Shown here: positions 1-64,000 of the stretch, in pieces
Layout of the letters: each line of letters starts with the position of its first letter
Position numbering within the stretch: the stretch's first letter is position 1
Source of the DNA: a virus
Direction: 5' to 3' (one strand)
Virus record (IMG/VR): IMGVR_UViG_3300042013_000056
Span: 1 to 64,000 of that record
Length of the DNA: 64,000 nucleotides
Program-made: the position numbers and the translations under genes
Notes under the pieces: generated by a model
The model's input: only the letters and a program-made list of their open reading frames with translations
Told to the model about the DNA's origin: nothing
Database searches by the model: none

Positions 1-242
1 ACAGCTTGCATTTCCACTTCTGGGTCTACGGGCTCGCCAGATTCGATTACAGGGGTTTCCGGGGTTGTGTTGGTAACGTCGCCTAGGTCTTCGCCGTCAG
101 CGTCAACAGAGAGCGTTACAGGAGCTTTGGAAACAGGCTCTAGATCGGTAACGACTTTTTCACCATCGATTACTTCGACTTTCGCCAGTTCTTGGGTTTT
201 TGCGGCTTCTGCCGCCAATACTGCGTTGGACTTACGGCCCAT
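1..242 (-). CDS. Acidic protein, probable Inh-like prohead protease inhibitor (5' part; runs off window)
   Basis: Not in ORF track. ATG at 242 reads MGRKSNAVLAAEAAKTQELAKVEVIDGE... open to the edge. Divergent from seg/uvsW, as inh is in T4. Confidence 0.45.
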   Translation of the reverse strand, partial: MGRKSNAVLAAEAAKTQELAKVEVIDGEKVVTDLEPVSKAPVTLSVDADGEDLGDVTNTTPETPVIESGEPVDPEVEMQA

Positions 243-253
243 TTTTCTACTCC

Positions 254-286
254 ACTAAATAAAGGATATTAATAACTGTATTTAGT
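254..286. promoter_or_regulatory. Divergent pair of T4-like late promoters (ACTAAATA)
   Basis: ACTAAATA on + at 254-261 and on - at 279-286; variant of T4 TATAAATA. Confidence 0.6.
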
Positions 287-917
287 GGGGTCTGGGATGG
301 CTAGTGGAATCTATCAAATTCGGAACACTCTGAATGACAAGGTTTACATTGGCAGTTCGATTGATTTGAAATTCCGTCAGATCGAACACTTCCGATACCT
401 TCGTGGTGGTTATCATGCAAACGTCAAGCTTCAACGAGCATTTGACCATTATGGTGATGCACTGGTGTTTGAGATTCTTGAATTGGTTCCGGTCGATGAT
501 TTGTTGATAGTTGAACAACGATATCTAGATCAATTGGACTTCCGAGCTAACTACAACATTGCAACCACGGCTGGTTCACCAATGAAGAATCGAAAGCATA
601 CAGATGATTCAAAGCAACGTATGTCGGTAAATACCAGTGGTGATAAGAACCCAATGTACGGTGTTCAATCTCCTATGATGGGTCGTCGTCACACCGAAGC
701 TGTCAAGAAACAAATATCAAAACAACATACTGGTTCTGGCAACCCAATGTACGGTAAATCTGGTGCATTAAGCCCAACCAGCAAGAAAATAATTGTGGAT
801 GGTGTTCAATACGATTCGATAACCCTAGCAAGCATTGCAATTGGTGTTTCACGGAAAGTTGTTGAGTATCGAATTAAATCTGTGAAATATCCGGGCTATC
901 AAAAATGTACGACGTAA
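285..917 (+). CDS. GIY-YIG homing endonuclease (Seg-like) with NUMOD3-type repeats; likely start 297
   Basis: GIYQIRN...KVYIGSS motif; repeated KNPMYG/GNPMYGK; occupies the position of T4 segE. Confidence 0.9.
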   Translation: MGSGMASGIYQIRNTLNDKVYIGSSIDLKFRQIEHFRYLRGGYHANVKLQRAFDHYGDALVFEILELVPVDDLLIVEQRYLDQLDFRANYNIATTAGSPMKNRKHTDDSKQRMSVNTSGDKNPMYGVQSPMMGRRHTEAVKKQISKQHTGSGNPMYGKSGALSPTSKKIIVDGVQYDSITLASIAIGVSRKVVEYRIKSVKYPGYQKCTT

Positions 918-2383
918 TAATTAAACAATATGATGAATCGTTCATATCGGTTACCGGTGAACCATCGGTTCGCTATGACCTACATGATAAATTCAAGTTC
1001 TATGTTGATGGGTCTGAATTTTCACCGAAAGTGCGCTATGGTGTGTGGGATGGTTTTATTCGACTGTACAACATACAACAACAACTTTTGCCAAAAGGCT
1101 TGCTGCTTGAACTGTTGCAATACTGCAAACAGGAAGGTTACAGCGTAGAATTTGACAAAACCCTGATCCCACAGAAGATCGACAAAGAACATTATGATGC
1201 TTGGTTGGATTCAAAAACCATTCTAGCCAAGGGTAATAGTATCAAACCACACTGGTATCAGTATGATGCGGTTCTGCATGGTCTGAATAAACAACGTGCG
1301 TTGCTGAAACTCCCGACATCTGCCGGTAAGTCTCTGATCATTGCACTGTTAACCCGCCATGAATTCGAAGCTGGTGGTAGAATCCTGATTCTCGTTCCAA
1401 CCGACGTTCTGCGTCAACAGATGAACGAAGACCTTTTGGACTACGGTTTGTTTGATGAAAGCGATATTCATGTTCTAGACCCGAAGGCGAAGAAAGCCAC
1501 CCAAGGGTTTAAACGAATCGTTATCACAACATGGCAGACCGCCGTTAAGAAAGACAAAGATTGGATGGAACAGTTCACCATGCTATTGAACGATGAAGTT
1601 CACCTAGCAACCGGTAAGAGCTTACAAACCATCAACGAGAAGATGACTGATGCTGCATATAAGATTGGTTTGACAGGTACACTGAAAGATACAAAGTGCC
1701 ATATCATGCAATTGATCGCACTGTTCGGGCCTGTATTTGCTCCGATCACTACCCGCCAGATGATTGACGAAGGTTCTGCATCGGCTATTGGTGTTCATGG
1801 TTTCGTACTTGAGTATAAACCAGAAGAACGTAAATCTGTTAAGGACATGAAATACCCGGAAGAAATCGACTTCATTGTCAATCACGAAAGAAGAAATGAT
1901 TTTGTGGTGAAACTGGCAAGCGCGTTCAAGGATGAAAACACCATTGTGTTGTTCCATCGAGTTGAACACGGGAAGATACTGTACAAGAAAGCTGTTAAAG
2001 CTCTTGAGGGCACCGGTAGGAAGGTTTATCTGATCTTCGGTGGCACGGCCAAGGATCATCGTACTGAGGCTAAGAAGAACCTAGAGAACGAAACAGGGTC
2101 TATCGTAATTGCATCATACGGTGTGTTCGCCACAGGGGTATCGATCAACAACCTGCACAACGCGATTTTCGCACACCCGACTAAGAGCAAGATCATTTCG
2201 TTGCAGTCTCTAGGTCGTCTGTTGCGTAAACATGCATCCAAACTCAAAGCAAGGATGTTTGATATTGTGGATGATATTAGTCATGGTAAAGCCCATAACT
2301 ACGCGTACAAACATGGTGTTGAACGATTGAAATTTTACACCCAAGAAGAACACGAACTAACTGTCAAGAAGGTACAAATTTGA
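905..2383 (+). CDS. uvsW: UvsW SF2 DNA helicase
   Basis: LPTSAGKS Walker A, DEVH, QSLGRLLR motif VI; T4 synteny. Confidence 0.95.
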   Translation: MYDVIIKQYDESFISVTGEPSVRYDLHDKFKFYVDGSEFSPKVRYGVWDGFIRLYNIQQQLLPKGLLLELLQYCKQEGYSVEFDKTLIPQKIDKEHYDAWLDSKTILAKGNSIKPHWYQYDAVLHGLNKQRALLKLPTSAGKSLIIALLTRHEFEAGGRILILVPTDVLRQQMNEDLLDYGLFDESDIHVLDPKAKKATQGFKRIVITTWQTAVKKDKDWMEQFTMLLNDEVHLATGKSLQTINEKMTDAAYKIGLTGTLKDTKCHIMQLIALFGPVFAPITTRQMIDEGSASAIGVHGFVLEYKPEERKSVKDMKYPEEIDFIVNHERRNDFVVKLASAFKDENTIVLFHRVEHGKILYKKAVKALEGTGRKVYLIFGGTAKDHRTEAKKNLENETGSIVIASYGVFATGVSINNLHNAIFAHPTKSKIISLQSLGRLLRKHASKLKARMFDIVDDISHGKAHNYAYKHGVERLKFYTQEEHELTVKKVQI

Positions 2384-2568
2384 TGAAAAGCGATTTGGAA
2401 CTATACATCGAGTCCTTTGCCCCACCGGGTATGGACTCATGGATTCAGAGCAACACACAAGCATTTATTGATCAACATGGACCGAACGAATATGAAGCGT
2501 TCCTGTTGAGTGCTGCATGGACCATGTATCGTAGAATCTACCGCGATCCAGAAGTGATGTCGCAATAA
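2380..2568 (+). CDS. Hypothetical protein
   Basis: Overlaps uvsW stop; ends at terminator. Confidence 0.55.
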   Translation: MMKSDLELYIESFAPPGMDSWIQSNTQAFIDQHGPNEYEAFLLSAAWTMYRRIYRDPEVMSQ

Positions 2569-2594
2569 AAAAGGGGCCAATTGGCCCCTTTTTT
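2567..2594. terminator. Bidirectional intrinsic terminator
   Basis: Perfect palindrome AAAAAAGGGGCCAATTGGCCCCTTTTTT between convergent genes. Confidence 0.9.
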
Positions 2595-2595
2595 A

Positions 2596-2841
2596 TTAAT
2601 TGTCGATTGTCCCACAACCGTTGAATCGTTTCCCATCCGACATAACAAAGCCGCTTGGGTCAACGTACACATGACCATCACGACAAAGCTCGTTGTTTAC
2701 GGTGACTGTAGCTGGCCCTGAAATATAAATTCCATGTGCTACAAGATATGTGTGAATCGCTGTAGCAACTTCATCACCGGTCAGTTTGATGCTAACGCCG
2801 GGGCCGAACTGGGTTTTGCCTCTACCGTGTTTCACTTTCAT
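2596..2841 (-). CDS. Hypothetical protein
   Basis: ORF in minus-strand operon. Confidence 0.7.
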   Translation of the reverse strand: MKVKHGRGKTQFGPGVSIKLTGDEVATAIHTYLVAHGIYISGPATVTVNNELCRDGHVYVDPSGFVMSDGKRFNGCGTIDN

Positions 2842-2845
2842 TTAT

Positions 2846-3118
2846 TTACCGCTCAATCAAATGTGCATGTTTTCTACGCGATTCCATCAAAGGTTCTCTC
2901 AGTTCCTCTGCATCCATGGACATACGCCCATCGCGAACCTGTAGAGTTTTGATCTTTTTGATGGCGTCCATGAATTCTTCATCTTCCTTAATCTGACGCG
3001 CAGATCGTTTAGGAAGTCTGGAACCGAAGGGAATCCAATCGAAAATCATTAGATTTTCCAACTGAAACTGATCGGACTTGTATTGACATACAATTTGGTT
3101 CCGAACACAGCTACCCAA
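2846..3118 (-). CDS. Hypothetical protein (true start probably near 3049)
   Basis: ORF in operon. Confidence 0.55.
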   Translation of the reverse strand: MGSCVRNQIVCQYKSDQFQLENLMIFDWIPFGSRLPKRSARQIKEDEEFMDAIKKIKTLQVRDGRMSMDAEELREPLMESRRKHAHLIER

Positions 3119-3190
3119 CCATCAACGCGAGTTCCAGTGTTATAACTGATAGCGAACCGCCAAAATTTCTTCTTATACCAACGCATTTAA

Positions 3191-3631
3191 TCACATCCCA
3201 TTCTGGAACTTCAACAGTTCAATTTGATTTCGAATCGCAAACCCACGATCTTTCATAAGATCGCACGCCTTGATGAAGAATTCAATTTTCAATTCTATCA
3301 TACTCAATTCTTTTTGTTTTGCAATACATTGCGAATCGCCTTCAAGGTTAAACTTGATTGCGGTGCGATCTAGGTTGTACTCAAACACGTCTTTACCGAT
3401 ACCGGCATAGTAGTTGTACCGATCCCGTTCCAACACCTTCAATTCGCTCTGTGCGCGCTTATAGACCGCCCTACAGCCAAGTAACTGACTAAACCACCAA
3501 GCATGCTTGTTCAGGTTGCTAGAAGTTTCTTCCAGTAGGTTTGATGGGTCGATTCGCAATTCTGCGTCAAGCTTCGCCTGTAGATCACTCAGGGTCGTTG
3601 GTTTGTTGTTTTTTGTGCTTGGTGTGTCCAT
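3191..3631 (-). CDS. uvsY: UvsY recombination mediator
   Basis: Coiled coil ending ...KDRGFAIRNQIELLKFQNG, as in UvsY; converges on uvsW. Confidence 0.9.
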   Translation of the reverse strand: MDTPSTKNNKPTTLSDLQAKLDAELRIDPSNLLEETSSNLNKHAWWFSQLLGCRAVYKRAQSELKVLERDRYNYYAGIGKDVFEYNLDRTAIKFNLEGDSQCIAKQKELSMIELKIEFFIKACDLMKDRGFAIRNQIELLKFQNGM

Positions 3632-3725
3632 TCTTACTCCGCTTCTTTTTGTCTGGAACAGTAACCGGGCGGTTAAAATCTTCCATAAATGTTGCTACTG
3701 GGTTTCTCATTCGCCCGGTTGCCAT
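3585..3725 (-). CDS. Small basic protein (46 aa)
   Basis: Not in track: MATGRMRNPVATFMEDFNRPVTVPDKKKRSKNGHTKHK...; resembles small ORFs next to uvsY in T4-like phages. Confidence 0.6.
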   Translation of the reverse strand: MATGRMRNPVATFMEDFNRPVTVPDKKKRSKNGHTKHKKQQTNDPE

Positions 3726-3729
3726 TGTA

Positions 3730-3909
3730 TCAATCCTCTAATTGGGTGCTGAAATGATATGCTGATTCTTTCATCAGCCGAACCCGACGTGCAATTCGGT
3801 TACATCGGGCCAGTGTTTTGCGTTCATGGATTGTCTTTCGTGTGGTGATGTTATTAATCCATTTGTCTGGAATTACAACCTCTTTACCACGTCGGATTCG
3901 GGTTTTCAT
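3730..3909 (-). CDS. Small basic protein (59 aa)
   Basis: Not in track: MKTRIRRGKEVVIPDKW...; overlaps upstream stop. Confidence 0.55.
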   Translation of the reverse strand: MKTRIRRGKEVVIPDKWINNITTRKTIHERKTLARCNRIARRVRLMKESAYHFSTQLED

Positions 3910-4124
3910 GCCTGTTCGGCTTCCTGTTCAGTTGCAAACAAAATGTCAGCGTCATTTTCATCAAACATATAGATGTAATCGCCTGAATCTGTGCATTCGA
4001 CTACCAGCTTACCGTCGCATACGGATGGGTTGCCGTATGCTTTAAAATCGTGAACCTTGCCGGTCTTCGGGTCTTTCGCCCAGAAGACCTGACTGTTTTT
4101 AATGTCTTTGATTTGCAGCATCAA
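3906..4124 (-). CDS. Hypothetical protein
   Basis: Translationally coupled ORF. Confidence 0.7.
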   Translation of the reverse strand: MMLQIKDIKNSQVFWAKDPKTGKVHDFKAYGNPSVCDGKLVVECTDSGDYIYMFDENDADILFATEQEAEQA

Positions 4125-4723
4125 ATTACCCGATGGTAGGATGGTTTGTACAGTTGAATCAAATTGCTCAGTTCCTGCCAGTTGTTTGCAACCAACGAAT
4201 TGGTAATATCAACCCGATGATCCACTTTCAAACGAATCGCGGTATGTCCAGCGTTTTGAGCTTCCAAAATGTGGCTTGGCGAATCATCAATGAAAATTGT
4301 GTGATCGAACTTGGACAGGATTTCGAACTTGGATTTGTTTAATCCAACGCAATGCAGCTCAGTAAATGCGCCCGGATACCAGAATTCCAAGTTCTGCATA
4401 CGCAATGCATGGGTGATCGGGCTATCCAACACCGCTGTGACACCAATGAAATTGTATTTATGCTTCAAGCTATTGACTGCCAGCAAAGCATCCTTGTACG
4501 GGCTCAGGAATCCCATGTACTTGGATTCTTGGTACTCGGTTGCCAATGCGGTTGCGGTTTCAGTATCAACCCCAAACAGTTCTTCGAACGTGCGGTATTC
4601 ACCACTGGCATACATCCTGATAGCCTGTTCTGTTGGATAGCCCTTTTTCTCCATGAAATATGGGAACCGAGACATCCAATCCAGAACAACGCCGTCAACA
4701 TCACACAAAATTACTGGTTTCAC
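4121..4723 (-). CDS. HAD-family phosphatase, T4 gp30.2-like
   Basis: ILCDVDGV motif I and FIDDSP motif IV; near ligase. Confidence 0.85.
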   Translation of the reverse strand: MKPVILCDVDGVVLDWMSRFPYFMEKKGYPTEQAIRMYASGEYRTFEELFGVDTETATALATEYQESKYMGFLSPYKDALLAVNSLKHKYNFIGVTAVLDSPITHALRMQNLEFWYPGAFTELHCVGLNKSKFEILSKFDHTIFIDDSPSHILEAQNAGHTAIRLKVDHRVDITNSLVANNWQELSNLIQLYKPSYHRVI

Positions 4724-5043
4724 TTGCCATTCCTATCGATTGATTCAGCCCATGATACCGCAACCGCAGCACATTGCACAAGTTCTGTTCGAAGTTTAAT
4801 TAAATTGCCGGTTGTTTTTGCTTCATCAACCGCTTCAAACACTTCCTCAAGAAAAATGTCAAGCCAACTGAGTGTTCCTTTCTTGGCTTTTTCATCACAG
4901 TGGTGTTTGAAATAATCACCATCAGCTTCAACCAGTGGCAAACTACTTGACAATGCACCCATTGTATAGCTTGGGTGGTTTTGTTGGCCCCATTTGGTGA
5001 CTTGTCGGGACATTTCTGCCCCGACTTCATCAAGAACACTCAT
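4720..5043 (-). CDS. MazG-like nucleotide pyrophosphohydrolase
   Basis: EEVFEA...ELVQCAAVAVSW motif. Confidence 0.75.
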   Translation of the reverse strand: MSVLDEVGAEMSRQVTKWGQQNHPSYTMGALSSSLPLVEADGDYFKHHCDEKAKKGTLSWLDIFLEEVFEAVDEAKTTGNLIKLRTELVQCAAVAVSWAESIDRNGK

Positions 5044-6395
5044 TTCAAACTCACACTAGATTTTTTGGTTTGCAACTCGTCAAGCGAATTGGCAACTGTT
5101 TTGTCTGGACGCAGAACTGTGAATACTGGCAGGAACAGACTGTAAACATCGGACCCACGGCGTTTTACAATACCGTTGTATTCGATTTCAGCAATAGAAC
5201 CGCCGATTGTGTGACGGTTAGCCCAGAACCACGCACGTTCATCATCAGACATACCAGACGCATCGACGAACAATTGACGGCAACTGGTTGAACAGCGCAA
5301 TGCACCGGCAATCTCAGCGTACTTCTTACCAGCTTTACCCGGCATAACTTCCATGATTTCAAGGTCAGCGGTCATTACCTGTTTGAACTTGACTTGGTTC
5401 TTCGAACGCGCATCTTCCCACAGACCATCAAAGTTCTTGAGAATGATGCCTTCAAGGTCTTGTTCGATGTACTTGGTATAGATTGCAACAGCTTCGTCCA
5501 AGTTGTTCACGACGTGAGTTTCAATCACGGTGGTAAACTTGTCATGGTTCAACAGATTCAGTGCTTCGAGTCGATGTTTGTAACCATCTTTCGAAATACC
5601 GGCTTGCCATTGTTCGTAAGGGATCAAATCCCAAACTTGGAAGTTCAGTTTCGATTCTTCTTCTGGACTGATCGAACCTTTTACCGCTTTGTTGTAGATA
5701 CCGTTACCAGTAGCACGGTCAACCACACCAGAATCATCGATTGATACAATCTCGCCGTCAACAACCCAAGTACCGGTCCAGCTATCCGGGAACAGTGAAA
5801 GCATTTTGTCGGCTGTTTCTTTGCTCAGGAAGACTTCGTTGCCTTTCCGGGTCCAGAATGAAACAGAACGTTGGATAAGATCGACGATAACCTGTGTACG
5901 GCTGCCATCGGCCTTGAGCTGTGCGTAAGCTGGATACTTGATCTTGGCTAAGGCTTTGTCGGAAAACGACGTAGCGAGCATCACAGCGAACCGTGGGACC
6001 ATCCCCGGCCATACCTTGTCAGCCGAACCATCACCGGCACCGATACGCAGATCACGACCGATTACACGGCGAACCACTTCGGCATCACGTTCTGAACACT
6101 GTTCTAACAGATGTTGAACCCATTCGATTGCAGCATGACCAGTCTTTTGACGGCCAGCCAGAACGATAGGTAACAGTTTCAACGCAGCTTCGAGGGTGTA
6201 ATTGCCTTCGTATTTGGTTGCTTGTGGGAGTTTTTTGATATAGAAACTGATCAGGCCGTTCAGTGCCAGATAGAAGGCTTGTTTCAGATCGGGGTTGTCT
6301 TTGTTGGCTTCAAGGATCGCCAATTTATCGAGCTTGCCGGGAACGCTGGCTACAGCTTCGAGGATGCTAAGCACATCAGGATATTGTGTTGTCAT
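5040..6395 (-). CDS. 30: ATP-dependent DNA ligase (gp30)
   Basis: QLKADG motif I, VDGEI, EGIILK, QVKFK. Confidence 0.95.
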   Translation of the reverse strand: MTTQYPDVLSILEAVASVPGKLDKLAILEANKDNPDLKQAFYLALNGLISFYIKKLPQATKYEGNYTLEAALKLLPIVLAGRQKTGHAAIEWVQHLLEQCSERDAEVVRRVIGRDLRIGAGDGSADKVWPGMVPRFAVMLATSFSDKALAKIKYPAYAQLKADGSRTQVIVDLIQRSVSFWTRKGNEVFLSKETADKMLSLFPDSWTGTWVVDGEIVSIDDSGVVDRATGNGIYNKAVKGSISPEEESKLNFQVWDLIPYEQWQAGISKDGYKHRLEALNLLNHDKFTTVIETHVVNNLDEAVAIYTKYIEQDLEGIILKNFDGLWEDARSKNQVKFKQVMTADLEIMEVMPGKAGKKYAEIAGALRCSTSCRQLFVDASGMSDDERAWFWANRHTIGGSIAEIEYNGIVKRRGSDVYSLFLPVFTVLRPDKTVANSLDELQTKKSSVSLK

Positions 6396-6419
6396 TAATG
6401 CCTCTTGAATAGTGAAGAC

Positions 6420-6460
6420 ATAATAACAAAAAAGCCCACCGAACTAAACATTCGGTGGGC
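6420..6460 (-). promoter_or_regulatory. Terminator hairpin overlapping an early promoter
   Basis: 10-bp stem GCCCACCGAA/TTCGGTGGGC plus U-tract; -35 TTTAGT (6443-6448) in the loop, 17-bp spacer, -10 TATTAT (6420-6425). Confidence 0.75.
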
Positions 6461-6468
6461 CTATAATT

Positions 6469-7272
6469 TTACCGCTGTGTGTTGTATGCGTGGACTACGG
6501 TGAAGGCCAGTTCAGAACGGGTCTTCGAGTCTTCCAGTGGGAATGTGAACCAATCTACCATCGGATAGAACGATTCGCCATTTGATGCAATGAATTTGGA
6601 CTTAGCATTCGCCAAGCCGTTTCGGGTTGTATCAGTCACGTACAACTGTGTTGGGTCGCCTGCTACTACAATCTTGGTATTTTTACCAGCACGTTCAAGC
6701 AACAGTTTCATGATCATCGGTTGAATTTGTTGTGCTTCATCAATCAGAACCAACGCATTGTCCCACGTTGCACCAAGGCAATAGTTAGGGATTTTGAAGA
6801 AAATTCGATTGTTCATGTCGCATTCAACCTTGCCTTTCCCAAGCAACAGATTCAGGGCGTCCTTGGCTGATGCAAAGTGAGGTTCGATTTTGTCATCCAG
6901 ACCATTTGGCAGGAAGCCGATTTTATCAGCCCCAGCTTCTACGGGTGTACGAATGACGATCAACTGTTTGGTGTTATCTGCCAGATACTGTTCAACGAAC
7001 TCTGCCAGAATGCCAGTGGTTTTACCTGTACCCGCAGTACCTTCAACAAAGATCAGGTCTTTCGATTTGATCAAATTGCCTACGGTCTTTTGGGATGTTG
7101 TCAAATCGAGTTTTTTACCTACCATCACCGCAGCCAGTTGATTCCGGTTACGGCGTCTAGGGGTTTGATCCAAACCCTGATCTAGACCTTGTTCAAACGC
7201 AGTCAGGTATGATTTCACGTCAGCACGTTCTTTACGGGTAGGTTTACGATTTTGTGTACTTTTAGCGCCCAT
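6469..7272 (-). CDS. phoH: PhoH-family ATPase
   Basis: GTAGTGKT, LIDEAQ, VAGDPTQ. Confidence 0.92.
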   Translation of the reverse strand: MGAKSTQNRKPTRKERADVKSYLTAFEQGLDQGLDQTPRRRNRNQLAAVMVGKKLDLTTSQKTVGNLIKSKDLIFVEGTAGTGKTTGILAEFVEQYLADNTKQLIVIRTPVEAGADKIGFLPNGLDDKIEPHFASAKDALNLLLGKGKVECDMNNRIFFKIPNYCLGATWDNALVLIDEAQQIQPMIMKLLLERAGKNTKIVVAGDPTQLYVTDTTRNGLANAKSKFIASNGESFYPMVDWFTFPLEDSKTRSELAFTVVHAYNTQR

Positions 7273-7282
7273 CGGTTTCGCC

Positions 7283-7765
7283 TTATTTGGTTAAGCGTTT
7301 CAAATGAATTGAATATAGCTTGGTCAGGTCGGTCTTTGTCGCCTTTGCATCAAAGGCAACGCCAAGTGATACTAGTTTTTGTTCTTGTTCTGATTTATTT
7401 AGTCCTTTGAACTTTTTTACTTGGTCCAAAAGATGTTGTGGGTGTAATGGATTATCACCCGAGTTGAGTGCCAAATAAACACTCAGACCCTTTAACCATT
7501 CAAAATAAATCGCCGGGTCACCACCCATGCGTCTATAGACGGACTTGAGTTTACCTTCGGTTCGGTTGCAATGGCTGTGTAAGGCTCCACGGACGTGGCC
7601 TGTATCGTGACAGTGATCCAAGTGTATCTTGGATGTATCAGCCCCCAGAGGATAGCCACAGAGCTTACAAAGTCCTTTCTGTTCAGCGATCAGATGTGCT
7701 TTGTATTTCTTGGCTTGGGTGGGAGTGAGTTGTTTAGGAAAGTTGGACAAACGAAAATACCCCAT
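7283..7765 (-). CDS. Recombination endonuclease VII-like nuclease
   Basis: CKLC...LDHCH..GHVRGALHSHCN motif; ACTAAATA late promoter at 7786-7793. Confidence 0.85.
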   Translation of the reverse strand: MGYFRLSNFPKQLTPTQAKKYKAHLIAEQKGLCKLCGYPLGADTSKIHLDHCHDTGHVRGALHSHCNRTEGKLKSVYRRMGGDPAIYFEWLKGLSVYLALNSGDNPLHPQHLLDQVKKFKGLNKSEQEQKLVSLGVAFDAKATKTDLTKLYSIHLKRLTK

Positions 7766-7795
7766 TGGAATTGATCCATATGGGGTATTTAGTCG

Positions 7796-8071
7796 TTACA
7801 GAAGAATGATTCGACCAGATTCAGCTTCTTTCACTTCAAGCAGACCGGGTTTCATTTCAATGAATGCACCATCTTTAGCTTGACGTACCGTCATGTAGTT
7901 CAGGATAAACCCGGCCCACATACACATAATGTCATCTGCCACGTAAGACCCATCAGGGTTGCGGCTGAAATTATGTGGCGCAGCTTCGGCACAGAATACA
8001 TTCATCGATTCTTCAAATCGAGCATGCAGGGCAATATCAATCTGTGCGAGTTGTTCTTTGGTGTAGTTCAT
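7796..8071 (-). CDS. Hypothetical protein
   Basis: ORF in operon. Confidence 0.65.
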   Translation of the reverse strand: MNYTKEQLAQIDIALHARFEESMNVFCAEAAPHNFSRNPDGSYVADDIMCMWAGFILNYMTVRQAKDGAFIEMKPGLLEVKEAESGRIILL

Positions 8072-8252
8072 TGCTTGGTTCTAACCTCAAAATAATCACC
8101 TTTACACACTTCACGGGCTGGATTTACATCTAACCCCCAAGGATATTCACGACCTGTGATTTCGGTTCGTTTGGCTAGAACTTCTGTTTTAACACAGAAT
8201 GGTTCCATATCCATATCCATGCCGCAACTATTGCAGCTTGTGCAGCGTTCGA

Positions 8253-8699
8253 TTAGACCATATCCTTATACAGTGGTAAATGCCCTGTGATTTTATCAAT
8301 TACAGAACGTTCAGCGGGACCGATTGCGATACAGGTCAGGTTGTGTTCACCGTTGTACACGGTGCGGCCTGTATCAATGATTTTGGAACACGGCAGACCA
8401 GCACGTTGCGCTTCTGCATACAGGATTTCGATATCCATTTCCGAATTAATCCCAAGGACTGCTTTCGGAAAGGATTCTCTCATCCAATATTCCATTGCTT
8501 CGGATACTTTCGGGAACTCGAACTTGTTAAACGGTTCATTTTCACGATTAGATTGATAATTATCAATCCAAGTACCTATATCAAGGAACACTTTGATGCT
8601 TGCATGAGCAACTTGTGCAGCAAGTTTGCCACTCGGCATGCGTAAATCACGCCGAGCGACAATCACTTGTTTGGGGTCTGTAAATCCGCCCCGGCTCAA
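8253..8699 (-). CDS. Peptidyl-tRNA hydrolase, Pth2 family
   Basis: KQVIVARRDLRMPSGKLAAQVAHAS...DTGRT...TCIAIGP. Confidence 0.92.
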   Translation of the reverse strand: MSRGGFTDPKQVIVARRDLRMPSGKLAAQVAHASIKVFLDIGTWIDNYQSNRENEPFNKFEFPKVSEAMEYWMRESFPKAVLGINSEMDIEILYAEAQRAGLPCSKIIDTGRTVYNGEHNLTCIAIGPAERSVIDKITGHLPLYKDMV

Positions 8700-9254
8700 T
8701 TACGCCTGCTTTTTCAGTTGCGGACGTTTCAGACCGGTTGGCTTACCAGCACGTTTCGGTGCAGCGGTTTTATCCGCTTTAGCCATGGCGCGTTGTTTCG
8801 CCAGATCACGTTCAGCCTTGGTCAACTTCGGCTTGGCGAACAGCTTGCCTTTACGGTCGTACAGGGCTTCGTTAGCCGCAGCACGGGCCTTGCGGGCACC
8901 TTCTTGAACACGCTTGCCGAGTGCCGAGATACGGCCATTCAACAGGTTCAACGAACGGTTCTTGATGGTCGCGGCTTCGCGAGTCACTTGTTTCAGGTCG
9001 ATCATTTGTTCCGCCAGAGCCATCTGGTCACGTTCACCCACAAATGGGTTGAGGCGTGCGCCCATACGCTTCGGTTCTTTACGTCCGGTATGGTCGCGGG
9101 CTGTTTTCACAGCGGCAGTTGCTTGGGAATCACTTGGGTGTTTCTTCAAGTGACGTTGAATTTTTGCCAGCTTGTTTTTGCCCGCTTTGATCACAGCCTT
9201 GTAAGCGGTGGCTTGAGCTTTCTTGGATGCGGATGCGGACTTTTTAACGGCCAT
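8700..9254 (-). CDS. Very basic Lys/Ala-rich protein
   Basis: KIQRHLKKHPSD motif; strong SD and biased codon use. Confidence 0.8.
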   Translation of the reverse strand: MAVKKSASASKKAQATAYKAVIKAGKNKLAKIQRHLKKHPSDSQATAAVKTARDHTGRKEPKRMGARLNPFVGERDQMALAEQMIDLKQVTREAATIKNRSLNLLNGRISALGKRVQEGARKARAAANEALYDRKGKLFAKPKLTKAERDLAKQRAMAKADKTAAPKRAGKPTGLKRPQLKKQA

Positions 9255-9344
9255 CTGGTGTAACTCCTAAAGATTTATTTGGTGTCTCAGTTATTGAGAA
9301 CACTTTATCACAGTTTTTGTTCAGTTTTAAACATTAAAACAGAA

Positions 9345-9623
9345 TCAGTCGTTCAACATTTCTTTTGTCTTAAACAGATTCATATATCGCGGATGTTCTG
9401 CCATGAATTTCCGGGAGTAAAACGCGATATAGTTGTTGCTAATCTTGTATTTCGTACCGCTGGTCAACACTTCGGCTTCCCAACGTATGCGGTTCACTAT
9501 GAGCCAAGCGGACAATTTAGTTTTGCCAGACTTGATTGCTTCAAACGTGAATCGCTCAAACAGTTCGTAGAAGTTCGGATTCTTTCGATCCCAGATTTCC
9601 CACGATTCTCTCATTGTTGCCAT
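9345..9623 (-). CDS. Conserved phage hypothetical protein
   Basis: NP.FY.LF.RF...I.NRIRWE...KISNNY.A.YSR pattern. Confidence 0.75.
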   Translation of the reverse strand: MATMRESWEIWDRKNPNFYELFERFTFEAIKSGKTKLSAWLIVNRIRWEAEVLTSGTKYKISNNYIAFYSRKFMAEHPRYMNLFKTKEMLND

Positions 9624-9738
9624 TCTTTCCTCGCTTCGTTTGTCACTACCGGGGAAGTGAAGCCATCATGCCACACATTTCCCCAGAAGCAAACATTAAA
9701 ACAGAATTATTTTTGATTTTGTTCTGTTTGAAACAGAA

Positions 9739-10104
9739 TTACGGCTTTACCACACCATCGATCAGGTCGTATTTGATGATCGCGACCTTGGTTTTCGGAC
9801 CTTTGCCCGGATATTCGAAGCTACGCAGCACACCAGTAGTAGGCAGAGGGATCACGTCACCGACAGCAATTTTGCCTTCAAGCTCAGGGTCATACGCTAC
9901 TACAGTGCCGTAGGTAGGGGATTCGCTGACTTGAACTGTTCCAAGCACGATGCCACCTTGGGTGATTTCATCACCAACGCTTTTGACGTGGCTCAGGTCG
10001 ATCATGATTGCTTTGTTGGTCAGGCTGAATTGTTTAGGCAGGGTCATTCTTTTTCCATTTATTGAGAGAGGCTTCACGGGCAGCTTCACGTTCAGCGATT
10101 GCAT
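9739..10104 (-). CDS. 31: gp31 GroES-like co-chaperonin (start likely about 10047)
   Basis: GDEITQGGIVLG mobile loop, VGDVI; T4 synteny. Confidence 0.8.
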   Translation of the reverse strand: MQSLNVKLPVKPLSINGKRMTLPKQFSLTNKAIMIDLSHVKSVGDEITQGGIVLGTVQVSESPTYGTVVAYDPELEGKIAVGDVIPLPTTGVLRSFEYPGKGPKTKVAIIKYDLIDGVVKP

Positions 10105-10219
10105 TCAATCGAACCTGATGCTCGCCCATGTTTTTGCGGATGTCTTTATCATATACATCAAATGGCTTGTTAGCCATTTGATCAATCTGTTCTTGGGTGA
10201 AAACGATTGGAGCAGCCAT
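10034..10219 (-). CDS. Hypothetical protein
   Basis: Coupled ORF. Confidence 0.55.
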   Translation of the reverse strand: MAAPIVFTQEQIDQMANKPFDVYDKDIRKNMGEHQVRLNAIAEREAAREASLNKWKKNDPA

Positions 10220-10533
10220 TATTCAGGCGTACTACCAACGTGATACACGGTGTCGATGCGGAATGTGCGCCATTCTTCTTTGTCAAGGTCGAAAATGCGC
10301 AAAGCAGATTCGGTGAATGGTTTGCTGGTTTCGTTGCCGTACACGTCTTTCCAGCGGTCACCGAGAATCGCTTTGACTACAGCAAGGTTTCGGGTGCAAC
10401 GCATGATACGGTCGTCGCCGTTGACCTTGGTGAATCGGATGTAGGTAACACCCTGATCGGTTTGGCTCAGGATAAAATCGCGTGGGAATTTGTGACTGGT
10501 TGGGAATCCAGCGGGAACGGTACTAGTGGTCAT
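10219..10533 (-). CDS. gp31.1-like (WYL_2/DUF2693-type) protein
   Basis: F.K.NG..R.MRCT...FDLDK.EWR.FR motif. Confidence 0.8.
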   Translation of the reverse strand: MTTSTVPAGFPTSHKFPRDFILSQTDQGVTYIRFTKVNGDDRIMRCTRNLAVVKAILGDRWKDVYGNETSKPFTESALRIFDLDKEEWRTFRIDTVYHVGSTPE

Positions 10534-10994
10534 TGAAGCTCCAATGTATTTTCATCATAAATTGTAAGGGAAATCCCTAATTCGGCTGCGAGTTCTGTTA
10601 CTTCGTCCTGCGATGCGTACCATCGCTTTCTGAAATCCTCGCTACCACTCAAACAGACAACCTTCATCAATCGTCGCTGTTTCATTCTGCATAAGCAGTT
10701 GACACAAGGAGGATGTGTGATATAGATCGTACATCCATCAAAGTATTGTCTGTTAGCAAACGACATGCTGTTGTCTTCGGCATGGAGCGTGTGACGGTAC
10801 TTAAATTCACGGTCGTTCAAGCGTTCTGGCGTATCCTTCATGCCTCTAGGGAACCCGTTGTAGCCGTGGCTTACTGGGTTGCCGTCTGCGTCCACAATGT
10901 ACGCACCGACCTTTGTTGAAGGGTCTTTCGACCATGTGCTTGCTAACCGTGCTGATTCAAAGAACCGTTTCGTCCACAGACGGGGTTGTATCAA
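10530..10994 (-). CDS. cd: dCMP deaminase
   Basis: SKDPSTKVGA, HAE, PCVNC. Confidence 0.93.
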   Translation of the reverse strand: MIQPRLWTKRFFESARLASTWSKDPSTKVGAYIVDADGNPVSHGYNGFPRGMKDTPERLNDREFKYRHTLHAEDNSMSFANRQYFDGCTIYITHPPCVNCLCRMKQRRLMKVVCLSGSEDFRKRWYASQDEVTELAAELGISLTIYDENTLELQ

Positions 10995-11151
10995 ACCCGC
11001 CCGACCATCAGATAGAGCCCAAACGCGACAGCAACAATAGAATTGCCATGTTCAGTCAGGAAGCTCAGCAGCGGAAGGTTCCGCATGGTGTATTCAATCA
11101 ATTTCGTTTTCATGTGCAAATATTACCATGGCAAGGGGCGATTTTAAACAT

Positions 11152-11484
11152 TCACTGACGCTTTCTGTTCAAATCTTCAATTACATCAATCAGGATTGAC
11201 TGACGGTTCACGCATTCAGTCATTAGAGACAGGTTGTGCAGCTCAATGACTGATGCCACCGCTGGTGGCACTGGGGTTGTTGGGGTTGAGATTGGTAGCT
11301 CTACCAACAGATTGAGCGGGCATTTCTGTAGCAGGTACGTTTCTACGTGTATCGGAGCCTGCTTTGATGGTTCCAATTGCTTGATTGTACACGCGGCTAT
11401 AGTCGCCACCAATATCAGGACACAGAGGGGCTTGAATGGCAGCAGCCTGTCTGACAATGACTTCGAGTTTTTGTTTTGTATCAT
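11152..11484 (-). CDS. o-spanin (Rz1-like lipoprotein)
   Basis: Hydrophobic stretch plus lipobox TIAAC; Pro-rich; overlaps i-spanin; T4 pseT.2 position. Confidence 0.7.
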   Translation of the reverse strand: MIQNKNSKSLSDRLLPFKPLCVLILVATIAACTIKQLEPSKQAPIHVETYLLQKCPLNLLVELPISTPTTPVPPAVASVIELHNLSLMTECVNRQSILIDVIEDLNRKRQ

Positions 11485-11698
11485 TTGTGTTGCTCATACC
11501 GGTTGCGGTAATAGATTGGGTGGACTGCCATTCGATTTGTGCCTGTGCTACAGCCGCTTTGATGGCAATGTTGTTGTCACTGGTTACCTTAGCTGCATGC
11601 GCGTCCCAGCCGAGGTTGTAGAGCTTGTAACCACCGAAGATCAGACAAAGGGCAATACCTGCCCCAATGATCCATTTCAATTCACTTTCAAAAGGCAT
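11243..11698 (-). CDS. i-spanin (Rz-like)
   Basis: N-terminal TM helix plus coiled coil. Confidence 0.7.
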   Translation of the reverse strand: MPFESELKWIIGAGIALCLIFGGYKLYNLGWDAHAAKVTSDNNIAIKAAVAQAQIEWQSTQSITATGMSNTNDTKQKLEVIVRQAAAIQAPLCPDIGGDYSRVYNQAIGTIKAGSDTRRNVPATEMPAQSVGRATNLNPNNPSATSGGISH

Positions 11699-11713
11699 TT
11701 GGTTCTCACATAG

Positions 11714-11736
11714 AAAAGGGGCCGGATGGCCCCTTT
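11714..11736 (-). terminator. Intrinsic terminator after nrdB
   Basis: GGGGCC-ATCC-GGCCCC plus TTTT. Confidence 0.8.
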
Positions 11737-11743
11737 GATAGAA

Positions 11744-12784
11744 TTACAGCTTATCCCAACCGGCCATCGAAGCAGCTTGGTTATAAGATGTGGTTGTTGT
11801 CTCAAAGAAGTTTTCGCGGGTGGAGCCTTCTTGAGCGGACTGGTTCAAATGCTTGTACGGATTGACAACATCCGGGTACATCTTTTCAATTCCAATACGT
11901 TCAAGACGGTCGTTCGCCAAATCCATTACGAAATCGGCGGAACTTTTCTTGCTGATACCCAAAATCTTGTTACCGTAAATCTCATGACACCATTTGATTT
12001 CTTCTTCAACGGCACGACCAAACATATCTTGGATCATACCGGTGTGTTTCTTGATCCCGGCTTTGGTGCCGGTCATTTCATCTTTGATTACGTTCATGTT
12101 GATGCCAACGTGTGTCAGCTCATCACGACGAATGTAGTCGATTACTTTGTCAGTCTTGACCAGCTTCTGGCGGTGGGCCAATTGGTCGAAGAACTGGAAG
12201 CCTTGATAGAAATACACACCTTCAAGGATGTAGTTCGCAATCATGACTTTTTGGAAGCCTTGGCGGGTTTGGTTGGTCAAAAACTCTTGACCAGCGTCCG
12301 CGATGAATTTGTTTCGTTGCAGAAGCAACGGGTTGTCACGCCATCTATCGTAAATCTGGTTACGTTCGGTGGTTTCATACAGACTTTCAAGAATGTATTG
12401 GTACGATTCAGTATGGATTACTTCTTGGAACCCTTGGATAACAAACAGGTTCTTCACAGCCGGTGCGGTGATGTATTCTGCAATGTTCGGCAGGTTGTTG
12501 GTTTGATACGAATCCAAGAAGATCAGAAAGCTCAAGGTATCTTTTACCGCAGAGTTTTCATCGGCAGTCAGGTTTGATTTCGAAATAACGTCTTCGTTCA
12601 AACTAACCTTCTGTGGAATCCAGAAGTTACCGATCATTGTTTTGTACAGCGGGTTAACCCACTTGTGTTTGATTTGGTTCAGGTTGGAAATACCTGTAGG
12701 GTTACCACCAATCAACTTTTGTTCGCTGATGTCATCGTTACCGTTGATGTTAAACAGTAATGGCTTTTGCAGTTTATCGCTCAT
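11744..12784 (-). CDS. nrdB: Ribonucleotide reductase class Ia beta subunit
   Basis: EVIHTESY, IRRDELTH di-iron ligands, NFFE; uninterrupted. Confidence 0.96.
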   Translation of the reverse strand: MSDKLQKPLLFNINGNDDISEQKLIGGNPTGISNLNQIKHKWVNPLYKTMIGNFWIPQKVSLNEDVISKSNLTADENSAVKDTLSFLIFLDSYQTNNLPNIAEYITAPAVKNLFVIQGFQEVIHTESYQYILESLYETTERNQIYDRWRDNPLLLQRNKFIADAGQEFLTNQTRQGFQKVMIANYILEGVYFYQGFQFFDQLAHRQKLVKTDKVIDYIRRDELTHVGINMNVIKDEMTGTKAGIKKHTGMIQDMFGRAVEEEIKWCHEIYGNKILGISKKSSADFVMDLANDRLERIGIEKMYPDVVNPYKHLNQSAQEGSTRENFFETTTTSYNQAASMAGWDKL

Positions 12785-12836
12785 CTTTCACTCTTAGTTC
12801 AATAAAGCGGCCATTTCTGACCGCAATTCAATTTGA

Positions 12837-15020
12837 TCAGCCTGCGCAAGCCGCACAAACTTCGTCTTTACCTGAAACCGTTTCACCTTCTTTGATGGTA
12901 CGGACGTAATAAACCGTCTTGTTACCGTTCAGCCAAGATTCCTCATACACGTCATAGACCCACTTGGCATCTACACCCGGAAGGTTCATGTTGATCACGT
13001 ATTCAGCGGAAATCCCAGTGTCCACGAACTTCTGCAATGCACCAATTGTTTTGGTCAGTACAGCCGGGTAGTAAGTCCCGATGTTGCGTGAATAGTTCAA
13101 TGGGTTTTCTTTGATGAACATCGCAGAAACTGGCATCTTGCCGTCTTTGTTGTCTTCGTAGAAGAAGCCAGCGTAAACAGGCATTGGCCCAGCCGAAGCA
13201 TCCATGAAAATGGAAGAACTTGTGTTTGGTGCCGGTGAAGTCAATTGGCTGTTACGAATACCGTACAGGTCAATTTGAGTTTGAACGTATTCCCATGTAC
13301 CCGGTGGCAACTGACTGTACTTCGAGAAGTGTCGAGTCATTTCGCCGGTATCCCACATCGAACCTTTGAAAGCCGGGTATGCACCACGTTCTTTAGCCAG
13401 TTCAATCGATTCCAGAACACAACCGTATTCGATCAGTTCAGCAACTTGCATCGCAAACATATGATCGGTATATGGTTTGTTGTACTTCGCGAAGATATCG
13501 TGCAGACCTTGGATACCAACACCGATGGTCCTGTATTTCAGGTTGTGGAACTTACTGATAGCAACCGGTGGTCGAGTCAGTTCAATACCGTTATCCAGAA
13601 TACGGGTAGCGATTCGAGCTTGTACAGTCAGTTCGTCAAGGGTTTCGCAACGACCAACAACAATACTTGCAAGGTTACATGTGTGAGCTTCGACATCAGC
13701 ATCAATGTTCGCGTACGATTCAACACACAGGTTTGCACACTTAACAACACCGCAGTGTTTGTTAGGGTTCATGCGGTTAACGGTATCAGTCCAGAACACA
13801 TAAGGCATGCCGGTTTCAACCACAACTTGCAAGAACTTGATCCAGTGAGCTTTCGCGTTATATACACGAACTACTTCAAGATCACCACGTTGGTAAGCGT
13901 CAACACACTTCCAATATGCAGCTTCGAATTCATCGCCCCAGAGCATATCCAGACGAATACCCAGAACTTTTTCAACTTCATATGGGCAGAATGTGTGCCA
14001 CAGTTCGTCAGGGTTGTTTTTCAACTTCATGAACAAGTCTGGAACACAGATTTGCGGCTTGATGTCGAAACACTTCTTACGTGGGTCACCGGCTTCGGTC
14101 TGGATGTCCAGATAGTTCGAAATGTCAGCGTGCCACATTGGCAATGCTACGGTGATTGCACCAGCTCGTTTACCGGCTTGGTTCACGTATACGGCTACAT
14201 CGTTCAGGAACTTGACCCAGCCAAAGATACCACCGGCTTTGCCCTTCTGGCCCATCAGAGACGATCCAAGGGCACGCACGCGACCCATGTAGACGCCCAT
14301 ACCACCACCAAGCTTGGAAATCTCCGCAGCTCGTTTGATGTTGTCCATAATCGAATCAAGATCATCGTTGATTTCGAGAATGAAACAGGAACTGATGTTA
14401 CCGTTTTTACGCAGGTTGCTCAGCCATGGTGTGGCTTGGGAAATCTTGCGGTTAGACAATGAATCATACACTGTTTTTGTGAAATCTAAACGTTTGGTAT
14501 CATCTTTTTCAACAGAAGAAATGATCATGGAATTTGTCATGAACATGTGTTGAATCAATTCATCGTCATGCAGGTATTTGTTTTCCGCAGTAACAGCCGA
14601 TGCAAAGCTATGGTTCAGGTCGCGTTCAGGTACAAGGTGTTCACCCAGTTCTTTCAATTCTTCATATGAGAAAGATTTGATGCCGGGGTGTGTGTAATCT
14701 TCGGTATCAAGTTGAGACTGAATGTAGTCTCCGAAATCCATTTCATAATTCTTGGAGTCAGACCAACGACCCATCGTCTTGAGACGACCGGCAACTAATG
14801 TCCACTCTGGGGTTTCTGGTGTAGCGAGGATGATTGCGTGATGAATCAGGTTCTGATTAATCTGTCTGGTTTCGATACCGTCATAGATGAACTGGTCGAA
14901 TTTCGATTCCAACTCAAGGGGGTTTACATCCAGATTTTCACACGCGAGTTGAATAGCGTATTTAATCTTTGAAACGTCATAGGTGGCTCTACGCCCGTCC
15001 CGTTTAATAACTTCTGTCAT
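12837..15020 (-). CDS. nrdA: Ribonucleotide reductase class Ia alpha subunit
   Basis: ATP cone VIKRDG, SSCF, NLCVE, TSPAPN, C-terminal CxxC. Confidence 0.96.
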   Translation of the reverse strand: MTEVIKRDGRRATYDVSKIKYAIQLACENLDVNPLELESKFDQFIYDGIETRQINQNLIHHAIILATPETPEWTLVAGRLKTMGRWSDSKNYEMDFGDYIQSQLDTEDYTHPGIKSFSYEELKELGEHLVPERDLNHSFASAVTAENKYLHDDELIQHMFMTNSMIISSVEKDDTKRLDFTKTVYDSLSNRKISQATPWLSNLRKNGNISSCFILEINDDLDSIMDNIKRAAEISKLGGGMGVYMGRVRALGSSLMGQKGKAGGIFGWVKFLNDVAVYVNQAGKRAGAITVALPMWHADISNYLDIQTEAGDPRKKCFDIKPQICVPDLFMKLKNNPDELWHTFCPYEVEKVLGIRLDMLWGDEFEAAYWKCVDAYQRGDLEVVRVYNAKAHWIKFLQVVVETGMPYVFWTDTVNRMNPNKHCGVVKCANLCVESYANIDADVEAHTCNLASIVVGRCETLDELTVQARIATRILDNGIELTRPPVAISKFHNLKYRTIGVGIQGLHDIFAKYNKPYTDHMFAMQVAELIEYGCVLESIELAKERGAYPAFKGSMWDTGEMTRHFSKYSQLPPGTWEYVQTQIDLYGIRNSQLTSPAPNTSSSIFMDASAGPMPVYAGFFYEDNKDGKMPVSAMFIKENPLNYSRNIGTYYPAVLTKTIGALQKFVDTGISAEYVINMNLPGVDAKWVYDVYEESWLNGNKTVYYVRTIKEGETVSGKDEVCAACAG

Positions 15021-15119
15021 TACTACCTCAAAAACATGGATAGGGTAGTTTTATTACCCGTGCGTGGTTGGATTAGTATTTATGCTCCGATCCACAGAGA
15101 ATGAACAAATTTGATATAA

Positions 15120-15148
15120 ATTCGGTTGATATTTGCTATCAACCGAAT
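15120..15148. repeat. 11-bp inverted repeat between td and nrdA
   Basis: ATTCGGTTGAT-7nt-ATCAACCGAAT. Confidence 0.75.
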
Positions 15149-15152
15149 ATTT

Positions 15153-16112
15153 TTACACTGCCATCGGTGCTTTGATTGCAGCGTGACTTTCGTAACCTTC
15201 CAGTTCGAAATCACTGACAGATGCATTTTCGAAATCTTCCAAAGTTCTCAGACTCGGATGAATCCACAGTTTCGGTGCTGGCAGTGGTTCACGACTCAGT
15301 TGTTCAAGAACCTGTTCGGTGTGGTTTGTGTAAATGTGTGTATCACCAAGTTGACCGGTCAGATAACGAGGGGTCTTCTTGAGGATTCGACCGAAGATCG
15401 CCAACATCACACCGTATGATGCAATGTTGAACGGAAGCCCGAGGAAACTATCTACAGACCGTTGCGTCCACAACAGGTCGATGTAGTCACCGGTAATACG
15501 GATTTGGAAGCCGTAGTGACACGGTGGGAGCGTCATCAGATGTTGTTCCGATGGATTCCATGCACTAACGACCATTCGACGGCATTCGGGGTTTGTAGAG
15601 GCTCTATCAAGCAAGTTCTTTACTTGGTCGATCCGGCGTTCGTAGAAATTGTGACCTTCGTATGTGTCATAACCGATTTTGTTATAACCCATCAGTTCCA
15701 GTTCAATTTCATGTGCTTCGGATTGGTAAGAGTCGTCAACGATCATGTCACGACGGCCACGCCATTGACCACCATACACCGGCCCAAGCTCGCCATCGGT
15801 ATAACCCAATGCTTTGCCTTGCTCGTTGTAGTTTGCGTCCCAGATGGTTTTCTTGTCGAGATTGAAGCGATTTTCTTCGCCGTACAGAAGTGCGCGAAGT
15901 TCGTTAACGTTGGTCGAACCTTTCAGGAACCACAGAAGTTCGGATACTACCGATTTCCATGCCAGTTTCTTAGCTGTAACAGCCGGGAACCCTTCCAACA
16001 GGTTGAATTTGATTTGTTCACCGAAGATGGCCAGAGTACCAACTTGGGTACGATCAATGACTTTTTCACCTTCGTTGAGGATTTTGCGGTAAAGCTGGTT
16101 CAGTTCTTTCAA
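15153..16112 (-). CDS. td: Thymidylate synthase
   Basis: ELLWFL, LPPCH, QRSVDSFLGLPFNIASY; no intron. Confidence 0.96.
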   Translation of the reverse strand: MKELNQLYRKILNEGEKVIDRTQVGTLAIFGEQIKFNLLEGFPAVTAKKLAWKSVVSELLWFLKGSTNVNELRALLYGEENRFNLDKKTIWDANYNEQGKALGYTDGELGPVYGGQWRGRRDMIVDDSYQSEAHEIELELMGYNKIGYDTYEGHNFYERRIDQVKNLLDRASTNPECRRMVVSAWNPSEQHLMTLPPCHYGFQIRITGDYIDLLWTQRSVDSFLGLPFNIASYGVMLAIFGRILKKTPRYLTGQLGDTHIYTNHTEQVLEQLSREPLPAPKLWIHPSLRTLEDFENASVSDFELEGYESHAAIKAPMAV

Positions 16113-16651
16113 TGTATCGGCCTTGAATAAGTTTCAAACAATAAATCCGGCTGGTTATCATCACCGGGAACTCTCACTTCATATTCGAGCTTGTAAGCCT
16201 GTTGCAGATATCCACGCATATCAAAGTATGTGTCGCCTTCGTATATATCTTGAACAACAGTTACATGGACTTGTTCAGCAAATTCGTAGAATGTTTTGTA
16301 GATATTCGCACCACCGATAATCACAACATCTTGGTTCGGGTATGCGTCTCGAATTGCTTGCATTACTTCGCCGGGAGTACCTTTCACCAGCATGTCAGGG
16401 CCGGTCAATTCTTGGTTGGTAATCACGATATTAATTCGGTTGGGTAATTTCTTTGGGAGTGATTCCCAAGTAGCTCTACCCATTACTACGATTTTGTTCT
16501 TGGTGTGTTGGATAAACCATTTCATGTCCGCAACCATGTGGGGCCACGGCAGATCACCATTATTACCGATCACTGCTGACAGGCTTGTTGCATAAATCAT
16601 TGAAATCAAGTTGATCCCCAAAGAAAAGGGGGCAAAAGCCCCCATTTTCAA
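16109..16651 (-). CDS. frd: Dihydrofolate reductase
   Basis: IGNNGDLPW, VMGRATWESL, IIGGANIY. Confidence 0.95.
   Translation of the reverse strand: MKMGAFAPFSLGINLISMIYATSLSAVIGNNGDLPWPHMVADMKWFIQHTKNKIVVMGRATWESLPKKLPNRINIVITNQELTGPDMLVKGTPGEVMQAIRDAYPNQDVVIIGGANIYKTFYEFAEQVHVTVVQDIYEGDTYFDMRGYLQQAYKLEYEVRVPGDDNQPDLLFETYSRPIH
16623..16648 (-). terminator. Intrinsic terminator after gene 32
   Basis: GGGGGC-TTTT-GCCCCC plus TTTT. Confidence 0.75.
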
Positions 16652-16656
16652 ATTAA

Positions 16657-17610
16657 TTAATCAAGCGATGCAAGGAATGCATCCAGATCGTCGGCTACAT
16701 CACCGCTAACACCATCTTCTTTACCGCCAGTAACTGGAGTATCGAATGGGATATCTTCGGTCAAATCAACCTTTTCCGGTTCTTTATGAACACGGGTTGG
16801 GTTTTCCGCTTGAGCTTCGCGAACTTCACGTTCAGCCGAAGTTTCACGACGGGTCGCAGTTGCACCGGTAGCACGGGCATACGACTTGAACTGATCTTCT
16901 TTCGACTTGAATTGCTTCTCATCGGTAATAGTTTTCAGTGGGTGCATTGCATTCCAAACAGCTTCCAGTTTTTCTTCGTCGCCTTTGAACAGTTCCGACA
17001 CAGGGCCGAATACCGAATCATCGTAGTTGGCAAAGCCAGCAACTTGTTTAACTTTCAGGTAGAAGTTTGCACCTTCAAACACATCTGTAACAACGATTGG
17101 TTCAATTTCATCAATGGTTGGAGACAGTGCGGCTTGGATTTTTTCGAAGATTTTCTTACCGAAACGGTATTTGAAAACCTTACCAACTGCTTCTGGGTTT
17201 GCTTCATCTTTGATAACAACGATGTTCGCCCAGTAGGACAGTTTACGGGCACGGGCAGAAGCCAATTTCTTGGACGCTTCGTCGCCGTCTTGACCAGCTT
17301 TGAACAATGCGCCGTTTGTAGAACAAACAGGGCAGTCATCGTATGCGCCGCCAATGGTGGTAGTACAGTTTTCGATGTACCATTTGCCGGTCGATGGGTC
17401 TTTGAAACTGTGGTTGTAAATTTTTACAAACGGGATCAGTTCGCCGTTTTCACCCTTTGCAGGCAAGAAACGAATTGTTGCAGCACCGTTGCCTGCTTTG
17501 TCGGAGGTCAGTACCCATTCAGTTGGGTCTTTCTCAAACTTTTGAGTGCCGGACAGAGTTTGCAGTTGAGCGGCCAGATCAGCGGTGGATTGCTTATTAC
17601 GTTTAAACAT
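16657..17610 (-). CDS. 32: Single-stranded DNA-binding protein gp32
   Basis: MFKR start, IRFLP, H..C...CPVC zinc site, acidic tail. Confidence 0.96.
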   Translation of the reverse strand: MFKRNKQSTADLAAQLQTLSGTQKFEKDPTEWVLTSDKAGNGAATIRFLPAKGENGELIPFVKIYNHSFKDPSTGKWYIENCTTTIGGAYDDCPVCSTNGALFKAGQDGDEASKKLASARARKLSYWANIVVIKDEANPEAVGKVFKYRFGKKIFEKIQAALSPTIDEIEPIVVTDVFEGANFYLKVKQVAGFANYDDSVFGPVSELFKGDEEKLEAVWNAMHPLKTITDEKQFKSKEDQFKSYARATGATATRRETSAEREVREAQAENPTRVHKEPEKVDLTEDIPFDTPVTGGKEDGVSGDVADDLDAFLASLD

Positions 17611-17704
17611 CTTTTTCTATTCTCTTTTTAATCATTAATGGTCAGTTACATACACCGACAACGCCACTCGCCGGGATGCCGTGAACTCTCACGGTACTTG
17701 TTAT

Positions 17705-17935
17705 TTAGTCGTCTTTTTCAGCAAGTCTTTTTTCAAGAGCCTTAAAATCAACTAACAGATCGTCAATGTCGAGATATGCAAACTCGTAAGGCACGATGAA
17801 TGTGTCATCGACAATCAGTTCGATAAAGAGAACGTTTTGAATTGCATACAGGTCGTGAAGCTTATTCGGACTAAAACGAAACATCTGCTGTTCGATTCCA
17901 AGGCAGATGTTAACTACTTGCGGATTTGATAACAT
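17705..17935 (-). CDS. Hypothetical protein between genes 59 and 32
   Basis: Coupled ORF; ACTAAATA late promoter (17702-17709) overlaps its stop. Confidence 0.6.
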   Translation of the reverse strand: MLSNPQVVNICLGIEQQMFRFSPNKLHDLYAIQNVLFIELIVDDTFIVPYEFAYLDIDDLLVDFKALEKRLAEKDD

Positions 17936-18542
17936 CTTTCAATAACACTTCGTTCACAGTAAAAAGCTTACTGTATTTGTGCAGACGGAACGCTGTTTCT
18001 TTATAGATAAAAGACTCAGCATCTTTTAGGAATGGAACAATTGAATCAACCAACACTACAAATTCAGCCGATACGCGATTCTGTTCAAACTCAGAGAGAA
18101 TAAACGGTGTCTCGCCTTTCAGAGAGCTTGAGAATTTGATATGTTTATTATACAACGCAATGAGGTATGAACTAAACATTGATTCAAATTGATTTTTGGG
18201 GTTGTCAAGAAAACCTTTGGCCTGTAACAGCCGGGATTCTCCTACATCACCCAGAAAATCACGTACCCAGTTCGAATGGATTGCATTTCGCCCATAGAAC
18301 AAAACCCAATCCTCTGGTTTGTAGTTCCGGGCAATTCTATCAAACGCGAATTTCTCAGGGTAACTGTGTTCGTTCCATTTCTTTGGTGCAGGTTTCTTGA
18401 AACTGTACTTAACACCATCATATTTGGATGTGATGTGAAGGCTTACCGCAGAATAAAGCTTGTAAGCTTCAAATCCATTCCGAAATACTTTCGGCATCGC
18501 CGTAGGTTTCAGGCTTAATAGTGCGGTCATTGATACCTTCAA
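17910..18542 (-). CDS. 59: Helicase loader gp59
   Basis: NGFEAYKLY...KYDGVKY; synteny. Confidence 0.88.
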   Translation of the reverse strand: MKVSMTALLSLKPTAMPKVFRNGFEAYKLYSAVSLHITSKYDGVKYSFKKPAPKKWNEHSYPEKFAFDRIARNYKPEDWVLFYGRNAIHSNWVRDFLGDVGESRLLQAKGFLDNPKNQFESMFSSYLIALYNKHIKFSSSLKGETPFILSEFEQNRVSAEFVVLVDSIVPFLKDAESFIYKETAFRLHKYSKLFTVNEVLLKDVIKSASS

Positions 18543-18738
18543 GATACAATTTCTGTTTCAATGATTCACTGATGTACTTTGGAAGCAAATCTTCTTCGAT
18601 TTCAAGTTCATCAGCTAAGGTCAGAACAGTAGTAGCAAAGCTACCACCGTCACGATGTACTCTGAGTTCTACTTCCATACTGAATGAAGAAGCTTTCTTA
18701 CTCATCGGATTCTGCTTCTGGTTGGTCAACTTCACCAA
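18469..18738 (-). CDS. 33: Late transcription co-activator gp33 (start likely about 18705)
   Basis: FSMEVE...ISESLKQKL..E pattern; between dsbA and 59. Confidence 0.85.
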   Translation of the reverse strand: MVKLTNQKQNPMSKKASSFSMEVELRVHRDGGSFATTVLTLADELEIEEDLLPKYISESLKQKLYLEGINDRTIKPETYGDAESISEWI

Positions 18739-19003
18739 AAACCATTACATACAGTTCTTTGCGGTTTTCGAACGCAGCTTCACGGGCCAAAATATCTTGT
18801 TTGTGATACATGGTTGCCAATGCGTTGAAGTCGCCGGTTTTGATTTTGAAGTCGTCTTTGACCTTATCCGAAATCTCTTTCATCAGGTCTTTTTCTGCGT
18901 CAATTCGCAGCATGGCCGCAGCACGTTCTTTGGCTGCATCCTTCACGGCTTGAAGATCGGAAGGGGAAAGGTGTTCGTAGTTGCCAGTTTCGATAATGCT
19001 CAT
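18698..19003 (-). CDS. dsbA: dsDNA-binding protein DsbA
   Basis: KEISDKVKDDF...FN.L..MYHKQ; synteny. Confidence 0.85.
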   Translation of the reverse strand: MSIIETGNYEHLSPSDLQAVKDAAKERAAAMLRIDAEKDLMKEISDKVKDDFKIKTGDFNALATMYHKQDILAREAAFENRKELYVMVFGEVDQPEAESDE

Positions 19004-19033
19004 TTGTTACCCTGTTCAATATATTCAAAAAGT

Positions 19034-19049
19034 CGGGGCCGTAGCCCCA
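19034..19049 (-). terminator. Terminator with C(UACG)G tetraloop after rIIB
   Basis: GGGGC-TACG-GCCCC followed by GACTTTTT. Confidence 0.75.
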
Positions 19050-19055
19050 ACCAAA

Positions 19056-19928
19056 TCACGCCGATACGGCTTCTTTGATAAGACGTTTGATCGCTTCAAC
19101 GTCGGCTGTTACACCGGATTCCAATTGAGCAATTTGATCTTTCAAGTATTCAGTATTATGGCTTTGGATCGTACCCAGCACGGTATAGGAACATACGCGG
19201 GCTTTAGCGTTGCGGTAGTCCTTCGGGAAGGCTACAACGTCCGCTGGGTTAACCTTGACCACAAGAATCTTGTGGGCCTTACCTGAACCATAGAAACCAC
19301 CGTAGTGCGGCAGATAGTCTTTCGAACAGATATGCAGACCGTGGGAACATGTCTGACGTGGATCAGGGTTAACCTTGCTACGGTCCAATGATACAACCTT
19401 GCCCGGTGAGTTATCCATTTTACCTGTGTACAGGTCTTTGAAGTCATCACGAACAATTTTGTATGCCAAGAAGTGACCATCTTCGGTAATTGCCAGATTG
19501 TTGATGATCAAGAAGTCATAGAAGTCTTGAACAGCACGACGATCAGGGTTACCAATCAGGTTATCCAAGAACTTAACCAGAACTTCGGCAGACTTACCAG
19601 CTTGAATCAAAGATTTGATTTTTGCGGTAAGTTTGGAATCGACACCGGCTTTATCACCAGCTTCGTTCACATAGAACAGTTCACCATCTTCGAAGCCAAC
19701 TTTACCTTCACCAAAGCTGTTGATTGCTTGGATCAAGTTGAATTTCAGACTAACGATTTCTTTGATAACTTTGTTGTTCTTTTCTTTCAAAGCCTTGGTA
19801 AGTGTACCAAAGCTTTCGGTGTCATCGTCCTTTAAGAACGTGCCCGACATTTTTCCATGCTCGCTATCGATCCAGATATAAATTGTCTGGTCGTTAGCGA
19901 TAAAGTGGAGCGGTAAACCTTTTGACAT
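19056..19928 (-). CDS. rIIB: RIIB protein
   Basis: ITEDGHFLAYK...DN..G.VV...CSHGLH. Confidence 0.92.
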   Translation of the reverse strand: MSKGLPLHFIANDQTIYIWIDSEHGKMSGTFLKDDDTESFGTLTKALKEKNNKVIKEIVSLKFNLIQAINSFGEGKVGFEDGELFYVNEAGDKAGVDSKLTAKIKSLIQAGKSAEVLVKFLDNLIGNPDRRAVQDFYDFLIINNLAITEDGHFLAYKIVRDDFKDLYTGKMDNSPGKVVSLDRSKVNPDPRQTCSHGLHICSKDYLPHYGGFYGSGKAHKILVVKVNPADVVAFPKDYRNAKARVCSYTVLGTIQSHNTEYLKDQIAQLESGVTADVEAIKRLIKEAVSA

Positions 19929-22057
19929 TACTTCAAGAACCCTCTCAGTTCATTTTCATCAATCATACCATGAGAAATCATGGCACTAAACATTACCAAC
20001 GATTCTTTGAACTCAGGTTCCGGCCATTTACCATAGGTACGAGCCGAAATCTTTTCAATCAACAGGTTCTTTTCGAACTTGTTCTTGAAATTGACCAAAT
20101 TATCGTCAGCTTTGGTGCTATCACCACTCATCGAGAATGTGTTCTTGATGAACTGTTCGGTTGTATAGTCCAGCGGTTGACCAAATTTGATAGCACGCAG
20201 CGGTTCAAAGAACTCTTTGATAGCTGTATTTACGTTTGGTCCAGACACCATAATGTCAAACTTGGTTTGATCCATATCAACGCCGGTCATTACCCACTTA
20301 CCGTAGATACCTTCAAACGATTGCTTGGTCATGCACTGGCGGATTTCAGCCTTCAACAGAGTTGAAATATCAGCCCAATTCTTCGGAATAATGTCGGCAA
20401 CCTTGTCGGTGACCAGTACCAGAGGCTTACCAGCTTTCGCGGCTGCACCGGTAATCATTTTCCAAACGGTTTCGCTCAGTTCATCAGCACGGAAGTCATA
20501 ACCGTTGATACACAGACGCTTGGTAACCGAACCCCAACGCAGATACAAATAATCGTTGGTCAGCTCGCCGTCTGTAAGGTTCTTGTAGTCCTTAACCGCA
20601 ATAGGACTGGTGAACGGTCCAATGAAATGATAGAACCCGCTGTACGTCACCTTGTCACGCTTGGCTGCGTTCGGGTCTTTAACAGCCTTCTCACGCTCTG
20701 GGAGGTCCGTTGCCATGTCTGACAGATACTTCCAAGGTGTACCATGTTCATCAAATCTGCCAATGATTGAATCAAAGTCAGCTTTGCTTGCAGGAAGCCC
20801 ACGATCCGGTGCAGAAAGGAACATCACTTGTGAAAGGTTTTCGGTCGAATAACGAATCTTTTTCAGATACTTCGCACGATCATCAATCAGAATGAATCGA
20901 GTCCCATTATGAGGGGTAACAACTACGTTATCCGCACGCATGTTGGAAAGCTTTTCAAGATAACTCATGTTCTTTTTACGAACATTGAATGTATCATTAC
21001 CCAATGCATCTTTGAAACCGTAGATCAGTGTGGTATTGAGCGTTTTGCCTTTATACGTCAACTTGAAAATGTTGTGTGGGTCCGCTTTGTTCATGAAGAT
21101 CATCGCGTTGTAAACATTTTCACATTCGTCGATAGACTTTTGCAGATCAACTGCCATTTCTTCGCGAATGTTTTCCATACCTGAAATCAGGTTTGCAATG
21201 GTAGTTTTATCGTAGGACAAACCTTCACGACCGGCGTTAACGTCGAGGTCACCGATCTTGTATTGAATAACGAAACCCTTACCCGCACGTTGCTGATAGT
21301 TCGTTACAAACTGTGCAGCACCTTTCAACTGGTTCATATCAATTGGATATGCAACTGGACCCATCAACGCATAGATGGTCTTATCGTTGGAGACAGTTTT
21401 GAAGTTTGTACCTTCAAACACAAACAATGGTTCATCCCAATGCCAATTAACTGTATTAGCACCGACGATTGGTTTAACTGGGAAGAACTTGTAAGCTTTC
21501 TTCGCCGCGTTAATGAACAGTTGGTAATCATTTTTCTTGACTGGAACTTTGATGGTCACACCGTTTTCAAACGTTGCATCAATCATTTGTTCAATTAAGA
21601 AGATTTCCGGGGCACCACTTTGGTTCAGGAAGCAAGTGTATTGGTTCTGAACACCATCTTGTCTAGCAAATACTTCAAATGCATCGGTGTAAGCGAAAGG
21701 GGATTTAGAACCCAAACCCATCGCACCGATTTGGTCATTACTTTCTGTCTTGGTGGACTCAAAGTAAGTAGTGAACACGTTTTTAACTTGTTCATCGCTA
21801 AGACCCGTACCGTAATCGATTACTTCAAACCAAGGATGCATATCGCTTGGGAGAACTACTTTGAACGGAACATCCAACTTACCCGCCATGAAATGGGAGT
21901 CCAAAGCGTTACAACCAATTTCACGGACAATAGCCAATGGCTTGTCAGAGTAAAGGTTGCTGGACAACAGTTTAAACGCTTTGGCGGATGCTTTGATGGT
22001 AAATGCTTGGCGGCTTTCGATATTACTGGTTGCCGCGTGACCTTCTGTTACAATCAT
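19928..22057 (-). CDS. rIIA: RIIA protein
   Basis: N-terminal GHKL motifs: LYSDKPLAIVREIGCNA.D, DYGTGL, GLGSKSPF. Confidence 0.93.
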   Translation of the reverse strand: MIVTEGHAATSNIESRQAFTIKASAKAFKLLSSNLYSDKPLAIVREIGCNALDSHFMAGKLDVPFKVVLPSDMHPWFEVIDYGTGLSDEQVKNVFTTYFESTKTESNDQIGAMGLGSKSPFAYTDAFEVFARQDGVQNQYTCFLNQSGAPEIFLIEQMIDATFENGVTIKVPVKKNDYQLFINAAKKAYKFFPVKPIVGANTVNWHWDEPLFVFEGTNFKTVSNDKTIYALMGPVAYPIDMNQLKGAAQFVTNYQQRAGKGFVIQYKIGDLDVNAGREGLSYDKTTIANLISGMENIREEMAVDLQKSIDECENVYNAMIFMNKADPHNIFKLTYKGKTLNTTLIYGFKDALGNDTFNVRKKNMSYLEKLSNMRADNVVVTPHNGTRFILIDDRAKYLKKIRYSTENLSQVMFLSAPDRGLPASKADFDSIIGRFDEHGTPWKYLSDMATDLPEREKAVKDPNAAKRDKVTYSGFYHFIGPFTSPIAVKDYKNLTDGELTNDYLYLRWGSVTKRLCINGYDFRADELSETVWKMITGAAAKAGKPLVLVTDKVADIIPKNWADISTLLKAEIRQCMTKQSFEGIYGKWVMTGVDMDQTKFDIMVSGPNVNTAIKEFFEPLRAIKFGQPLDYTTEQFIKNTFSMSGDSTKADDNLVNFKNKFEKNLLIEKISARTYGKWPEPEFKESLVMFSAMISHGMIDENELRGFLK

Positions 22058-22095
22058 CTATTCTAATACTCACAAGTTGCTGATTTGGTTGAAGA

Positions 22096-22137
22096 ATTCT
22101 ACCACCGGATGATGGTAGAATAAACATTGCATCAAAC
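22096..22137 (-). promoter_or_regulatory. rII promoter (TGTTTA class) with ATCAAAC box
   Basis: -35 TTTATT 22119-24, 17 bp, -10 TAGAAT 22096-101; 9-bp inverted repeat; GCATCAAAC at 22129-37. Confidence 0.7.
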
Positions 22138-22141
22138 TATT

Positions 22142-22675
22142 TTAGGCTACCAAGCCCAAGGCTTCACGGCCCGCTGTGTGGTTTGCTCTGGCTGCTTCGA
22201 TGTCTTCCGGGGTGGACATGACACCAAACGCCTTGGCATGGAACACTTCGTCGCTCAAAATGTTGGTGAACACTTGAGCGATGTCATTGAATCGCACATC
22301 CTCGGCAAGCAGGCGGATACGTTCCAGACGCATCAATTCCGCGTGATGGCCGATAGCACAGATTTGGGAGAATGACACAGGTTCGGTCGGCAGAGTTTTG
22401 TCCCAGTATCGAGTCGGCTTTTCACGATACAATTCGGGTGTAATGATTCCACGGGACAGCAACAGCTCAAGCACCCATTTAGCATGCTTAGCTTCGTCAT
22501 CAGCGATCATAGTAATCAACTGACGTTCAGTCTCGTTGATATCCGGGTACTGTTCCAGCAACGCACGGATACGCACAGCCGCTGTTTGTTCACCGTAATA
22601 CTGATCTTTGAGCCATCCGATCATCTTTTCAGGATCATTGGATACTTCATCCCACCATTCTTTAGTCGTTTTCAT
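22142..22675 (-). CDS. Ferritin-like di-iron protein
   Basis: E...DEAKH and E...DEVFH ligand pairs. Confidence 0.8.
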   Translation of the reverse strand: MKTTKEWWDEVSNDPEKMIGWLKDQYYGEQTAAVRIRALLEQYPDINETERQLITMIADDEAKHAKWVLELLLSRGIITPELYREKPTRYWDKTLPTEPVSFSQICAIGHHAELMRLERIRLLAEDVRFNDIAQVFTNILSDEVFHAKAFGVMSTPEDIEAARANHTAGREALGLVA

Positions 22676-22685
22676 TCCATCACCG

Positions 22686-23264
22686 TTAAAGTTTATATTT
22701 CAATAGTGCAAAGTACACTTTATGACCAATCTTTGGCTTCCATAGATTAGCCAGTCTGCGAATTTGTTCGTATTTTGCATTTTTGTAAGCGGTTTCCGCA
22801 TCTTCTGGTGTGTTGAAACGCCCTAAGCTTTTAGTTCGCCCATCGATTTTAATTTTTGCTTGATATAAATTTCTTGTAATATCAAAACTTACCCCAGATG
22901 GATACACACCTTGATTGGATTGGATGTGAGTCAGAACCCCATTAATACAATGGGGGACAAAGCAACATGTGTCAGGCCCATAGACCTTATTACCTTGAAC
23001 CAAAATATCCTTTTCTAAGTCCCAACCATCATTACGAAATCCAATCTGGGTTTGACACCATGTGGCAAAGTCTTGGAATTTGATAAAATCGGGGTGGACA
23101 CTACAACCGATGTAGGTGGGTTGTTTCCTTTGAACCACCCCACCGGGTTGACATCGAGCTAACATAGCAGTCCACAACGAATATTCTTTCGATTGCAACT
23201 TACCGGATCGACCAACAAACATACCCTTTTCATATACGCCGATACCGGAAACTAACCTTTTCAC
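22686..23264 (-). CDS. HNH homing endonuclease with AP2-like domain
   Basis: W..ML.RC, DLEKDIL..GNKVYGPDTC, GV.F...LG.F.TPE.A..AY. Confidence 0.85.
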   Translation of the reverse strand: MKRLVSGIGVYEKGMFVGRSGKLQSKEYSLWTAMLARCQPGGVVQRKQPTYIGCSVHPDFIKFQDFATWCQTQIGFRNDGWDLEKDILVQGNKVYGPDTCCFVPHCINGVLTHIQSNQGVYPSGVSFDITRNLYQAKIKIDGRTKSLGRFNTPEDAETAYKNAKYEQIRRLANLWKPKIGHKVYFALLKYKL

Positions 23265-24169
23265 AGAAATTCATCAACCTTACCAAGAAGCTCTTTCATT
23301 CTATGACGCACCAGATAATTAAAGATGCCGACACCGGTAGCCACAGGCTTATTGAATTCTGCGATGATCTGATCACCGATTTCTTCTGGAATCAATGTCA
23401 GGTCAAGCAGTTTCAGGTTTTCGTAGTATCTATCAATGGTGAATTGGTCTTTCGCCCAGTTTTCCACCGGTTCATGCATCCATACATCCAGCTCTTTTTG
23501 CATGATCGACTTCTGACGGGTGCCTTTCATCGACAACAAATGGTCTGAAACTGATTTGATAGAACTGATACAGTCCTTTGAATCACCCCTGATCACCTTT
23601 TCCAACAGATGCAGTCGAGCCGAACCATGTTTTGGCACAACCCATTTCTTTTGCATTGGGGAGAACTGTTTGACATGCCGACTGGTTTGAAGCTGTGCCC
23701 AGTCACCATCGGATGAAATCAACAGAATGCCGTTGTATTCATGACCTAAGCGATTTACCAGAACCCCGGCGATATCATCCGCTTCTACACCAGCAATTTG
23801 CATGGTCTTGAATGGGAAGTGTTGAATCAGTTCTTCACGAATGATGTTCATAGCTTCAAAGATTGCATTGAAGTCGAACGCAGATTCTTCGCGTTGGCCT
23901 TTTCGATGGCCCTTGTAATACGGTGCGATAAGTTTCCGCCAGTATGGCCCTTTATCCGTTGCTAGAACGATTTCAGGGTATTCGCGTTTATTTCTCAACA
24001 CGTTAGATCGAATCGTATTCAATACCACATGACGAATCAGATCGGTCGAAAGAGTATCGGTCGGTCTGAATGTCGATGTGATTGTACTGATAACGATTTG
24101 AGAGAAGTCAACAATCATCAAGCCTTGCTTGCGTTTGTTTTCAACTTCTAAAAAATCTTCTAAACTCAT
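23261..24169 (-). CDS. rnh: T4-type RNase H / 5'-3' exonuclease
   Basis: IVDFSQI, YWRK...YKGHR, EADD, SSDGD, GDSKD. Confidence 0.95.
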   Translation of the reverse strand: MSLEDFLEVENKRKQGLMIVDFSQIVISTITSTFRPTDTLSTDLIRHVVLNTIRSNVLRNKREYPEIVLATDKGPYWRKLIAPYYKGHRKGQREESAFDFNAIFEAMNIIREELIQHFPFKTMQIAGVEADDIAGVLVNRLGHEYNGILLISSDGDWAQLQTSRHVKQFSPMQKKWVVPKHGSARLHLLEKVIRGDSKDCISSIKSVSDHLLSMKGTRQKSIMQKELDVWMHEPVENWAKDQFTIDRYYENLKLLDLTLIPEEIGDQIIAEFNKPVATGVGIFNYLVRHRMKELLGKVDEFL

Positions 24170-24447
24170 TTGGCTTTTTGTGTCTCACTTACAAGGAATT
24201 CAACAATTGCATCACTTTCGACATGGAACAGTGCCGTTTCCAACATACTCGCAACACTAAGTTCTAAGTGTGTTCTAACTTGGGCGATGTCGTTTTCGGA
24301 ATAGAAGCGTTTCAGCCGTGGGAATAGTTCCCGGCTGATAAACATCCCCGAGTTTTCCCCATCTACCAGAAGTTCTGTGACGAAACAACTATCATAGGTT
24401 TCTGAGTCATGGCCCATTTTTGATGGGCCATATGTGATTACTTGCAC
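24166..24447 (-). CDS. Hypothetical protein
   Basis: Coupled ORF. Confidence 0.6.
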   Translation of the reverse strand: MQVITYGPSKMGHDSETYDSCFVTELLVDGENSGMFISRELFPRLKRFYSENDIAQVRTHLELSVASMLETALFHVESDAIVEFLVSETQKAK

Positions 24448-24899
24448 TGCGTACTGTAGCGAAGCAATTGATGCAAATGTGTCAAGGTGACTTTGCTTGG
24501 CAGTTCACCGGTTGCGAACAACTGTTCGGCCCATTGCTTGACGTGATAGCTGCGTTCTGGCTCAGGCATGCAACAAATTGCATGGAAATATTCGTTTTTC
24601 AGATAGCAAATCTGTTTCGTACCGAGTTCGACCGGGTATGTACCCACGTCGTCGATTTTGAAAATGCGACGATCCAAATGCAACTTAGCCAACCCAATTT
24701 CAGGCATCGAAATAGTTGTGAATGGATATGTATCATTCGGAAGATTCTGATTCGAAGTCAGAACTTTGACCATGTAATAACACCCAAGGATTGGAACCTC
24801 GGATGTTGCAACACCAACGATTTGACCATAACCTTCGATGGTGTTGAAGCTGAATGCCACATGATCTTTTTCTGCGTAATTGTAATTGTATTTGCTCAT
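24438..24899 (-). CDS. Hypothetical protein
   Basis: First gene after the promoter at 24936-24966. Confidence 0.65.
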   Translation of the reverse strand: MSKYNYNYAEKDHVAFSFNTIEGYGQIVGVATSEVPILGCYYMVKVLTSNQNLPNDTYPFTTISMPEIGLAKLHLDRRIFKIDDVGTYPVELGTKQICYLKNEYFHAICCMPEPERSYHVKQWAEQLFATGELPSKVTLTHLHQLLRYSTQCK

Positions 24900-24935
24900 G
24901 TCTACCTTTGATTAATTGGTCTGTTTGATGGGGTA

Positions 24936-25003
24936 ATTCTACCGTGGTTTCTATCAAATCTAAACATTCAAGCAAAAAAAAACCCTGCCGAATTGACAGG
25001 GTT
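24936..25003 (-). promoter_or_regulatory. Terminator followed by TGTTTA-class promoter
   Basis: ACCCTG-7nt-CAGGGT plus T9; -35 TTTAGA 24959-64, 17 bp, -10 TAGAAT 24936-41. Confidence 0.75.
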
Positions 25004-25009
25004 TGAATT

Positions 25010-26053
25010 TTAGCCTAGCAGATCGAAATCTACTGATGTTGGGTCAGCGGCTGCGGCGGCTGAATCTGTGAATGCAATGTCGAATCCATTGGTTCGCTTG
25101 GTGATCACATACGACAGCAACACAGCGTTGCTAACACTCAATTGAACACGGTAATTGGTGTTCGCCTTTGATGCAGTCAGCAAGATCGTGTAAGCCCCTG
25201 TACCGGTTCTGGTAATAGAGGTTACGTTAGTCGAAGCTACAACCGCACCAGCAGCCCCGGTGAAGGTTGCGTTGGTGTTGTCCAGTGCAGCTACAGCAGC
25301 GGCAACAAATGCAGTGCTTGCAGCTTGAGTAGTGTTAGTACCAGCAGTGGCAGTAGGTACGGTTGGTGTTCCTGTTAGTGCTGGTGACGCAAGCGGTGCT
25401 TTCAAACCCAATGCAGTGTTGATTACGGCGATTGCAGCAGCAACAAACCCGGTACTAGCTACTTGAGTTGTGTTGGTCCCAGCAGTGGCAGTTGGTGCAG
25501 TTGGTGTGCCGGTTAGTGCAGGGGAATCCAGCGGTGCTTTCAAACCCAATGCAGTGTTGACTAACGCAATAGCGGCTGCCACAAATCCAGTGCTTGCAGC
25601 TTGAGTAGTGTTAGTACCAGCAGTTGCAGTTGGAACCGTAGGTGTACCTGTCAGAGCCGGTGATGCAAGCGGTGCTTTCAGACCTAATGCAGTGTTGATT
25701 ATTGCGACTGCGGATGCGACAAACCCGGTGCTTGCAATCTGTGTTGTGTTAGTTCCATCAACAGCGGTTGGGGCAGTTGGTGTACCTGTCAGAGCCGGTG
25801 ATGCAAGCGGTGCTTTCAAACCCAACGCGGTGTTGATTGTGGTGTTAAGTACAGTGATTGCAGCCGCAACGAACCCGGTACTTGCAATCTGGACGTTGTT
25901 AGTGCCAGCGGTTGCAGTTGGTGTAGTTGGTGTGCCGGTTAGTGCAGGGGAATCCAGTGGGGCTTTTGTAGCAAGTTCTGTTGTATGTGACCCAGATGTG
26001 GTTTCAAGTGTGGTCAATCTTGGGAAGATACCATCAATATCTAAGTTTGCCAT
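25010..26053 (-). CDS. Tail-fibre-repeat protein
   Basis: Five ~47-aa KAPL(A/D)SPALTGTPT..TNTTQ.AST.FV repeats; TATAAATA late promoter at 26084-26091. Confidence 0.85.
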   Translation of the reverse strand: MANLDIDGIFPRLTTLETTSGSHTTELATKAPLDSPALTGTPTTPTATAGTNNVQIASTGFVAAAITVLNTTINTALGLKAPLASPALTGTPTAPTAVDGTNTTQIASTGFVASAVAIINTALGLKAPLASPALTGTPTVPTATAGTNTTQAASTGFVAAAIALVNTALGLKAPLDSPALTGTPTAPTATAGTNTTQVASTGFVAAAIAVINTALGLKAPLASPALTGTPTVPTATAGTNTTQAASTAFVAAAVAALDNTNATFTGAAGAVVASTNVTSITRTGTGAYTILLTASKANTNYRVQLSVSNAVLLSYVITKRTNGFDIAFTDSAAAAADPTSVDFDLLG

Positions 26054-26083
26054 ATGTATTACTCTTAAAGTGTTTGTATCTTG

Positions 26084-26102
26084 TATTTATACCCACTAAA
26101 TA
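26084..26102. promoter_or_regulatory. Back-to-back late promoters
   Basis: TATAAATA (-) 26084-91; ACTAAATA (+) 26095-102. Confidence 0.7.
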
Positions 26103-26160
26103 GATCATACAGATTTGACTTACAAATCATTACCGGCGAATGTGACCCGAGGAAATAAAA

Positions 26161-28038
26161 TTGAGTAACGCAAAACCATTCCAAGGCCGACTAGGCTTTG
26201 ATGCAAATAACAACAAAATTGTCAACGTTGCCGCACCGACGGCATTAGGTGATGGTGTTAATTTTGGAACTATGACCGTACCTGCTCATAATGCAACTAG
26301 AGCATATCCAGCGGGATTCATCGTTGAATATAACAACGCAGTCCACAAAGCAAAAACCAATTTGGTGGTTAAAGCTTTTGATCAAAATGATTGGACTGTT
26401 ATTGCAGATGGCGCACTTAGAGCTGATTTGGCTAGCGTCTTAGACGCCAGCAAAGGTGCCGGTGTTGTTGGGTTTGACGCTGCTATTCCATACGCACCTA
26501 ACACAATCGGTGCCAGAGTCCGTAACCATACTAAAGGGTTCTATAACCCACTGGATTATTTGGCTGTAGGTGATGGTGTAACTAATGATACAACAGCGGT
26601 GCAGAACTGCATTAACGCCATGCCAGCAGATAGCGTTCTATGGTTGCCGGGGGATCGTATTTTCAATATTCCCGGTGGTGTAACGATCACCCAGCAAAAT
26701 ATTCAGGTAACTGGTGGTGGTGCGCTCAAGAATGGTCCGCTAATCTTGAATAAAGCTACACTTCCCGCTGGTGAAATGCTGTGTGATATAAACCATGTCA
26801 AGTTCATTGGTACGGATTATACAACCAATGGTATTGAACTGATTACAGCCCGTCGTGTAACTATTACCAACTGTATTTTTGAATCTGTTAATGTTGGTGT
26901 TTTCCGTCGTGGTGATGCTGGACAGGTGTTCCATAATGTGGCAATGGTTCGTATCACGAATAATGATTTCCTGAATGTCAATTGGGCATTGAAAGTTGAA
27001 CATAATGCCGATGCGAATTCTTGGCAGTACACAAGCGACTGTGCATTCGATAATAACACTATCAACATTGCTCGCGTCTGTGGTATAGAAATGACTGGTA
27101 TTGATGGTGCGCACATCACCGGTAACGTAATGTTCACCGTTGGTTATACATCTAGTGATGCCGCTCTGAAAGCTGCAAAGACAAATAACATCAAAATTGG
27201 ACAGTCGGATTGGATCATTATTTCAAATAATAACCTGTTCGAAGCTGGGTTAGAATCTATCCTTCTGGATAAGGCAAAACACTTTAGTATCACGAACAAC
27301 CACTGTGCGTGGCCGGGTCAGAGACAACCATGCGATGCAATTAAACTAACCGGGCAAAGTGAACCTAACGGGGTCATTTCAGGTAATACACTTTCAAGAT
27401 TTACTCGACATGCAATTTCCGTAGAGACTAACCTTGATTCTGCAACTGTCACTGGTATTAATGTGTTTGGGAATACGTTCGAATGGATGCTAAACCCACC
27501 ATCGTACTATGGTGTTGTTGACTTGACGACTATCCCACATTATACAGTGTATCAGCCTGATAATTCGCCAACGTCTGTACTTAATACCGAAAACTCGTCT
27601 ATTGGTGGGCTTTCCCCGTTAATTAGATCAAGATTGGCAGAAGGTGTTCTAGTAGGTCCACGTAGTTCGATTGCGGCAACTGCTCCGATTACAGTGAATG
27701 TGGTTGCGCCAACAGCTATTGCGAGAATGACAGCTTCACTTCAATCCACACTGAGTGCCAGCTATGCCGGTCTATTGCAGATTGAAGCCCGAGTTTCACC
27801 GGGTACAAACAACTCAAACTTGGCGAGTTACATTCTCCATGTTACCAAGGTGCCAAGTCAATCAGGGGTTGTGTCGGTCATTTCCGCGCAAGGTCTGACA
27901 ACAGGTGGGTCTGCTAACCATCCATCGTTTACATTTACGCTGGTTGGTGATTATCTCACTGCAACCCCAGTTGGTTCAACAAACGGAACGTTTGTCTTCA
28001 CCATTACATCACTGGGTGGTATCGGGATTTACGTGTAA
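26161..28038 (+). CDS. Tailspike/depolymerase with T4 gp34-like N-terminal anchor
   Basis: N-terminus GFDANNNKIVNVA..GDGVN resembles gp34; GDGVTNDT.AVQ start of pectate-lyase-like beta-helix; I.NN repeats. Confidence 0.8.
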   Translation: MSNAKPFQGRLGFDANNNKIVNVAAPTALGDGVNFGTMTVPAHNATRAYPAGFIVEYNNAVHKAKTNLVVKAFDQNDWTVIADGALRADLASVLDASKGAGVVGFDAAIPYAPNTIGARVRNHTKGFYNPLDYLAVGDGVTNDTTAVQNCINAMPADSVLWLPGDRIFNIPGGVTITQQNIQVTGGGALKNGPLILNKATLPAGEMLCDINHVKFIGTDYTTNGIELITARRVTITNCIFESVNVGVFRRGDAGQVFHNVAMVRITNNDFLNVNWALKVEHNADANSWQYTSDCAFDNNTINIARVCGIEMTGIDGAHITGNVMFTVGYTSSDAALKAAKTNNIKIGQSDWIIISNNNLFEAGLESILLDKAKHFSITNNHCAWPGQRQPCDAIKLTGQSEPNGVISGNTLSRFTRHAISVETNLDSATVTGINVFGNTFEWMLNPPSYYGVVDLTTIPHYTVYQPDNSPTSVLNTENSSIGGLSPLIRSRLAEGVLVGPRSSIAATAPITVNVVAPTAIARMTASLQSTLSASYAGLLQIEARVSPGTNNSNLASYILHVTKVPSQSGVVSVISAQGLTTGGSANHPSFTFTLVGDYLTATPVGSTNGTFVFTITSLGGIGIYV

Positions 28039-28044
28039 AACAAT

Positions 28045-28066
28045 AAAGGGGCCAATTGGCCCCTTT
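28045..28066. terminator. Bidirectional terminator with the same core as 2567-2594
   Basis: AAAGGGGCCAATTGGCCCCTTT. Confidence 0.85.
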
Positions 28067-28070
28067 TCTT

Positions 28071-28802
28071 TTATCTATCTGTTTCACCAAACAAATCAGA
28101 CATATCAATGTCTTCTTCGTCATTGCCTGTACCTTTTGCAATAGCACGAACAACTTCTTTTTCCGTGTACTTTTCATCAACTCGCTTAGCATATACTGCA
28201 TCATGTGAAGTATTCACCAATGCAGACTGTTTCAGTGCGGCTGGGTTGTGATGTCGTACCGCGTCATATGGTGCATGAACCAGCATTTCTGCTGCGACTT
28301 TGGTATTCCGGTAGGACTGCTTTTCAAGTCGATGTACACCTTCGGCAATACCTTGTAGTTCAGTCTTGGAGAAACCTTTGTGGGCTTTGATATAATTCAA
28401 AATCAGGTTTGATATAATCTCATTGCGGTTCAATGGTGATTCATCAATGATGTTGGTAAACTCACGCATCAAATCAACTGGAATGAACGCGTTCAGGTTG
28501 ACTTTGTTGGCATAATCTGTTGGCTTCTGATTCGACATCTTTTTGATTGCTCTGGTCAGGTTCTTTGAATGCTTGTCTCGCTGTTCCATAACCCGGTTGT
28601 ATTCGGTTAGACAGACTTCAAGCTTTTCAGTCTCAAGGGTAAATTTACTCAATTCACGCAAAAATGAATTAGTAACAACCTGTTTCTTCTTCATTGCTTC
28701 CATAGCAATGGTCACTTGGTCGCGGCGAACCTTCGGCTTCTTCTCAGTTGCACCTTTCGGGCGTCCGCGTGGTCGTTTGACCGGTGGGGTTGTTTCAATC
28801 AC
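28071..28802 (-). CDS. AT-hook protein with putative ribbon-helix-helix domain
   Basis: KRPRGRPK; KVNLNAFIPVDLMREF...RNEIISNLILNYI. Confidence 0.7.
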   Translation of the reverse strand: MIETTPPVKRPRGRPKGATEKKPKVRRDQVTIAMEAMKKKQVVTNSFLRELSKFTLETEKLEVCLTEYNRVMEQRDKHSKNLTRAIKKMSNQKPTDYANKVNLNAFIPVDLMREFTNIIDESPLNRNEIISNLILNYIKAHKGFSKTELQGIAEGVHRLEKQSYRNTKVAAEMLVHAPYDAVRHHNPAALKQSALVNTSHDAVYAKRVDEKYTEKEVVRAIAKGTGNDEEDIDMSDLFGETDR

Positions 28803-28883
28803 ATCAAACTCTCAAATGGTTGTATCATTTATTTATCGGACAGCAAAAAGCCCGGAAAACCGGGCTTTTGGTCGAAATAGTTT

Positions 28884-29438
28884 TCAGCTATGGCTACGCA
28901 ATGCACCTTTACCGGGTACATGACCGCTGTTGTAACGTCCAAGGACGTAATCGGCTCTGCGACCATCTGGTTGTGGACATGCAACAATAATCCGCCAGCC
29001 TTTGTCCAATGCATCTTGCAAGTAATCAGTACAACAGTCATCGAGCAACAGCGTTTCATTGTAATGCGACAACATATTACCCGGCTGGTGTTGGTTACAC
29101 TTTTCGTTGTAATGGTTGTTGTCGCCCCAGAGACTACTACTTGAAACTTCATCAAGCCGTGCGGTGATTGCTGAAATCCGGTTGACCAGAGCCGCGTTAC
29201 CAACCCCGACATCCGCATGCATCTTGATCTTGAACTTGACATCGCCCCAGATTGTGACATCAACCAACTGTGTTTCCGTCAACATGAAATCCTGATTCCA
29301 TTCAGGAACAACAGATTTGATATGTTTGATATCAACTCCGATGTCTTCCAGACCTTGCAGGATTCGTTCCCGTTCAGCCTTGCGAGCTTCTTGGTCAGAC
29401 GAATACGGGAATTCAATATTGACGGTAAACACGCGCAT
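28884..29438 (-). CDS. Conserved phage hypothetical protein
   Basis: DCCTD.LQ.AL.KGWRII..CPQPD.RR.DYVLGR. Confidence 0.8.
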   Translation of the reverse strand: MRVFTVNIEFPYSSDQEARKAERERILQGLEDIGVDIKHIKSVVPEWNQDFMLTETQLVDVTIWGDVKFKIKMHADVGVGNAALVNRISAITARLDEVSSSSLWGDNNHYNEKCNQHQPGNMLSHYNETLLLDDCCTDYLQDALDKGWRIIVACPQPDGRRADYVLGRYNSGHVPGKGALRSHS

Positions 29439-29441
29439 TTA

Positions 29442-29867
29442 TTAACCCTTCGGAACCAAATTGACTTTGTGTTCGTTGTAGTGTTTGCGGGCAGTTGAAA
29501 TGATCCAAATCAAACCCACAGTCCAAATTGCATACCACACACCAGCAACCACATATCCGGTAAAGACCAGTACAAATGGTGTGATAATGGTCAGAATCCG
29601 TGAAATATACCCAAGCAGTGACTTTTTGGTCAACTGCTCGTACAAATCAATTTTCTTCTGATGATCATCGATCAACCACGCAGCCAATGTTCCGACACCA
29701 AACAGCAGTGTGATAATACCACCAATGCAACCCCAGAGGAACACCACGAATGATGCAAAGTTGCCGATTACAATACTACCGGACAAATAACCCAGAATAG
29801 GCAACCCGATAATCAGTGCGTGAATCGACAGGGTTGACACCCAATTAAGCAATGATGTTTCTTTCAT
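29442..29867 (-). CDS. Multi-pass membrane protein
   Basis: About 4 hydrophobic helices. Confidence 0.75.
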   Translation of the reverse strand: MKETSLLNWVSTLSIHALIIGLPILGYLSGSIVIGNFASFVVFLWGCIGGIITLLFGVGTLAAWLIDDHQKKIDLYEQLTKKSLLGYISRILTIITPFVLVFTGYVVAGVWYAIWTVGLIWIISTARKHYNEHKVNLVPKG

Positions 29868-30853
29868 TAACGGCGACTCGTAGATGGGCGGGAAGAACTG
29901 GAACTGGAACTACTCGAACGCGATGGTGTGTAACTTGAACGCGTTTGTGTAGTTGGTCGGCTCACGGTACTAGAACTTGAACTGGAACTACTCGAACCCC
30001 AACCACCCGAGTTCTGTTTAACCACCGGCTTTGAAGCTGTGGTAGAACTGGGACTGCTGGAACTGGAACCCCAACCAGATACAGCCGGTTTCACCGCTGG
30101 TCGAACCTGTGCCGGTTGTACGGTACGTGGTTGCGATTGACCAAAGCTAGCCACATTCGGCTTGACCGCTGGACGTTGAACTGCATTCAAACGTGCCTGT
30201 TGCTGATATGTCGGATTGGTGCGAACAGTTTCACGGGTCTGTTTTACAACAGTTGTGTGATAGTTGTTCACTACCTTAACGCGTTCACGTCGGTAGTCGT
30301 TATCCGAGTAGTAGCTATTCGAGTACGGACGGTGCGACTGTTGGTAGTTGTTGTAGCCTCCACCGCTGTTCATGGCGTTCGCCAGCAGCATACCCGCACC
30401 AACACCAGCGGCCAGCGGCCAAATCGACTCAGACACGCCACCAGAGGCTTGCTGTGCCGGTTGGTTGTTGATGATCACCGGTTGACCGTTAGCACCCTGT
30501 TGGTACTGGGGCTGTTGCACCGGCTGTGGTGGGTTGTCCCGCACAACATGCAAAACCCGGTCACCTTTCTCGTTGTAGCCGTAGTACGCATCTTTGATCA
30601 GGGGATCACCCTTTTTCAATTCAGCGATAACCCCAGCCAATTCCAGATCGTCGGCTTCTTGCTGTTGCTTGGCGTTCTGTTGGGCGATCAGTTCCAGTTG
30701 GGCAGCTTGCGCCGCCTGTTCTTGACGAATTTCTTCATCACTTTTACCGCAACCGGTAAGAACAACAGCAGCAATCATTAAAGCAATAAATGACTTATGC
30801 ATTTTCAACATACTCAAGAAGTTTTTTGTGTTTTTTGAGGAACTTGGTTTCAC
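29867..30853 (-). CDS. Lipoprotein with Ser/Gly-rich tail (start likely about 30801)
   Basis: Signal peptide plus LTGC lipobox; low-complexity C-terminus. Confidence 0.75.
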   Translation of the reverse strand: MKPSSSKNTKNFLSMLKMHKSFIALMIAAVVLTGCGKSDEEIRQEQAAQAAQLELIAQQNAKQQQEADDLELAGVIAELKKGDPLIKDAYYGYNEKGDRVLHVVRDNPPQPVQQPQYQQGANGQPVIINNQPAQQASGGVSESIWPLAAGVGAGMLLANAMNSGGGYNNYQQSHRPYSNSYYSDNDYRRERVKVVNNYHTTVVKQTRETVRTNPTYQQQARLNAVQRPAVKPNVASFGQSQPRTVQPAQVRPAVKPAVSGWGSSSSSPSSTTASKPVVKQNSGGWGSSSSSSSSSTVSRPTTQTRSSYTPSRSSSSSSSSSRPSTSRR

Positions 30854-31331
30854 CCAACTGGATCAGTTCATCAATCCGGTTGATTACATGGCGGCGGTCG
30901 TCACCAGTCATGCGTTCCCATTCACCGAGTTGTTCATTGTATTCGTTATACGCATCATCGGTAAACAGAAGTTCACCAACGCCGTATTCTCGGTTACCCA
31001 ACCCGAAGAAACTATTTACAGCCCGCCAATCGGTTTGGTTGTTGAACACTGGGGTGCTGTCATTCCACGACCAACCCAATTTACGGAATTCTTCATCAAA
31101 ACATGCATGTCCGATAACACAAGCGGTGAACCCACAAACGTTTGGATTGGCTGGGTTTGCAATAACATGCCGCCATGAACTCAAATCGAATTCTTTAATT
31201 TCAATTGGTTTGTCCGCATGTTTGCTATACCGTGGCTTTTCATCACCAGACAGTTGTTCAACCGCAACCCACGAACCGGCGATCATGCGTTCAAGCATGA
31301 CCTTTACCATTTCAAGTCTTTCGATGTTCAT
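30795..31331 (-). CDS. Hypothetical protein, paralog of 31331-31903
   Basis: FDLSSW..CGFTACVIGHACFD. Confidence 0.75.
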   Translation of the reverse strand: MNIERLEMVKVMLERMIAGSWVAVEQLSGDEKPRYSKHADKPIEIKEFDLSSWRHVIANPANPNVCGFTACVIGHACFDEEFRKLGWSWNDSTPVFNNQTDWRAVNSFFGLGNREYGVGELLFTDDAYNEYNEQLGEWERMTGDDRRHVINRIDELIQLGETKFLKKHKKLLEYVENA

Positions 31332-31903
31332 TATTCAATCACCAAATGTTTGTTATTGTCTGCATCGATAACAGATTGATACTGTTTGGTGAAAGCATCT
31401 TCTCCGATCAGTAACAGTTCGTCAATCCTTGATTTCACTTGCCCCGGCTTGACACCGTGTTTGATGAAATCTGGGTAGCTCTTTTCCAAGAACAGAACGC
31501 GGGAAAGATCGATACTGATGCCAAACAGGACCGAAACAGCTTCCCACTTTTTATCAATCCCAGCTTCATGAATGAGCATAGGGATTTCGTTGTACATAGA
31601 CAACCCAAGGTCTTGGAACCGTGGGTCAAAGCAGGCATGACCGACCGCACAGGCTGAATAGCCGCAGCTCTTACCTTTCCAGTTGGTTTCCATTTCAACC
31701 CAGCTTTCCAGATTGAAATGTTGAACCTGTTCCGGGAACAGTTTGACCGGGCCGATGATCAGTTTATGGTCAACTGGAGTACCCTTCCAAGTACCGGCGA
31801 TTACTTCACCCAGCATGGTGGACATGAGTTGCAGATTTTCGTTATTCATTGATATCAATCCGTGGGGTTTTAGGAAGTTCCCAATCAGCTTCAAGCTGTG
31901 CAT
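31331..31903 (-). CDS. Hypothetical protein, paralog of 30795-31331
   Basis: FNLESW..CGYSACAVGHACFD. Confidence 0.75.
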   Translation of the reverse strand: MHSLKLIGNFLKPHGLISMNNENLQLMSTMLGEVIAGTWKGTPVDHKLIIGPVKLFPEQVQHFNLESWVEMETNWKGKSCGYSACAVGHACFDPRFQDLGLSMYNEIPMLIHEAGIDKKWEAVSVLFGISIDLSRVLFLEKSYPDFIKHGVKPGQVKSRIDELLLIGEDAFTKQYQSVIDADNNKHLVIE

Positions 31904-32117
31904 GTCGGGCCAGTTTAACCAACCAGAAGAACATCAACGTACATGGCAGCCACAGGACAAACCGCTGCATGAATGTGATTGGATCAAATACCAGCACTAC
32001 AACACTCCAAAATACAAAGTATGCCAGAATTGCCAACCAGTAATAACCAGATTTCCAATCTGGTGTGACTCGCATCAATTTCATCATTTTGCAAATTTCT
32101 CGTTCAAACGCAGCCAT
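31842..32117 (-). CDS. Small membrane protein
   Basis: Two hydrophobic segments. Confidence 0.6.
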   Translation of the reverse strand: MAAFEREICKMMKLMRVTPDWKSGYYWLAILAYFVFWSVVVLVFDPITFMQRFVLWLPCTLMFFWLVKLARHAQLEADWELPKTPRIDINE

Positions 32118-32749
32118 TCTGCGTAGTCTGGGTCTTTTTCTTGTTCAATCTTCTGTGCCAAAGACTTATAGACAGTGGTTTTGCCGGTTTGGGCGAATTC
32201 AATACCATCGAGCCAATATTTCAACAGCTCAATACTACGCGAAGCCCCACCATCACCATGCGATCCACCATATGCCGCGTCGTCTCTCGCTTTACCAGCG
32301 GATGTGACAACAACATTTTCAATTTCTTTTGCAAGCTTGATTGCATGGGATGAATCATACACAGGCTTTTGTTCTGTTGCAAGCGGTTTTTGTTCAGTTT
32401 GTTGCACTGGTAATCGTGGGTATCGAGTCCACTCATGGTCATTCTTACACCACGATGTACCGGCGATGTCTCTAGCACCAATAACACCCGGTTCATCACA
32501 TGTTGGGCAACGGCCATAGATACAGTTTTCAGCCGGGGCTTTACGTGGTCGGGCATTGCTTGGAATAGCCAACAGACTATGGGCATGCGGCCATTTATGA
32601 CCGTTCCTGCAAAATCGGGTGCCTACCATGTCCTTAGCCATGTGAGTTGCCACTTCATAACAGAAGGGGCACATACCTAAATGTGTCGGCTGGTCACTGA
32701 TAAAACGATTCGGCAGGTCTTCGCTGCCATCCATCGCAATACCCGGCAT
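32084..32749 (-). CDS. Protein with two Cys/His zinc-ribbon repeats
   Basis: CPFC...ARD..G...C.NGH.W, repeated. Confidence 0.7.
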   Translation of the reverse strand: MPGIAMDGSEDLPNRFISDQPTHLGMCPFCYEVATHMAKDMVGTRFCRNGHKWPHAHSLLAIPSNARPRKAPAENCIYGRCPTCDEPGVIGARDIAGTSWCKNDHEWTRYPRLPVQQTEQKPLATEQKPVYDSSHAIKLAKEIENVVVTSAGKARDDAAYGGSHGDGGASRSIELLKYWLDGIEFAQTGKTTVYKSLAQKIEQEKDPDYAEWLRLNEKFAK

Positions 32750-33225
32750 TATTGTTTCACCAAAATCAACGGCAGATCAGAACCTTCGAAGGTCGAGCGG
32801 ATGATTTCTTCAATCACCGACCATGTACCATTGCCTAACCCGGCACCGATCAACGGGAACAGAACGCGTTCAATATTGGTATTGAATGCCAAACGACGGA
32901 TAACCTTGAACGAATCTTCGATTGCATCATATGACACATAACGAACATTCGGGTCACGACCGAAGTTCTCTTGGGTAATTGCGTTCAACACCCAGATTTT
33001 ATCTGGTGTATCAAAATAAGGAATCACTGTTCCCATGAACAGTTTGTTGCCTTGGTTGAAATACGCACTACGGTATGCTTCATATGCACCCGGATAGATT
33101 TCACGAACACCAGCGGCCACACCGGAACCCATTACACCTTGAGCATTACAGCCATGAACCATGGCGTCACCCGGTGACAACAGTTTGAAAATATCACCTT
33201 TAACGGTGGAAATAGTTTTAGACAC
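32749..33225 (-). CDS. Macrodomain ADP-ribosyl hydrolase
   Basis: VKGDIF, VHGCNAQGVMGSGVA, PLIGAGLG.G.W. Confidence 0.92.
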   Translation of the reverse strand: MSKTISTVKGDIFKLLSPGDAMVHGCNAQGVMGSGVAAGVREIYPGAYEAYRSAYFNQGNKLFMGTVIPYFDTPDKIWVLNAITQENFGRDPNVRYVSYDAIEDSFKVIRRLAFNTNIERVLFPLIGAGLGNGTWSVIEEIIRSTFEGSDLPLILVKQ

Positions 33226-33382
33226 GTCTTACTCCTTCAAGTCTTAATAATCGCTCGGAATGTAACCAGCTTTGATAAGCTTCTAGTGGTGTATTGCCCA
33301 ATCCAGAATCAAGCACACTAAAACTACCGATGTAACATATCCACCAACCATCATTGATTAGTTTTATGTGTGGTTTCTGCAT
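33218..33382 (-). CDS. Small protein (54 aa)
   Basis: Not in track: MQKPHIKLINDGWWIC...GLGNTPLEAYQSW; AAGGAG SD. Confidence 0.65.
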   Translation of the reverse strand: MQKPHIKLINDGWWICYIGSFSVLDSGLGNTPLEAYQSWLHSERLLRLEGVRRV

Positions 33383-33454
33383 TGATACAACTCCTTGTTT
33401 GATAAAAGAAAAGCCGGATATAAACCCGGCTTTTGGTCGAACTAGTTTTGAGAC

Positions 33455-34159
33455 TTAGGCAATAACCCAAGTTTTTTCGGTTGGTGTACCGGCATCTTGT
33501 TTCAGAATCGAAATGCCGTGGGTGGACTTGATGGTCCAGTTCAGTTGGTTGAAGCTTGGAACTTGTGCTTTAACCGCAGCGGCCACGTCAAATGGTACGG
33601 TGATGGTAACCTTGGCGCTGGTTTTCAGGTCAACAACGGTTACGTCTGCGAACTTCGGTTTGTTTTCCGATTCAACCAATTGACGAATTTGTTTCGCCAA
33701 CGATTGGGACACATAGCCCAGACGGTCGTAGTTCAGGTACACCGCGACTTTCGGTTGTGGTGCCGGGGCTGTATCAGCCTTGACAGCGGTGGTCAGCTTG
33801 CTTGCGGCTGGCTTGACCTTCACCGGGGCAACAGCAGTTGTACCAACGGACTTGATCAGACTCAGCCCGGTAACGCGGTAGGTATTTTCTGTGTAGTTCG
33901 CGGTGACCAGCGACAGGGTAACGCTCAGGTTTTGGCGAGCGGCGGCATCAACCACACGTTCGATTGACTTGGCTTGACCGGTTGCACGAACGAACAGGTT
34001 CAGGTGATCGCGGCGGCTATCGTATTTGATACGAATATCAGTGAACTTGCCGGATTTGGTCAGAGCTTCTTTCAGCGCGTTGCGCAGGTTGAAATCCAGA
34101 GCCAGAGAAACGGTTGCTTGGGTGGACAGTTGAGCTTTCAGGCGTTGGGTAGCGGACAT
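33455..34159 (-). CDS. Basic protein with strongly biased codon use, function unknown
   Basis: Own promoter (34220-34250) and terminator. Confidence 0.8.
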   Translation of the reverse strand: MSATQRLKAQLSTQATVSLALDFNLRNALKEALTKSGKFTDIRIKYDSRRDHLNLFVRATGQAKSIERVVDAAARQNLSVTLSLVTANYTENTYRVTGLSLIKSVGTTAVAPVKVKPAASKLTTAVKADTAPAPQPKVAVYLNYDRLGYVSQSLAKQIRQLVESENKPKFADVTVVDLKTSAKVTITVPFDVAAAVKAQVPSFNQLNWTIKSTHGISILKQDAGTPTEKTWVIA

Positions 34160-34234
34160 CTTTAGGTATTCCTCACATGGTTTGAGTTGAAACAGTGGTT
34201 GTTCTGTTTCGTTGGATGAATCATACGACGTTTG

Positions 34235-34360
34235 GTGGTCGATCTAAACATTGGAACAGATTTATTTGGTCGAAGGAGTTTCCAGAACATGACCAAATCG
34301 GTCGAACTAGTTTCCGGTGGAGACACTTTTGGTGGACATAGTTTTGGTCGAGATAGTTTT
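34235..34360. repeat. Cluster of ~15-bp GGT(C/G)GAnnTAGTTT units
   Basis: Copies near 34236, 34265, 34299, 34316, 34327 and 34342; also 33431 and 28866. Confidence 0.7.
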
Positions 34361-34631
34361 GAGCTGAATGTTTAATATCCCAAAAAAGTGTGATACCCTA
34401 GAATCTTATTCTGCCGAAAATTCCGATATACCAATCTTATTCAACCCTAATTCACCCCTTCCTGTACCGGTTTGCCTTCCTATATAGAAGCTTTCAAACC
34501 ACACCAACAAAACTCTATGCATATAGATAGCAGCCACAGGCTGCACAGCTTCACAGAAGCTGTTCTATTCCAATAAATTGCTTCCTTTCTTTATAGGTTC
34601 TGTTTCAAAACAGGCTCAGAAGGGCGGATTT

Positions 34632-34820
34632 GATCAAAAAATGAGCAGCGGGGCGGTCAAATGCGAAAAATTCCCAAAAACCGACCCTGAATGAGACATT
34701 TTCGCATTTGAACCCCAAAATCGATCAAAAAATGAGCAAAATCCCGGATTTTCCAGCCCAAATGCGAATGGATCGCCCTAACCCCAGAAGGGGAGATGTC
34801 AAATAACAACCATTCGCATT
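34632..34820. repeat. Nested direct and inverted repeats in non-coding DNA
   Basis: GATCAAAAAATGAGCA x2 (34632, 34723); 13-bp IR 34657/34699; 10-bp IR 34761/34811. Confidence 0.75.
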
Positions 34821-34986
34821 ACCGGACGAACGCCCACCCTCCCCGTTTGTCTCCGGGTTCGTACCACCCCGCTTTCTGTTTCATGTCCAAAGTATAACAC
34901 ACCCGGAACAGAACACAACCCCCAAACCAAAATAATTTCAAACAAAAAAGGCCACCCGAAGGCAGCCCATTTGTCAATCATTTTGT

Positions 34987-36633
34987 TTATGCAGCGAGCT
35001 TTGCACCCATGGTATCCATTGAAAAGTTCCCACCACACAGCGGGTCTGTCAATACCAGAGTTCTGACATCATTGTCAACCCGCCACATAACATTACCCGG
35101 ATGGATGTCGTATGTACCGTTAATTTCGCTATGGGTGTCGCGTACAACTTCAAACAGGTTAATTGCATCATCCCCATTACAGCCAAATTCACGTTTGATA
35201 GTAGAAAGTTCACTATTTCGAAACGCTTGCATTTTACCGGCGTTTCGTTCTCTAAACTCGGTTTGTTCAACATCTGTCAGCGGTTCGAGTCGTTCAATCT
35301 TGGCGCAGTATGTTGTGCCCATTCGGGCGATTTTATCAATCTTCGGGAAGTTCTTAGAACTGCCGTTTAACTTGACGTTAACCGCATATGCAAACCAACC
35401 ATCCAGAGAATCGCTGTTACAGTTGACCTTATAAACCCAACCATCAGGCCCAAGGTATGCATTAGACCAGCAACCCTCACCCAGATAGGAAAACCCCTGT
35501 TCTTTTAAACGCTCTGTACAGAGTTGCACCGCCGTATGCATACGCCCATTGCCATAATATCGAACTTCTGAAAAAAACCAAGCAATTCGCTTCGCAACAT
35601 CAACACCCGGTTTATTCAGGTCACGCAAAATATCATTTGCAAGTTGTTCATAAATCTTTTTGAACTTTGCGGTTTTAAGTTTCCGCTTTCTATCGGATTC
35701 TTTCCTATTTGCTACCTGTTCGGCTTCCAGTCTGGCGTCTCGCTCTAACTGTTCAATCCGCTTTGCTTCGCGTTGTTCAGTATTAAGATGCGGGTCCGGT
35801 TTAAACATGTTTTGCCACGCACCAAACAAACCATCATCATCAATACGGAAACCGTCCAGAATGCCATGCAAGCCACCGACATGCACCGGATGTATCGGTT
35901 CAGCCTCACGCCATCCAAGTGTCAGCGGCGGCAAGGCTTCACGTTTGCGCCCATGGATCAAACCCTTTAAAGCCGGGTGACCATAGCCGATACCGGGTTT
36001 AACGCCTTGTGCGTCCTTCCAGAAGGCTTTAAGGGCTGCTACCGGGTTATGTTTGGCAGTTCTCGGTTTGATATGGTGAATCGGCAGCAAATCATCAGCC
36101 AAGATACGAACGTTTTTAAAATCGCCCATCTTGAACGCAAGTTGTGCATGGTCACGATCTTTACGATCTTTAGGAACTTTGAGCTTGAGAAATGGGTTCG
36201 CTACTTCCGGGAATTTATCAACCATATCATCCCGACACACAACGCCTTCAAATTCACGCGGGCGAGCGTCAAAAAATCCAGCCGGGTCAATAACAATATT
36301 TCGCGCAGGGCGGCCAAAACGGCCAAACTGTTGGTTAAGTTGCCATTTGTCCCAGATGTCACGCATGGGGCCAGCAATACCGGGAACACCGAATTTATCA
36401 AATGGATTTTGGACAACTTCCATATCAAACACAATATTTTTGATATCATGTTTTGCAAAATCGCCAGCTTTCGGCCAATCGAACTTGATATTATCATTTG
36501 CATTCATTGCAGCACCTAACAAACGGATTTGTTCTAGGGTAACTTTCGGACCAGTCAACAACTTCATACCATTAAGCATATTCGGCAACCTCAAAAACCG
36601 GAATTTGATTCGCCAAATAGGCGATAGGGTCAT
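34987..36633 (-). CDS. T7 gp0.7-like protein kinase with long N-terminal extension (start likely 36567 or 36579)
   Basis: LGEGCWSNAY, VYKV, DIHPGNVM, LVLTDP. Confidence 0.8.
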   Translation of the reverse strand: MTLSPIWRIKFRFLRLPNMLNGMKLLTGPKVTLEQIRLLGAAMNANDNIKFDWPKAGDFAKHDIKNIVFDMEVVQNPFDKFGVPGIAGPMRDIWDKWQLNQQFGRFGRPARNIVIDPAGFFDARPREFEGVVCRDDMVDKFPEVANPFLKLKVPKDRKDRDHAQLAFKMGDFKNVRILADDLLPIHHIKPRTAKHNPVAALKAFWKDAQGVKPGIGYGHPALKGLIHGRKREALPPLTLGWREAEPIHPVHVGGLHGILDGFRIDDDGLFGAWQNMFKPDPHLNTEQREAKRIEQLERDARLEAEQVANRKESDRKRKLKTAKFKKIYEQLANDILRDLNKPGVDVAKRIAWFFSEVRYYGNGRMHTAVQLCTERLKEQGFSYLGEGCWSNAYLGPDGWVYKVNCNSDSLDGWFAYAVNVKLNGSSKNFPKIDKIARMGTTYCAKIERLEPLTDVEQTEFRERNAGKMQAFRNSELSTIKREFGCNGDDAINLFEVVRDTHSEINGTYDIHPGNVMWRVDNDVRTLVLTDPLCGGNFSMDTMGAKLAA

Positions 36634-37210
36634 TTAAAACAAGTTGGCCATTCAACCGCATTACATTAGCTGTGTGAATGTCTAGAAACGTCTTGATAAT
36701 CTTTGCATCAATCCTATCGGGGTCAAAATTATCAAACATACCCCGGCTTACTTCGCATTCATTGGCGCAAACTTGCACGGCCAATAGTATCGCATCACGC
36801 AAATAACGATTAGTGCGGCTGGCCCCGTACAGGCTTTCAGGGCCGTCTATTGTCCATTGTTTTTGCAGTGGTTGGACTTCGACACAAAACCGCTGACCAT
36901 GTTGCACAAGCTCGCCAAACTGAGGCAAACAAGGGTTACCCGGTTGTTTGATACAAGCCAACATCCAGTTATAGAAACCATCATACACGCCGTTTAGGTT
37001 TGAATTGATTTTGTATAGCTTGCCGTGCAAACGCCAGACAGAACTATACATCCCAACCCCAACCAAAATATAGCCGCGTTGGTTCATTTCAATTTCAAAC
37101 AATTTCTGTTTGTTTCGCCATGTTCCACCGTCCGACCGAAAGCGGTCTATTTCACGTTGATGGCGAGCTTCGGCATGGGCGAACCGTTCAAGGATGTCAT
37201 TCTGTATCAT
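36572..37210 (-). CDS. T7 gp0.7-like protein kinase (compact)
   Basis: VGVGMYSSVW, LYKI, DIHTANVM, LVLNDP. Confidence 0.8.
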   Translation of the reverse strand: MIQNDILERFAHAEARHQREIDRFRSDGGTWRNKQKLFEIEMNQRGYILVGVGMYSSVWRLHGKLYKINSNLNGVYDGFYNWMLACIKQPGNPCLPQFGELVQHGQRFCVEVQPLQKQWTIDGPESLYGASRTNRYLRDAILLAVQVCANECEVSRGMFDNFDPDRIDAKIIKTFLDIHTANVMRLNGQLVLNDPIAYLANQIPVFEVAEYA

Positions 37211-37291
37211 GATTCAATTCTGTTCTAATCCAGTGGCGTCCATAATAGAACAGAAAGAAATAGAACACAACCCCCAGACAAGAAAAACCCC

Positions 37292-38104
37292 TTACGGGGT
37301 TTTTTTAACCTTTGCGGCCTTCGGCAGCTTAGGTTTGTTGATAATGGTTTGCTTCTGTCCATTCCAGCCTTCCCGCTGTTCTTTCACGGTGCCGGTAATG
37401 GTAAAGGTTTGGCCGATTTCAATTTCCTTGAAGCCTTGAGCAACCGAGTAGAACACAACCTCATTGCCTTCTGGCGTCTGTGCGATGTGCATCAGTGTAG
37501 GATATTGGGATTGGGTCCAAGATACGCGTTTGAGGGTCAACACCAGTTCAATGGCCTTGTCTACCTCACCAATGTAGCCGGGGAGTTCCACACCGGTTTC
37601 TTTGATGTAGTTGGTGGCGATGGTTACACATACCGCCATTTTGCCGTGGGCGTCTGTTTGCTGTGCAACCCAGAACAGATACCCAAGATCAACCACAGCG
37701 ATTTCAGCGGCGGTCATACCAGTGTATTTGCCAACAATGAACACACCGGCTTGAATCTGTTCAACCTTTTCAGCTTCCCATGCCGCTACGCGTTCAGCGT
37801 AGGCACGTTCTGAGGCTTCACGTTTGGCCGTGGCTTCGGCATCACGCACCCGGCGAATTTCGTTCAGCTCAAAATCCGCGTTGCCTTTGAATGGCAGCCC
37901 CATCAGAGCCGACATTTCAACCGCTTTAGATTCGGCGGTGTCCTTATCATTCGACAGGTTCTGAATGTAGTAATCATTCATTTCCTTGAATGATGTATCA
38001 CCCCAAACCACGGTGTCTAGGCACATTACGCGTAGGGTGTACATTGCAACTTTGTCACCGGTCGATATGAAAGTGTATTTTGCTTCGGAATTTGCTACTG
38101 CCAT
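37292..38104 (-). CDS. Phage protein with DUF3820-like motif and probable C-terminal OB fold
   Basis: GKYTG.T..EI...D.GYL.W; G.VKEQ....GQKQT. Confidence 0.7.
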   Translation of the reverse strand: MAVANSEAKYTFISTGDKVAMYTLRVMCLDTVVWGDTSFKEMNDYYIQNLSNDKDTAESKAVEMSALMGLPFKGNADFELNEIRRVRDAEATAKREASERAYAERVAAWEAEKVEQIQAGVFIVGKYTGMTAAEIAVVDLGYLFWVAQQTDAHGKMAVCVTIATNYIKETGVELPGYIGEVDKAIELVLTLKRVSWTQSQYPTLMHIAQTPEGNEVVFYSVAQGFKEIEIGQTFTITGTVKEQREGWNGQKQTIINKPKLPKAAKVKKTP

Positions 38105-38259
38105 GATCGTAACTCCCGGTAAGGTCCGGGGTAAGTCCCGGTTTGCCTTGCTTGTGGTTTATTCTACACCATGGTTTGATACAGTCAAGGGTTTGATACA
38201 AATATTTTTGAAAATAAAAAAGCCCCACCGACCGGCAGGGCTTGAGGTGTTGCGAAACG

Positions 38260-38529
38260 TTAGAGCGTCACAGTCTTGACTGTGGTTCGCTTCACGGTGC
38301 TGTCATAGTTGTCACACAACCATTGATGCCCCTTTGCAAACGTTTCATTGAAGTGTTCCAGCGTTGCGGCAACCACACCAGCGGGCAACCGTTCGCCTTT
38401 GTTGCCATAAAATTCGGCTTCGTCCTGTTTCAGATAGATCGCGTCTGCAATCACCACACCATTCAAGGTGATATCCGCGCAAGCCGGAATGCCACCGGCA
38501 ACAACTGTATAGACTTGAGGCATGTTCAT
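38260..38529 (-). CDS. Hypothetical protein
   Basis: SD plus terminator. Confidence 0.7.
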   Translation of the reverse strand: MNMPQVYTVVAGGIPACADITLNGVVIADAIYLKQDEAEFYGNKGERLPAGVVAATLEHFNETFAKGHQWLCDNYDSTVKRTTVKTVTL

Positions 38530-38535
38530 AATTCC

Positions 38536-39057
38536 TTATGCGGCCTGTTTCTGTTCAACAGCTACAGCTTTGAAAATCAGTTCACGTCGGCCCGGTCGTT
38601 TAACTTCGTCAACCTTGTAACCCATACGGACCACAAGCCCCGTCGATTCAGCCCAGCGCATTGCGTTGGATACGTGCATAAGTTTCATTTTCAACTTTTT
38701 GCGGGCTTGCTTAACGGTGAATTCTTGTCCGTTCTGTGCGTTGATGAATGTTACCAGACTACGGCGGGTTTTGGTCTGGTTTGCCGAGATTGGGCGACCA
38801 CCCAGAGACTTAGTATTACCGGTTTGAGTCAGTTCAACCACTTTAACCGGGGTTTCTACTGCATCCAGAGCTTTCAGACCGGCTGTAAGTTCTTCTACCA
38901 TTTTCAGGCGGGTAGCTTCACTGTCGTCGTGAATGCGCAGGGTTTCGACTGTGAAACCATCAACACCCGGCACAATGTTGCACATTTCGGCCCAGTTGTC
39001 GCCGTGTAGCTTCTTGGCGGCACGTACAGCGGATGATTTAGCTTTGTAAGTAGTCAT
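38536..39057 (-). CDS. Winged-HTH DNA-binding protein, paralog of 58439-58900
   Basis: GGR..S..Q, FTV, VSNA, PGRRELIFKAV. Confidence 0.7.
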   Translation of the reverse strand: MTTYKAKSSAVRAAKKLHGDNWAEMCNIVPGVDGFTVETLRIHDDSEATRLKMVEELTAGLKALDAVETPVKVVELTQTGNTKSLGGRPISANQTKTRRSLVTFINAQNGQEFTVKQARKKLKMKLMHVSNAMRWAESTGLVVRMGYKVDEVKRPGRRELIFKAVAVEQKQAA

Positions 39058-39151
39058 GTTCGAATTCCTTTATCAAATTGGCTTTCAGTGGTTTGTATCT
39101 TAATCGTTGTTTCTGGTTACGTCAAGGGTTTAATCAAACTATTTTCTATTT

Positions 39152-39550
39152 CTATCCAAGCCCCAAATAAACACCAGACAACACCAACACCCAACACCAG
39201 AAAATTACATAGTGTTTCCGCCGTCGCTTGCGGGTGTGTGGGTCTTCCTGTTCGATAATGTCACACCTATCAGGGTACAGCTCAAAGTCGGCTGATACAG
39301 GCTCACAGACCGGTTTAAACATCGATTCAGGGTCACGGGTCAGTGGGTGATATTCAATCGGCCAACCCATCGCCCGACAATATGACGCCCAAGCCTTGTT
39401 CCGTTTCAGAATTAGAGCGTGCTTTGTATGGGCATAGGTTACCAAATCAATAGCCTTTGCCGATAATGCTTGATCTAATTCAATTTCCTGTTTGTCTATA
39501 TTGTCCAACCGTTTCGCGGCTGGTATTGCCTGAAAACTAAGTTTATCCAT
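39152..39550 (-). CDS. Hypothetical protein with C-terminal TM anchor
   Basis: ORF with hydrophobic C-terminus. Confidence 0.65.
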   Translation of the reverse strand: MDKLSFQAIPAAKRLDNIDKQEIELDQALSAKAIDLVTYAHTKHALILKRNKAWASYCRAMGWPIEYHPLTRDPESMFKPVCEPVSADFELYPDRCDIIEQEDPHTRKRRRKHYVIFWCWVLVLSGVYLGLG

Positions 39551-39734
39551 ACATCACCAGAACCCCCAGAAACGGGGCATACAATAGGATTACAGTAACG
39601 ATACCATAGGTTTTGATACAATGCAACATCAGTTGTTGATAATATTTCATTGATCAGCCTCCTTTTCGTTGATGTGAGTATGATAGAACTATTTCAGGTG
39701 ACTGTCTAGTGGTTTGATACAAATATTTTTAGAT

Positions 39735-39850
39735 AAAAAGAACCCGCCAGATCGGGGAATCATGGCGGGTCAAATGAGGTGTTTCAGGGTTGGTTGTGAT
39801 TAGCCAGTCAACGAACTAACCACAGGGAGCGCACATAGTCCGTATGTGAC
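39735..39850 (-). ncRNA. Candidate ~115-nt small RNA
   Basis: TTGACA-16-TATTAT promoter (39857-39884), two hairpins, terminator 39735-39770; no credible ORF. Confidence 0.4.
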
Positions 39851-39967
39851 TGCCGAATAATAAACGATTTACATAAAGTGTCAAATAAACCCGATAAAAG
39901 GCTTGACAGATTGACAGATTGGATCACATCTTAAATCAGTGGCAATAAGCCACTGATTTTATAAGAC

Positions 39968-40285
39968 TTATTGGATGCCACCATAACGCCAGCTTTCGAC
40001 TTTCTTGGCGTCCAGCAAGTCGGCAACCGTTCCGCGTGGCTTGTTCTTAGCTGGGGCTTTCCACCCGGCAGACTTCCACAAATTGCCTTCTTGATCCATG
40101 AACCCCCAGCAATAACGGCGGTCGCTTACAGTTCCGTCCTGATTCACGTCCGTGCTAACAAGGCGTGTCCAGACCTTACCCGGTTCAGCAGATAGAAGCT
40201 TTTGACCATGCGGGCCACCGGTAGCGTTCAGAGTGGTGGTTGCGAATTCCAGACCTTCGGCTAGTTGTTTGATCAATTCCGACAT
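39968..40285 (-). CDS. Conserved phage hypothetical protein
   Basis: G.LWKSAGWKAPAK..RG motif; start set at MSELIK. Confidence 0.75.
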   Translation of the reverse strand: MSELIKQLAEGLEFATTTLNATGGPHGQKLLSAEPGKVWTRLVSTDVNQDGTVSDRRYCWGFMDQEGNLWKSAGWKAPAKNKPRGTVADLLDAKKVESWRYGGIQ

Positions 40286-40361
40286 TTTGTAACCCTCAAT
40301 TCGTTTGGTGTGTTTGTATTCTATCAAACCCCCAGCCGATTGCAAGGGGTTTGATTCAATT

Positions 40362-40736
40362 TTACATATCTTTTTTGCGCTTCACGTCTTGAGCATATCC
40401 ACCGATGTGCAATGCTTCCCGTACTTGCCAGTTACCCAACGCGTAACCACTTTCAGCGGTCATGTAACCGTTTTGAATCAACCACTCGCCCCCGGTAACC
40501 AAATAATGGTTATCATGACCCGGACGCATATCGGCAAAGCCACCCAATTCTTGCCATTCGCCACCAACCAACGCCGACACATAAATTTTGTGGTAGCAGT
40601 TAGTCATAGAATCATACCACCGAACACCTTTGATCGATATTTCTTGAAAGTTGTCGCATTTCGCGGTCAATGCGGCGGTGACCATTTTAGGGCCGTCTTG
40701 AGTTTGAATGCGGTAGTCGATGGTTTTCATGATCAT
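40362..40736 (-). CDS. Hypothetical cassette protein
   Basis: Own promoter and SD. Confidence 0.7.
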   Translation of the reverse strand: MIMKTIDYRIQTQDGPKMVTAALTAKCDNFQEISIKGVRWYDSMTNCYHKIYVSALVGGEWQELGGFADMRPGHDNHYLVTGGEWLIQNGYMTAESGYALGNWQVREALHIGGYAQDVKRKKDM

Positions 40737-40768
40737 GTTCCTGTGGTTGGGTGTGGTTGTATTGTAGC

Positions 40769-40793
40769 GGGGTTGTCGGTTTGATACAACCCC
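40769..40793 (-). promoter_or_regulatory. Palindromic promoter; centre GGTTTGA on +
   Basis: GGGGTTGTC-GGTTTGA-TACAACCCC (1 mismatch). Confidence 0.8.
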
Positions 40794-40807
40794 TATTTCG
40801 ATTCTTT

Positions 40808-41251
40808 TTAGTAGCCCCAGCTTTCACGGGCGTAGCGGTCAAGGTCGCCCATCAATTCAGCTTTGGACTTGTACAGGGGGCCAACAGTGCGCGGCATGCC
40901 TTGCGGGTTCAATACGCTGTCATGAATGTCTACCACACGCCACAGGCCGTGGCCTTGATGCCAGTAGCCTAAACCAGCATAACGGGTTTTCATGATTTTA
41001 AACGTACTGGTGATATTTGCAGATGCTGGCACGGTTTCGGCCTTTTCAATTTCATACGTGAACAGGGTTTGCCCGTGGCTACCGCGAAACTCGGCACCGT
41101 CCTTTACATCAAACCAGCTATTAAAGTCGCTGACTTGCAACACGCCGTCATGAACACGAACATCATAATAACGCCCGTCGATATAGATACCGTTCCCGAT
41201 ATTCAAATGGGCGCGGATTTTGCGAGCTGCTGCGTTAGGTGTGAGTATCAT
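40808..41251 (-). CDS. Hypothetical cassette protein
   Basis: Own promoter and SD. Confidence 0.7.
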   Translation of the reverse strand: MILTPNAAARKIRAHLNIGNGIYIDGRYYDVRVHDGVLQVSDFNSWFDVKDGAEFRGSHGQTLFTYEIEKAETVPASANITSTFKIMKTRYAGLGYWHQGHGLWRVVDIHDSVLNPQGMPRTVGPLYKSKAELMGDLDRYARESWGY

Positions 41252-41331
41252 TTTCTAATTCCTTATGTCGGTTGGTGTAGGGTTATTCTATCAAACCACC
41301 CGAAAGAGTCAAGCGGTTTGATGTAATTATT

Positions 41332-41538
41332 TTACTGTTCTTTGATACTGGTAGTGTTGCCGTTCAACATGGCTATAACAAACACCGTGTTTAGATGTTT
41401 GATGATATACCTACGGTGTGCGCCTTTCTCACTTTCCCAGTCCTGCAAGTCCAACACCACACCATAGCGGCAAAGTTCTTTTTTGACGGCTTCCAGTTCG
41501 TTAGCCTGTATCGCTATCAGGATTTGCAATAGTGTCAT
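41332..41538 (-). CDS. Hypothetical cassette protein
   Basis: Start set at MTLLQ after GGGAG SD. Confidence 0.65.
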   Translation of the reverse strand: MTLLQILIAIQANELEAVKKELCRYGVVLDLQDWESEKGAHRRYIIKHLNTVFVIAMLNGNTTSIKEQ

Positions 41539-41609
41539 GTCGATAACTCCCGGTTGGTGTATGGGAATGATAGAACCCCCTGACAATGATGTCAAGGGGT
41601 TTGATAGAA

Positions 41610-41915
41610 TTATTTTGCGTTCAATTTGTCCAGCCGTTGCTGTTGACGGAACGCCGACAATTCTTTTTTCCAACGCTTGCAAAACCATTTGTTATATGTC
41701 TGCAATGCCTTGAACGCAATTTCAAAGTTTGCCGAATCACGCCGCCATTCCGGGCTTGCCTTGACGCTATCCGGGGTTAACCCCATTGGCCCTACCGGGT
41801 ACTTGTTCAAATCATTAGACGCAGCATCACAGGCCGCGTTTAGTTGATCTTGCTTAGCCTTTGCCTGTTCAAAAGACATAAGCGAATTACCGATTTCTTC
41901 TAGGGACATGAACAT
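41610..41915 (-). CDS. Hypothetical cassette protein
   Basis: GPMGLTPDSVK motif; start after SD. Confidence 0.7.
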   Translation of the reverse strand: MFMSLEEIGNSLMSFEQAKAKQDQLNAACDAASNDLNKYPVGPMGLTPDSVKASPEWRRDSANFEIAFKALQTYNKWFCKRWKKELSAFRQQQRLDKLNAK

Positions 41916-41990
41916 TTTGATAACTCCCGGTTGGTGTGGTTGTATTCTATCAAACCCCACGCCGATTGCAAGGGGTTTGATAAATTCTTT

Positions 41991-42296
41991 TTACTTGACC
42001 AGACCCGCCGCCATGCAAGCCTTTGCCCAGTAGCGTTGGGAACGTGCATCCTTGCCGGGGTGAATCGCTTTAATGGTGTGGCTACCGTCCGTGTGTAGCT
42101 CGCCTTCGGTAGACAGCCAATCCGGTGTGCCGGGGTAGCAATTCGACTGTGTGAAGCCTTCGCGGTCGATATAGTCCACCAGTTCGCGGAAACCATAATC
42201 AACATCTTCAAATTCAAAACCGCGTTCATCAGTTTCGCCCGCTTCTATTGCTTCTTGCGACCATTCCTCATACGTTACGGAAATTTTGATACCCAT
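41991..42296 (-). CDS. Conserved hypothetical cassette protein
   Basis: TYE.WS.E..E.GETDERGF. Confidence 0.7.
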   Translation of the reverse strand: MGIKISVTYEEWSQEAIEAGETDERGFEFEDVDYGFRELVDYIDREGFTQSNCYPGTPDWLSTEGELHTDGSHTIKAIHPGKDARSQRYWAKACMAAGLVK

Positions 42297-42376
42297 GATA
42301 CAAACCCCTGTTTTCGTTGGTGTGCCGGTATTCTATCAAACCGCCTGATAGTGTCAAGCGGTTTGATAAATTCTTT

Positions 42377-42703
42377 TTAGTCCGTCCGCTTGCCGATTGT
42401 TCGGGCGACGATAGCCACAAATTCCTCATACTCGGCCTTTGCAGCCTCATCACACGCCAGCCATTCACCGAAGTTCGGGGATTGGATCATTACGATATCT
42501 TCGCGGCTGTCAACCCCTTTCGGAATCAAATGCTGTTCATAGCTCGCCACACTGCCGACCGAATGAATCCGAAAGATAAACGCCCGGTAACCGAATATAA
42601 TCGATTGGTCAAGCGTATGCATGGTGAACTTGTATTTAAATTTCTTGCCGCCGTTCTTGACCAGTGCGGCAACAAACGCTTTTGTCATTGGATGTTGTTT
42701 CAT
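42377..42703 (-). CDS. Hypothetical cassette protein
   Basis: Start set at MKQHP. Confidence 0.65.
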   Translation of the reverse strand: MKQHPMTKAFVAALVKNGGKKFKYKFTMHTLDQSIIFGYRAFIFRIHSVGSVASYEQHLIPKGVDSREDIVMIQSPNFGEWLACDEAAKAEYEEFVAIVARTIGKRTD

Positions 42704-42811
42704 GTTGTAGCCCCTTTCCGGTTGGTGTGTGGTCATTATGGGGCTATATCAAACCCCTGTCAACAGGTTTGATACAAATATTTTGAGCAACAAAAAAGCC
42801 CCGAAGGGCTT

Positions 42812-43021
42812 TTAGTTGATACCTTGCAACTCCCGCCAGATGTCGCCCAACCGCTGTTCAACATCTTGAATCGATATGTAACCCTGTAGCTCGCTTTCCC
42901 CTGTAAATTTAGGGCTTGCCAGATACGCCCGGAACGCTTGCAGGCTGTCATCTGCTAGGTTAATGCGGCTGGTAAGGTTGTCTATCTCGACTTGCTTGGC
43001 GTTGACTGTAGGCATTTTCAA
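42812..43021 (-). CDS. Hypothetical cassette protein
   Basis: Promoter and terminator flanks. Confidence 0.65.
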   Translation of the reverse strand: MKMPTVNAKQVEIDNLTSRINLADDSLQAFRAYLASPKFTGESELQGYISIQDVEQRLGDIWRELQGIN

Positions 43022-43094
43022 ACCCCTGTTTTGGTTGGTGTGGGGTCATTATGATGCAACATCGAACGCACGTCAAGCGGTTTGATGCAATTAA

Positions 43095-43310
43095 TTAAGC
43101 AGCCATAGCCGCCGCTTCGGCTGCAAAACGCTTTAGACGGGCTTTGCAGTTACGCCACGACCTACGGTCACTAGGCGTTGAACTGGTAAACACTGGTTTA
43201 GTTCCCGGCATGAAAAATTTTAGGTGTTTGCCGTTTGTTTGTTCTATACCCCAACCCAAACCCTTTGCATAGTCCACTAGGTCGCGCATATCACCATTTT
43301 TAATGTTCAT
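43095..43310 (-). CDS. HicA-like toxin-fold protein
   Basis: GW.IE.T.GKH.KF..PG......STPSD.R motif. Confidence 0.7.
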   Translation of the reverse strand: MNIKNGDMRDLVDYAKGLGWGIEQTNGKHLKFFMPGTKPVFTSSTPSDRRSWRNCKARLKRFAAEAAAMAA

Positions 43311-43373
43311 ATCAAACCCTTATGTTTTATTGATAATAGATTGTTGCATTGAAACAAAATAAAGTCAAGCGGT

Positions 43374-43724
43374 TCAAGCGGTTTTGATTTCGTGTATCAG
43401 TTCCAGAACTTGCGGGCATTCTGACAGTTCATCACCTAACCGCAAGTGTTTAAAGTCCTTTGATGCAACCCGGTACAGGTGTCGGAATAATCCGCTGTTG
43501 ATGTAGTCCGGGTGTGAGTATGCAGCAACCACCCGACCCAATTTGCTGCTATGGCTAGCCACAAGCAACACAGCGACCGAACGCCCGTGAACCTGATAGA
43601 CATATCGGTTTGAGCCGTTGAACGTCTTAAACAGCGTTACAGACGGCCCAACCAAATAGCCGGTTTCCTTATCGGTGATGGTTGGGCATTGGTTACAGGG
43701 TGCAAGTAGACTATCCATAACCAA
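43374..43724 (-). CDS. Hypothetical protein
   Basis: ORF in array. Confidence 0.55.
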   Translation of the reverse strand: MVMDSLLAPCNQCPTITDKETGYLVGPSVTLFKTFNGSNRYVYQVHGRSVAVLLVASHSSKLGRVVAAYSHPDYINSGLFRHLYRVASKDFKHLRLGDELSECPQVLELIHEIKTA

Positions 43725-43734
43725 CCCCTATCGA

Positions 43735-44148
43735 TTAGACCGATTTGATAATTTCTGCGTTCTTTTCATACCATGCCAACATTTTTTGCAGGGCTTCGGC
43801 TGGTGTCTTGCCTTTGATCTTGCGGAATTTCAAACCAGCGTTACGCAAGTGATGCGACCATGATAACAATTCAATGTCAAATGAATTTGCGACGTTGTGT
43901 TGACTGTTACCATTCAAGTGCATCATGAAACGCATTTGACCGGTTGCATTCAACAGGATACCGCTTGCGCATTCGGATTTGTCCGCGACGTTGTAAAAAT
44001 CAATTACCACATTGTCACCCAAACTTTTGTAAGGGCGGGCTTTTGCCAGAAAGGTCGGGAACAGTTGTTTTATGCCAGTGTTAAAGGCTTCGCAACCTTC
44101 GGCGGCGTTGGCTACTGCATCTTGAATCAATTGGATTTGAGTTTTCAT
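43735..44148 (-). CDS. Hypothetical cassette protein
   Basis: Own palindromic promoter. Confidence 0.75.
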   Translation of the reverse strand: MKTQIQLIQDAVANAAEGCEAFNTGIKQLFPTFLAKARPYKSLGDNVVIDFYNVADKSECASGILLNATGQMRFMMHLNGNSQHNVANSFDIELLSWSHHLRNAGLKFRKIKGKTPAEALQKMLAWYEKNAEIIKSV

Positions 44149-44185
44149 GTTCCGGCTTCCTGTGGTTGGTATGGGTTAGTGTAGC

Positions 44186-44210
44186 GGGGTTGTAGGTTTG
44201 ATACAACCCC
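44186..44210 (-). promoter_or_regulatory. Palindromic promoter; centre GGTTTGA on +
   Basis: GGGGTTGTA-GGTTTGA-TACAACCCC. Confidence 0.85.
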
Positions 44211-44225
44211 CTTTAGCAATTTATT

Positions 44226-44546
44226 TTAGTACCGGGTTACTTTGTCCGGGTTGTCTTTAATCCATTGTTGCAACCGGGCCTGACCTTCGGCTTCTGATTC
44301 TTTAATCAGTTCCGACACCTTATGCGGGAACCAATACGCTTCGCAATCCATATAGATAAACCGGTCATACTTCGACAAATCGTTGGTTGTGTCAAACCCG
44401 ATAATTTCACGACCGGGGAAAATAACCCCGTAATCGTTGATGAATGTAACGATGTCACCGACCTTTAGGTCACACCCTACCGGGGCTTCTTGATCCAGTT
44501 TGGCGGCGAATGCTTCGATGTCGCCGTGGCCTGTACGATTTTTCAT
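44226..44546 (-). CDS. Conserved hypothetical cassette protein
   Basis: VGD.V.F.NDYGV.F...IIGF...YWFP. Confidence 0.75.
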   Translation of the reverse strand: MKNRTGHGDIEAFAAKLDQEAPVGCDLKVGDIVTFINDYGVIFPGREIIGFDTTNDLSKYDRFIYMDCEAYWFPHKVSELIKESEAEGQARLQQWIKDNPDKVTRY

Positions 44547-44583
44547 GATTTCGGTTCCTGTGGTTGATGTTGGGTAGTGTAGC

Positions 44584-44608
44584 GGGGTTGTAGGTTTGAT
44601 ACAACCCC
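44584..44608 (-). promoter_or_regulatory. Palindromic promoter; centre GGTTTGA on +
   Basis: Same 25-mer as 44186. Confidence 0.85.
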
Positions 44609-44616
44609 TATTTTGA

Positions 44617-44991
44617 TTATTCGGTGAAATAATCCCGGCTCAAACTGTGCGACCCGAATTCAACGTGTGGAACCTTCAAATCAATGTCATAATCGAACAA
44701 CCCGACACCGTGGCCCATTGCTTGCATGGCTGCATAATGGCCCCATTCTTGCGCCTTGAGTTCGTTGGTAGCGTTGTTGCTTTCGTACAAGCTTGCAACC
44801 GGCATGCCGTGCATCAGTTCGAGCTGAAAAGTCAGGGTATCAGCCGCATGCAACGCCGCCGAATCGATCACAGCGGGCAATTGATCCATGATTTCGCCGT
44901 GCAATGATTGGCCGCAATCGTCTGCCATGTCAGCATAAGCCGAACCGAAAAACGCTAGTGCCATGCCTTTCTTGATTTGTTCTTGAGACAT
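44617..44991 (-). CDS. Hypothetical cassette protein
   Basis: Start set at MSQEQ after AGGAG SD. Confidence 0.7.
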   Translation of the reverse strand: MSQEQIKKGMALAFFGSAYADMADDCGQSLHGEIMDQLPAVIDSAALHAADTLTFQLELMHGMPVASLYESNNATNELKAQEWGHYAAMQAMGHGVGLFDYDIDLKVPHVEFGSHSLSRDYFTE

Positions 44992-45107
44992 TTTTGTAAC
45001 TCCTGATTTGGTTGGTGTGTAGAGATTATGGGCTTGATTGATATGGCTGTCAACAGGTTTGATACAAATATTTTTAGATATGAAAAAGCCCCGGTTAAGG
45101 GGCTTCT

Positions 45108-45305
45108 TTACTTGACAAGCTCTAAATCCGCTTGGTTCCAATACTTGCAGCCGCGCAAATCTTGATCTAACCAAACTTCGCCGTCTTTACCGTAACAGGC
45201 CCGGATATTCGCCTGATGGTTGTCTTCCCGACCATCCGGGCAACCGTCCCAACTTGCCAACACATCCGGCTTTAGTTGTACGGTGTCGCCTTTCTTGAGT
45301 GACAT
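45108..45305 (-). CDS. Hypothetical protein
   Basis: SD plus terminator. Confidence 0.65.
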   Translation of the reverse strand: MSLKKGDTVQLKPDVLASWDGCPDGREDNHQANIRACYGKDGEVWLDQDLRGCKYWNQADLELVK

Positions 45306-45315
45306 GATTAACCCC

Positions 45316-45567
45316 TTAAACGTCGTTGGTAACCCAATTATCTTTCATGTGGAAAGATTCGCCGTTATCGAAACGCACGCTCAATTCATAACCCGGTTTG
45401 AACGTGTGAGTTACTTCGCCTTTCATGCCAACCGAAAGCTTTTTCAGGAAGCTATCACTTGGATAGTTAGGGGTCACACACGACCGGTTTGAGCTGTGCA
45501 TTGTATCGATGTTGGTTTGGGTTAGAACTACACGATCACCAACTTCGCGATGTACTGGCATGACCAT
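45316..45567 (-). CDS. Hypothetical cassette protein
   Basis: Own promoter. Confidence 0.65.
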   Translation of the reverse strand: MVMPVHREVGDRVVLTQTNIDTMHSSNRSCVTPNYPSDSFLKKLSVGMKGEVTHTFKPGYELSVRFDNGESFHMKDNWVTNDV

Positions 45568-45659
45568 TTTTGTATCTCCGGTTTAGAAGGCGTTTTGCCT
45601 TTCGATGTGGTTATTCTAACAGGTTGATTGAATGCGTCAAGCGGTTTGATAGAAATATT

Positions 45660-45959
45660 TCAAAATTTTTGAATCGGGCTTACCAGTTCGTCAACTAACC
45701 GGCGATCATTGGGTAACAGGTCGCCGGGGATAGCCCATTGGCCGTTGATGCGTTCCAGCTTGATAACCCGACCGGATGGCAGTCGAAACGTCGTCAAGGC
45801 GTCTGTAGGCTGTTCAGGACGGCATTTCGCACCGTCGTACAGTTCATCTGCCAGATACTGCGCACGTTTGACACATTGGGATTCTGTAAGGTGTAGGGCT
45901 TGTACTCTTTCCATCATACCGAAAGGCGTATCGGTCAAGGCAAACAGTGTATACAACAT
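45660..45959 (-). CDS. Hypothetical protein
   Basis: Coupled ORF. Confidence 0.6.
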   Translation of the reverse strand: MLYTLFALTDTPFGMMERVQALHLTESQCVKRAQYLADELYDGAKCRPEQPTDALTTFRLPSGRVIKLERINGQWAIPGDLLPNDRRLVDELVSPIQKF

Positions 45960-46204
45960 TACAAACCCCCCAAATCAGCATTGATACCGAAAATATCAAC
46001 GTCTTTAACATCAGTAAAATCAAGGGCCATGCATTTAGCCATGTAATCATCAGGCCCGCGGCGACCAATATTAAAAACATTACCCATATAATAAGCGATA
46101 ATTTCGTCCTCAGTTCCATTGATTTCGGTGTTAGTGGTAAATTCTTTACCATCTTCACCTTTCCACGTTAATTTTATGGTACGGCGGCGGGCTACTTGTG
46201 ACAT
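45959..46204 (-). CDS. Hypothetical cassette protein
   Basis: T.INGT..EI..YY.GN.FNIG motif. Confidence 0.7.
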   Translation of the reverse strand: MSQVARRRTIKLTWKGEDGKEFTTNTEINGTEDEIIAYYMGNVFNIGRRGPDDYMAKCMALDFTDVKDVDIFGINADLGGL

Positions 46205-46324
46205 GTTGGCGGTTCCTTGTGTTGTTTGGCTTTCTTGTGGTTATTCTAGCAGGTGGTTTGATATAGTCAAGGGTTTGATACAAATATTTTTAGGCGACAA
46301 AAAGCCCCATAACGGGGCTTCTTA

Positions 46325-46543
46325 TCAGTACATTGCTTGCTGGGTCAATTCGTTGACCACGGTTTTTGCAGTGTGTTCACTCAGACCGGCACGTTGGCAC
46401 ACATCATTGGCGTCTAGAACCATCCAGCGCCCCGACATGACGTTAAATTCAGCCCGGTAGGCCATGGGCTGGCTTGTGGTTGGTGTGGCTTGTACGGCGT
46501 TTAGCGGGATTACGTGGAACATTGCATTACCCCCAATTAACAC
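46325..46543 (-). CDS. Hypothetical protein
   Basis: Terminator downstream. Confidence 0.55.
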   Translation of the reverse strand: MLIGGNAMFHVIPLNAVQATPTTSQPMAYRAEFNVMSGRWMVLDANDVCQRAGLSEHTAKTVVNELTQQAMY

Positions 46544-46588
46544 AAAAAGCGGCCTATGCTAGCATATCACAGGCCGTTGTCAAATCCT

Positions 46589-46894
46589 TTACAGATGGCA
46601 GTCCAACCCGGTCGCGGCTGTAAATTCAGATTGCAACATGTCGGCATAGTTGCCTTCTGACTTGTGAACCAATTTCAGGTTAACGCCGTGAAAGTTGTAA
46701 AATTCAATGTCGTACAGGTCAGCCGGTGTCAAGATAATTTTCACCAAATTGATTTTATCTTTCGCAAAATTGGACGGTAGTTTGAACTGTAGGAAATTTT
46801 CACCACCTACAAACTGTTTCGCGCCAGTCATTGCGATAAACTTGTTACCGCCGATTTGTTCTAGGATGGTATTTGCTACGGTCAGATTCGACAT
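46589..46894 (-). CDS. Conserved phage hypothetical protein
   Basis: ANTILEQIGGNKFIAMTGAK...DLYDIEF...Y.D.L...F...TGL. Confidence 0.8.
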   Translation of the reverse strand: MSNLTVANTILEQIGGNKFIAMTGAKQFVGGENFLQFKLPSNFAKDKINLVKIILTPADLYDIEFYNFHGVNLKLVHKSEGNYADMLQSEFTAATGLDCHL

Positions 46895-46921
46895 TTTGAA
46901 AACCCTTGTTTCGGTTGGTGT

Positions 46922-46960
46922 GGTTGCAGTTTAACACCTTTGTATCAAACTGCAACCCCT
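46922..46960 (-). promoter_or_regulatory. Variant palindromic promoter (11-bp arms, 14-nt centre)
   Basis: GGTTGCAGTTT-AACACCTTTGTATC-AAACTGCAACC. Confidence 0.7.
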
Positions 46961-46968
46961 TTTCGAAA

Positions 46969-47430
46969 TTAAATATTCAGTTCCAACCCTTTGCGAATCA
47001 ATTCAATGGTAAGGGTTACCGCTTTTTCTTGTGCTTCTTTAAAACCCTTCGCGGTAAACTTTTGTTCTTTTACATCCTCACCATATTGACCACCTTTAAC
47101 GCACAATGTCCATGATTCACTTGACTTATAACGGGAAATTGCCAAATGGTTGTTATATGGGCTGGTGTCCTCATGCAAACCATTGATCAGGTAAACGATT
47201 TGTTTGGACTCACAAAACAAATCTTTCATCCAGTCAGCGGCTATCAAAAATTCGCATGCTTGTACAGCATCAAAAATTTTATACGAATAATCTGCATCAT
47301 CTGTAGATGTTGCATTTTCCACTGCATCATCTATTTCATCATCAAGTTTGGACAGGATAGCCAACGCCAACTGATTATCATCAGTTAGTGCCTTGTGTTC
47401 CAGTTGGGACAAACTTAGTTGATTAATCAT
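46969..47430 (-). CDS. Hypothetical cassette protein
   Basis: Own promoter. Confidence 0.7.
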   Translation of the reverse strand: MINQLSLSQLEHKALTDDNQLALAILSKLDDEIDDAVENATSTDDADYSYKIFDAVQACEFLIAADWMKDLFCESKQIVYLINGLHEDTSPYNNHLAISRYKSSESWTLCVKGGQYGEDVKEQKFTAKGFKEAQEKAVTLTIELIRKGLELNI

Positions 47431-47469
47431 GATTCAAATTCCTTTCAGTGGGTGTATGAGCATTGTATA

Positions 47470-47494
47470 GGGGTTGTATCAAACCTACAACCCC
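47470..47494 (-). promoter_or_regulatory. Palindromic promoter; centre inverted (TCAAACC on +)
   Basis: GGGGTTGTA-TCAAACC-TACAACCCC. Confidence 0.85.
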
Positions 47495-47502
47495 TATCGA
47501 AA

Positions 47503-47754
47503 TTAAATTTTACCGAACAGCCACAGGCTTTCCGGGGCTTGCGACGGTGTGAAGCGATACAGCCTCACATAACCATCAGCCATAACCACTATAAACACCA
47601 CGCTAGCCACGCGGGAATCTTCCAGAACGCGACGGGCTGCCATTCGGGCTTCGGCATACGTGGTTGTATATTCACCGTTGCCGACCTTTGCCAAATGGTC
47701 TAGTTCGAACAGTTCACGCAGTGGGGAAAGCTTGCTAGGAAGTTGGAAAGCCAT
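47503..47754 (-). CDS. Hypothetical cassette protein
   Basis: Start set at MAFQL. Confidence 0.65.
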   Translation of the reverse strand: MAFQLPSKLSPLRELFELDHLAKVGNGEYTTTYAEARMAARRVLEDSRVASVVFIVVMADGYVRLYRFTPSQAPESLWLFGKI

Positions 47755-47795
47755 TTTAAAATTCCTTGTTTCGGTTGGTGTATGAGCATTGTATA

Positions 47796-47820
47796 GGGGT
47801 TGTATCAAACATACAACCCC
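47796..47820 (-). promoter_or_regulatory. Palindromic promoter; centre inverted (TCAAACA on +)
   Basis: GGGGTTGTA-TCAAACA-TACAACCCC. Confidence 0.85.
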
Positions 47821-47831
47821 TATTTTTAAAA

Positions 47832-48035
47832 TTATGCATTCAACCGGTCGGCATAGCCGCTTGCATAATAATATGCGCCTAGGTTGCTTGGTTGAACACC
47901 AATCGGATTATCCAAATTGAACTTAGCCACACACGCAGCATGGCTCATACCGTTTAGGTCGGCCTGTGCAGCTTCCCAACCTTTCATGTAGTCCGGTTGA
48001 TGTTGGGTGTGGGTAACTGTGCGGGGTGTGTTCAT
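47832..48035 (-). CDS. Hypothetical cassette protein
   Basis: Own promoter. Confidence 0.65.
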   Translation of the reverse strand: MNTPRTVTHTQHQPDYMKGWEAAQADLNGMSHAACVAKFNLDNPIGVQPSNLGAYYYASGYADRLNA

Positions 48036-48076
48036 TTCAAAATTCCTTGTTTCGGTTGGTGTATGAGCATTGTATA

Positions 48077-48101
48077 GGGGTTGTATGTTTGATACAACCC
48101 C
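48077..48101 (-). promoter_or_regulatory. Palindromic promoter; centre TGTTTGA on +
   Basis: GGGGTTGTA-TGTTTGA-TACAACCCC. Confidence 0.85.
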
Positions 48102-48112
48102 CCAATCGAAAA

Positions 48113-48349
48113 TTATTTTACTTTCAATTTCCCGGTCAATCCCATGGATTTTAGGTGGTTGATAATCTGTTCCACTACATTAGATTTCGTTTCACCGTAG
48201 AAAACAACCGGCTCACCAATTAGTTCAGCAACGTTTGTTTTAATTACGATCAAATCGCATTCACCTTCAAACCACACACGACCGGTCTGGATGTCGTTTT
48301 GTTCGAAAACATAAGCAGTAGCAGCCACAGCTAGTTTGGGGAAATTCAT
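48113..48349 (-). CDS. Hypothetical cassette protein
   Basis: Own promoter. Confidence 0.65.
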   Translation of the reverse strand: MNFPKLAVAATAYVFEQNDIQTGRVWFEGECDLIVIKTNVAELIGEPVVFYGETKSNVVEQIINHLKSMGLTGKLKVK

Positions 48350-48389
48350 TTTTGTATCCTCTTTCTGGTTGGTGTGACTGCATTATAAA

Positions 48390-48414
48390 GGGGTTGTAGG
48401 TTTGATACAACCCC
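48390..48414 (-). promoter_or_regulatory. Palindromic promoter; centre GGTTTGA on +
   Basis: Same 25-mer as 44186. Confidence 0.85.
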
Positions 48415-48423
48415 TATTTTGAT

Positions 48424-48732
48424 TTAAATTTTGTCGAAAATTGCGCAGTTCGAGTAATTACCCAATACACGGGTTTTGTACTGTTCACCGTCAATCAACA
48501 CAATTTCACCATGTTGCAATGGGGTTTCAGAGTTCAGGCGGTCACGTTCGGCAACGTCGGCGGCTGTGTATTTGTCTTTCAGAACAGAACCGGTAGACAA
48601 GGCCCAATAGATGCCATCGCCAACTTTGTCATAGTCTTGTTTAAGGTGCGCAGTCATTACTCGACGGCCTGCATTCACGTTAAAGCTGTTGACTTGATCG
48701 AAAGAATCTGTAGCTAGGATCAGGGTTTTCAT
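48424..48732 (-). CDS. Hypothetical cassette protein
   Basis: Own promoter. Confidence 0.7.
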   Translation of the reverse strand: MKTLILATDSFDQVNSFNVNAGRRVMTAHLKQDYDKVGDGIYWALSTGSVLKDKYTAADVAERDRLNSETPLQHGEIVLIDGEQYKTRVLGNYSNCAIFDKI

Positions 48733-48811
48733 TTTTCTATTCCTTGTTTCGGTTGGTGTGTAGAGATTATGGGACTATATCAAACCCCTGTCAACAGGTT
48801 TGATACAAATA

Positions 48812-48916
48812 AATGAAAATAATTTCAGCCAGACATGGCATGGTGTATGCAGTGACAAAAATCATGCCAAGTCAAATCGCAGGCTCCTTCGGTGATTTCC
48901 TCCGAGCCGCCCCGGT
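48812..48916 (-). ncRNA. Candidate ~105-nt small RNA (or 16-aa micropeptide)
   Basis: TTGCAT-17-TATACT promoter (48923-48951), then two hairpins; no long ORF. Confidence 0.35.
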
Positions 48917-49015
48917 AACACCAGTATAATTCTATCAAACCAACAATGCAACCTTTGATACAAATATTTTTAGGCAATAAAAAACCCCAGCGGTCCGGGG
49001 CTTTGTGTGGGGGTA

Positions 49016-49198
49016 TCACACCCCCAAACGATACCGATAGACGTAATAAAGAATTTGACCAGCAAACACAATACAGCATACCAACACAGCCGCAACAAAC
49101 CAGACATTAGCCGTCGTCTGGTTACGGCTGTAACGGTTGATAGCGAACCACAGACAGATTAGCAGTAGAACGCCAACCGTAACACCCAGAGTAATCAT
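49016..49198 (-). CDS. Small membrane protein
   Basis: Two TM segments. Confidence 0.65.
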   Translation of the reverse strand: MITLGVTVGVLLLICLWFAINRYSRNQTTANVWFVAAVLVCCIVFAGQILYYVYRYRLGV

Positions 49199-49257
49199 AT
49201 GGCACCTGTTGATTAGTTAATAACCTATAGAACCATACAATCAATGGTGTGTCAAGG

Positions 49258-49464
49258 TTAAAGTTTATGCAGCTCTGTGCATTCGTATACGTGAACTGTG
49301 CAGCCGTTCGGCAACTGGTAATAGTTCATATTCCAGCGGATTGCATCAAACTCCTTTCCGTCATGTTCCAACAGATACGAGCGTTCATCATTTGAATAAT
49401 GACCATAGCGAAAGCCCGCTGTGGTCACCGTGTTGGATTTCAATTTGATTCGTACACGTTCCAC
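49258..49464 (-). CDS. Hypothetical protein
   Basis: ORF in array. Confidence 0.6.
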   Translation of the reverse strand: MERVRIKLKSNTVTTAGFRYGHYSNDERSYLLEHDGKEFDAIRWNMNYYQLPNGCTVHVYECTELHKL

Positions 49465-49665
49465 AATACACCCTCAAACAAAACTGTAAATGATTGCGAC
49501 AACACCACACACCAGAATAGCCAGAAACATCCATGTAATAACCGCCGCACCGTCGCGGTCCAATTCTTTTTCCACTTGAAATTCGTTCAATTCGTTCATG
49601 TTGTCACCTTCTTGGTATGATTTGATATAGGGTCATTCTACAGGCTTTTGGGCATAATGCAAGGG

Positions 49666-49887
49666 TTAGATTTGGTCCGGGGTCATATGGCATTCATTCA
49701 AATGTTTAGCCATTTCACCGTGTGTATGACCATGGCGGGCCAGCATCCCATCCGCCAACGATACCAAATGAAGATTAGATACCCCGGTGTTTGCCGGGTC
49801 ATACCCGATAATGTATTGTTCAGAGCCATTTTCAGACCATACACGCCGACCGGGTTTGATATCTGTAGCTTCCCATTCAAATTTCAT
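49666..49887 (-). CDS. Hypothetical protein
   Basis: Start set at MKFEW. Confidence 0.6.
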   Translation of the reverse strand: MKFEWEATDIKPGRRVWSENGSEQYIIGYDPANTGVSNLHLVSLADGMLARHGHTHGEMAKHLNECHMTPDQI

Positions 49888-50116
49888 TTTGAGCCTCGAC
49901 AGGTTTGATAGAGTTGATTGGTTTGATTGGGTTGCCCCAGTCGTCGTGCGTTTCACTGCCCCGATATGGGCTAGCCTTGATTGTGATAACCCGGCGAATT
50001 ACAACACCAGTACCACAACACAGGGCCACTACTGTTAAATGCCGGTCGGATTGTTCCACGTTCCATTCGGCGGCGGTATTCAACCGCAACTCACCTTTAC
50101 AGTTTGGACATTCCAT
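49877..50116 (-). CDS. Zinc-finger hypothetical protein
   Basis: CPNC...CCG. Confidence 0.6.
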   Translation of the reverse strand: MECPNCKGELRLNTAAEWNVEQSDRHLTVVALCCGTGVVIRRVITIKASPYRGSETHDDWGNPIKPINSIKPVEAQNEI

Positions 50117-50508
50117 TATTCATTACCCCAGACAGAACGCAAGCAACTAGCCAGCGACGGGAACTTATCACCGTCAAACTTTCCCTTTGTACCCTTGGGA
50201 CGGTAAAAGAATTGATTGTCAATCTGTTTCAGAACGTGGCCGATGGTCTTACCATCCAGCGTAATTGGCTCAACTACCACAAGCTTTGCATATGCCTTGA
50301 TATCAGCTTTCAGCTTACCCATGGTTGGGGCTTTCTTGCGGTCCCCATTGAACGCTACAGCCTGATATTCACGACGGGCGCGCAGGTATTGCACCTTGAA
50401 CACAACACCGCCACAAACGACTTCCACGACGTTCAGGCCGGTGCTAATGATACCCACAGTCAGTTCTGATAGTTCGAGTGGAGTATCCTGCTTTTCGTAA
50501 ATGATCAT
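50116..50508 (-). CDS. Hypothetical protein
   Basis: FFYRPKG...FPSLASCLRS. Confidence 0.65.
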   Translation of the reverse strand: MIIYEKQDTPLELSELTVGIISTGLNVVEVVCGGVVFKVQYLRARREYQAVAFNGDRKKAPTMGKLKADIKAYAKLVVVEPITLDGKTIGHVLKQIDNQFFYRPKGTKGKFDGDKFPSLASCLRSVWGNE

Positions 50509-50950
50509 TACACAGCCCCTGTATAGGTTGTTAGTTCAGATTCGCGGAATGTACCAGCATCACGGCCAGAATTTCCAAAGGTGCAAGAATAGAATCCAAA
50601 GTCATTAACGCTTTTGATGGTCATCCAAAAAACGCCACCCTTGGCTTGAACCGGGTCACCTTTGGAAAATTTGTTCGCTATCATGATTCAGTTCCTTGTT
50701 TCGGTTGGTGTATGGTCATTCTAGCACGCACACACCAACCGTCAAGGGGTTTGATAGAATTATTTTAGGTGGCGCTCCCAAATGTGAATAATGATACAGC
50801 CGTCCCGCATCTGCATCTTGTACCCGGCCCATTTATCCGACATGAAATTACCGGAAAAATCGTACACAACACCAACCCATTTAGACAGTCTCGCTAAATT
50901 CTTTTGTGCCTTACCAGCCGGGAGCGTGATGGTTCGCATGGTGTCACCTG

Positions 50951-51214
50951 TTAGGCTTGAACGCCAAAGTCATAGAACAGTTGATAATCGTTCTTTTCAA
51001 CCGCTGCAATTGCTTCAAGAATATACGACTGCATTTGCGTATGATCTTCTTCGCATGTCACCGCTTTAGCCCGAACGCGTGCTACAGCCTTTTCGTCTTT
51101 GGTGTCAGCGGTTGCCAGTTGAAACGACATCATATGATGTTTAACACCTTGACTGTTGATATACGAGATATCTACAAACGCCTTGATAAAGCCGGGGGTA
51201 TGGATCATTGGCAT
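50951..51214 (-). CDS. Hypothetical protein
   Basis: AGGAG SD. Confidence 0.6.
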   Translation of the reverse strand: MPMIHTPGFIKAFVDISYINSQGVKHHMMSFQLATADTKDEKAVARVRAKAVTCEEDHTQMQSYILEAIAAVEKNDYQLFYDFGVQA

Positions 51215-51226
51215 AGCGGTAACTCC

Positions 51227-51469
51227 TTATAGATAGTCATTGATGTAGCGGGCAAGCTCAGCCAATATAACGGTTTTTTCAGTGTTGTAGCACTGCATAA
51301 AGTCATTGGCAGAAAAAACGTATACAGCATGATTCAGTGGGTCTGATGGGATTTTGTACACATCCAACCGGATTTTCCGCCCACTTGGCGCAATCATTAC
51401 AGATTCTATAACCTTTTCAGCTTCGCGACCTTCAAGGCATGCGATCTTTTTGATTTCACCGATAGCCAT
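51227..51469 (-). CDS. Hypothetical protein
   Basis: After promoterless hairpin linker. Confidence 0.65.
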   Translation of the reverse strand: MAIGEIKKIACLEGREAEKVIESVMIAPSGRKIRLDVYKIPSDPLNHAVYVFSANDFMQCYNTEKTVILAELARYINDYL

Positions 51470-51535
51470 GATGTTAATTCCTTTTCGGTTGGTTTCTACT
51501 GACTCAGCCCCATTTAAGGGGCTTTGTCGTTTGGG

Positions 51536-51811
51536 TTATTCCGGGTTGCGGAATCCGTCCGAGTTTTCAGCTTCCAGTTCGGCAAGCGTTTTCAGCTTCG
51601 GTGCCGGGGCGTTGAAATCAATTTTCGTACCACCACAGCGATAATGGGTTACGGTCACTTCAAACCCGCCAGCATCGGGGAACCGTTCTTTAATGATGTT
51701 GAACAGGGCTTGTGCCTCATGTTCGCTAACCGCCGAGCGTGCATCTGTAGCGAACAAGTGACGGCCTTTATAGCTAACGTTGATTTCGTAATGCGATTGG
51801 ATGCCAGCCAT
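51536..51811 (-). CDS. Conserved hypothetical cassette protein
   Basis: YEINVS..GRH.FAT...FP...GF.VTVT. Confidence 0.75.
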   Translation of the reverse strand: MAGIQSHYEINVSYKGRHLFATDARSAVSEHEAQALFNIIKERFPDAGGFEVTVTHYRCGGTKIDFNAPAPKLKTLAELEAENSDGFRNPE

Positions 51812-51853
51812 GATATCGATTCCTTATTTCAGTTGGTGTAGGGATATTGTAGC

Positions 51854-51878
51854 GGGGTTGTATGTTTGATACAACCCC
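51854..51878 (-). promoter_or_regulatory. Palindromic promoter; centre TGTTTGA on +
   Basis: GGGGTTGTA-TGTTTGA-TACAACCCC. Confidence 0.85.
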
Positions 51879-51888
51879 TTTGATGAAA

Positions 51889-52143
51889 TTAATTTGGGAA
51901 CATGTAATAGCATGTATCTATGTAATATTCAATCCCATTCGTATCATCATGCACAAGGAAAACTTTGTTGGTGACTAGGCCGTGTTTGATTGCTTCTTGC
52001 TGGCATTCAGTCACCAGCGAATCAACGTAGTGTGTTGCAACCGAATCAGAGCATTCATTGACGGCGCGAATTAGGGTTATTGCATCTTGACGGCAAAGCG
52101 AGTTAACAGCGAATTTGCGGTCGGGGCTGGTCCAGTTCGACAT
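51889..52143 (-). CDS. Hypothetical cassette protein
   Basis: Own promoter. Confidence 0.65.
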   Translation of the reverse strand: MSNWTSPDRKFAVNSLCRQDAITLIRAVNECSDSVATHYVDSLVTECQQEAIKHGLVTNKVFLVHDDTNGIEYYIDTCYYMFPN

Positions 52144-52227
52144 TTTGAAATTCCTTGTTTGCGTGTTTCGGTTGGTGTGATTGAATGATAAAACCCCCTG
52201 ACAACCATGTCAAGGGGTTTGATAAAA

Positions 52228-52560
52228 TTATTCGTATCTGTCGTGGATTTTTGCCGCACCGTGCCACGATTCACAACCTGTCATTTTCCGCATCGCATCA
52301 GAGAACCGCGAATCACTGGTTGCCCCGAAGTTCCCGCCGAACATGTGCCAATTCTTGGACGTTGCCGGGTCTTCACACACGATATAGACCACGCCTTTAA
52401 CGGTTGGGTGATTGACCAGCCATGCCGCTGGGGCGTCCTCAGAAGGCTCTAGCGGGCCTTCAACGTTAACCAGCGTTAGACGGCTATACCGTGAAGATAC
52501 ACCGCCGTTAGTGCAATCGTAACCATCAGCGGAACGGTATACAGAGATTAGCAAGCCCAT
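52228..52560 (-). CDS. Conserved hypothetical protein
   Basis: DCTNGGVSS...MFGGNF..TSDSRF...IHDRYE. Confidence 0.8.
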   Translation of the reverse strand: MGLLISVYRSADGYDCTNGGVSSRYSRLTLVNVEGPLEPSEDAPAAWLVNHPTVKGVVYIVCEDPATSKNWHMFGGNFGATSDSRFSDAMRKMTGCESWHGAAKIHDRYE

Positions 52561-52624
52561 GATGTTAATTCCTTTTCGGTTGGTTGGTGTTTCTACTGAC
52601 TCAGCCCCATTTAAGGGGCTTTGT

Positions 52625-52894
52625 TTAATTCTTACTCAATTTATGCGTGCCTATCTGCACCTTGCCATCTTCAAGGATTTTTACGTCCTTGAGATAATCC
52701 CCGTCGATCTTGACCCATTCATTACCAGCACCGAAACTCATTTGCTTTTCAAGCCGTACCGATATGGGTTGAAATTTAATGCGGTAGACGGTCCCACTAG
52801 GCGCAACCACTTGCATATGCCCCCAGCGATCCGTAGCCCAGCCCAAACCCTCTAAGGCTAATTGCACCACTTCCAAATGAGATTTCTTTTTCAT
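52625..52894 (-). CDS. Hypothetical cassette protein
   Basis: GW..DRWGH.Q...YR.K.Q..SVR.EK. Confidence 0.7.
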   Translation of the reverse strand: MKKKSHLEVVQLALEGLGWATDRWGHMQVVAPSGTVYRIKFQPISVRLEKQMSFGAGNEWVKIDGDYLKDVKILEDGKVQIGTHKLSKN

Positions 52895-52934
52895 GGTTGT
52901 CTACCTGTTTCGGTTGGTGTATGAGCATTGTATA

Positions 52935-52959
52935 GGGGTTGTATCAAACCTACAACCCC
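52935..52959 (-). promoter_or_regulatory. Palindromic promoter; centre inverted (TCAAACC on +)
   Basis: Same 25-mer as 47470. Confidence 0.85.
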
Positions 52960-52968
52960 TATTTCGAT

Positions 52969-53292
52969 TTATTTTTGCTTGCGGTGTGCGTGTGCGACCT
53001 CATTAAAGAACCGCTTAGGGACTTTCTTATATTCTCGCCCATCAGCATCACAGAACCATTCCGGCAGTGTGCCGTTTTCACCGTCGCTCATGTATGCCCA
53101 TGCTCGGCGGTCGTCGTCATCGCGTACCAGAACGATATCCCACCGGCTGCCCTCGGTTGGTTCAGTCTTGGACATTGCCAACGCTTCTTTATACGTCCGT
53201 GAGTGCCAATGCTCTATAACATCATCTTTCGCGAATTCCGGTTGATCGATATCCGATACTTCTTCACAGTCCCACTCATATGCAACAGCCAT
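52969..53292 (-). CDS. Hypothetical protein
   Basis: ORF in array. Confidence 0.7.
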   Translation of the reverse strand: MAVAYEWDCEEVSDIDQPEFAKDDVIEHWHSRTYKEALAMSKTEPTEGSRWDIVLVRDDDDRRAWAYMSDGENGTLPEWFCDADGREYKKVPKRFFNEVAHAHRKQK

Positions 53293-53295
53293 GAT

Positions 53296-53679
53296 TTAAA
53301 CCCCTTTGATTGCTTGGATTTTGCCATCGGCAAAGTAAACCACGATATTGGACAACAGTTCGCCAATATCATCTTTTGTATTTGGTTCACGTACATAAAA
53401 ATCAATGATAGCCCGCCCATCGTCTGAGAGTTCCACACCTTTAGTGAATTCAGACCATTCAACCGGTGACCACAAATCGGTATCAGACCAGTCGTCAAGG
53501 TCTGCCAACCGAGTGACGCGGGCAATGTTGATATTGTTTTCCACACCTTGAACTTTGATGTTGACACGCTCGCCAACTTCGACTGTTACACGTTTTAGGC
53601 CAACTTCTTTGCGAGCCGCTTCACGTATTTGCTGGCATTCTTTGGTGCTAGGCTTCCAAACATTACCGATGATCGACAT
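53296..53679 (-). CDS. Hypothetical cassette protein
   Basis: Own promoter. Confidence 0.7.
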   Translation of the reverse strand: MSIIGNVWKPSTKECQQIREAARKEVGLKRVTVEVGERVNIKVQGVENNINIARVTRLADLDDWSDTDLWSPVEWSEFTKGVELSDDGRAIIDFYVREPNTKDDIGELLSNIVVYFADGKIQAIKGV

Positions 53680-53723
53680 TTCAAAATTCCTTGTTTCGGT
53701 TGGTGTGATAGCAGTATAGCAAA

Positions 53724-53745
53724 GGGGTTGGTTTGATACAACCCC
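53724..53745 (-). promoter_or_regulatory. Palindromic promoter variant with 3-nt deletion
   Basis: GGGGTTG-GTTTGA-TACAACCCC; TTGTAT-17-TATACT retained. Confidence 0.75.
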
Positions 53746-53757
53746 TATTTGATTAAA

Positions 53758-53976
53758 TTATTCAGCCAGAAACTTAGCATATGCGGCTTCACGTTTCGCC
53801 GTGCATATGTCGCGGGAATCGGTCAATTGAACTTTTTCAGCACAACCAGCGGAATAGCCAGCCTGAAACGCTTTAAAGCCATTCGGTTGGGCTTCTGGAT
53901 TGAATGGGTTTTCTTTATAGAACCCAAGCGAGCCAGCCCTATAAGCGTATTCAAAGATTTCCTTTTTGCTAGCCAT
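53758..53976 (-). CDS. Hypothetical cassette protein
   Basis: Own promoter. Confidence 0.65.
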   Translation of the reverse strand: MASKKEIFEYAYRAGSLGFYKENPFNPEAQPNGFKAFQAGYSAGCAEKVQLTDSRDICTAKREAAYAKFLAE

Positions 53977-54017
53977 TTCGTGAACCCCTGATTTGGTTGG
54001 TGTAGGGATATTGTAGC

Positions 54018-54042
54018 GGGGTTGTAGGTTTGATACAACCCC
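54018..54042 (-). promoter_or_regulatory. Palindromic promoter; centre GGTTTGA on +
   Basis: Same 25-mer as 44186. Confidence 0.85.
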
Positions 54043-54050
54043 TATTTGAT

Positions 54051-54270
54051 TTAAATTTTGTGTGGTGCGAACGTGATACCTTGGGCCTGACCTTCAAATC
54101 CCCGGCAAACCGCTTGGGCCTTGATTGCAGCAGCTTCAGCCAGTTCCAAAGTATCGAACTGCATAGCCAGCTTGACAGAGCCCATGCAAGCGGTTCCCCA
54201 AGTCGGGCACCATGCGTGCAAGTAATCAGAACCAAACTTGCCATACGTGCGTTTTATTACATAAGCCATG
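54051..54270 (-). CDS. Hypothetical cassette protein (start approximate)
   Basis: MAYVIKR after AAAGGA SD. Confidence 0.6.
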
Positions 54271-54307
54271 ATCAAATCCTTTTCCGTTGGTGTATGAGCA
54301 TTGTATA

Positions 54308-54332
54308 GGGGTTGTAGGTTTGATACAACCCC
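54308..54332 (-). promoter_or_regulatory. Palindromic promoter; centre GGTTTGA on +
   Basis: Same 25-mer as 44186. Confidence 0.85.
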
Positions 54333-54341
54333 TATTTTCAA

Positions 54342-54815
54342 TTATTTGTGTTTGGTCATGGCTTCGGTAAGGTCTGCAATCAGCTTGCGTTGTTGGCCAA
54401 TTTCCCATTCGATTTGGTCAACCACGTACACCGCTACGCCTTGTTCTTTGTTACCGTTGGTGACTTTGCGACCCATTGCCTTGGCTCTATGCAAATCATT
54501 GTAACGGGTGGCGTTTTCGATATTACCAATAACCGCTGTATCGGCCACGTTGTCAAACACAATCGGCATACGACCCGAACCGGTGACAATGATGTAACCT
54601 TTAGGGGCTGTTGCGTTGAACGCTTCCAGTCTAGCTATGTAAGCCTCAGAGTCAGTGATAGCGGTTTTAATGAATTGCAGGGCTTCTGGTTTGATTTGCA
54701 TGGTCTTGGCCTTCTGGTTGATGTGCTTGAGGCACAGGGCGAACGTGGCTGCATAGTTGTCACCGGCTTGAATGATTTCTTTCGTCATCTTGTGGGCTTG
54801 GGCAAATGCGTTCAT
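54342..54815 (-). CDS. Hypothetical cassette protein
   Basis: MN.F..AH..T...GD.Y.ATF..CL N-terminus. Confidence 0.75.
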   Translation of the reverse strand: MNAFAQAHKMTKEIIQAGDNYAATFALCLKHINQKAKTMQIKPEALQFIKTAITDSEAYIARLEAFNATAPKGYIIVTGSGRMPIVFDNVADTAVIGNIENATRYNDLHRAKAMGRKVTNGNKEQGVAVYVVDQIEWEIGQQRKLIADLTEAMTKHK

Positions 54816-55039
54816 GTTCGTGTTCCCTGTTTCGGTTGGTGTGTAGAGATTATGGGACTATATCAAACCCCTGTCAACAGGTTTGATACAAATATTTTAA
54901 ATTATTTTCATAGGCAATTGCCATGCCAACACTGATTTGCGGTCGTCAATCCATTTTCTCATATTTTTCGTGGTGCTGTCAACTACAACAAACAAAATAA
55001 AACCCGGCTGATTAGACCGGGTTTGGCATGGTGTTTGAT

Positions 55040-55264
55040 TCAATAGGCAGTGTGGGTTTTCAGTCGTACAAAATGTTTGCCGTTTGGCAGGTCAATAACA
55101 ACTTCGACGCCACCAACGCACAATTGATAGTCACCGTTGATTGTCAGCCAATGCAACGTGCCTTCAAAGTGGCTATCAGTGATAGTCCCGAGGGTTTCGG
55201 TGTCATTGTTAATCATGGCTTTCAGATTCAACAACGCATGATGATTGTAAGAAGTATTAGACAT
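55040..55264 (-). CDS. Hypothetical protein
   Basis: Coupled ORF. Confidence 0.6.
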   Translation of the reverse strand: MSNTSYNHHALLNLKAMINNDTETLGTITDSHFEGTLHWLTINGDYQLCVGGVEVVIDLPNGKHFVRLKTHTAY

Positions 55265-55650
55265 TACCCACGCCCCCAGATTTCATTATCAGCAATCCCG
55301 AACGCTTGCATAACATCAGCCATCGATGCATCAGGCATGCCCGCCAGTTCCAGAACCGTCGCTCGGATCATATCCCGGCTTTCAGTCATTAACGCGATGT
55401 CTTTATCAGACAGTTTGATATAGCCAATCATGCCCAGCTTTGTATGTGCTTTGATCAGGTCAACCAAACGCGGCTTGAGTTCGTCAGCGGTTTGACGGAT
55501 ATCAACCCGGCTAAACATATGGGATTTGTGGTTAGCCAGTTCATGAGCGGCTTGATCCATATTATCGAACGGTTCGGAAATGAACTTGAGTTCTTCGATG
55601 ATTTCCGAATCGGTTTGGGTAAAGCTACCAGCTATTACGGTGAAAGACAT
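55264..55650 (-). CDS. Hypothetical cassette protein
   Basis: Own promoter. Confidence 0.7.
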   Translation of the reverse strand: MSFTVIAGSFTQTDSEIIEELKFISEPFDNMDQAAHELANHKSHMFSRVDIRQTADELKPRLVDLIKAHTKLGMIGYIKLSDKDIALMTESRDMIRATVLELAGMPDASMADVMQAFGIADNEIWGRG

Positions 55651-55725
55651 GGTGTAACTCCTGTTTGCGTTTGTGTGATTGAATGATACAACCCCCTGAC
55701 AACATCGTCAAGGAGTTTGATAGAA

Positions 55726-55998
55726 CTATTTCATCCAGTTGTTCATGGTACGAATTGAGATACCACGCGGGCGACTCTGATACTTAAACGAGTATTCCAG
55801 CCATTCCCACGCCTTACCAGCACGAACCATGCCCATTAGGCGTTCAAGCTTACCGATACGGCGGAACACCTTGAGGCTAACAAACTGTGGGCTTTCCCAC
55901 TGATAGCCATCCTCAGAACCCACACGAACAAACCCATGGATAGACAATAGGTGGTCGCGTTCGGCTTCAAGTGCTTTGTAATATGCGGTTTTGGTCAT
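55726..55998 (-). CDS. Hypothetical cassette protein
   Basis: Own promoter. Confidence 0.65.
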   Translation of the reverse strand: MTKTAYYKALEAERDHLLSIHGFVRVGSEDGYQWESPQFVSLKVFRRIGKLERLMGMVRAGKAWEWLEYSFKYQSRPRGISIRTMNNWMK

Positions 55999-56067
55999 GT
56001 CGATAACTCCCGGTTGGTGATTGAATGATAAAACCCCTTAACCGAGTAGTCAAGGGGTTTGATAGAA

Positions 56068-56445
56068 TTATTCTGCTTTGCGTTCGATATCCCGGAAATA
56101 CCCTTGGGCATCCATCACAGCATATTGATCGCTACCATACCTAGGATCAGTTTCCAGCCACATAGCCGGGTCAAGCTTCCCACCGGCCTTGATATGAGCT
56201 GTAACGCGGTCACAGAGTATCTGAATGGCTTCCTGCGCTTGTTCACGTTCATCAGGAAAGAAAACCATCCCGTCACAATCTTCGCCACCGTCTACGGCTT
56301 TAGTAGAATCGAACTTGACCGAATGCACCCAGCGTTGACCGTTCGGGGCTTCAACCATCACATAGAAGCGTTCGCCTATGTAATCTTCGCCGTCCTCAGT
56401 CACGCCAGCCTTGAAAGCATCCGATCCGATAAAAGCTTCTAACAT
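56068..56445 (-). CDS. Hypothetical cassette protein
   Basis: Own promoter. Confidence 0.7.
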   Translation of the reverse strand: MLEAFIGSDAFKAGVTEDGEDYIGERFYVMVEAPNGQRWVHSVKFDSTKAVDGGEDCDGMVFFPDEREQAQEAIQILCDRVTAHIKAGGKLDPAMWLETDPRYGSDQYAVMDAQGYFRDIERKAE

Positions 56446-56520
56446 GGTAAATCCTCCGATTGGTTGAATGCTAGATTAGCACAGCACCAATCGAAGTCAA
56501 GAGGTTTGATACAAATATTT

Positions 56521-56646
56521 TTATTGAATCACCAATATAACCGTAGAAAGAAGAAAAGCTATTAACCACACAACCGCAAATAAATTGCTTCTAACATCCA
56601 AATTCCACGCAATCAACCCGACGATTAGAACCACTATAAGAGCCAT
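56521..56646 (-). CDS. Small membrane protein (41 aa)
   Basis: Not in track: MALIVVLIVGLIAW... Confidence 0.5.
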   Translation of the reverse strand: MALIVVLIVGLIAWNLDVRSNLFAVVWLIAFLLSTVILVIQ

Positions 56647-56648
56647 GC

Positions 56649-56882
56649 TTAAACCCCTTTGATATAATCCGACAATTCAACCGCAAATGAAACCACGGTT
56701 ACAACCCCAGATGATACCACAGACATTTTAAGCTGTGCAATGGTCATGGGTTCAGCAGCCCGCCACAACCCCAGCAACGATAAGACAAGGCAGCACAACG
56801 CAAAGATACCTAGAACCACGGGAACCATCCAGAAAGAACTACAGTTAAACCACCATGGACAATCAACCAACCCGCTAACCAT
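56649..56882 (-). CDS. Small membrane protein
   Basis: Two hydrophobic segments. Confidence 0.5.
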   Translation of the reverse strand: MVSGLVDCPWWFNCSSFWMVPVVLGIFALCCLVLSLLGLWRAAEPMTIAQLKMSVVSSGVVTVVSFAVELSDYIKGV

Positions 56883-57106
56883 TTACCAACAAACAAACCA
56901 CCACAAACCCCAGCAGTACCAGACAATAAGCAATACAACATCAATAAGAATTGCTTATGGGTCATTTGATTTGATTGGTTGTATTCATACCCCCAGCACC
57001 TTAGCCAATGGTGTGAAGAACCCAATAGCCAGCATTGACCCAATAGCAAAATATCCACCACAGACCAGCACAACCGAAAACGCCCACAGAACACAATCTT
57101 CAACAA
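56810..57106 (-). CDS. Small membrane protein
   Basis: Hydrophobic, Trp/Gly-rich. Confidence 0.45.
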   Translation of the reverse strand: MLKIVFCGRFRLCWSVVDILLLGQCWLLGSSHHWLRCWGYEYNQSNQMTHKQFLLMLYCLLSGTAGVCGGLFVGKWLAGWLIVHGGLTVVLSGWFPWF

Positions 57107-57109
57107 AAC

Positions 57110-57316
57110 TTAAAAAACCCATTTGATCACCCAAACAATAATATCCAACAATTCAAGGATGGCAATGACCAAGCAAATAACCATTACCCCAATAGAACAA
57201 TCCAGAACCCGCCCACGCCAGCCGGAAATCGAATCACCCTCATCATTGGCAATCAACCAGAATGATACACCAACCCCAATAACCAAAGCCACAAACCAAA
57301 TCAAATATCCAACCAT
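57110..57316 (-). CDS. Small membrane protein
   Basis: Two TM segments. Confidence 0.6.
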   Translation of the reverse strand: MVGYLIWFVALVIGVGVSFWLIANDEGDSISGWRGRVLDCSIGVMVICLVIAILELLDIIVWVIKWVF

Positions 57317-57332
57317 ACCCGCCCCCAGAATA

Positions 57333-57458
57333 TCAAAATGATCTACGGATCAAGTCAACCATTAACCATAGAAAGAATACCAATACACAACCAAGGCCAG
57401 AACACCCAACCCCTAGAAGTAATCCATACAACAACTGTTCAAGCTTCTTAATCAACAT
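57333..57458 (-). CDS. Small membrane protein (41 aa)
   Basis: Not in track: MLIKKLEQLLYGLLLGVGCSGLGCVLVFFLWLMV... Confidence 0.5.
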   Translation of the reverse strand: MLIKKLEQLLYGLLLGVGCSGLGCVLVFFLWLMVDLIRRSF

Positions 57459-57937
57459 AACACTTTCACCGCGCCGGGGGTACAAACATCCTATAAGGAG
57501 GAACCCAATATTAGAACAATTAGAAAATCACAATCGCATCACAATAATTTTATATGAATATGATGATATTGCTGGATTCAATGGTTTTGTGGTGATTTAT
57601 TGCTGAGATTTGGAATACACCACAACATCAACCAAATTGATTAAACCATTGATTTGTATGGGTTGGATCGATAATAGATAGGAGAATTTGGTTGATGATC
57701 AATAGAAAGTAATAAAAAGACAATATGATGATTTGGATGATATTTTGTGGTTAAAAATTGAACAATAAATAAGCTCAATTTTGGGTGGTCATTTTGTTGG
57801 TCCTACTCGACTCGTCATCATCCTATTTGTATCAATCATATTGAATTGCATCAAACCACCAACAATTTATCAAACCACGCGATAAAATCCTGTCAGCCTC
57901 GGAGGTCAACAGCAGATTATCGCGTCATTTGTATCAT

Positions 57938-58297
57938 TCAAGCAATAACAGAATGTTCAGCATCAGACAGGAACGCAAACAGTTCCCCATAGGTTGGGAT
58001 GATTTGACGTGCTACCGCTGGAACGTTGATAACCCCAGAAATATAACGACCATCAGTCTCATATGCATGACTGATGATATCGTTAGCGAGGTCGCAAAGT
58101 TCGATATCATCGTACACGCCAACGGTTTTACCGTATGCACCGATAGCACACGCCTTGTAACCGTTCACATGGTCGATGCGTTGATCAGGGTCTTGCTTAG
58201 CTACGAACGCCTTGAACGCTTCCAGATGGTTAACAGCTTGAGCTGTATCAGCACCACTAGGAATGGTTTGAGTGGTTGTATCATTGTTTGGTGTCAT
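57938..58297 (-). CDS. Hypothetical protein
   Basis: Start set at MTPNND after AGGA SD. Confidence 0.65.
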   Translation of the reverse strand: MTPNNDTTTQTIPSGADTAQAVNHLEAFKAFVAKQDPDQRIDHVNGYKACAIGAYGKTVGVYDDIELCDLANDIISHAYETDGRYISGVINVPAVARQIIPTYGELFAFLSDAEHSVIA

Positions 58298-58438
58298 GGT
58301 TCGAATGTTCCTATATGGTTTAGTTACTCTAGACCGCAATAATACACCAACAGAACAGAATTGCAAGCAATAAAAAAGCCCCCGAAGGGGCTTTACATCT
58401 TAGATCAATCGGCTATAGTTACAGCCGGATCAGGTGTT

Positions 58439-58900
58439 TCAGATACCAACGTCGAACGCGACTGGTTTGTAAACGATTTCACGCGCACCGGGGGATGTTT
58501 GGAACTTTTCAGCCCAGCGAACCAGAGTCACGTCAGTCAAGGCATTGATTGCGTTTCGGACTTGGATTTTGTCCTTGCCCAGAAACTTGGTCATGGTGTT
58601 GACCGTGAACAGTCCAGCATCATCAGAAGTTGCCCATTGGTTGATCTGTTCCCGGATAGCCAACTGTTCAGGGCTAGCAGTACGACCGCCAGAAGACGTG
58701 GTAGACCGTTTGGCCGCTGGTGATGCATTAACCGGGGCATTGGCTGCATTCACAGCGTTAGCCAGATTAACACTGGTCAGGTCAACACCAGCACCGGACA
58801 ACATCGCTTTGGCCTTTTCCAATGCATCTTGGGCGAGATTCAAAGCAGTCAGAGCGTTAGTAGCAAGGTCTTTGGTTTGTGCAGCGTTCAGAGTAGTCAT
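58439..58900 (-). CDS. Winged-HTH DNA-binding protein, paralog of 38536-39057
   Basis: GGR..S..Q, FTV, VRNA, PGAREIVYKPV. Confidence 0.7.
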   Translation of the reverse strand: MTTLNAAQTKDLATNALTALNLAQDALEKAKAMLSGAGVDLTSVNLANAVNAANAPVNASPAAKRSTTSSGGRTASPEQLAIREQINQWATSDDAGLFTVNTMTKFLGKDKIQVRNAINALTDVTLVRWAEKFQTSPGAREIVYKPVAFDVGI

Positions 58901-59124
58901 GATGCTTTCCTTTCGATTAGTTTGGTTTTAAGCGTTTTCGTTCGCTTGAGCCCATTATAGGTATTGACAAACAGAACACAAGCATTCCAATCGAAGTTTT
59001 TTCACATCCCCTATTGACCATTGCAAATCAATAGGTTAGGCATTACCGTTCGTCGCTTTGGGTCTAGAATCAATTCAACACCCAATAAAAAACCCCGGTT
59101 TCCCGAGGCTTTCTAACCACTATG

Positions 59125-59508
59125 TCACTTGTCAAAGGTCACTATACAAACCAACCTGTCATAGCTGTAACCATCTACCCTAGCCCGATTGATTGCGTCA
59201 ACCTCCGCAACCGCATCCGTCATCGTCTCAACCTCATACGTTAGTTCTACAGGTTCGCCCCACTTCCTATGATGTATCGGCCTGCATTCGATTGTGACCC
59301 GCTTAAACGTGCGTCTGGGGCGTTCTAGCTTCGGGGCTGGACTCTTAGGTATTAATGGACCTTTAACGTGTTTACGCATCCGCTTATCACGTTTGGCTTT
59401 GCGTCTAGCCTCCTGTGCATCTTCCTTTTGAGCTTTCGCGTGTGCCTCTAAGTTGGCCCATGCTTTTATCTCAGCTTCCAAATCCTTATAAGACATGCTA
59501 ACCCCCAT
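59125..59508 (-). CDS. Basic hypothetical protein
   Basis: ORF with terminator downstream. Confidence 0.65.
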   Translation of the reverse strand: MGVSMSYKDLEAEIKAWANLEAHAKAQKEDAQEARRKAKRDKRMRKHVKGPLIPKSPAPKLERPRRTFKRVTIECRPIHHRKWGEPVELTYEVETMTDAVAEVDAINRARVDGYSYDRLVCIVTFDK

Positions 59509-59583
59509 CAGGGCCGAACCATTCAGCCCTTCCGCGCATCCTATATACCAATCAATATGCTGTCAACCATTTGTATCATTCCG

Positions 59584-59817
59584 CTATATAGGAATACCGT
59601 CCTCATCAACACTAACCCACGGTTCACCATACATAGCTATCACATCAGCTTGAGCAAGGGTCGCACACTGTACATAGTCATTCCCTAACGCTCTGTAATG
59701 GTCCATACGACGTGCGCGGTATGATGCAACCTCTATGCCTAGGCTAATAGAACCATAACCCTTCGGCGGGTTGCGTGGTGATGCTGCATAGGTGTTGACT
59801 AGTGTTTGAATGTTCAT
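59584..59817 (-). CDS. Hypothetical protein, first gene of the accessory module
   Basis: AAGGA SD and promoter upstream. Confidence 0.65.
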   Translation of the reverse strand: MNIQTLVNTYAASPRNPPKGYGSISLGIEVASYRARRMDHYRALGNDYVQCATLAQADVIAMYGEPWVSVDEDGIPI

Positions 59818-59869
59818 GTGTTCTATTCCTTATGCATTGGTGTAGTGGGTTGGTGTGAGTGATCATTCT

Positions 59870-60320
59870 ATATGATACAAATGGTTTGATGCAAATAGAA
59901 TGATACAAATACTAGTGATGGTTTGTATCATTGCTATAAGAGGTTGTATCAATCGATATGGTGTGCTAGTCATCGTCGATAGCATGGGTGCATGATCTAG
60001 TGTTGGGTGATTGATACAAATGATTGGACAGGGGTGGCGGGGGGTAGGGGGAGGGGGAAAAACCGGGACTCCGGGCGGGGGTGAGCCGGTTTAGTGGATT
60101 TTGATTTGTTATAGTCATATCAAAAAAATTTTCCGACCATATTTTTCGATCACCAAAATTTTCCTACTACATTTGAAAAATTGCCCGCCCAAAAAAATTC
60201 GCCGCCCAAAATTTTCAACTACAAACTTTTCTACTACCACCCACTACCATCTGACGATTCTACACCACAACCAATAATTGATCCCAGTATTTTCCATTTT
60301 CTGAATCACCACATCAAGGT
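59870..60320. other. Non-coding boundary: TGATACAA cluster, G-tract block, A/T tracts
   Basis: About 6 boxes in 59870-60020; GGGGTGGCGGGGGGTAGGGGGAGGGGG at about 60031-60057. Confidence 0.7.
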
Positions 60321-60362
60321 TATAGCTCGGCGGGTGGGAACGGGATGGTTCGATCACTTCCA

Positions 60363-60560
60363 TTATTCAGAATCCACGTATTTTTGCCATAGCTCGGCTG
60401 CCACTTGTTTAGGGATTTTCTTCTGGTCCATATATGCATGAACCTTTTCATCGGTGTCATGACCATAAATGTCAGGATGATAGAACCGATAATAGGTACA
60501 TCCCTGTGACATCCAGTTTTTAGACGCTTCGGCTTCTTTCCGCATTTCATCCCGAATCAT
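60363..60560 (-). CDS. Hypothetical protein
   Basis: ORF at end of operon. Confidence 0.55.
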   Translation of the reverse strand: MIRDEMRKEAEASKNWMSQGCTYYRFYHPDIYGHDTDEKVHAYMDQKKIPKQVAAELWQKYVDSE

Positions 60561-60563
60561 ATC

Positions 60564-60593
60564 ATTCAGGAATTCAGGAATTCAGGAATTCAG
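60564..60593. repeat. 8-bp tandem repeat (ATTCAGGA x3.75)
   Basis: Read directly from sequence. Confidence 0.85.
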
Positions 60594-60620
60594 CCCGTTC
60601 GGCGGCTGTTAGGATATGAG

Positions 60621-60845
60621 TCATGCCCCTGCCCCTATTTCCCAACCCATAATAGCTTTCTGAAATCCCGGCTTGGCATCATCAAACTTCATTGTGAACT
60701 TTGGACCCCTTGCCCCACAATCATGACATTCCACCCAACATCTACCCAAATGGTAATTAGGGGATGATTTACCTTTACAGAATGGGCATTTGGGTAATAC
60801 AGGATATAATACTTCGATATCCGCTAAATCATCACCTGCACTCAT
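60621..60845 (-). CDS. Lar-like (restriction alleviation family) zinc-finger protein
   Basis: L..CPFC.G...V.CHDCGARGP. Confidence 0.7.
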   Translation of the reverse strand: MSAGDDLADIEVLYPVLPKCPFCKGKSSPNYHLGRCWVECHDCGARGPKFTMKFDDAKPGFQKAIMGWEIGAGA

Positions 60846-61021
60846 TTAATCAATTTTCCTTCACTATCCAGATATTGTGGGCCGGTGATGGTCTTGGTCC
60901 GACCACATTTGATGCATTGGATATCTTTGTAAGTCCACAAAGGAATCCCGAAGAAACATGCATTCCATGTCTGAATCTGCTTATACCGATGGTCGCAGGT
61001 AAACCGGGAGAAGAATTTCAT
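60842..61021 (-). CDS. Small Cys/His protein (59 aa)
   Basis: Not in track: MKFFSRFTCDH...CIKCG. Confidence 0.55.
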   Translation of the reverse strand: MKFFSRFTCDHRYKQIQTWNACFFGIPLWTYKDIQCIKCGRTKTITGPQYLDSEGKLIK

Positions 61022-61218
61022 TCACCCACCAATGCATCAGGGTCTTTCAGCTTATGGATTTCATCAAGGTAATCCAGTGGTTTACTAGATGGAAACCACT
61101 CATGCCTACCCATCATAAAGTTTTCAAGGGTTTCATCACCACGACGATAAAACAACTTATCATGGGAATCATCGGTATAGACACAATGAGTAGCACCCTT
61201 TGGATATTTTCTGATCAT
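61018..61218 (-). CDS. Hypothetical protein
   Basis: P.GATH motif; coupled. Confidence 0.65.
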   Translation of the reverse strand: MIRKYPKGATHCVYTDDSHDKLFYRRGDETLENFMMGRHEWFPSSKPLDYLDEIHKLKDPDALVGE

Positions 61219-61355
61219 TTCTTTAGCCTCTTGTTGCCCATACGGGATTTACACACCGGACATTTACTACCAATACCAACCAGAGCTTTGTCACACGCAA
61301 GACAATACCCTTTACCCAATTTTGGCTTTCTAGCCCGAATTCGATTGACCCCCAT
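61215..61355 (-). CDS. Small zinc-ribbon protein (46 aa)
   Basis: Not in track: CLACD...CPVC. Confidence 0.6.
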   Translation of the reverse strand: MGVNRIRARKPKLGKGYCLACDKALVGIGSKCPVCKSRMGNKRLKK

Positions 61356-61360
61356 ATCAT

Positions 61361-61834
61361 TTACCAATTCTTGTAAGGATGTTGTATCAAATTGGAGTTG
61401 TAGTATTTGGGGTCGCCGGTGACTTCTTTGGTGACCCAGCGTGGCAGGGTAATCAATTCTGTTTCGGAAGTCAATTCGATTTCAGCTACAACCAAACCTT
61501 CATTGTCACCATGGAATGCATCAATCTCCCAAACCTTGCCATCAACCAAAACCGTACACCGGGTCTTGCTGATTACCCCTACGCACAGCTTGAGCATTTG
61601 TTGTGCGTCGTACTGGGTGATTTCTCTTTCCCATTCGAACCGGGACAACCCATTCTCAGACGATTTACCCTTGACGGTCATGAAGCCTTTCAAACCAGCC
61701 AACCGAATACGAACGGTTCTTTCTGGGTCAAGGTTCAAATAGCCTTGGGTGATTTCCTCTGATACTTTATTCCAATACAAAGTATCGAGGAATAAGGTTG
61801 TATCAATCAAAAATTTACGTTCGATTTCCATCAT
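61361..61834 (-). CDS. CYTH-domain (triphosphate tunnel) protein
   Basis: EIERKFL, QGYL, RIR, EWE, AEIEL. Confidence 0.92.
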   Translation of the reverse strand: MMEIERKFLIDTTLFLDTLYWNKVSEEITQGYLNLDPERTVRIRLAGLKGFMTVKGKSSENGLSRFEWEREITQYDAQQMLKLCVGVISKTRCTVLVDGKVWEIDAFHGDNEGLVVAEIELTSETELITLPRWVTKEVTGDPKYYNSNLIQHPYKNW

Positions 61835-62133
61835 TTGGCCTGAGCCTCCATGAGTTTGTCACACAACAAAATAGCTTCGGCAACCATTTGATCGCGTAAT
61901 GCCACAGGATCGATTTTCCGGCAATAGGAAGCATCACACGATTTCTTGCCCTTCTTATCAATCCGGGTGTAATAGATCAGAGGCGTACTACCAGCACGCG
62001 GCATGACCAAATCGACTTTCCAATAACCTTTGTGGTAACCAGTAACGATATCCCCGGCTTTGATCGTGGGGTCGTATTTGAGGGTTATGCCGTTGGAACA
62101 AATAATCTCAGCAATCATTGGAATTCCACCCAC
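61831..62133 (-). CDS. Hypothetical protein
   Basis: Coupled ORF. Confidence 0.65.
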   Translation of the reverse strand: MGGIPMIAEIICSNGITLKYDPTIKAGDIVTGYHKGYWKVDLVMPRAGSTPLIYYTRIDKKGKKSCDASYCRKIDPVALRDQMVAEAILLCDKLMEAQAK

Positions 62134-62486
62134 TCGGCATTTTTCCGTAATTCTTTCAGTTCTGTTTTAAGGGTTTCGATTTGCTTGGATTGGTCTGCGA
62201 TAACCGTACCGTGGTAATGTTCGTCTTTAGCAAGGTTTTCATTCAAAGCCCCGATGGTCAAATTCATATCATTGAGATTTTTACGCATTTCAGCGGTTTC
62301 TTTGATATGTTCCAAAGTCATTTGCTTACGGACTTCGGAAACCTGATCATCCACAAACACATCAACTGCATCAGCCTTGACCCATTTACCTTCTTCGGAT
62401 TCTTTAATTGATAGAACCCCTACATAACAAGGCTCGCCCCAACTGGTGGTATAGTCAGCGTAAGCCGAAATGTCGTATTTAATCAT
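62115..62486 (-). CDS. Coiled-coil hypothetical protein
   Basis: Coupled ORF. Confidence 0.65.
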   Translation of the reverse strand: MIKYDISAYADYTTSWGEPCYVGVLSIKESEEGKWVKADAVDVFVDDQVSEVRKQMTLEHIKETAEMRKNLNDMNLTIGALNENLAKDEHYHGTVIADQSKQIETLKTELKELRKNAEWVEFQ

Positions 62487-62728
62487 TTGCAGGTCTTTAC
62501 CGTTGAATCTGTATTGAATGCCGGGACTACAATCGCAGAACGATCATATGTCGAGAAGTAATACACCACACCATTCTTACAGACTTCACCCGCCTGATCC
62601 ATGTAGGCTTGCCCACGATGTGTAAAATACGACGCTACTTCGCCATTGGAACGCTGTTCACATCCAGACATCAATGCCGCACATACAGCCGACATACACA
62701 GCAAGAAACAGATTTGCCAAGTTTTCAT
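62483..62728 (-). CDS. Small lipoprotein
   Basis: Signal peptide plus MSGC lipobox. Confidence 0.7.
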   Translation of the reverse strand: MKTWQICFLLCMSAVCAALMSGCEQRSNGEVASYFTHRGQAYMDQAGEVCKNGVVYYFSTYDRSAIVVPAFNTDSTVKTCK

Positions 62729-62767
62729 TTTAAAATCTTCCCGATATTGAGCGATTATTGATTTGGT

Positions 62768-63154
62768 TCATGGAGACTCGATGAACCGATTAATCATGTC
62801 ATTTGCACGACCCAACGATTCCCGAAGCTTTTTGATTTGATTATGCATCGTGATAGATTGTTCTTGCAGCATTTTGATGGTAAGCCGATCCAATACTGCT
62901 TGATTACGCAGGTCAAGGATCGATTGATTTGGATCAAATTCACTAAGCTGAAAACCATCTGGGAAGTTTTCAATATCCCAGTCACCAACCGAAACCACTT
63001 TGACGGTTTCAGGTAAGCCATCGGAACCTAAAGGCCCATGTTTGATTTCAAATAATGGGTAGTTCATTTGAACGCCTTGAACTTGTTGATGAACGAAATG
63101 ACCTTGTAACCGATCCAACCAATAGCCGCTAACAGAACCAGAATAATACCGCAA
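62768..63154 (-). CDS. Hypothetical protein
   Basis: ORF in operon. Confidence 0.6.
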   Translation of the reverse strand: MRYYSGSVSGYWLDRLQGHFVHQQVQGVQMNYPLFEIKHGPLGSDGLPETVKVVSVGDWDIENFPDGFQLSEFDPNQSILDLRNQAVLDRLTIKMLQEQSITMHNQIKKLRESLGRANDMINRFIESP

Positions 63155-63164
63155 AGGATATAGG

Positions 63165-63371
63165 TCATTTTTCAGTGCAACTCGTCATGACCGCAACTGG
63201 TAAGGTGTTCCAGTCAGCGGCAACGGTGAACTTTTGATGCAAAACCATTTCTGCTTTATTACATGCATCTTGACTTTCGTATTCCTTGGATTCCAAGGTA
63301 ACGCCGTGGGGTGTTGATAACGCCACCCACAAGATAAAGATTTTCATTGAACCACCAATTGAAGTTGCCAT
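63165..63371 (-). CDS. Small secreted hypothetical protein
   Basis: MKIFILWVAL...S..ACNKA. Confidence 0.6.
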   Translation of the reverse strand: MATSIGGSMKIFILWVALSTPHGVTLESKEYESQDACNKAEMVLHQKFTVAADWNTLPVAVMTSCTEK

Positions 63372-63544
63372 GGGAACTTAACCCATACCAAATAAGAGAA
63401 CCAACAAGCCATTGCCAATGGAATTACCCAGAAAGGTGATACCTTCCCGGTGAAGGCAAACATGCAATATACACCACCGATAGTTGCGAACCAGAGATAC
63501 CCGGCGATCACTACCAGAACCAGCCAACCAAGTACGATCAACAT
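63344..63544 (-). CDS. Small membrane protein
   Basis: Two TM segments. Confidence 0.65.
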   Translation of the reverse strand: MLIVLGWLVLVVIAGYLWFATIGGVYCMFAFTGKVSPFWVIPLAMACWFSYLVWVKFPWQLQLVVQ

Positions 63545-63774
63545 TCTTCCACCACTTCGATTTGATAATTGCGAGGTTGGCCTGAAATTGCTTCGTACAG
63601 GTATTCGATTACCTTTTGGGCATCTTCCATGGTAGGTGTTGACCCGGCAGCACTTGGAATCGTCCCGTCCTTATTACCTTGGAACCCAATACCAGCCAAT
63701 GGGTTTTCATTCCCAATGCTGGTCAGGTACATTTTGTTTCCGTCTTTGTTGACGTAATAGATGTAATATGCCAT
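63538..63774 (-). CDS. Hypothetical protein
   Basis: Coupled ORF. Confidence 0.65.
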   Translation of the reverse strand: MAYYIYYVNKDGNKMYLTSIGNENPLAGIGFQGNKDGTIPSAAGSTPTMEDAQKVIEYLYEAISGQPRNYQIEVVEEC

Positions 63775-63969
63775 TTACACCACAACCTGTTTGATTTCGA
63801 TTAAAATGATTTCGAATTTATCATCCATGAACCAATCTTCACCGTAAGCATGTTCAAGTTCTTTTGCACATGCGTCACGATTCTTGTTCATGCTGAATAC
63901 CATGATGTCATCATTTTCTTTGTGATGACCAACCCAGTATTTCGGGGAAAAATTTTGATTTGGTGTCAT
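63775..63969 (-). CDS. Hypothetical protein
   Basis: Coupled ORF. Confidence 0.6.
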   Translation of the reverse strand: MTPNQNFSPKYWVGHHKENDDIMVFSMNKNRDACAKELEHAYGEDWFMDDKFEIILIEIKQVVV

Positions 63970-64000
63970 TACAGGACTTCTTCCCGCTGGGTGTCGTAGT

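Follow-up and report, generated by a model that had tools for sequence, protein, structure and literature searches.

The 51 small ORFs (28-173 aa) at 38105..56511 on the minus strand of a 64,000-nucleotide stretch of phage DNA (the window) probably make up a hyperplastic early region assembled from PeSL-type cassettes (promoter-early stem-loops) in a T4-like phage. By all anatomical features that can be tested on sequence, the array belongs to the PeSLs and is not a new system. Each unit would run in the order A/C-rich leader, SD, small ORF, stop codon, AT-rich tract with a box, and a host sigma-70-type promoter with its -35 or spacer inside a stable stem-loop. Host RNA polymerase would initiate at every unit soon after infection, and the stem-loops, together with about seven canonical terminators, would damp read-through, so that each gene would be expressed individually. 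Comparison with relatives further suggests that the phage's own homologous recombination can cross over between units because they share identical stretches of 20-67 nt. Such crossovers would delete, duplicate or exchange genes and swap promoter cores, with leader and SD staying with the gene, and a dedicated recombinase would not be involved.

Array content and spacer anatomy

The window belongs to a 183-kb T4-like phage genome that encodes UvsW, RNR, ligase and AsiA as its T4-like core, and its closest cultured relatives are the Pseudomonas phages Astolliot and Milchi. Gene calling done for this analysis gave 51 minus-strand ORFs at 38.2-56.5 kb; the promoter of the boundary gene (37292-38104, 270 aa) is also part of the array. 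All 51 ORFs match only unnamed families in PHROGs, and a Pfam search returned two marginal hits and otherwise essentially no family; the host-takeover or anti-defence roles first proposed for them find no support in these matches. We found no Rfam match over 37-60 kb at E-values up to 0.1, no tRNAs in the window, and no megablast match for 8 kb of the array among 50,697 phage records.

An upstream spacer of at least 40 nt precedes 38 of the 51 ORFs. Within these 38 spacers, 32 contain a sigma-70-like promoter match scoring 8/12 or higher, 29 contain the leader ACACCAACC and 29 the box TATCAAAC, and leader and box occur together in 26, in agreement with an original prediction of about 50 small ORFs, most with their own promoter and leader copy. 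Allowing up to three mismatches, the leader ACACCAACCGAAAC has 55 matches where 8.6 would be expected, and almost all of them are minus-strand sites at 40-55 kb; YATCAAAC has 74 compared with 7.5 expected. An independent consensus scan identified 23 promoter-like sites scoring 10/12 or better, every one of them on the minus (gene) strand. The promoters are oriented toward the downstream ORF and show several features of PeSLs: the layout of -35, 16-18 nt and -10, an AT-rich tract ahead of the -35, and the SD and start codon at the 3' end of the spacer. Stop codons lie about 2-12 nt ahead of the AT-rich tract and box, close to the abutting arrangement originally described. A canonical terminator, which had been proposed as an optional part, is additionally found in about seven spacers, and an intrinsic terminator-like hairpin with a T-run lies inside the array at 55000..55024 (minus strand).

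The elements, all on the minus strand, fall into two main classes. Eighteen of the 20 class A positions first reported lie within a few bases of a minus-strand promoter-like site of at least 9/12, with those at about 48950 and 56500 being weaker or degenerate. Forward and inverted boxes are combined at 41252..41323, 41916..41982, 42297..42368 and 54816..54888, the last of which has an exact 67-nt repeat in common with 48733..48805. At 42704..42774, after a terminator at 42794-42813, the order is box, TTGACA, inverted box and CATAAT. The element at 38105..38198 has two tandem forward boxes (38174-38181 and 38191-38198) with TTGACT-16-TAGAAT and follows a terminator at 38220-38243; tandem forward boxes also occur at 46205..46280, after a terminator near 46290-46320, and the element at 44992..45064 follows a terminator at 45086-45105. 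A box with TAGACA-17-TATCAT is found at 39651..39719, and TTGCAA-16-TAGAAT at 40286..40350, where an inverted box gives an extended -10. At 41539..41606, a 12-bp stem (-20.3 kcal/mol) contains the -35 and is followed by a T-run merging into the -10; at 52144..52224, the -35 is within a 13-bp stem (-21.1 kcal/mol), which a T-run and the -10 follow. Class A further includes an element without leader at 45568..45651, four at 43016..43087, 50685..50756, 55651..55722 and 55999..56064, and the last of the array at 56446..56511, which has a weak -10 (8/12).

As in the original prediction, 13 palindromic class B elements were counted, 12 of the GGGGTTG...CAACCCC type and one variant at 46.9 kb (46895..46960) with a degenerate right arm and an inverted loop. 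They have a weak -35 (TTGTAT) and a box at about -32 to -25 that ends 11-12 nt before the -10. At 40731..40793, for example, a hairpin with a 9-bp stem contains both the -35 and the box and is followed by the -10 and leader. The loop is inverted at 47431..47494, 47755..47820 (-20.5 kcal/mol) and 52895..52962; the remaining elements are at 44149..44210, 44547..44608, 48036..48101, 48350..48414 (-15 kcal/mol), 51812..51878, 53680..53745, 53977..54042 and 54245..54335. Stem-loops of class B and of several class A subtypes have folding energies between -15 and -21 kcal/mol, with z from -2.7 to -6 and 0-2 of 200 shuffles folding as stably, and their positions agree with the PeSL subclasses described previously (PMC2839356). 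A third, promoter-less spacer type consists of a GC hairpin followed by a fixed leader (51492..51527, minus strand), with an identical 36-nt copy at 52589-52624. Astolliot has a hairpin-plus-leader spacer matching this type. Taken as sequence features, the spacers are supported as composite promoter/terminator/leader units, each predicted to serve one or a few small ORFs, with both promoter and terminator activity being predicted.

Gene order and probable exchange among relatives

The idea of cassette shuffling was at odds with a gene order shared among relatives, and they do not share it. Compared with the closest relative (G001), order is kept at 14 of 32 steps in the array and at 121 of 131 steps elsewhere. 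The promoter part of the spacers is closer to a paralogous than to the orthologous spacer in 18 of 20 orthologous genes (mean score 33.9 versus 16.5), and the 3' flanks are likewise nearer to the paralog. At 40285/85395 and 54815/98325 (G000 versus G001), the promoter core has been replaced while leader, SD and gene are conserved; for the element at 40286..40350, leader and gene share 91-95% identity with G001, but the promoter part is unrelated. Repeat families within the array have up to 10 copies, and there are 72 exact direct-repeat pairs of at least 20 nt, the longest being 67 nt. Near-identical stretches of 40-67 nt are common to non-adjacent spacers, non-consensus positions included, although this likeness could in part reflect selection for the same function instead of exchange.

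Within 17 kb, Astolliot and Milchi (88-94% nucleotide identity) differ by 11 or more indels. Repeated leader, SD or AT-rich/box sequence lies on both flanks of insertions 1, 8 and 9, insertions 3, 4 and 6 have a repeated element part on one side, and three of nine indels have no element at either junction. Junctions in relatives are scattered over leader, SD and AT-rich parts with no single fixed site. In the phage genome itself they cannot be mapped to the base because no relative above about 90% identity was found in scans of viral contigs and metagenomes (best 91% and 67% protein identity).

Breaks show no preference for element-bearing over element-free junctions: adjacency is kept at 5 of 16 against 2 of 5, and a comparison of presence/absence boundaries at the two kinds of junction (14/37 versus 8/13) gave no enrichment at elements. 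In addition, a tightly packed, element-poor region at 57-66 kb is as scrambled as the array, with order kept at 5 of 13 steps. These results would fit a rather unlikely reading in which the spacers are merely early promoters without a causal role, genes come and go by general or illegitimate recombination, and the spacers are alike because all of them depend on one polymerase, one box-binding factor and efficient translation. The element-free Astolliot/Milchi indels point the same way, as do CA-rich leaders that recur in distant lineages with unrelated sequences; distant homologues of the ORF at 46969-47430, for instance, are each found behind a lineage-specific promoter, hairpin and CA-rich leader. 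Against this reading stand the long stretches common to non-adjacent spacers that extend over non-consensus positions, the promoter cores replaced at orthologous positions in 18 of 20 cases, and the three clean indels flanked by direct repeats of element parts.

The sequence comparison thus partly supports a role of the spacers in recombination. The proposal that they serve as recombination sites finds support in that order is scrambled and some breakpoints lie inside elements, and finds none in that elements are not preferred. Likewise, the expected cassette swaps with breakpoints in elements are seen in the three doubly flanked insertions and in the core swaps. With breaks about equally frequent at junctions that lack an element, the elements would be sufficient for shuffling without being required.

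A search of the 183-kb genome for tyrosine and serine recombinases (PF00589 and PF00239) gave no match, while control genomes all scored. An integron-like array, with attC-like palindromes cut by a site-specific recombinase, is therefore rejected as highly improbable, an IntI-type recombinase being absent. Its likeness to the array is superficial, consisting of short ORFs separated by imperfect palindromes; each cassette here has its own promoter, and the relatives' junctions do not converge on one site.

The box as a genome-wide word

The box is more than part of a promoter. It reads TATCAAAC in this phage and CATCAAAT in four relatives, and outside the array no other 8-mer is as strongly over-represented (57-66 observed compared with 12-14 expected); coding DNA is enriched in it relative to synonymous-codon shuffles (z 11-15). 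In the array it is often duplicated or inverted and placed at or beside the -35, with a geometry that varies among promoter subtypes. Most dispersed copies are intragenic, and their strand varies with respect to transcription (18 anti and 17 same). Six of 17 alignable sites are kept between G000 and G001. A -10 at promoter spacing accompanies 2 of 79 copies outside the array compared with 2.7 expected, and a promoter role of the dispersed copies was rejected on this basis. An IHF site was also rejected as the identity of the box: the dispersed copies have no conserved downstream TTR, and G000 and G001 differ by one base in the distance from box to promoter TTG.

The box is probably the site of a putative DNA-binding factor whose preferred sequence has shifted in this phage. 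A real possibility, compatible with PeSL-type cassettes, is that it is a stoperator-like operator of a global phage DNA-binding protein: boxes bracketing the class A -35 would shut early transcription off, and this protein would also use the dispersed copies elsewhere in the genome. Its over-representation in the genome and in coding DNA would fit, as would the relatives' own version of the word and the sites conserved between G000 and G001; the mixed orientation relative to transcription, unlike that of stoperators, and the differing box geometry among promoter subtypes argue against it. A slightly more tentative proposal takes the box (TTGYATCAAA plus one flanking base) as a docking site for a putative phage protein that controls the array, possibly as the AsiA partner in MotA-less T4-like phages. 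Its preference would have moved from CATCAAAT to TATCAAAC, and some 45 promoter boxes as well as dozens of intragenic sites would have changed accordingly. The word could also double as a left-hand homology patch for cassette exchange.

The two classes might instead differ in time, with class A, which has a canonical -35, being early and shut off by an AsiA block of -35 recognition, and class B being middle-mode via a putative non-MotA activator at the box. The genome has AsiA and no match to either MotA domain (MotA_activ and MotCF); other T4-like phages likewise pose the recognised question of an AsiA with no known partner (PMC1524935). The class B box is also positioned relative to the -10 as the T4 Mot box is, and nt-1 has PmSL elements (PMC4122927). 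We nevertheless consider this division unlikely: the class B loop, and thus the box, is found either way round (forward in 9 elements and inverted in 4 here, predominantly inverted in G001), and correctly spaced -10 sequences beside dispersed boxes do not exceed expectation. Membership among MotA/AsiA middle promoters was rejected, both MotA domains being absent and the box differing from the Mot box TGCTT at -30.

Comparison with known systems

Our analysis would extend PeSL-type organisation to a little-studied T4-like clade on plant- and soil-associated Pseudomonas-type hosts. It also provides a quantitative picture beyond single-junction anecdotes, in which promoter cores are exchanged independently of the flanking genes while leader and SD stay with the gene. 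The 'plug-and-play' reading is tempered by the similar breakage of element-free junctions. The box ties the array to a genome-wide word that differs between sister phages, giving a handle on a putative DNA-binding factor in an AsiA-positive, MotA-negative phage.

PeSLs, including PmSLs, are known from the T4-type phages RB49/phi1, PST/T4 and nt-1/KVP40 (Arbiol et al. 2010, PMC2839356; Comeau et al. 2014, PMC4122927), where the stem-loop can either overlap the -35 or be located between it and the -10. The original prediction had set the array apart because its sequence is different; this distinction does not hold, as it is architecture that defines PeSLs, with sequences that already differ between these lineages (PMC4122927), and we count the array among them for that reason. 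The two share an AT-rich tract, a near-consensus sigma-70 promoter, a stem-loop of the G-run/C-run type overlapping the -35 or spacer, an SD and an ATG; both lie between small ORFans in a hyperplastic T4-like region, with lineage-specific sequences; and the indels or replacements between relatives that are linked to known PeSLs may be linked to the array's elements as well, with crossovers between -10 and ATG or in the AT-rich part. In contrast to known PeSLs, the array belongs to a new host clade and phage lineage (Pseudomonas-type, near Astolliot and Milchi), its 14-nt transcribed leader is highly conserved, and it has an 8-11-nt box at or beside the -35 that is also a genome-wide word.

Like T4-family early promoters with UP-like A-rich tracts (Nolan et al. 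2006, PMC1524935), the array has host sigma-70 promoters 5' of novel small ORFs, for which co-expression with early genes is predicted. Its -35 is TTGACA-like, as in RB49, while that of the T4-family early promoters is GTTTAC, and its upstream element is a specific word where theirs is a plain A-tract. With the stoperators of Cluster A mycobacteriophages (PMC9283540), the box has in common that it is a short asymmetric word found at early promoters and scattered genome-wide, in versions that differ between related phages. Unlike stoperators, it occurs in a lytic T4-like phage, most of its dispersed copies are in genes on either strand, and no repressor is known. Finally, integron cassettes and lambdoid 'morons' resemble the array in adding small accessory genes as self-contained units; it differs from integrons in having a promoter for each unit with no integrase or fixed crossover site, and from morons in that the flanking sequences are conserved repeats.

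The array and its spacers

The phage record is 182,859 bp in length, of which the window covers bases 1-64000, and has a G+C content of 45%. Genes in the window for UvsW, both ribonucleotide reductase subunits and an ATP-dependent ligase, plus one outside it for an AsiA homologue (positions 102868-103089 of the record, 57 bits), place the phage among the T4-like myoviruses. The nearest cultured phages by UvsW (~80% amino-acid identity) are Pseudomonas phages Astolliot and Milchi, which belong to one unnamed genus, with Astolliot misfiled under Otagovirus (PMC11780129). Uncultured relatives lie closer: the 270-aa gene at the border of the array is 91% identical in G001 (IMGVR_UViG_3300046810_000101, 167.8 kb), and three more uncultured contigs, two of them identical to each other, show 75-89% identity. 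The last 62 bases of our record (from 182798) recur unchanged from position 1240 on; the contig ends therefore probably overlap, as in a circularly permuted or terminally redundant assembly.

Using a codon-usage gene caller trained on the phage's own long ORFs, we found 51 ORFs on the minus strand from 38.2 to 56.5 kb, 38 of which have an upstream spacer of at least 40 nt. Sigma-70-like promoters (at least 8/12 matches) are present in 32 of these 38 spacers, the conserved leader in 29, the box (a TTGYATCAAA-type word) in 29, and leader and box together in 26. Both the leader word and the box occur at 6-10 times the shuffled expectation, clustered at 38-56 kb on the minus strand, in agreement with the original prediction of about 50 small ORFs with shared promoter/leader spacers. 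An independent consensus scan identified 23 promoter-like sites of at least 10/12, every one on the minus strand, while 18 of the 20 positions previously listed for class A spacers fall within a few bases of minus-strand sites scoring at least 9/12. By repeat finding, the spacers fall into families of up to 10 copies each. No function can be assigned to any of the 51 ORFs, so the 'host-takeover or anti-defence' label proposed for them is a guess.

Class A spacers have the order box, 2-3 nt, TTGAC-type -35, 16-17 nt and TAnAAT -10. Their subtypes include an inverted box within the spacer or abutting the -10, where it provides an extended -10 TG; a -35 enclosed in a 12-13-bp stem, after which a T-run passes directly into the -10; and a tandem pair of forward boxes. 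The palindromic class B, counted at 13 copies as predicted, consists of a hairpin with a 9-bp stem followed by the -10 and leader, in which the left arm provides a weak TTGTAT -35 and the box is formed by the 7-nt loop plus one arm. This asymmetric loop is forward relative to the -10 in nine copies and inverted in four (for example 47431-47494, 47755-47820 and 52895-52962); in G001, the inverted orientation predominates. Predicted folding energies of the hairpins are -15 to -21 kcal/mol, much better than those of shuffled sequences. A good sense-strand T-run follows the hairpin in the class A stem type only; in class B, the antisense strand carries the better T-run. Canonical terminators are found in about seven spacers, always with a class A unit after them. 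A third, promoter-less type, in which a fixed leader comes after a GC hairpin, occurs twice as 36 identical nucleotides, at 51492-51527 preceding ORF 51227-51469 and at 52589-52624 preceding ORF 52228-52560. Because Astolliot has a matching hairpin-plus-leader spacer at ~168.4 kb, this type is older than the box/leader type.

The leader, ACACCAACCGAAAC, begins about 6-7 nt past the -10 and is for that reason the predicted mRNA 5' end. It is nearly restricted to the array, and is common to G001 and the other close relatives but absent from Astolliot and Milchi; more distant phages have leaders of other sequence that are likewise A/C-rich. We propose two possible roles for it, as an unstructured 5' UTR favouring translation and as a right-hand homology patch in exchange. 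Leader-like words at 25.1-25.9 kb lie within a 347-aa ORF, and together with 68 repeated 20-mers in the control interval (window 19000-38000) they point to a structural or fibre-like gene that contains an internal repeat.

Probable exchange of promoter cores

The array is far more rearranged than the remaining genome: of the steps from one gene shared with G001 to the next, 14 of 32 preserve the order inside the array and 121 of 131 outside it. When the upstream spacers of 20 orthologous gene pairs are compared, the promoter part is in 18 cases nearer to a paralogous spacer of the same genome than to its orthologous spacer, with mean local scores of 33.9 versus 16.5; the orthologous spacer is outscored even by the top non-orthologous spacer from the other genome (24.9). 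The 3' flanks follow the same pattern. The promoter modules do not accompany their genes. In some alignments of the two genomes (40285/85395 and 54815/98325, for example), the promoter core has been replaced while leader, SD and gene are near-identical. The array contains 72 exact direct-repeat pairs of at least 20 nt, 22 of at least 30 nt and one of 67 nt, an ample stock for a T4-type recombination system. Between the 17-kb arrays of Astolliot and Milchi, which are 88-94% identical, there are at least 11 indels or replacements; insertions 1, 8 and 9 have clean flanking direct repeats of leader/SD or AT-rich/box sequence, and insertions 3, 4 and 6 have one junction inside an element. The distant homologues of one array ORF each lie behind a lineage-specific promoter, hairpin and CA-rich leader.

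The spacers had also been proposed to serve as recombination sites. This is partly supported, by the scrambled order and by the junctions that do fall in elements, but not by any breakpoint preference: adjacency is kept at 5 of 16 element junctions versus 2 of 5 element-free junctions, and presence/absence boundaries occur at 14 of 37 versus 8 of 13, such that element-free junctions break about as often. The tightly packed region at 57-66 kb is as scrambled as the array (order kept in 5 of 13), and among nine Astolliot/Milchi indels, three show an element at neither junction. Neither a tyrosine nor a serine recombinase is encoded in the genome, and any exchange is therefore by general homologous recombination. 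We conclude that the elements are good exchange substrates, yet dispensable for gene turnover.

Next to the array, window 56520-57490 holds a run of small, very hydrophobic ORFs with G/T-rich codons that look like small membrane peptides and explain why GC and AT skew are strong in the 56-58 kb bin. Between the array and the tight small-ORF block at 58-64 kb, the AT-rich interval 57500-57900 has no convincing ORF and carries two opposite-strand boxes at 57849-57875; this interval may have a regulatory or origin-like role.

The box as a genome-wide word

When the array is set aside, the 8-mers most over-represented in the genome all overlap one another as parts of the box (57-66 observed versus 12-14 expected). 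Within genes, the box exceeds synonymous-codon shuffles 4-7-fold (z 11-15), and G001 is likewise enriched for its own version. The word ends in TATCAAAC in this phage and in CATCAAAT in G001 and three other relatives, in promoters and genes alike, with the substitution visible in place between orthologous spacers. TTGYATCAA(A) occurs in coding DNA on both strands, with 79 copies of the 9-mer outside the array (in the window at 6581, 10986, 22127, 36947, 59885 and 61382, among others); its density peaks at 82-113 kb, where early/middle-type genes lie, and few copies are found in the late region. Of 17 dispersed sites that can be aligned with G001, six are conserved. These copies have no fixed orientation relative to transcription, and we rejected them as promoters, given that a -10 at the right spacing follows 2 of 79 versus 2.7 expected.

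The most economical explanation is that a putative DNA-binding factor recognizes the box in a sequence-specific way and that its preference has shifted in this phage. Such a factor may repress class A units or act in recombination. It may instead activate class B units in place of MotA, a reading consistent with the presence of AsiA and with our finding neither MotA domain anywhere in the genome. The same combination has been noted in Aeh1 and KVP40, and AsiA without a known partner is a recognized open question (PMC1524935).

Relationship to PeSLs

Promoter-early stem-loops (PeSLs), first described in RB49/phi1 and later in PST/T4 and nt-1/KVP40, combine an AT-rich tract, a strong sigma-70 promoter, a G-run/C-run stem-loop, an SD and an ATG, and cluster among the ORFans of hyperplastic regions. 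Five placements of the stem-loop around the promoter are described, among them between or over its boxes, and the experimental hallmarks of PeSLs are promoter and terminator activity and mini-circles. The original prediction pointed to a sequence unlike that of RB49, which does not make the array a separate system because published PeSL sequences already differ between lineages; nt-1 also carries a middle-promoter version. To these cases the present array adds, first, quantitative evidence for an exchange of promoter cores that does not depend on the genes, second, the negative result on breakpoint preference and, third, a link to a genome-wide, lineage-specific word. The zone of core replacement here is the -10-to-ATG crossover zone reported for RB49 PeSLs. 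With an architecture like that of the arrays in RB49/phi1, PST/T4 and nt-1/KVP40, and with the predicted sigma-70 promoters, stem-loops, AT-rich tracts, SD and start codons and the hyperplastic ORFan setting of PeSLs all present in the sequence, this is best described as a PeSL-type array in a phage lineage new for PeSLs.

Follow-up and report, generated by a model that had tools for sequence, protein, structure and literature searches.

The palindromes that precede the small early genes of this T4-like phage contain a short asymmetric core whose inversion is real and recurrent among relatives, and whose orientation is stable within a lineage. The elements are probably promoter-early stem-loop (PeSL) cassettes, in which the loop is flipped by infrequent, largely neutral, hairpin-mediated micro-inversion. 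The flips seem to arise incidentally when DNA is copied at hairpins and not through a programmed switch, and a new recombination system is not indicated by the results. The PeSL layout is already known; repeated loop inversion sets the present cassettes apart from PeSLs as these are described in the parts of the literature available to us.

A family of palindromic cassettes in the early-gene region

The window (the 64,000-nt stretch analysed) is part of a 183-kb (182,859-bp) phage genome that was assigned as T4-like because rIIA, ligase, NrdAB and helicase are present (PHROGs); AsiA was also found. Its nearest named relatives are the Pseudomonas phages Milchi and Astolliot. Small minus-strand ORFs fill the 40–55 kb interval, which constitutes a hyperplastic early-gene region. 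A pattern scan of the window for GGGGTTGTA-N7-TACAACCCC, allowing up to two mismatches, returned 11 matches between 40.7 and 54.3 kb and none in 100 shuffled controls (chance expectation 0). A twelfth copy at 53724–53745 has one arm short by 3 nt, and no further copies of the palindrome were found in the full 182,859-bp genome record. Nine copies have GGTTTGA or TGTTTGA as their plus-strand centre and the other three (47470, 47796 and 52935) have TCAAACC or TCAAACA, which is the split, at the same coordinates, that the original prediction had reported. The prediction gave these plus-strand sequences correctly, but the genes and promoters actually lie on the minus strand. Read along the coding strand the prevailing core is therefore TCAAACC, and it is the group of three that counts as flipped. 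The cassettes are listed below, with cores written on the coding strand.

Cassette 1, 40769..40793, minus strand: majority core TCAAACC; −10 TACAAT 2 nt downstream; ATG at 40736; right arm with one mismatch, giving an 8 bp arm; upstream stop ending at 40808.
Cassette 2, 44186..44210, minus strand: core TCAAACC; 9-bp arms; −10 TACACT; ATG at 44148; upstream stop at 44226.
Cassette 3, 44584..44608, minus strand: core TCAAACC; 9-bp arms; −10 TACACT; ATG at 44546; upstream stop at 44617.
Cassette 4, 47470..47494, minus strand, flipped: core GGTTTGA; 12-bp arms; −35-like hexamer TTGTAG; −10 TACAAT; ATG at 47430.
Cassette 5, 47796..47820, minus strand, flipped: core TGTTTGA, with an alternative reading as 13-bp arms and a 5-nt loop GTTTG; −10 TACAAT; ATG at 47754.
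Cassette 6, 48077..48101, minus strand: core TCAAACA, read as 10-bp arms and a 5-nt loop; −10 TACAAT; ATG at 48035.
Cassette 7, 48390..48414, minus strand: core TCAAACC; −10 TATAAT; ATG at 48349.
Cassette 8, 51854..51878, minus strand: core TCAAACA; −10 TACAAT; ATG at 51811.
Cassette 9, 52935..52959, minus strand, flipped: core GGTTTGA; 12-bp arms; hexamer TTGTAG; −10 TACAAT; ATG at 52894.
Cassette 10, 53724..53745, minus strand, degenerate: right arm lacking 3 nt (GGGGTTGTATCAAACC/AACCCC); a longer linker holds the TTGTAT-to-TATACT spacer at 17 nt; ATG at 53679.
Cassette 11, 54018..54042, minus strand: core TCAAACC; 9-bp arms; −10 TACAAT; ATG at 53976.
Cassette 12, 54308..54332, minus strand: core TCAAACC; 12-bp arms; −10 TACAAT; ATG at 54269; nucleotide similarity to phage Milchi is confined to this stretch (80% over 160 nt).

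Each intergenic gap holds a single palindrome, preceded by a stop codon and an A-rich tract and followed by the −10, a leader, a ribosome-binding site and the ATG. The stop codon lies 8–15 nt upstream of the palindrome, the −10 box (TACAAT, TACACT, TATAAT or TATACT) 2 nt downstream of it and the ATG 24–34 nt after the −10, and the cassettes have a leader in common (ACACCAACC). The palindrome, a perfect inverted repeat of 9–13 bp, spans about −39 to −15 and carries a −35-like TTGTAT in its left arm; the spacer from there to the −10 is constant at 16–17 nt despite loops of 5, 6 or 7 nt. The predicted hairpin has a folding energy of −14 to −20 kcal/mol (z −4.6 to −6.4). This arrangement supports the earlier view of the elements as promoter palindromes, and we regard the cassettes as putative promoters. 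TTGTAT matches the consensus TTGACA at only three of six positions and promoters with the consensus TTGACA are located in the same region, so the palindromic class could depend on an additional factor.

Comparison of copies within the window already shows the effect of a flip. Copies 47796 and 48077 are identical from palindrome to ATG except for the inverted core and 1 nt, and the shared flanks noted previously for this pair and for 52935/54308 are confirmed, with an exact run of 38 nt plus arm in the first and 23 nt plus arm in the second. As predicted, flipping leaves the −10 untouched; of the three flipped copies, two have TTGTAG in place of TTGTAT.

The core is inverted at orthologous loci of related phages

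About 15 assemblies of close strains (93.8–99.3% identical) were compared, and core orientation was found to differ at five of 11 orthologous loci (51854, 54018, 47470, 47796 and 48390). The cleanest in-situ inversion is at 51854, where the window has TCAAACA and six other assemblies have its exact inverse, TGTTTGA, with all 110 flanking nucleotides examined identical between orientations. An equivalent event separates the two named relatives: the loop AATTGA at 163087 of Milchi is TCAATT at 162524 of Astolliot, an exact loop inversion between flanks that are 95% identical over 420 nt. These two comparisons bear out the proposal that the core inverts in situ and differs between relatives, and the loci are not all fixed among them. 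The 47470 locus, flipped in the window, is forward (TCAAACC) in 10 related assemblies; at 47796 other strains are forward (five), flipped (one) or of a deleted-arm type (two); at 54018 four assemblies have the flipped core and two the deleted-arm type; and the cassette type of 48390 is flipped in assemblies L039 and L046. Elsewhere 44186 is forward in all four related assemblies that cover the locus, 54308 is forward in all relatives, 52935 is flipped in every related assembly as well, and the deleted-arm form at 53724 is present in all relatives. At 51854 and 47470 a single orientation is found in 6–10 independent assemblies of one lineage, indicating that orientation is inherited and not scrambled.

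Some of the between-strain changes of state are cassette conversions and not in-situ flips, and the question arises whether most orientation differences could be due to gene conversion between paralogous cassettes following an initial inversion or two. Hybrid cassettes and swapped subtypes at orthologous loci are of the kind that conversion would leave, as are the deleted-arm type at 54018 (assemblies L040 and L052) and 47796 (L036 and L042) and the comparison of L041 with L038 at 47796, where orientation plus one base has changed. However, at 51854 only the 7-nt core differs while the flanks of the nearest donors do not match, the flipped Astolliot loop (relative to Milchi) occurs at just one of nine Astolliot copies, and inversions have occurred in two separate phage lineages; conversion as the main source of the differences is therefore unlikely.

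Not every loop has been seen in both states. Hairpins with the −35 TTGACA in the loop showed no flips in 27 instances, and the 16 TTNNGG-type loops of Milchi and Astolliot were never seen in inverted form, which hints at some orientation constraint on the latter.

Role of the palindrome

Milchi has 13 palindromes with the same arms and Astolliot nine, and their loops, of 5–6 nt, are different. The arms are invariant in 34 copies from three phages with only 48% amino-acid identity in rIIA. The sole recurrent arm variant is an A to G change in the coding-strand right arm (five of 13 Milchi and four of nine Astolliot copies), which keeps the sense-strand stem paired as G.U and introduces a C.A mismatch into its antisense counterpart.

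Arm conservation across three diverged phages would also suit a double-stranded operator for a dimeric phage regulator, in which the core is an uncontacted spacer that is free to flip. Such a regulator might repress the genes or, once AsiA has blocked sigma region 4, activate them by substituting for −35 recognition, and the position of the palindrome (about −39 to −15), the weak −35 and a genome with AsiA and without MotA could be accommodated in this way. The distance between half-sites, however, varies by at least 2 bp (loops of 5, 6 and 7 nt and unequal arm extension), and to our knowledge dimeric DNA-binding proteins rarely accept such variation. Pairing in the recurrent arm variant is kept only by a sense-strand G.U, as would be expected of a single-strand fold, and no candidate regulator was identified, so that we rate an operator as improbable. 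A sigma-70 −10, a non-consensus element with its centre near −28 to −30 and an encoded AsiA are also features of T4 MotA-dependent middle promoters, but no MotA (PF09114) was found in the genome at E≤1, the element is a palindrome without TGCTT, and, unlike MotA promoters, the cassettes are restricted to positions ahead of the small ORFs in the hyperplastic region; a MotA-type middle promoter was rejected.

The sense-strand hairpin lacks a U-run behind it and would be a weak terminator in that direction. The hairpins might instead be intrinsic terminators against antisense (plus-strand, late-direction) transcription entering the early-gene array, as each plus-strand stem has a T-rich tail (e.g. 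TATTTTGATTT), a consensus scan calls seven of 12 as plus-strand terminators and the antisense hairpin has a folding energy of −15.2 kcal/mol. An A/T-rich tract is equally expected of an upstream element of the sense promoter, though, the T-runs are interrupted, the C variant of Milchi and Astolliot puts a C.A mismatch into the antisense stem and there is no plus-strand gene just upstream of the array, which leaves this explanation with a slim chance of being correct.

In the favoured reading the 5–7-nt loop is not an essential part of the promoter. The core and its flanking TA nevertheless form a 9-mer, TATCAAACC, that occurs 53 times in the genome against about two expected, an excess of about 25-fold, and is also found just upstream of the −35 in consensus early promoters. 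This excess and position mean that the loop may not be functionally empty in this phage. It is conceivable, but we think quite doubtful, that TATCAAACC is read by a phage or host factor and that micro-inversion is a heritable, reversible re-tuning of single early genes; each flip would then reposition or re-orient the factor's site within the promoter, and strains would sample different settings of their early genes.

A programmed switch is not supported

The original prediction had offered either a micro-invertible tuning switch for each gene or a tyrosine-recombinase core, with neutral micro-inversion as the fallback. In a programmed switch a phage or host enzyme would flip the core often to tune each gene and the arms would be recombinase-binding sites. 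The geometry (9–13-bp arms around a 5–7-bp asymmetric core) does resemble the inverted arms and 6–8-bp asymmetric spacer of loxP, FRT and dif, orientation does vary between strains at the five loci, and in some copies the last base of the −35-like hexamer is altered. Site-specific recombination, however, inverts DNA between two sites and not the spacer of a single site. The earlier remark that no recombinase is visible in the window holds for the whole genome, in which neither a tyrosine recombinase (Phage_integrase, PF00589) nor a serine recombinase (Resolvase, PF00239) domain was found at E≤1. The fixed lengths of a tyrosine-recombinase core site are also lacking, as loops are of 5, 6 and 7 nt (3–9 nt once arm extensions or mismatches are included) and arms of 8–13 bp. 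The constancy of orientation across up to 6–10 independent assemblies per lineage, the tolerance of both orientations at the same locus and the free variation of loop length and sequence in relatives, which carry unrelated loops, argue further against a switch, which we consider highly improbable. Inversion beside a promoter that differs between strains is likewise a feature of invertons such as fimS and hin, in which an invertase flips hundreds of base pairs together with the whole promoter; here the inverted segment is only 5–7 nt long, the flip leaves the −10 and all but one of the six −35 bases where they were and the genome encodes no invertase, and this type of switch was rejected.

Micro-inversion at PeSL-type cassettes

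The fallback, neutral micro-inversion by template switching at a hairpin, fits the results best. Template switching is reported to invert the spacers of inverted repeats and to homogenise their arms (PMC8604942, PMC8794818). Perfectly matched arms would let DNA synthesis, whether replicative or recombination-dependent, switch templates within one molecule, or would let the stem undergo an internal exchange; either event would swap the loop for its own reverse complement, and the process that flips the loop would also keep the arms perfect. Flips are heritable and infrequent, at roughly ten times the single-site substitution rate, and would be spread further by gene conversion between cassettes; they are presumably near-neutral, since both states are tolerated. 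Transcripts that read through from a cassette further upstream would contain the repeat as a stable hairpin which, by analogy with the PeSLs that have been tested, may attenuate transcription or stabilise the transcript end.

Hairpin-loop inversions recur in chloroplast DNA (PMC6005162, citing Kelchner and Wendel, 1996). As in those micro-inversions, exactly the loop is inverted between short perfect repeats with unchanged flanks, repeatedly in close relatives, with the arms kept paired and no dedicated enzyme. Those cases were described in yeast and other cellular genomes and in the non-coding DNA of chloroplasts, whereas here it is the promoter cassettes repeated along a phage genome that are affected, and a flip changes the spacer of the promoter as well as one base of the −35-like hexamer. 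The present inversions illustrate cleanly how short hairpins in the regulatory DNA of a phage can be mutational hot spots. Since strains that are almost identical carry the same promoter with its core in either orientation at one locus, they also amount to a natural experiment on what the spacer sequence and the last −35 base contribute to expression. When genomes are compared a flipped loop should be counted as one event and not as five to seven substitutions.

PeSLs are known from the T4-type phages RB49/phi1, T4/PST and KVP40/nt-1 (Arbiol et al., 2010, PMC2839356; Comeau et al., 2014, PMC4122927), and the present cassettes extend them to a T4-like lineage related to Pseudomonas phages. Stem-loops overlapping the −35 or in the spacer are described subclasses (PMC2839356), promoter and terminator activity was measured for phi1 PeSLs (PMC2839356, PMC4122927) and loop inversion is not mentioned in the portions of the two papers that were consulted. 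The likeness, at the level of sequence, takes in a T4-like phage genome, a hyperplastic stretch of small ORFs with a single cassette in each intergenic gap, and the succession of upstream stop, AT-rich tract, sigma-70-type boxes, GGGG...CCCC stem-loop, ribosome-binding site and ATG. The differences from the PeSLs described there are a perfect 9–13-bp palindrome conserved in sequence across genus-level divergence, a weak −35 (TTGTAT), a loop that is repeatedly inverted and an activity that is here a prediction from sequence.

As with the PeSLs in those accounts, the cassettes lie at the borders of indels and replacements between close relatives, and they are recombination hot spots in the PeSL sense, through homologous exchange between repeats and not site-specific recombination. 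Synteny between Milchi and Astolliot breaks within 25 nt of a cassette in seven of 22 cases against 5% expected (P=8e-5), and deletion joints and hybrid cassettes are found between the strain assemblies. The flipped cassette of the 48390 type in L039 and L046 is one of these, a cassette-to-cassette deletion joint at which two ORFs have been lost.

Putative palindromic promoters in the small-gene region

A pattern search of the window for GGGGTTGTA-N7-TACAACCCC with up to two mismatches gave 11 copies, against none in 100 shuffles, and a twelfth copy in which three bases of one arm are deleted lies at 53724, so the copies and coordinates of the original prediction are borne out; the window is the initial 64 kb of a 182,859-bp virus record, the rest of which contains no further copies. 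On the + strand the predicted centres were also recovered: nine copies have GGTTTGA or TGTTTGA, and the other three TCAAACC or TCAAACA. Read in the direction of transcription, the copies whose core (the centre between the arms) is flipped, that is, replaced by its reverse complement relative to the majority (forward) orientation, are those at 47470, 47796 and 52935 (cassettes are named by their + strand start). As had been claimed, two pairs share flanks but have opposite centres: on alignment 47796 and 48077 are identical from arm to ATG except for the inverted core and one base, and the common flanks of 52935 and 54308 are genuine.

The phage is T4-like, as judged by PHROG matches to rIIA, DNA ligase, NrdA/NrdB and helicase, and its nearest named relatives are the Pseudomonas phages Milchi and Astolliot (48% amino-acid identity in rIIA). 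All plausible genes between 40 and 55 kb are small and on the minus strand, and each palindrome occupies one intergenic gap read on that strand. The upstream stop codon lies 8–15 nt ahead of the palindrome with an A-rich tract between, TTGTAT is found in the left arm, a −10-like hexamer (TACAAT, TACACT, TATAAT or TATACT) starts 2 nt past the palindrome, 17 nt from TTGTAT, and the ATG follows 24–34 nt beyond the −10, with a shared leader (ACACCAACC) and a ribosome-binding site in between. The 6-nt loops of Milchi and Astolliot go with a 16-nt spacer, and a longer linker brings the spacer back to 17 nt where loops are 5 nt and, despite the 3-nt arm deletion, in the degenerate copy at 53724, which supports promoter spacing as the selected feature. 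This gap anatomy and the kept spacing point to putative sigma-70-type promoters in which a hairpin forms part of the −35 and spacer region. The RNA hairpins fold at −14 to −20 kcal/mol; no Rfam family matched between 38 and 57 kb, and in a consensus scan the + strand T-rich tails of 7 of the 12 copies resemble antisense terminators. An AsiA homologue is encoded outside the window (genome 102868–103089, minus strand; 57 bits, above the Pfam cut-off) and a search of the whole genome for the MotA activation domain was negative; with a weak −35, AsiA present and MotA absent, room is left for an additional factor.

Copies with the same arms (GGGG[T/C]TGTA ... TACAACCCC on the + strand) number 13 in Milchi and 9 in Astolliot, where they sit in the equivalent small-ORF region with different loops of 5–6 nt. 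The motif is missing from phage pf16, the relative that ranks next by rIIA, and exact-pattern scans of IMG/VR and JGI metagenomes for the palindrome returned unrelated single hairpins and one Astolliot-like fragment, adding no lineages. The arms are invariant but for one recurrent change, the coding-strand right arm TACAGCCCC (5 of 13 Milchi and 4 of 9 Astolliot copies), which pairs as G.U in the sense strand and mispairs as C.A in the antisense strand. Together with the range of loop lengths (3–9 nt) and arm lengths (8–13 bp) across copies, this variant makes a fold of the single sense strand a better fit than a double-stranded operator bound by a dimer.

Core inversion at orthologous loci

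The core undergoes recurrent micro-inversion in situ. The orthologous cassettes at Milchi 163087 and Astolliot 162524 (95% identity over 420 nt, both flanking genes included) differ by an exact loop inversion, AATTGA vs TCAATT, and a paralogous pair within Milchi has the loops TCAAA and TTTGA between common flanks. The comparison was extended to about 15 independent assemblies of close strains, recovered by exact-protein look-ups from the PRJNA327808 food metagenomes, the ERZ272818xx series and one Logan run (matches came from look-ups with the strain versions of the proteins; the window versions of three neighbouring proteins gave none). These assemblies are 93.8–96.9% identical to the window in the cassette region and 97.4–99.3% identical among themselves.

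Core orientation of cassettes (minus strand; + strand start) in the window and in the close-strain assemblies
44186: forward in the window; forward in all four other assemblies spanning it
47470: flipped in the window; forward in ten
47796: flipped in the window; flipped in one, forward in five, deleted-arm type in two
48390-type cassette: forward in the window; flipped in two
51854: forward in the window; flipped in six, with all 110 flanking nt identical
52935: flipped in the window; flipped in all other assemblies
54018: forward in the window; flipped in four, deleted-arm type in two
54308: forward in the window; forward in all other assemblies

Orientation is polymorphic at 5 of the 11 loci; fixation of every locus in relatives, part of what would have told against the original prediction, is thus not the case. 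Within one lineage the orientation is constant in up to 6–10 independent samples; core states are inherited, not scrambled. An assembly artefact was rejected, as two isolate genomes show flips, independent assemblies repeat the same state and the element (25–31 bp) is shorter than the assembler k-mers (127 and 141, read from contig names), so that every k-mer covers the entire element and unique flanks. Arm length was dropped as a predictor of flipping: arms in the window are 12–13 bp in the three flipped copies and 8–10 bp in most others, but the loci 54018 and 51854, with 9- and 10-bp arms, also flip among the strains.

Rate and mechanism of inversion

Between the window and assembly L038, 4 of 9 common cassettes differ at about 5% nucleotide divergence, and L038 and a second assembly, L041, which are 99.3% identical, differ at one cassette. 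From these counts the per-cassette flip rate is roughly ten times the per-site substitution rate, which makes the cassettes mutational hot spots rather than fast switches. The two orientations are approximately balanced across strains (four flipped and two forward in L041, three flipped and eight forward in the window), which counts against strong selection on orientation.

Near-neutral mutations driven by the hairpins are the best explanation of the loop flips. Recombination-dependent synthesis, by which T4-like phages replicate, should promote template-switch inversions at hairpins; either a template switch or an exchange within the stem would fit the data as the route of inversion. Template switching between short inverted repeats inverts the spacer and homogenises the arms (PMC8604942, PMC8794818), and chloroplast DNA offers well-known cases of recurrent inversion of hairpin loops (PMC6005162). 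A programmed switch tuning each gene, as had been proposed, is not supported by states that are inherited within a lineage and alike in up to 6–10 samples, or by a rate only about tenfold that of substitution. The other proposal, a recombinase core, finds no support either, since a genome-wide search for tyrosine or serine recombinase domains was negative, in line with the absence of a recombinase noted originally for the window, and recombination at a lox-type site is unable to invert its own spacer.

Relation to PeSLs and cassette shuffling

Two reports describe promoter-early stem-loop cassettes (PeSLs) of T4-type phages for RB49/phi1, T4/PST and KVP40/nt-1, in hyperplastic regions, as an AT-rich tract, sigma-70-like boxes, a GGGG...CCCC stem-loop that can overlap the −35 or sit between the boxes, and a ribosome-binding site; promoter activity was measured for phi1 PeSLs, downstream expression was lowered by the stem-loop, and modular shuffling was proposed to be PeSL-mediated (PMC2839356; PMC4122927). 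The window cassettes match this anatomy and are probably a new lineage-specific PeSL variant. The flips would then represent a known mutational process acting in a known type of phage regulatory cassette, with allele pairs ready for testing. Loop flipping in the coliphage PeSLs themselves is a separate matter: between RB49 and phi1, 44 of 45 perfect hairpins with orthologous flanks are identical, the remaining one differs only as ATT vs AAT, which a single substitution explains equally well, and the paralogous PeSLs compared for flips were few in number. No clear case of flipping thus emerges for the coliphage PeSLs.

Of 22 collinear-block ends between Milchi and Astolliot, 7 fall no more than 25 nt from a cassette, where 5% would be expected (P=8e-5). 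Among the strains, assemblies L039 and L046 have a deletion joint (L039 5900–6000 and L046 100–200 compared with window 47796–48414) to which cassette 48390 contributes its upstream flank and palindrome; these are joined, inside the common leader, to the gene downstream of 47796, and two small ORFs are lost. Hybrid cassettes also occur, with junctions inside the palindrome and the −10 region. Two contigs from sample ERZ27281805, one with and one without one of the two deleted ORFs, point to a strain-level indel polymorphism in that sample. The same arm mutation, a change in the first left-arm G that turns ATAGGGG into ATATGGG, is present at the 52935 locus in L038 and L041 and at the 44584 locus in L039; it could be due to cassette gene conversion or to recurrent change.

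A second promoter class and the TATCAAACC box

About 18 promoters of a second class lie on the minus strand of window 38100–56600 (for example at 54877, 52213, 48794, 46270, 45053, 42763, 42357, 41595 and 41312), with the consensus boxes TTGAC(A/G/T) and TAGAAT, CATAAT or TATCAT at a 16–17-nt spacing. Each is preceded by AAATATTTG/AAATAATTC and the box TATCAAACC, which in many members appears again in the spacer, inverted or direct. An inverted copy creates a hairpin in which TATCAAACC ... GGTTTGATA arms enclose a loop holding the consensus −35 TTGACA. None of 27 instances of these hairpins has a flipped loop, an imperfect control as the longer loops could themselves reduce the flip rate, and compensatory changes in the arms (cc/gg to gc/gc) are seen between strains at orthologous loci. 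The contrast between the classes fits the survival only of flips that spare essential promoter parts.

The 9-mer TATCAAACC is the core plus flanking TA and has 53 copies genome-wide where about 2 are expected; 37 of them fall in the region from 38 to 57 kb (26 on the coding strand, 11 on the other), and about 18 consensus promoters have the box directly upstream of their −35. The loops of Milchi and Astolliot are unrelated to it, so palindromic promoters as a class do not require it, though the loop of this phage may carry information. The leader ACACCAACC is found 19 times on the coding strand of 38000–57000, between the −10 and the ribosome-binding site in both promoter classes.

Other features of the record

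Conventional GC-rich hairpins followed by T-runs (e.g. AGCCCC-N6-GGGGCT) lie just upstream of several consensus promoters, in the same separate terminator-then-promoter order as in classical PeSLs.

Window 42794–42813: GC-rich hairpin and T-run
Window 45086–45105: GC-rich hairpin and T-run
Window 51506–51523: GC-rich hairpin and T-run
Window 52603–52620: GC-rich hairpin and T-run
Window 55000–55024: GC-rich hairpin and T-run

The record closes with 127 nt (182733–182859) that are identical to window 1175–1301, which lies in the helicase ORF, rather than to the opening 127 nt; apparently a circularly permuted genome, odd in its first 1.2 kb, was assembled with an overlap. A 347-aa ORF on the minus strand (window 25010–26053) has five repeated stretches that match tail-fibre PHROGs, and it adjoins a tail-fibre or tail-spike-like ORF on the + strand (26161–28038).
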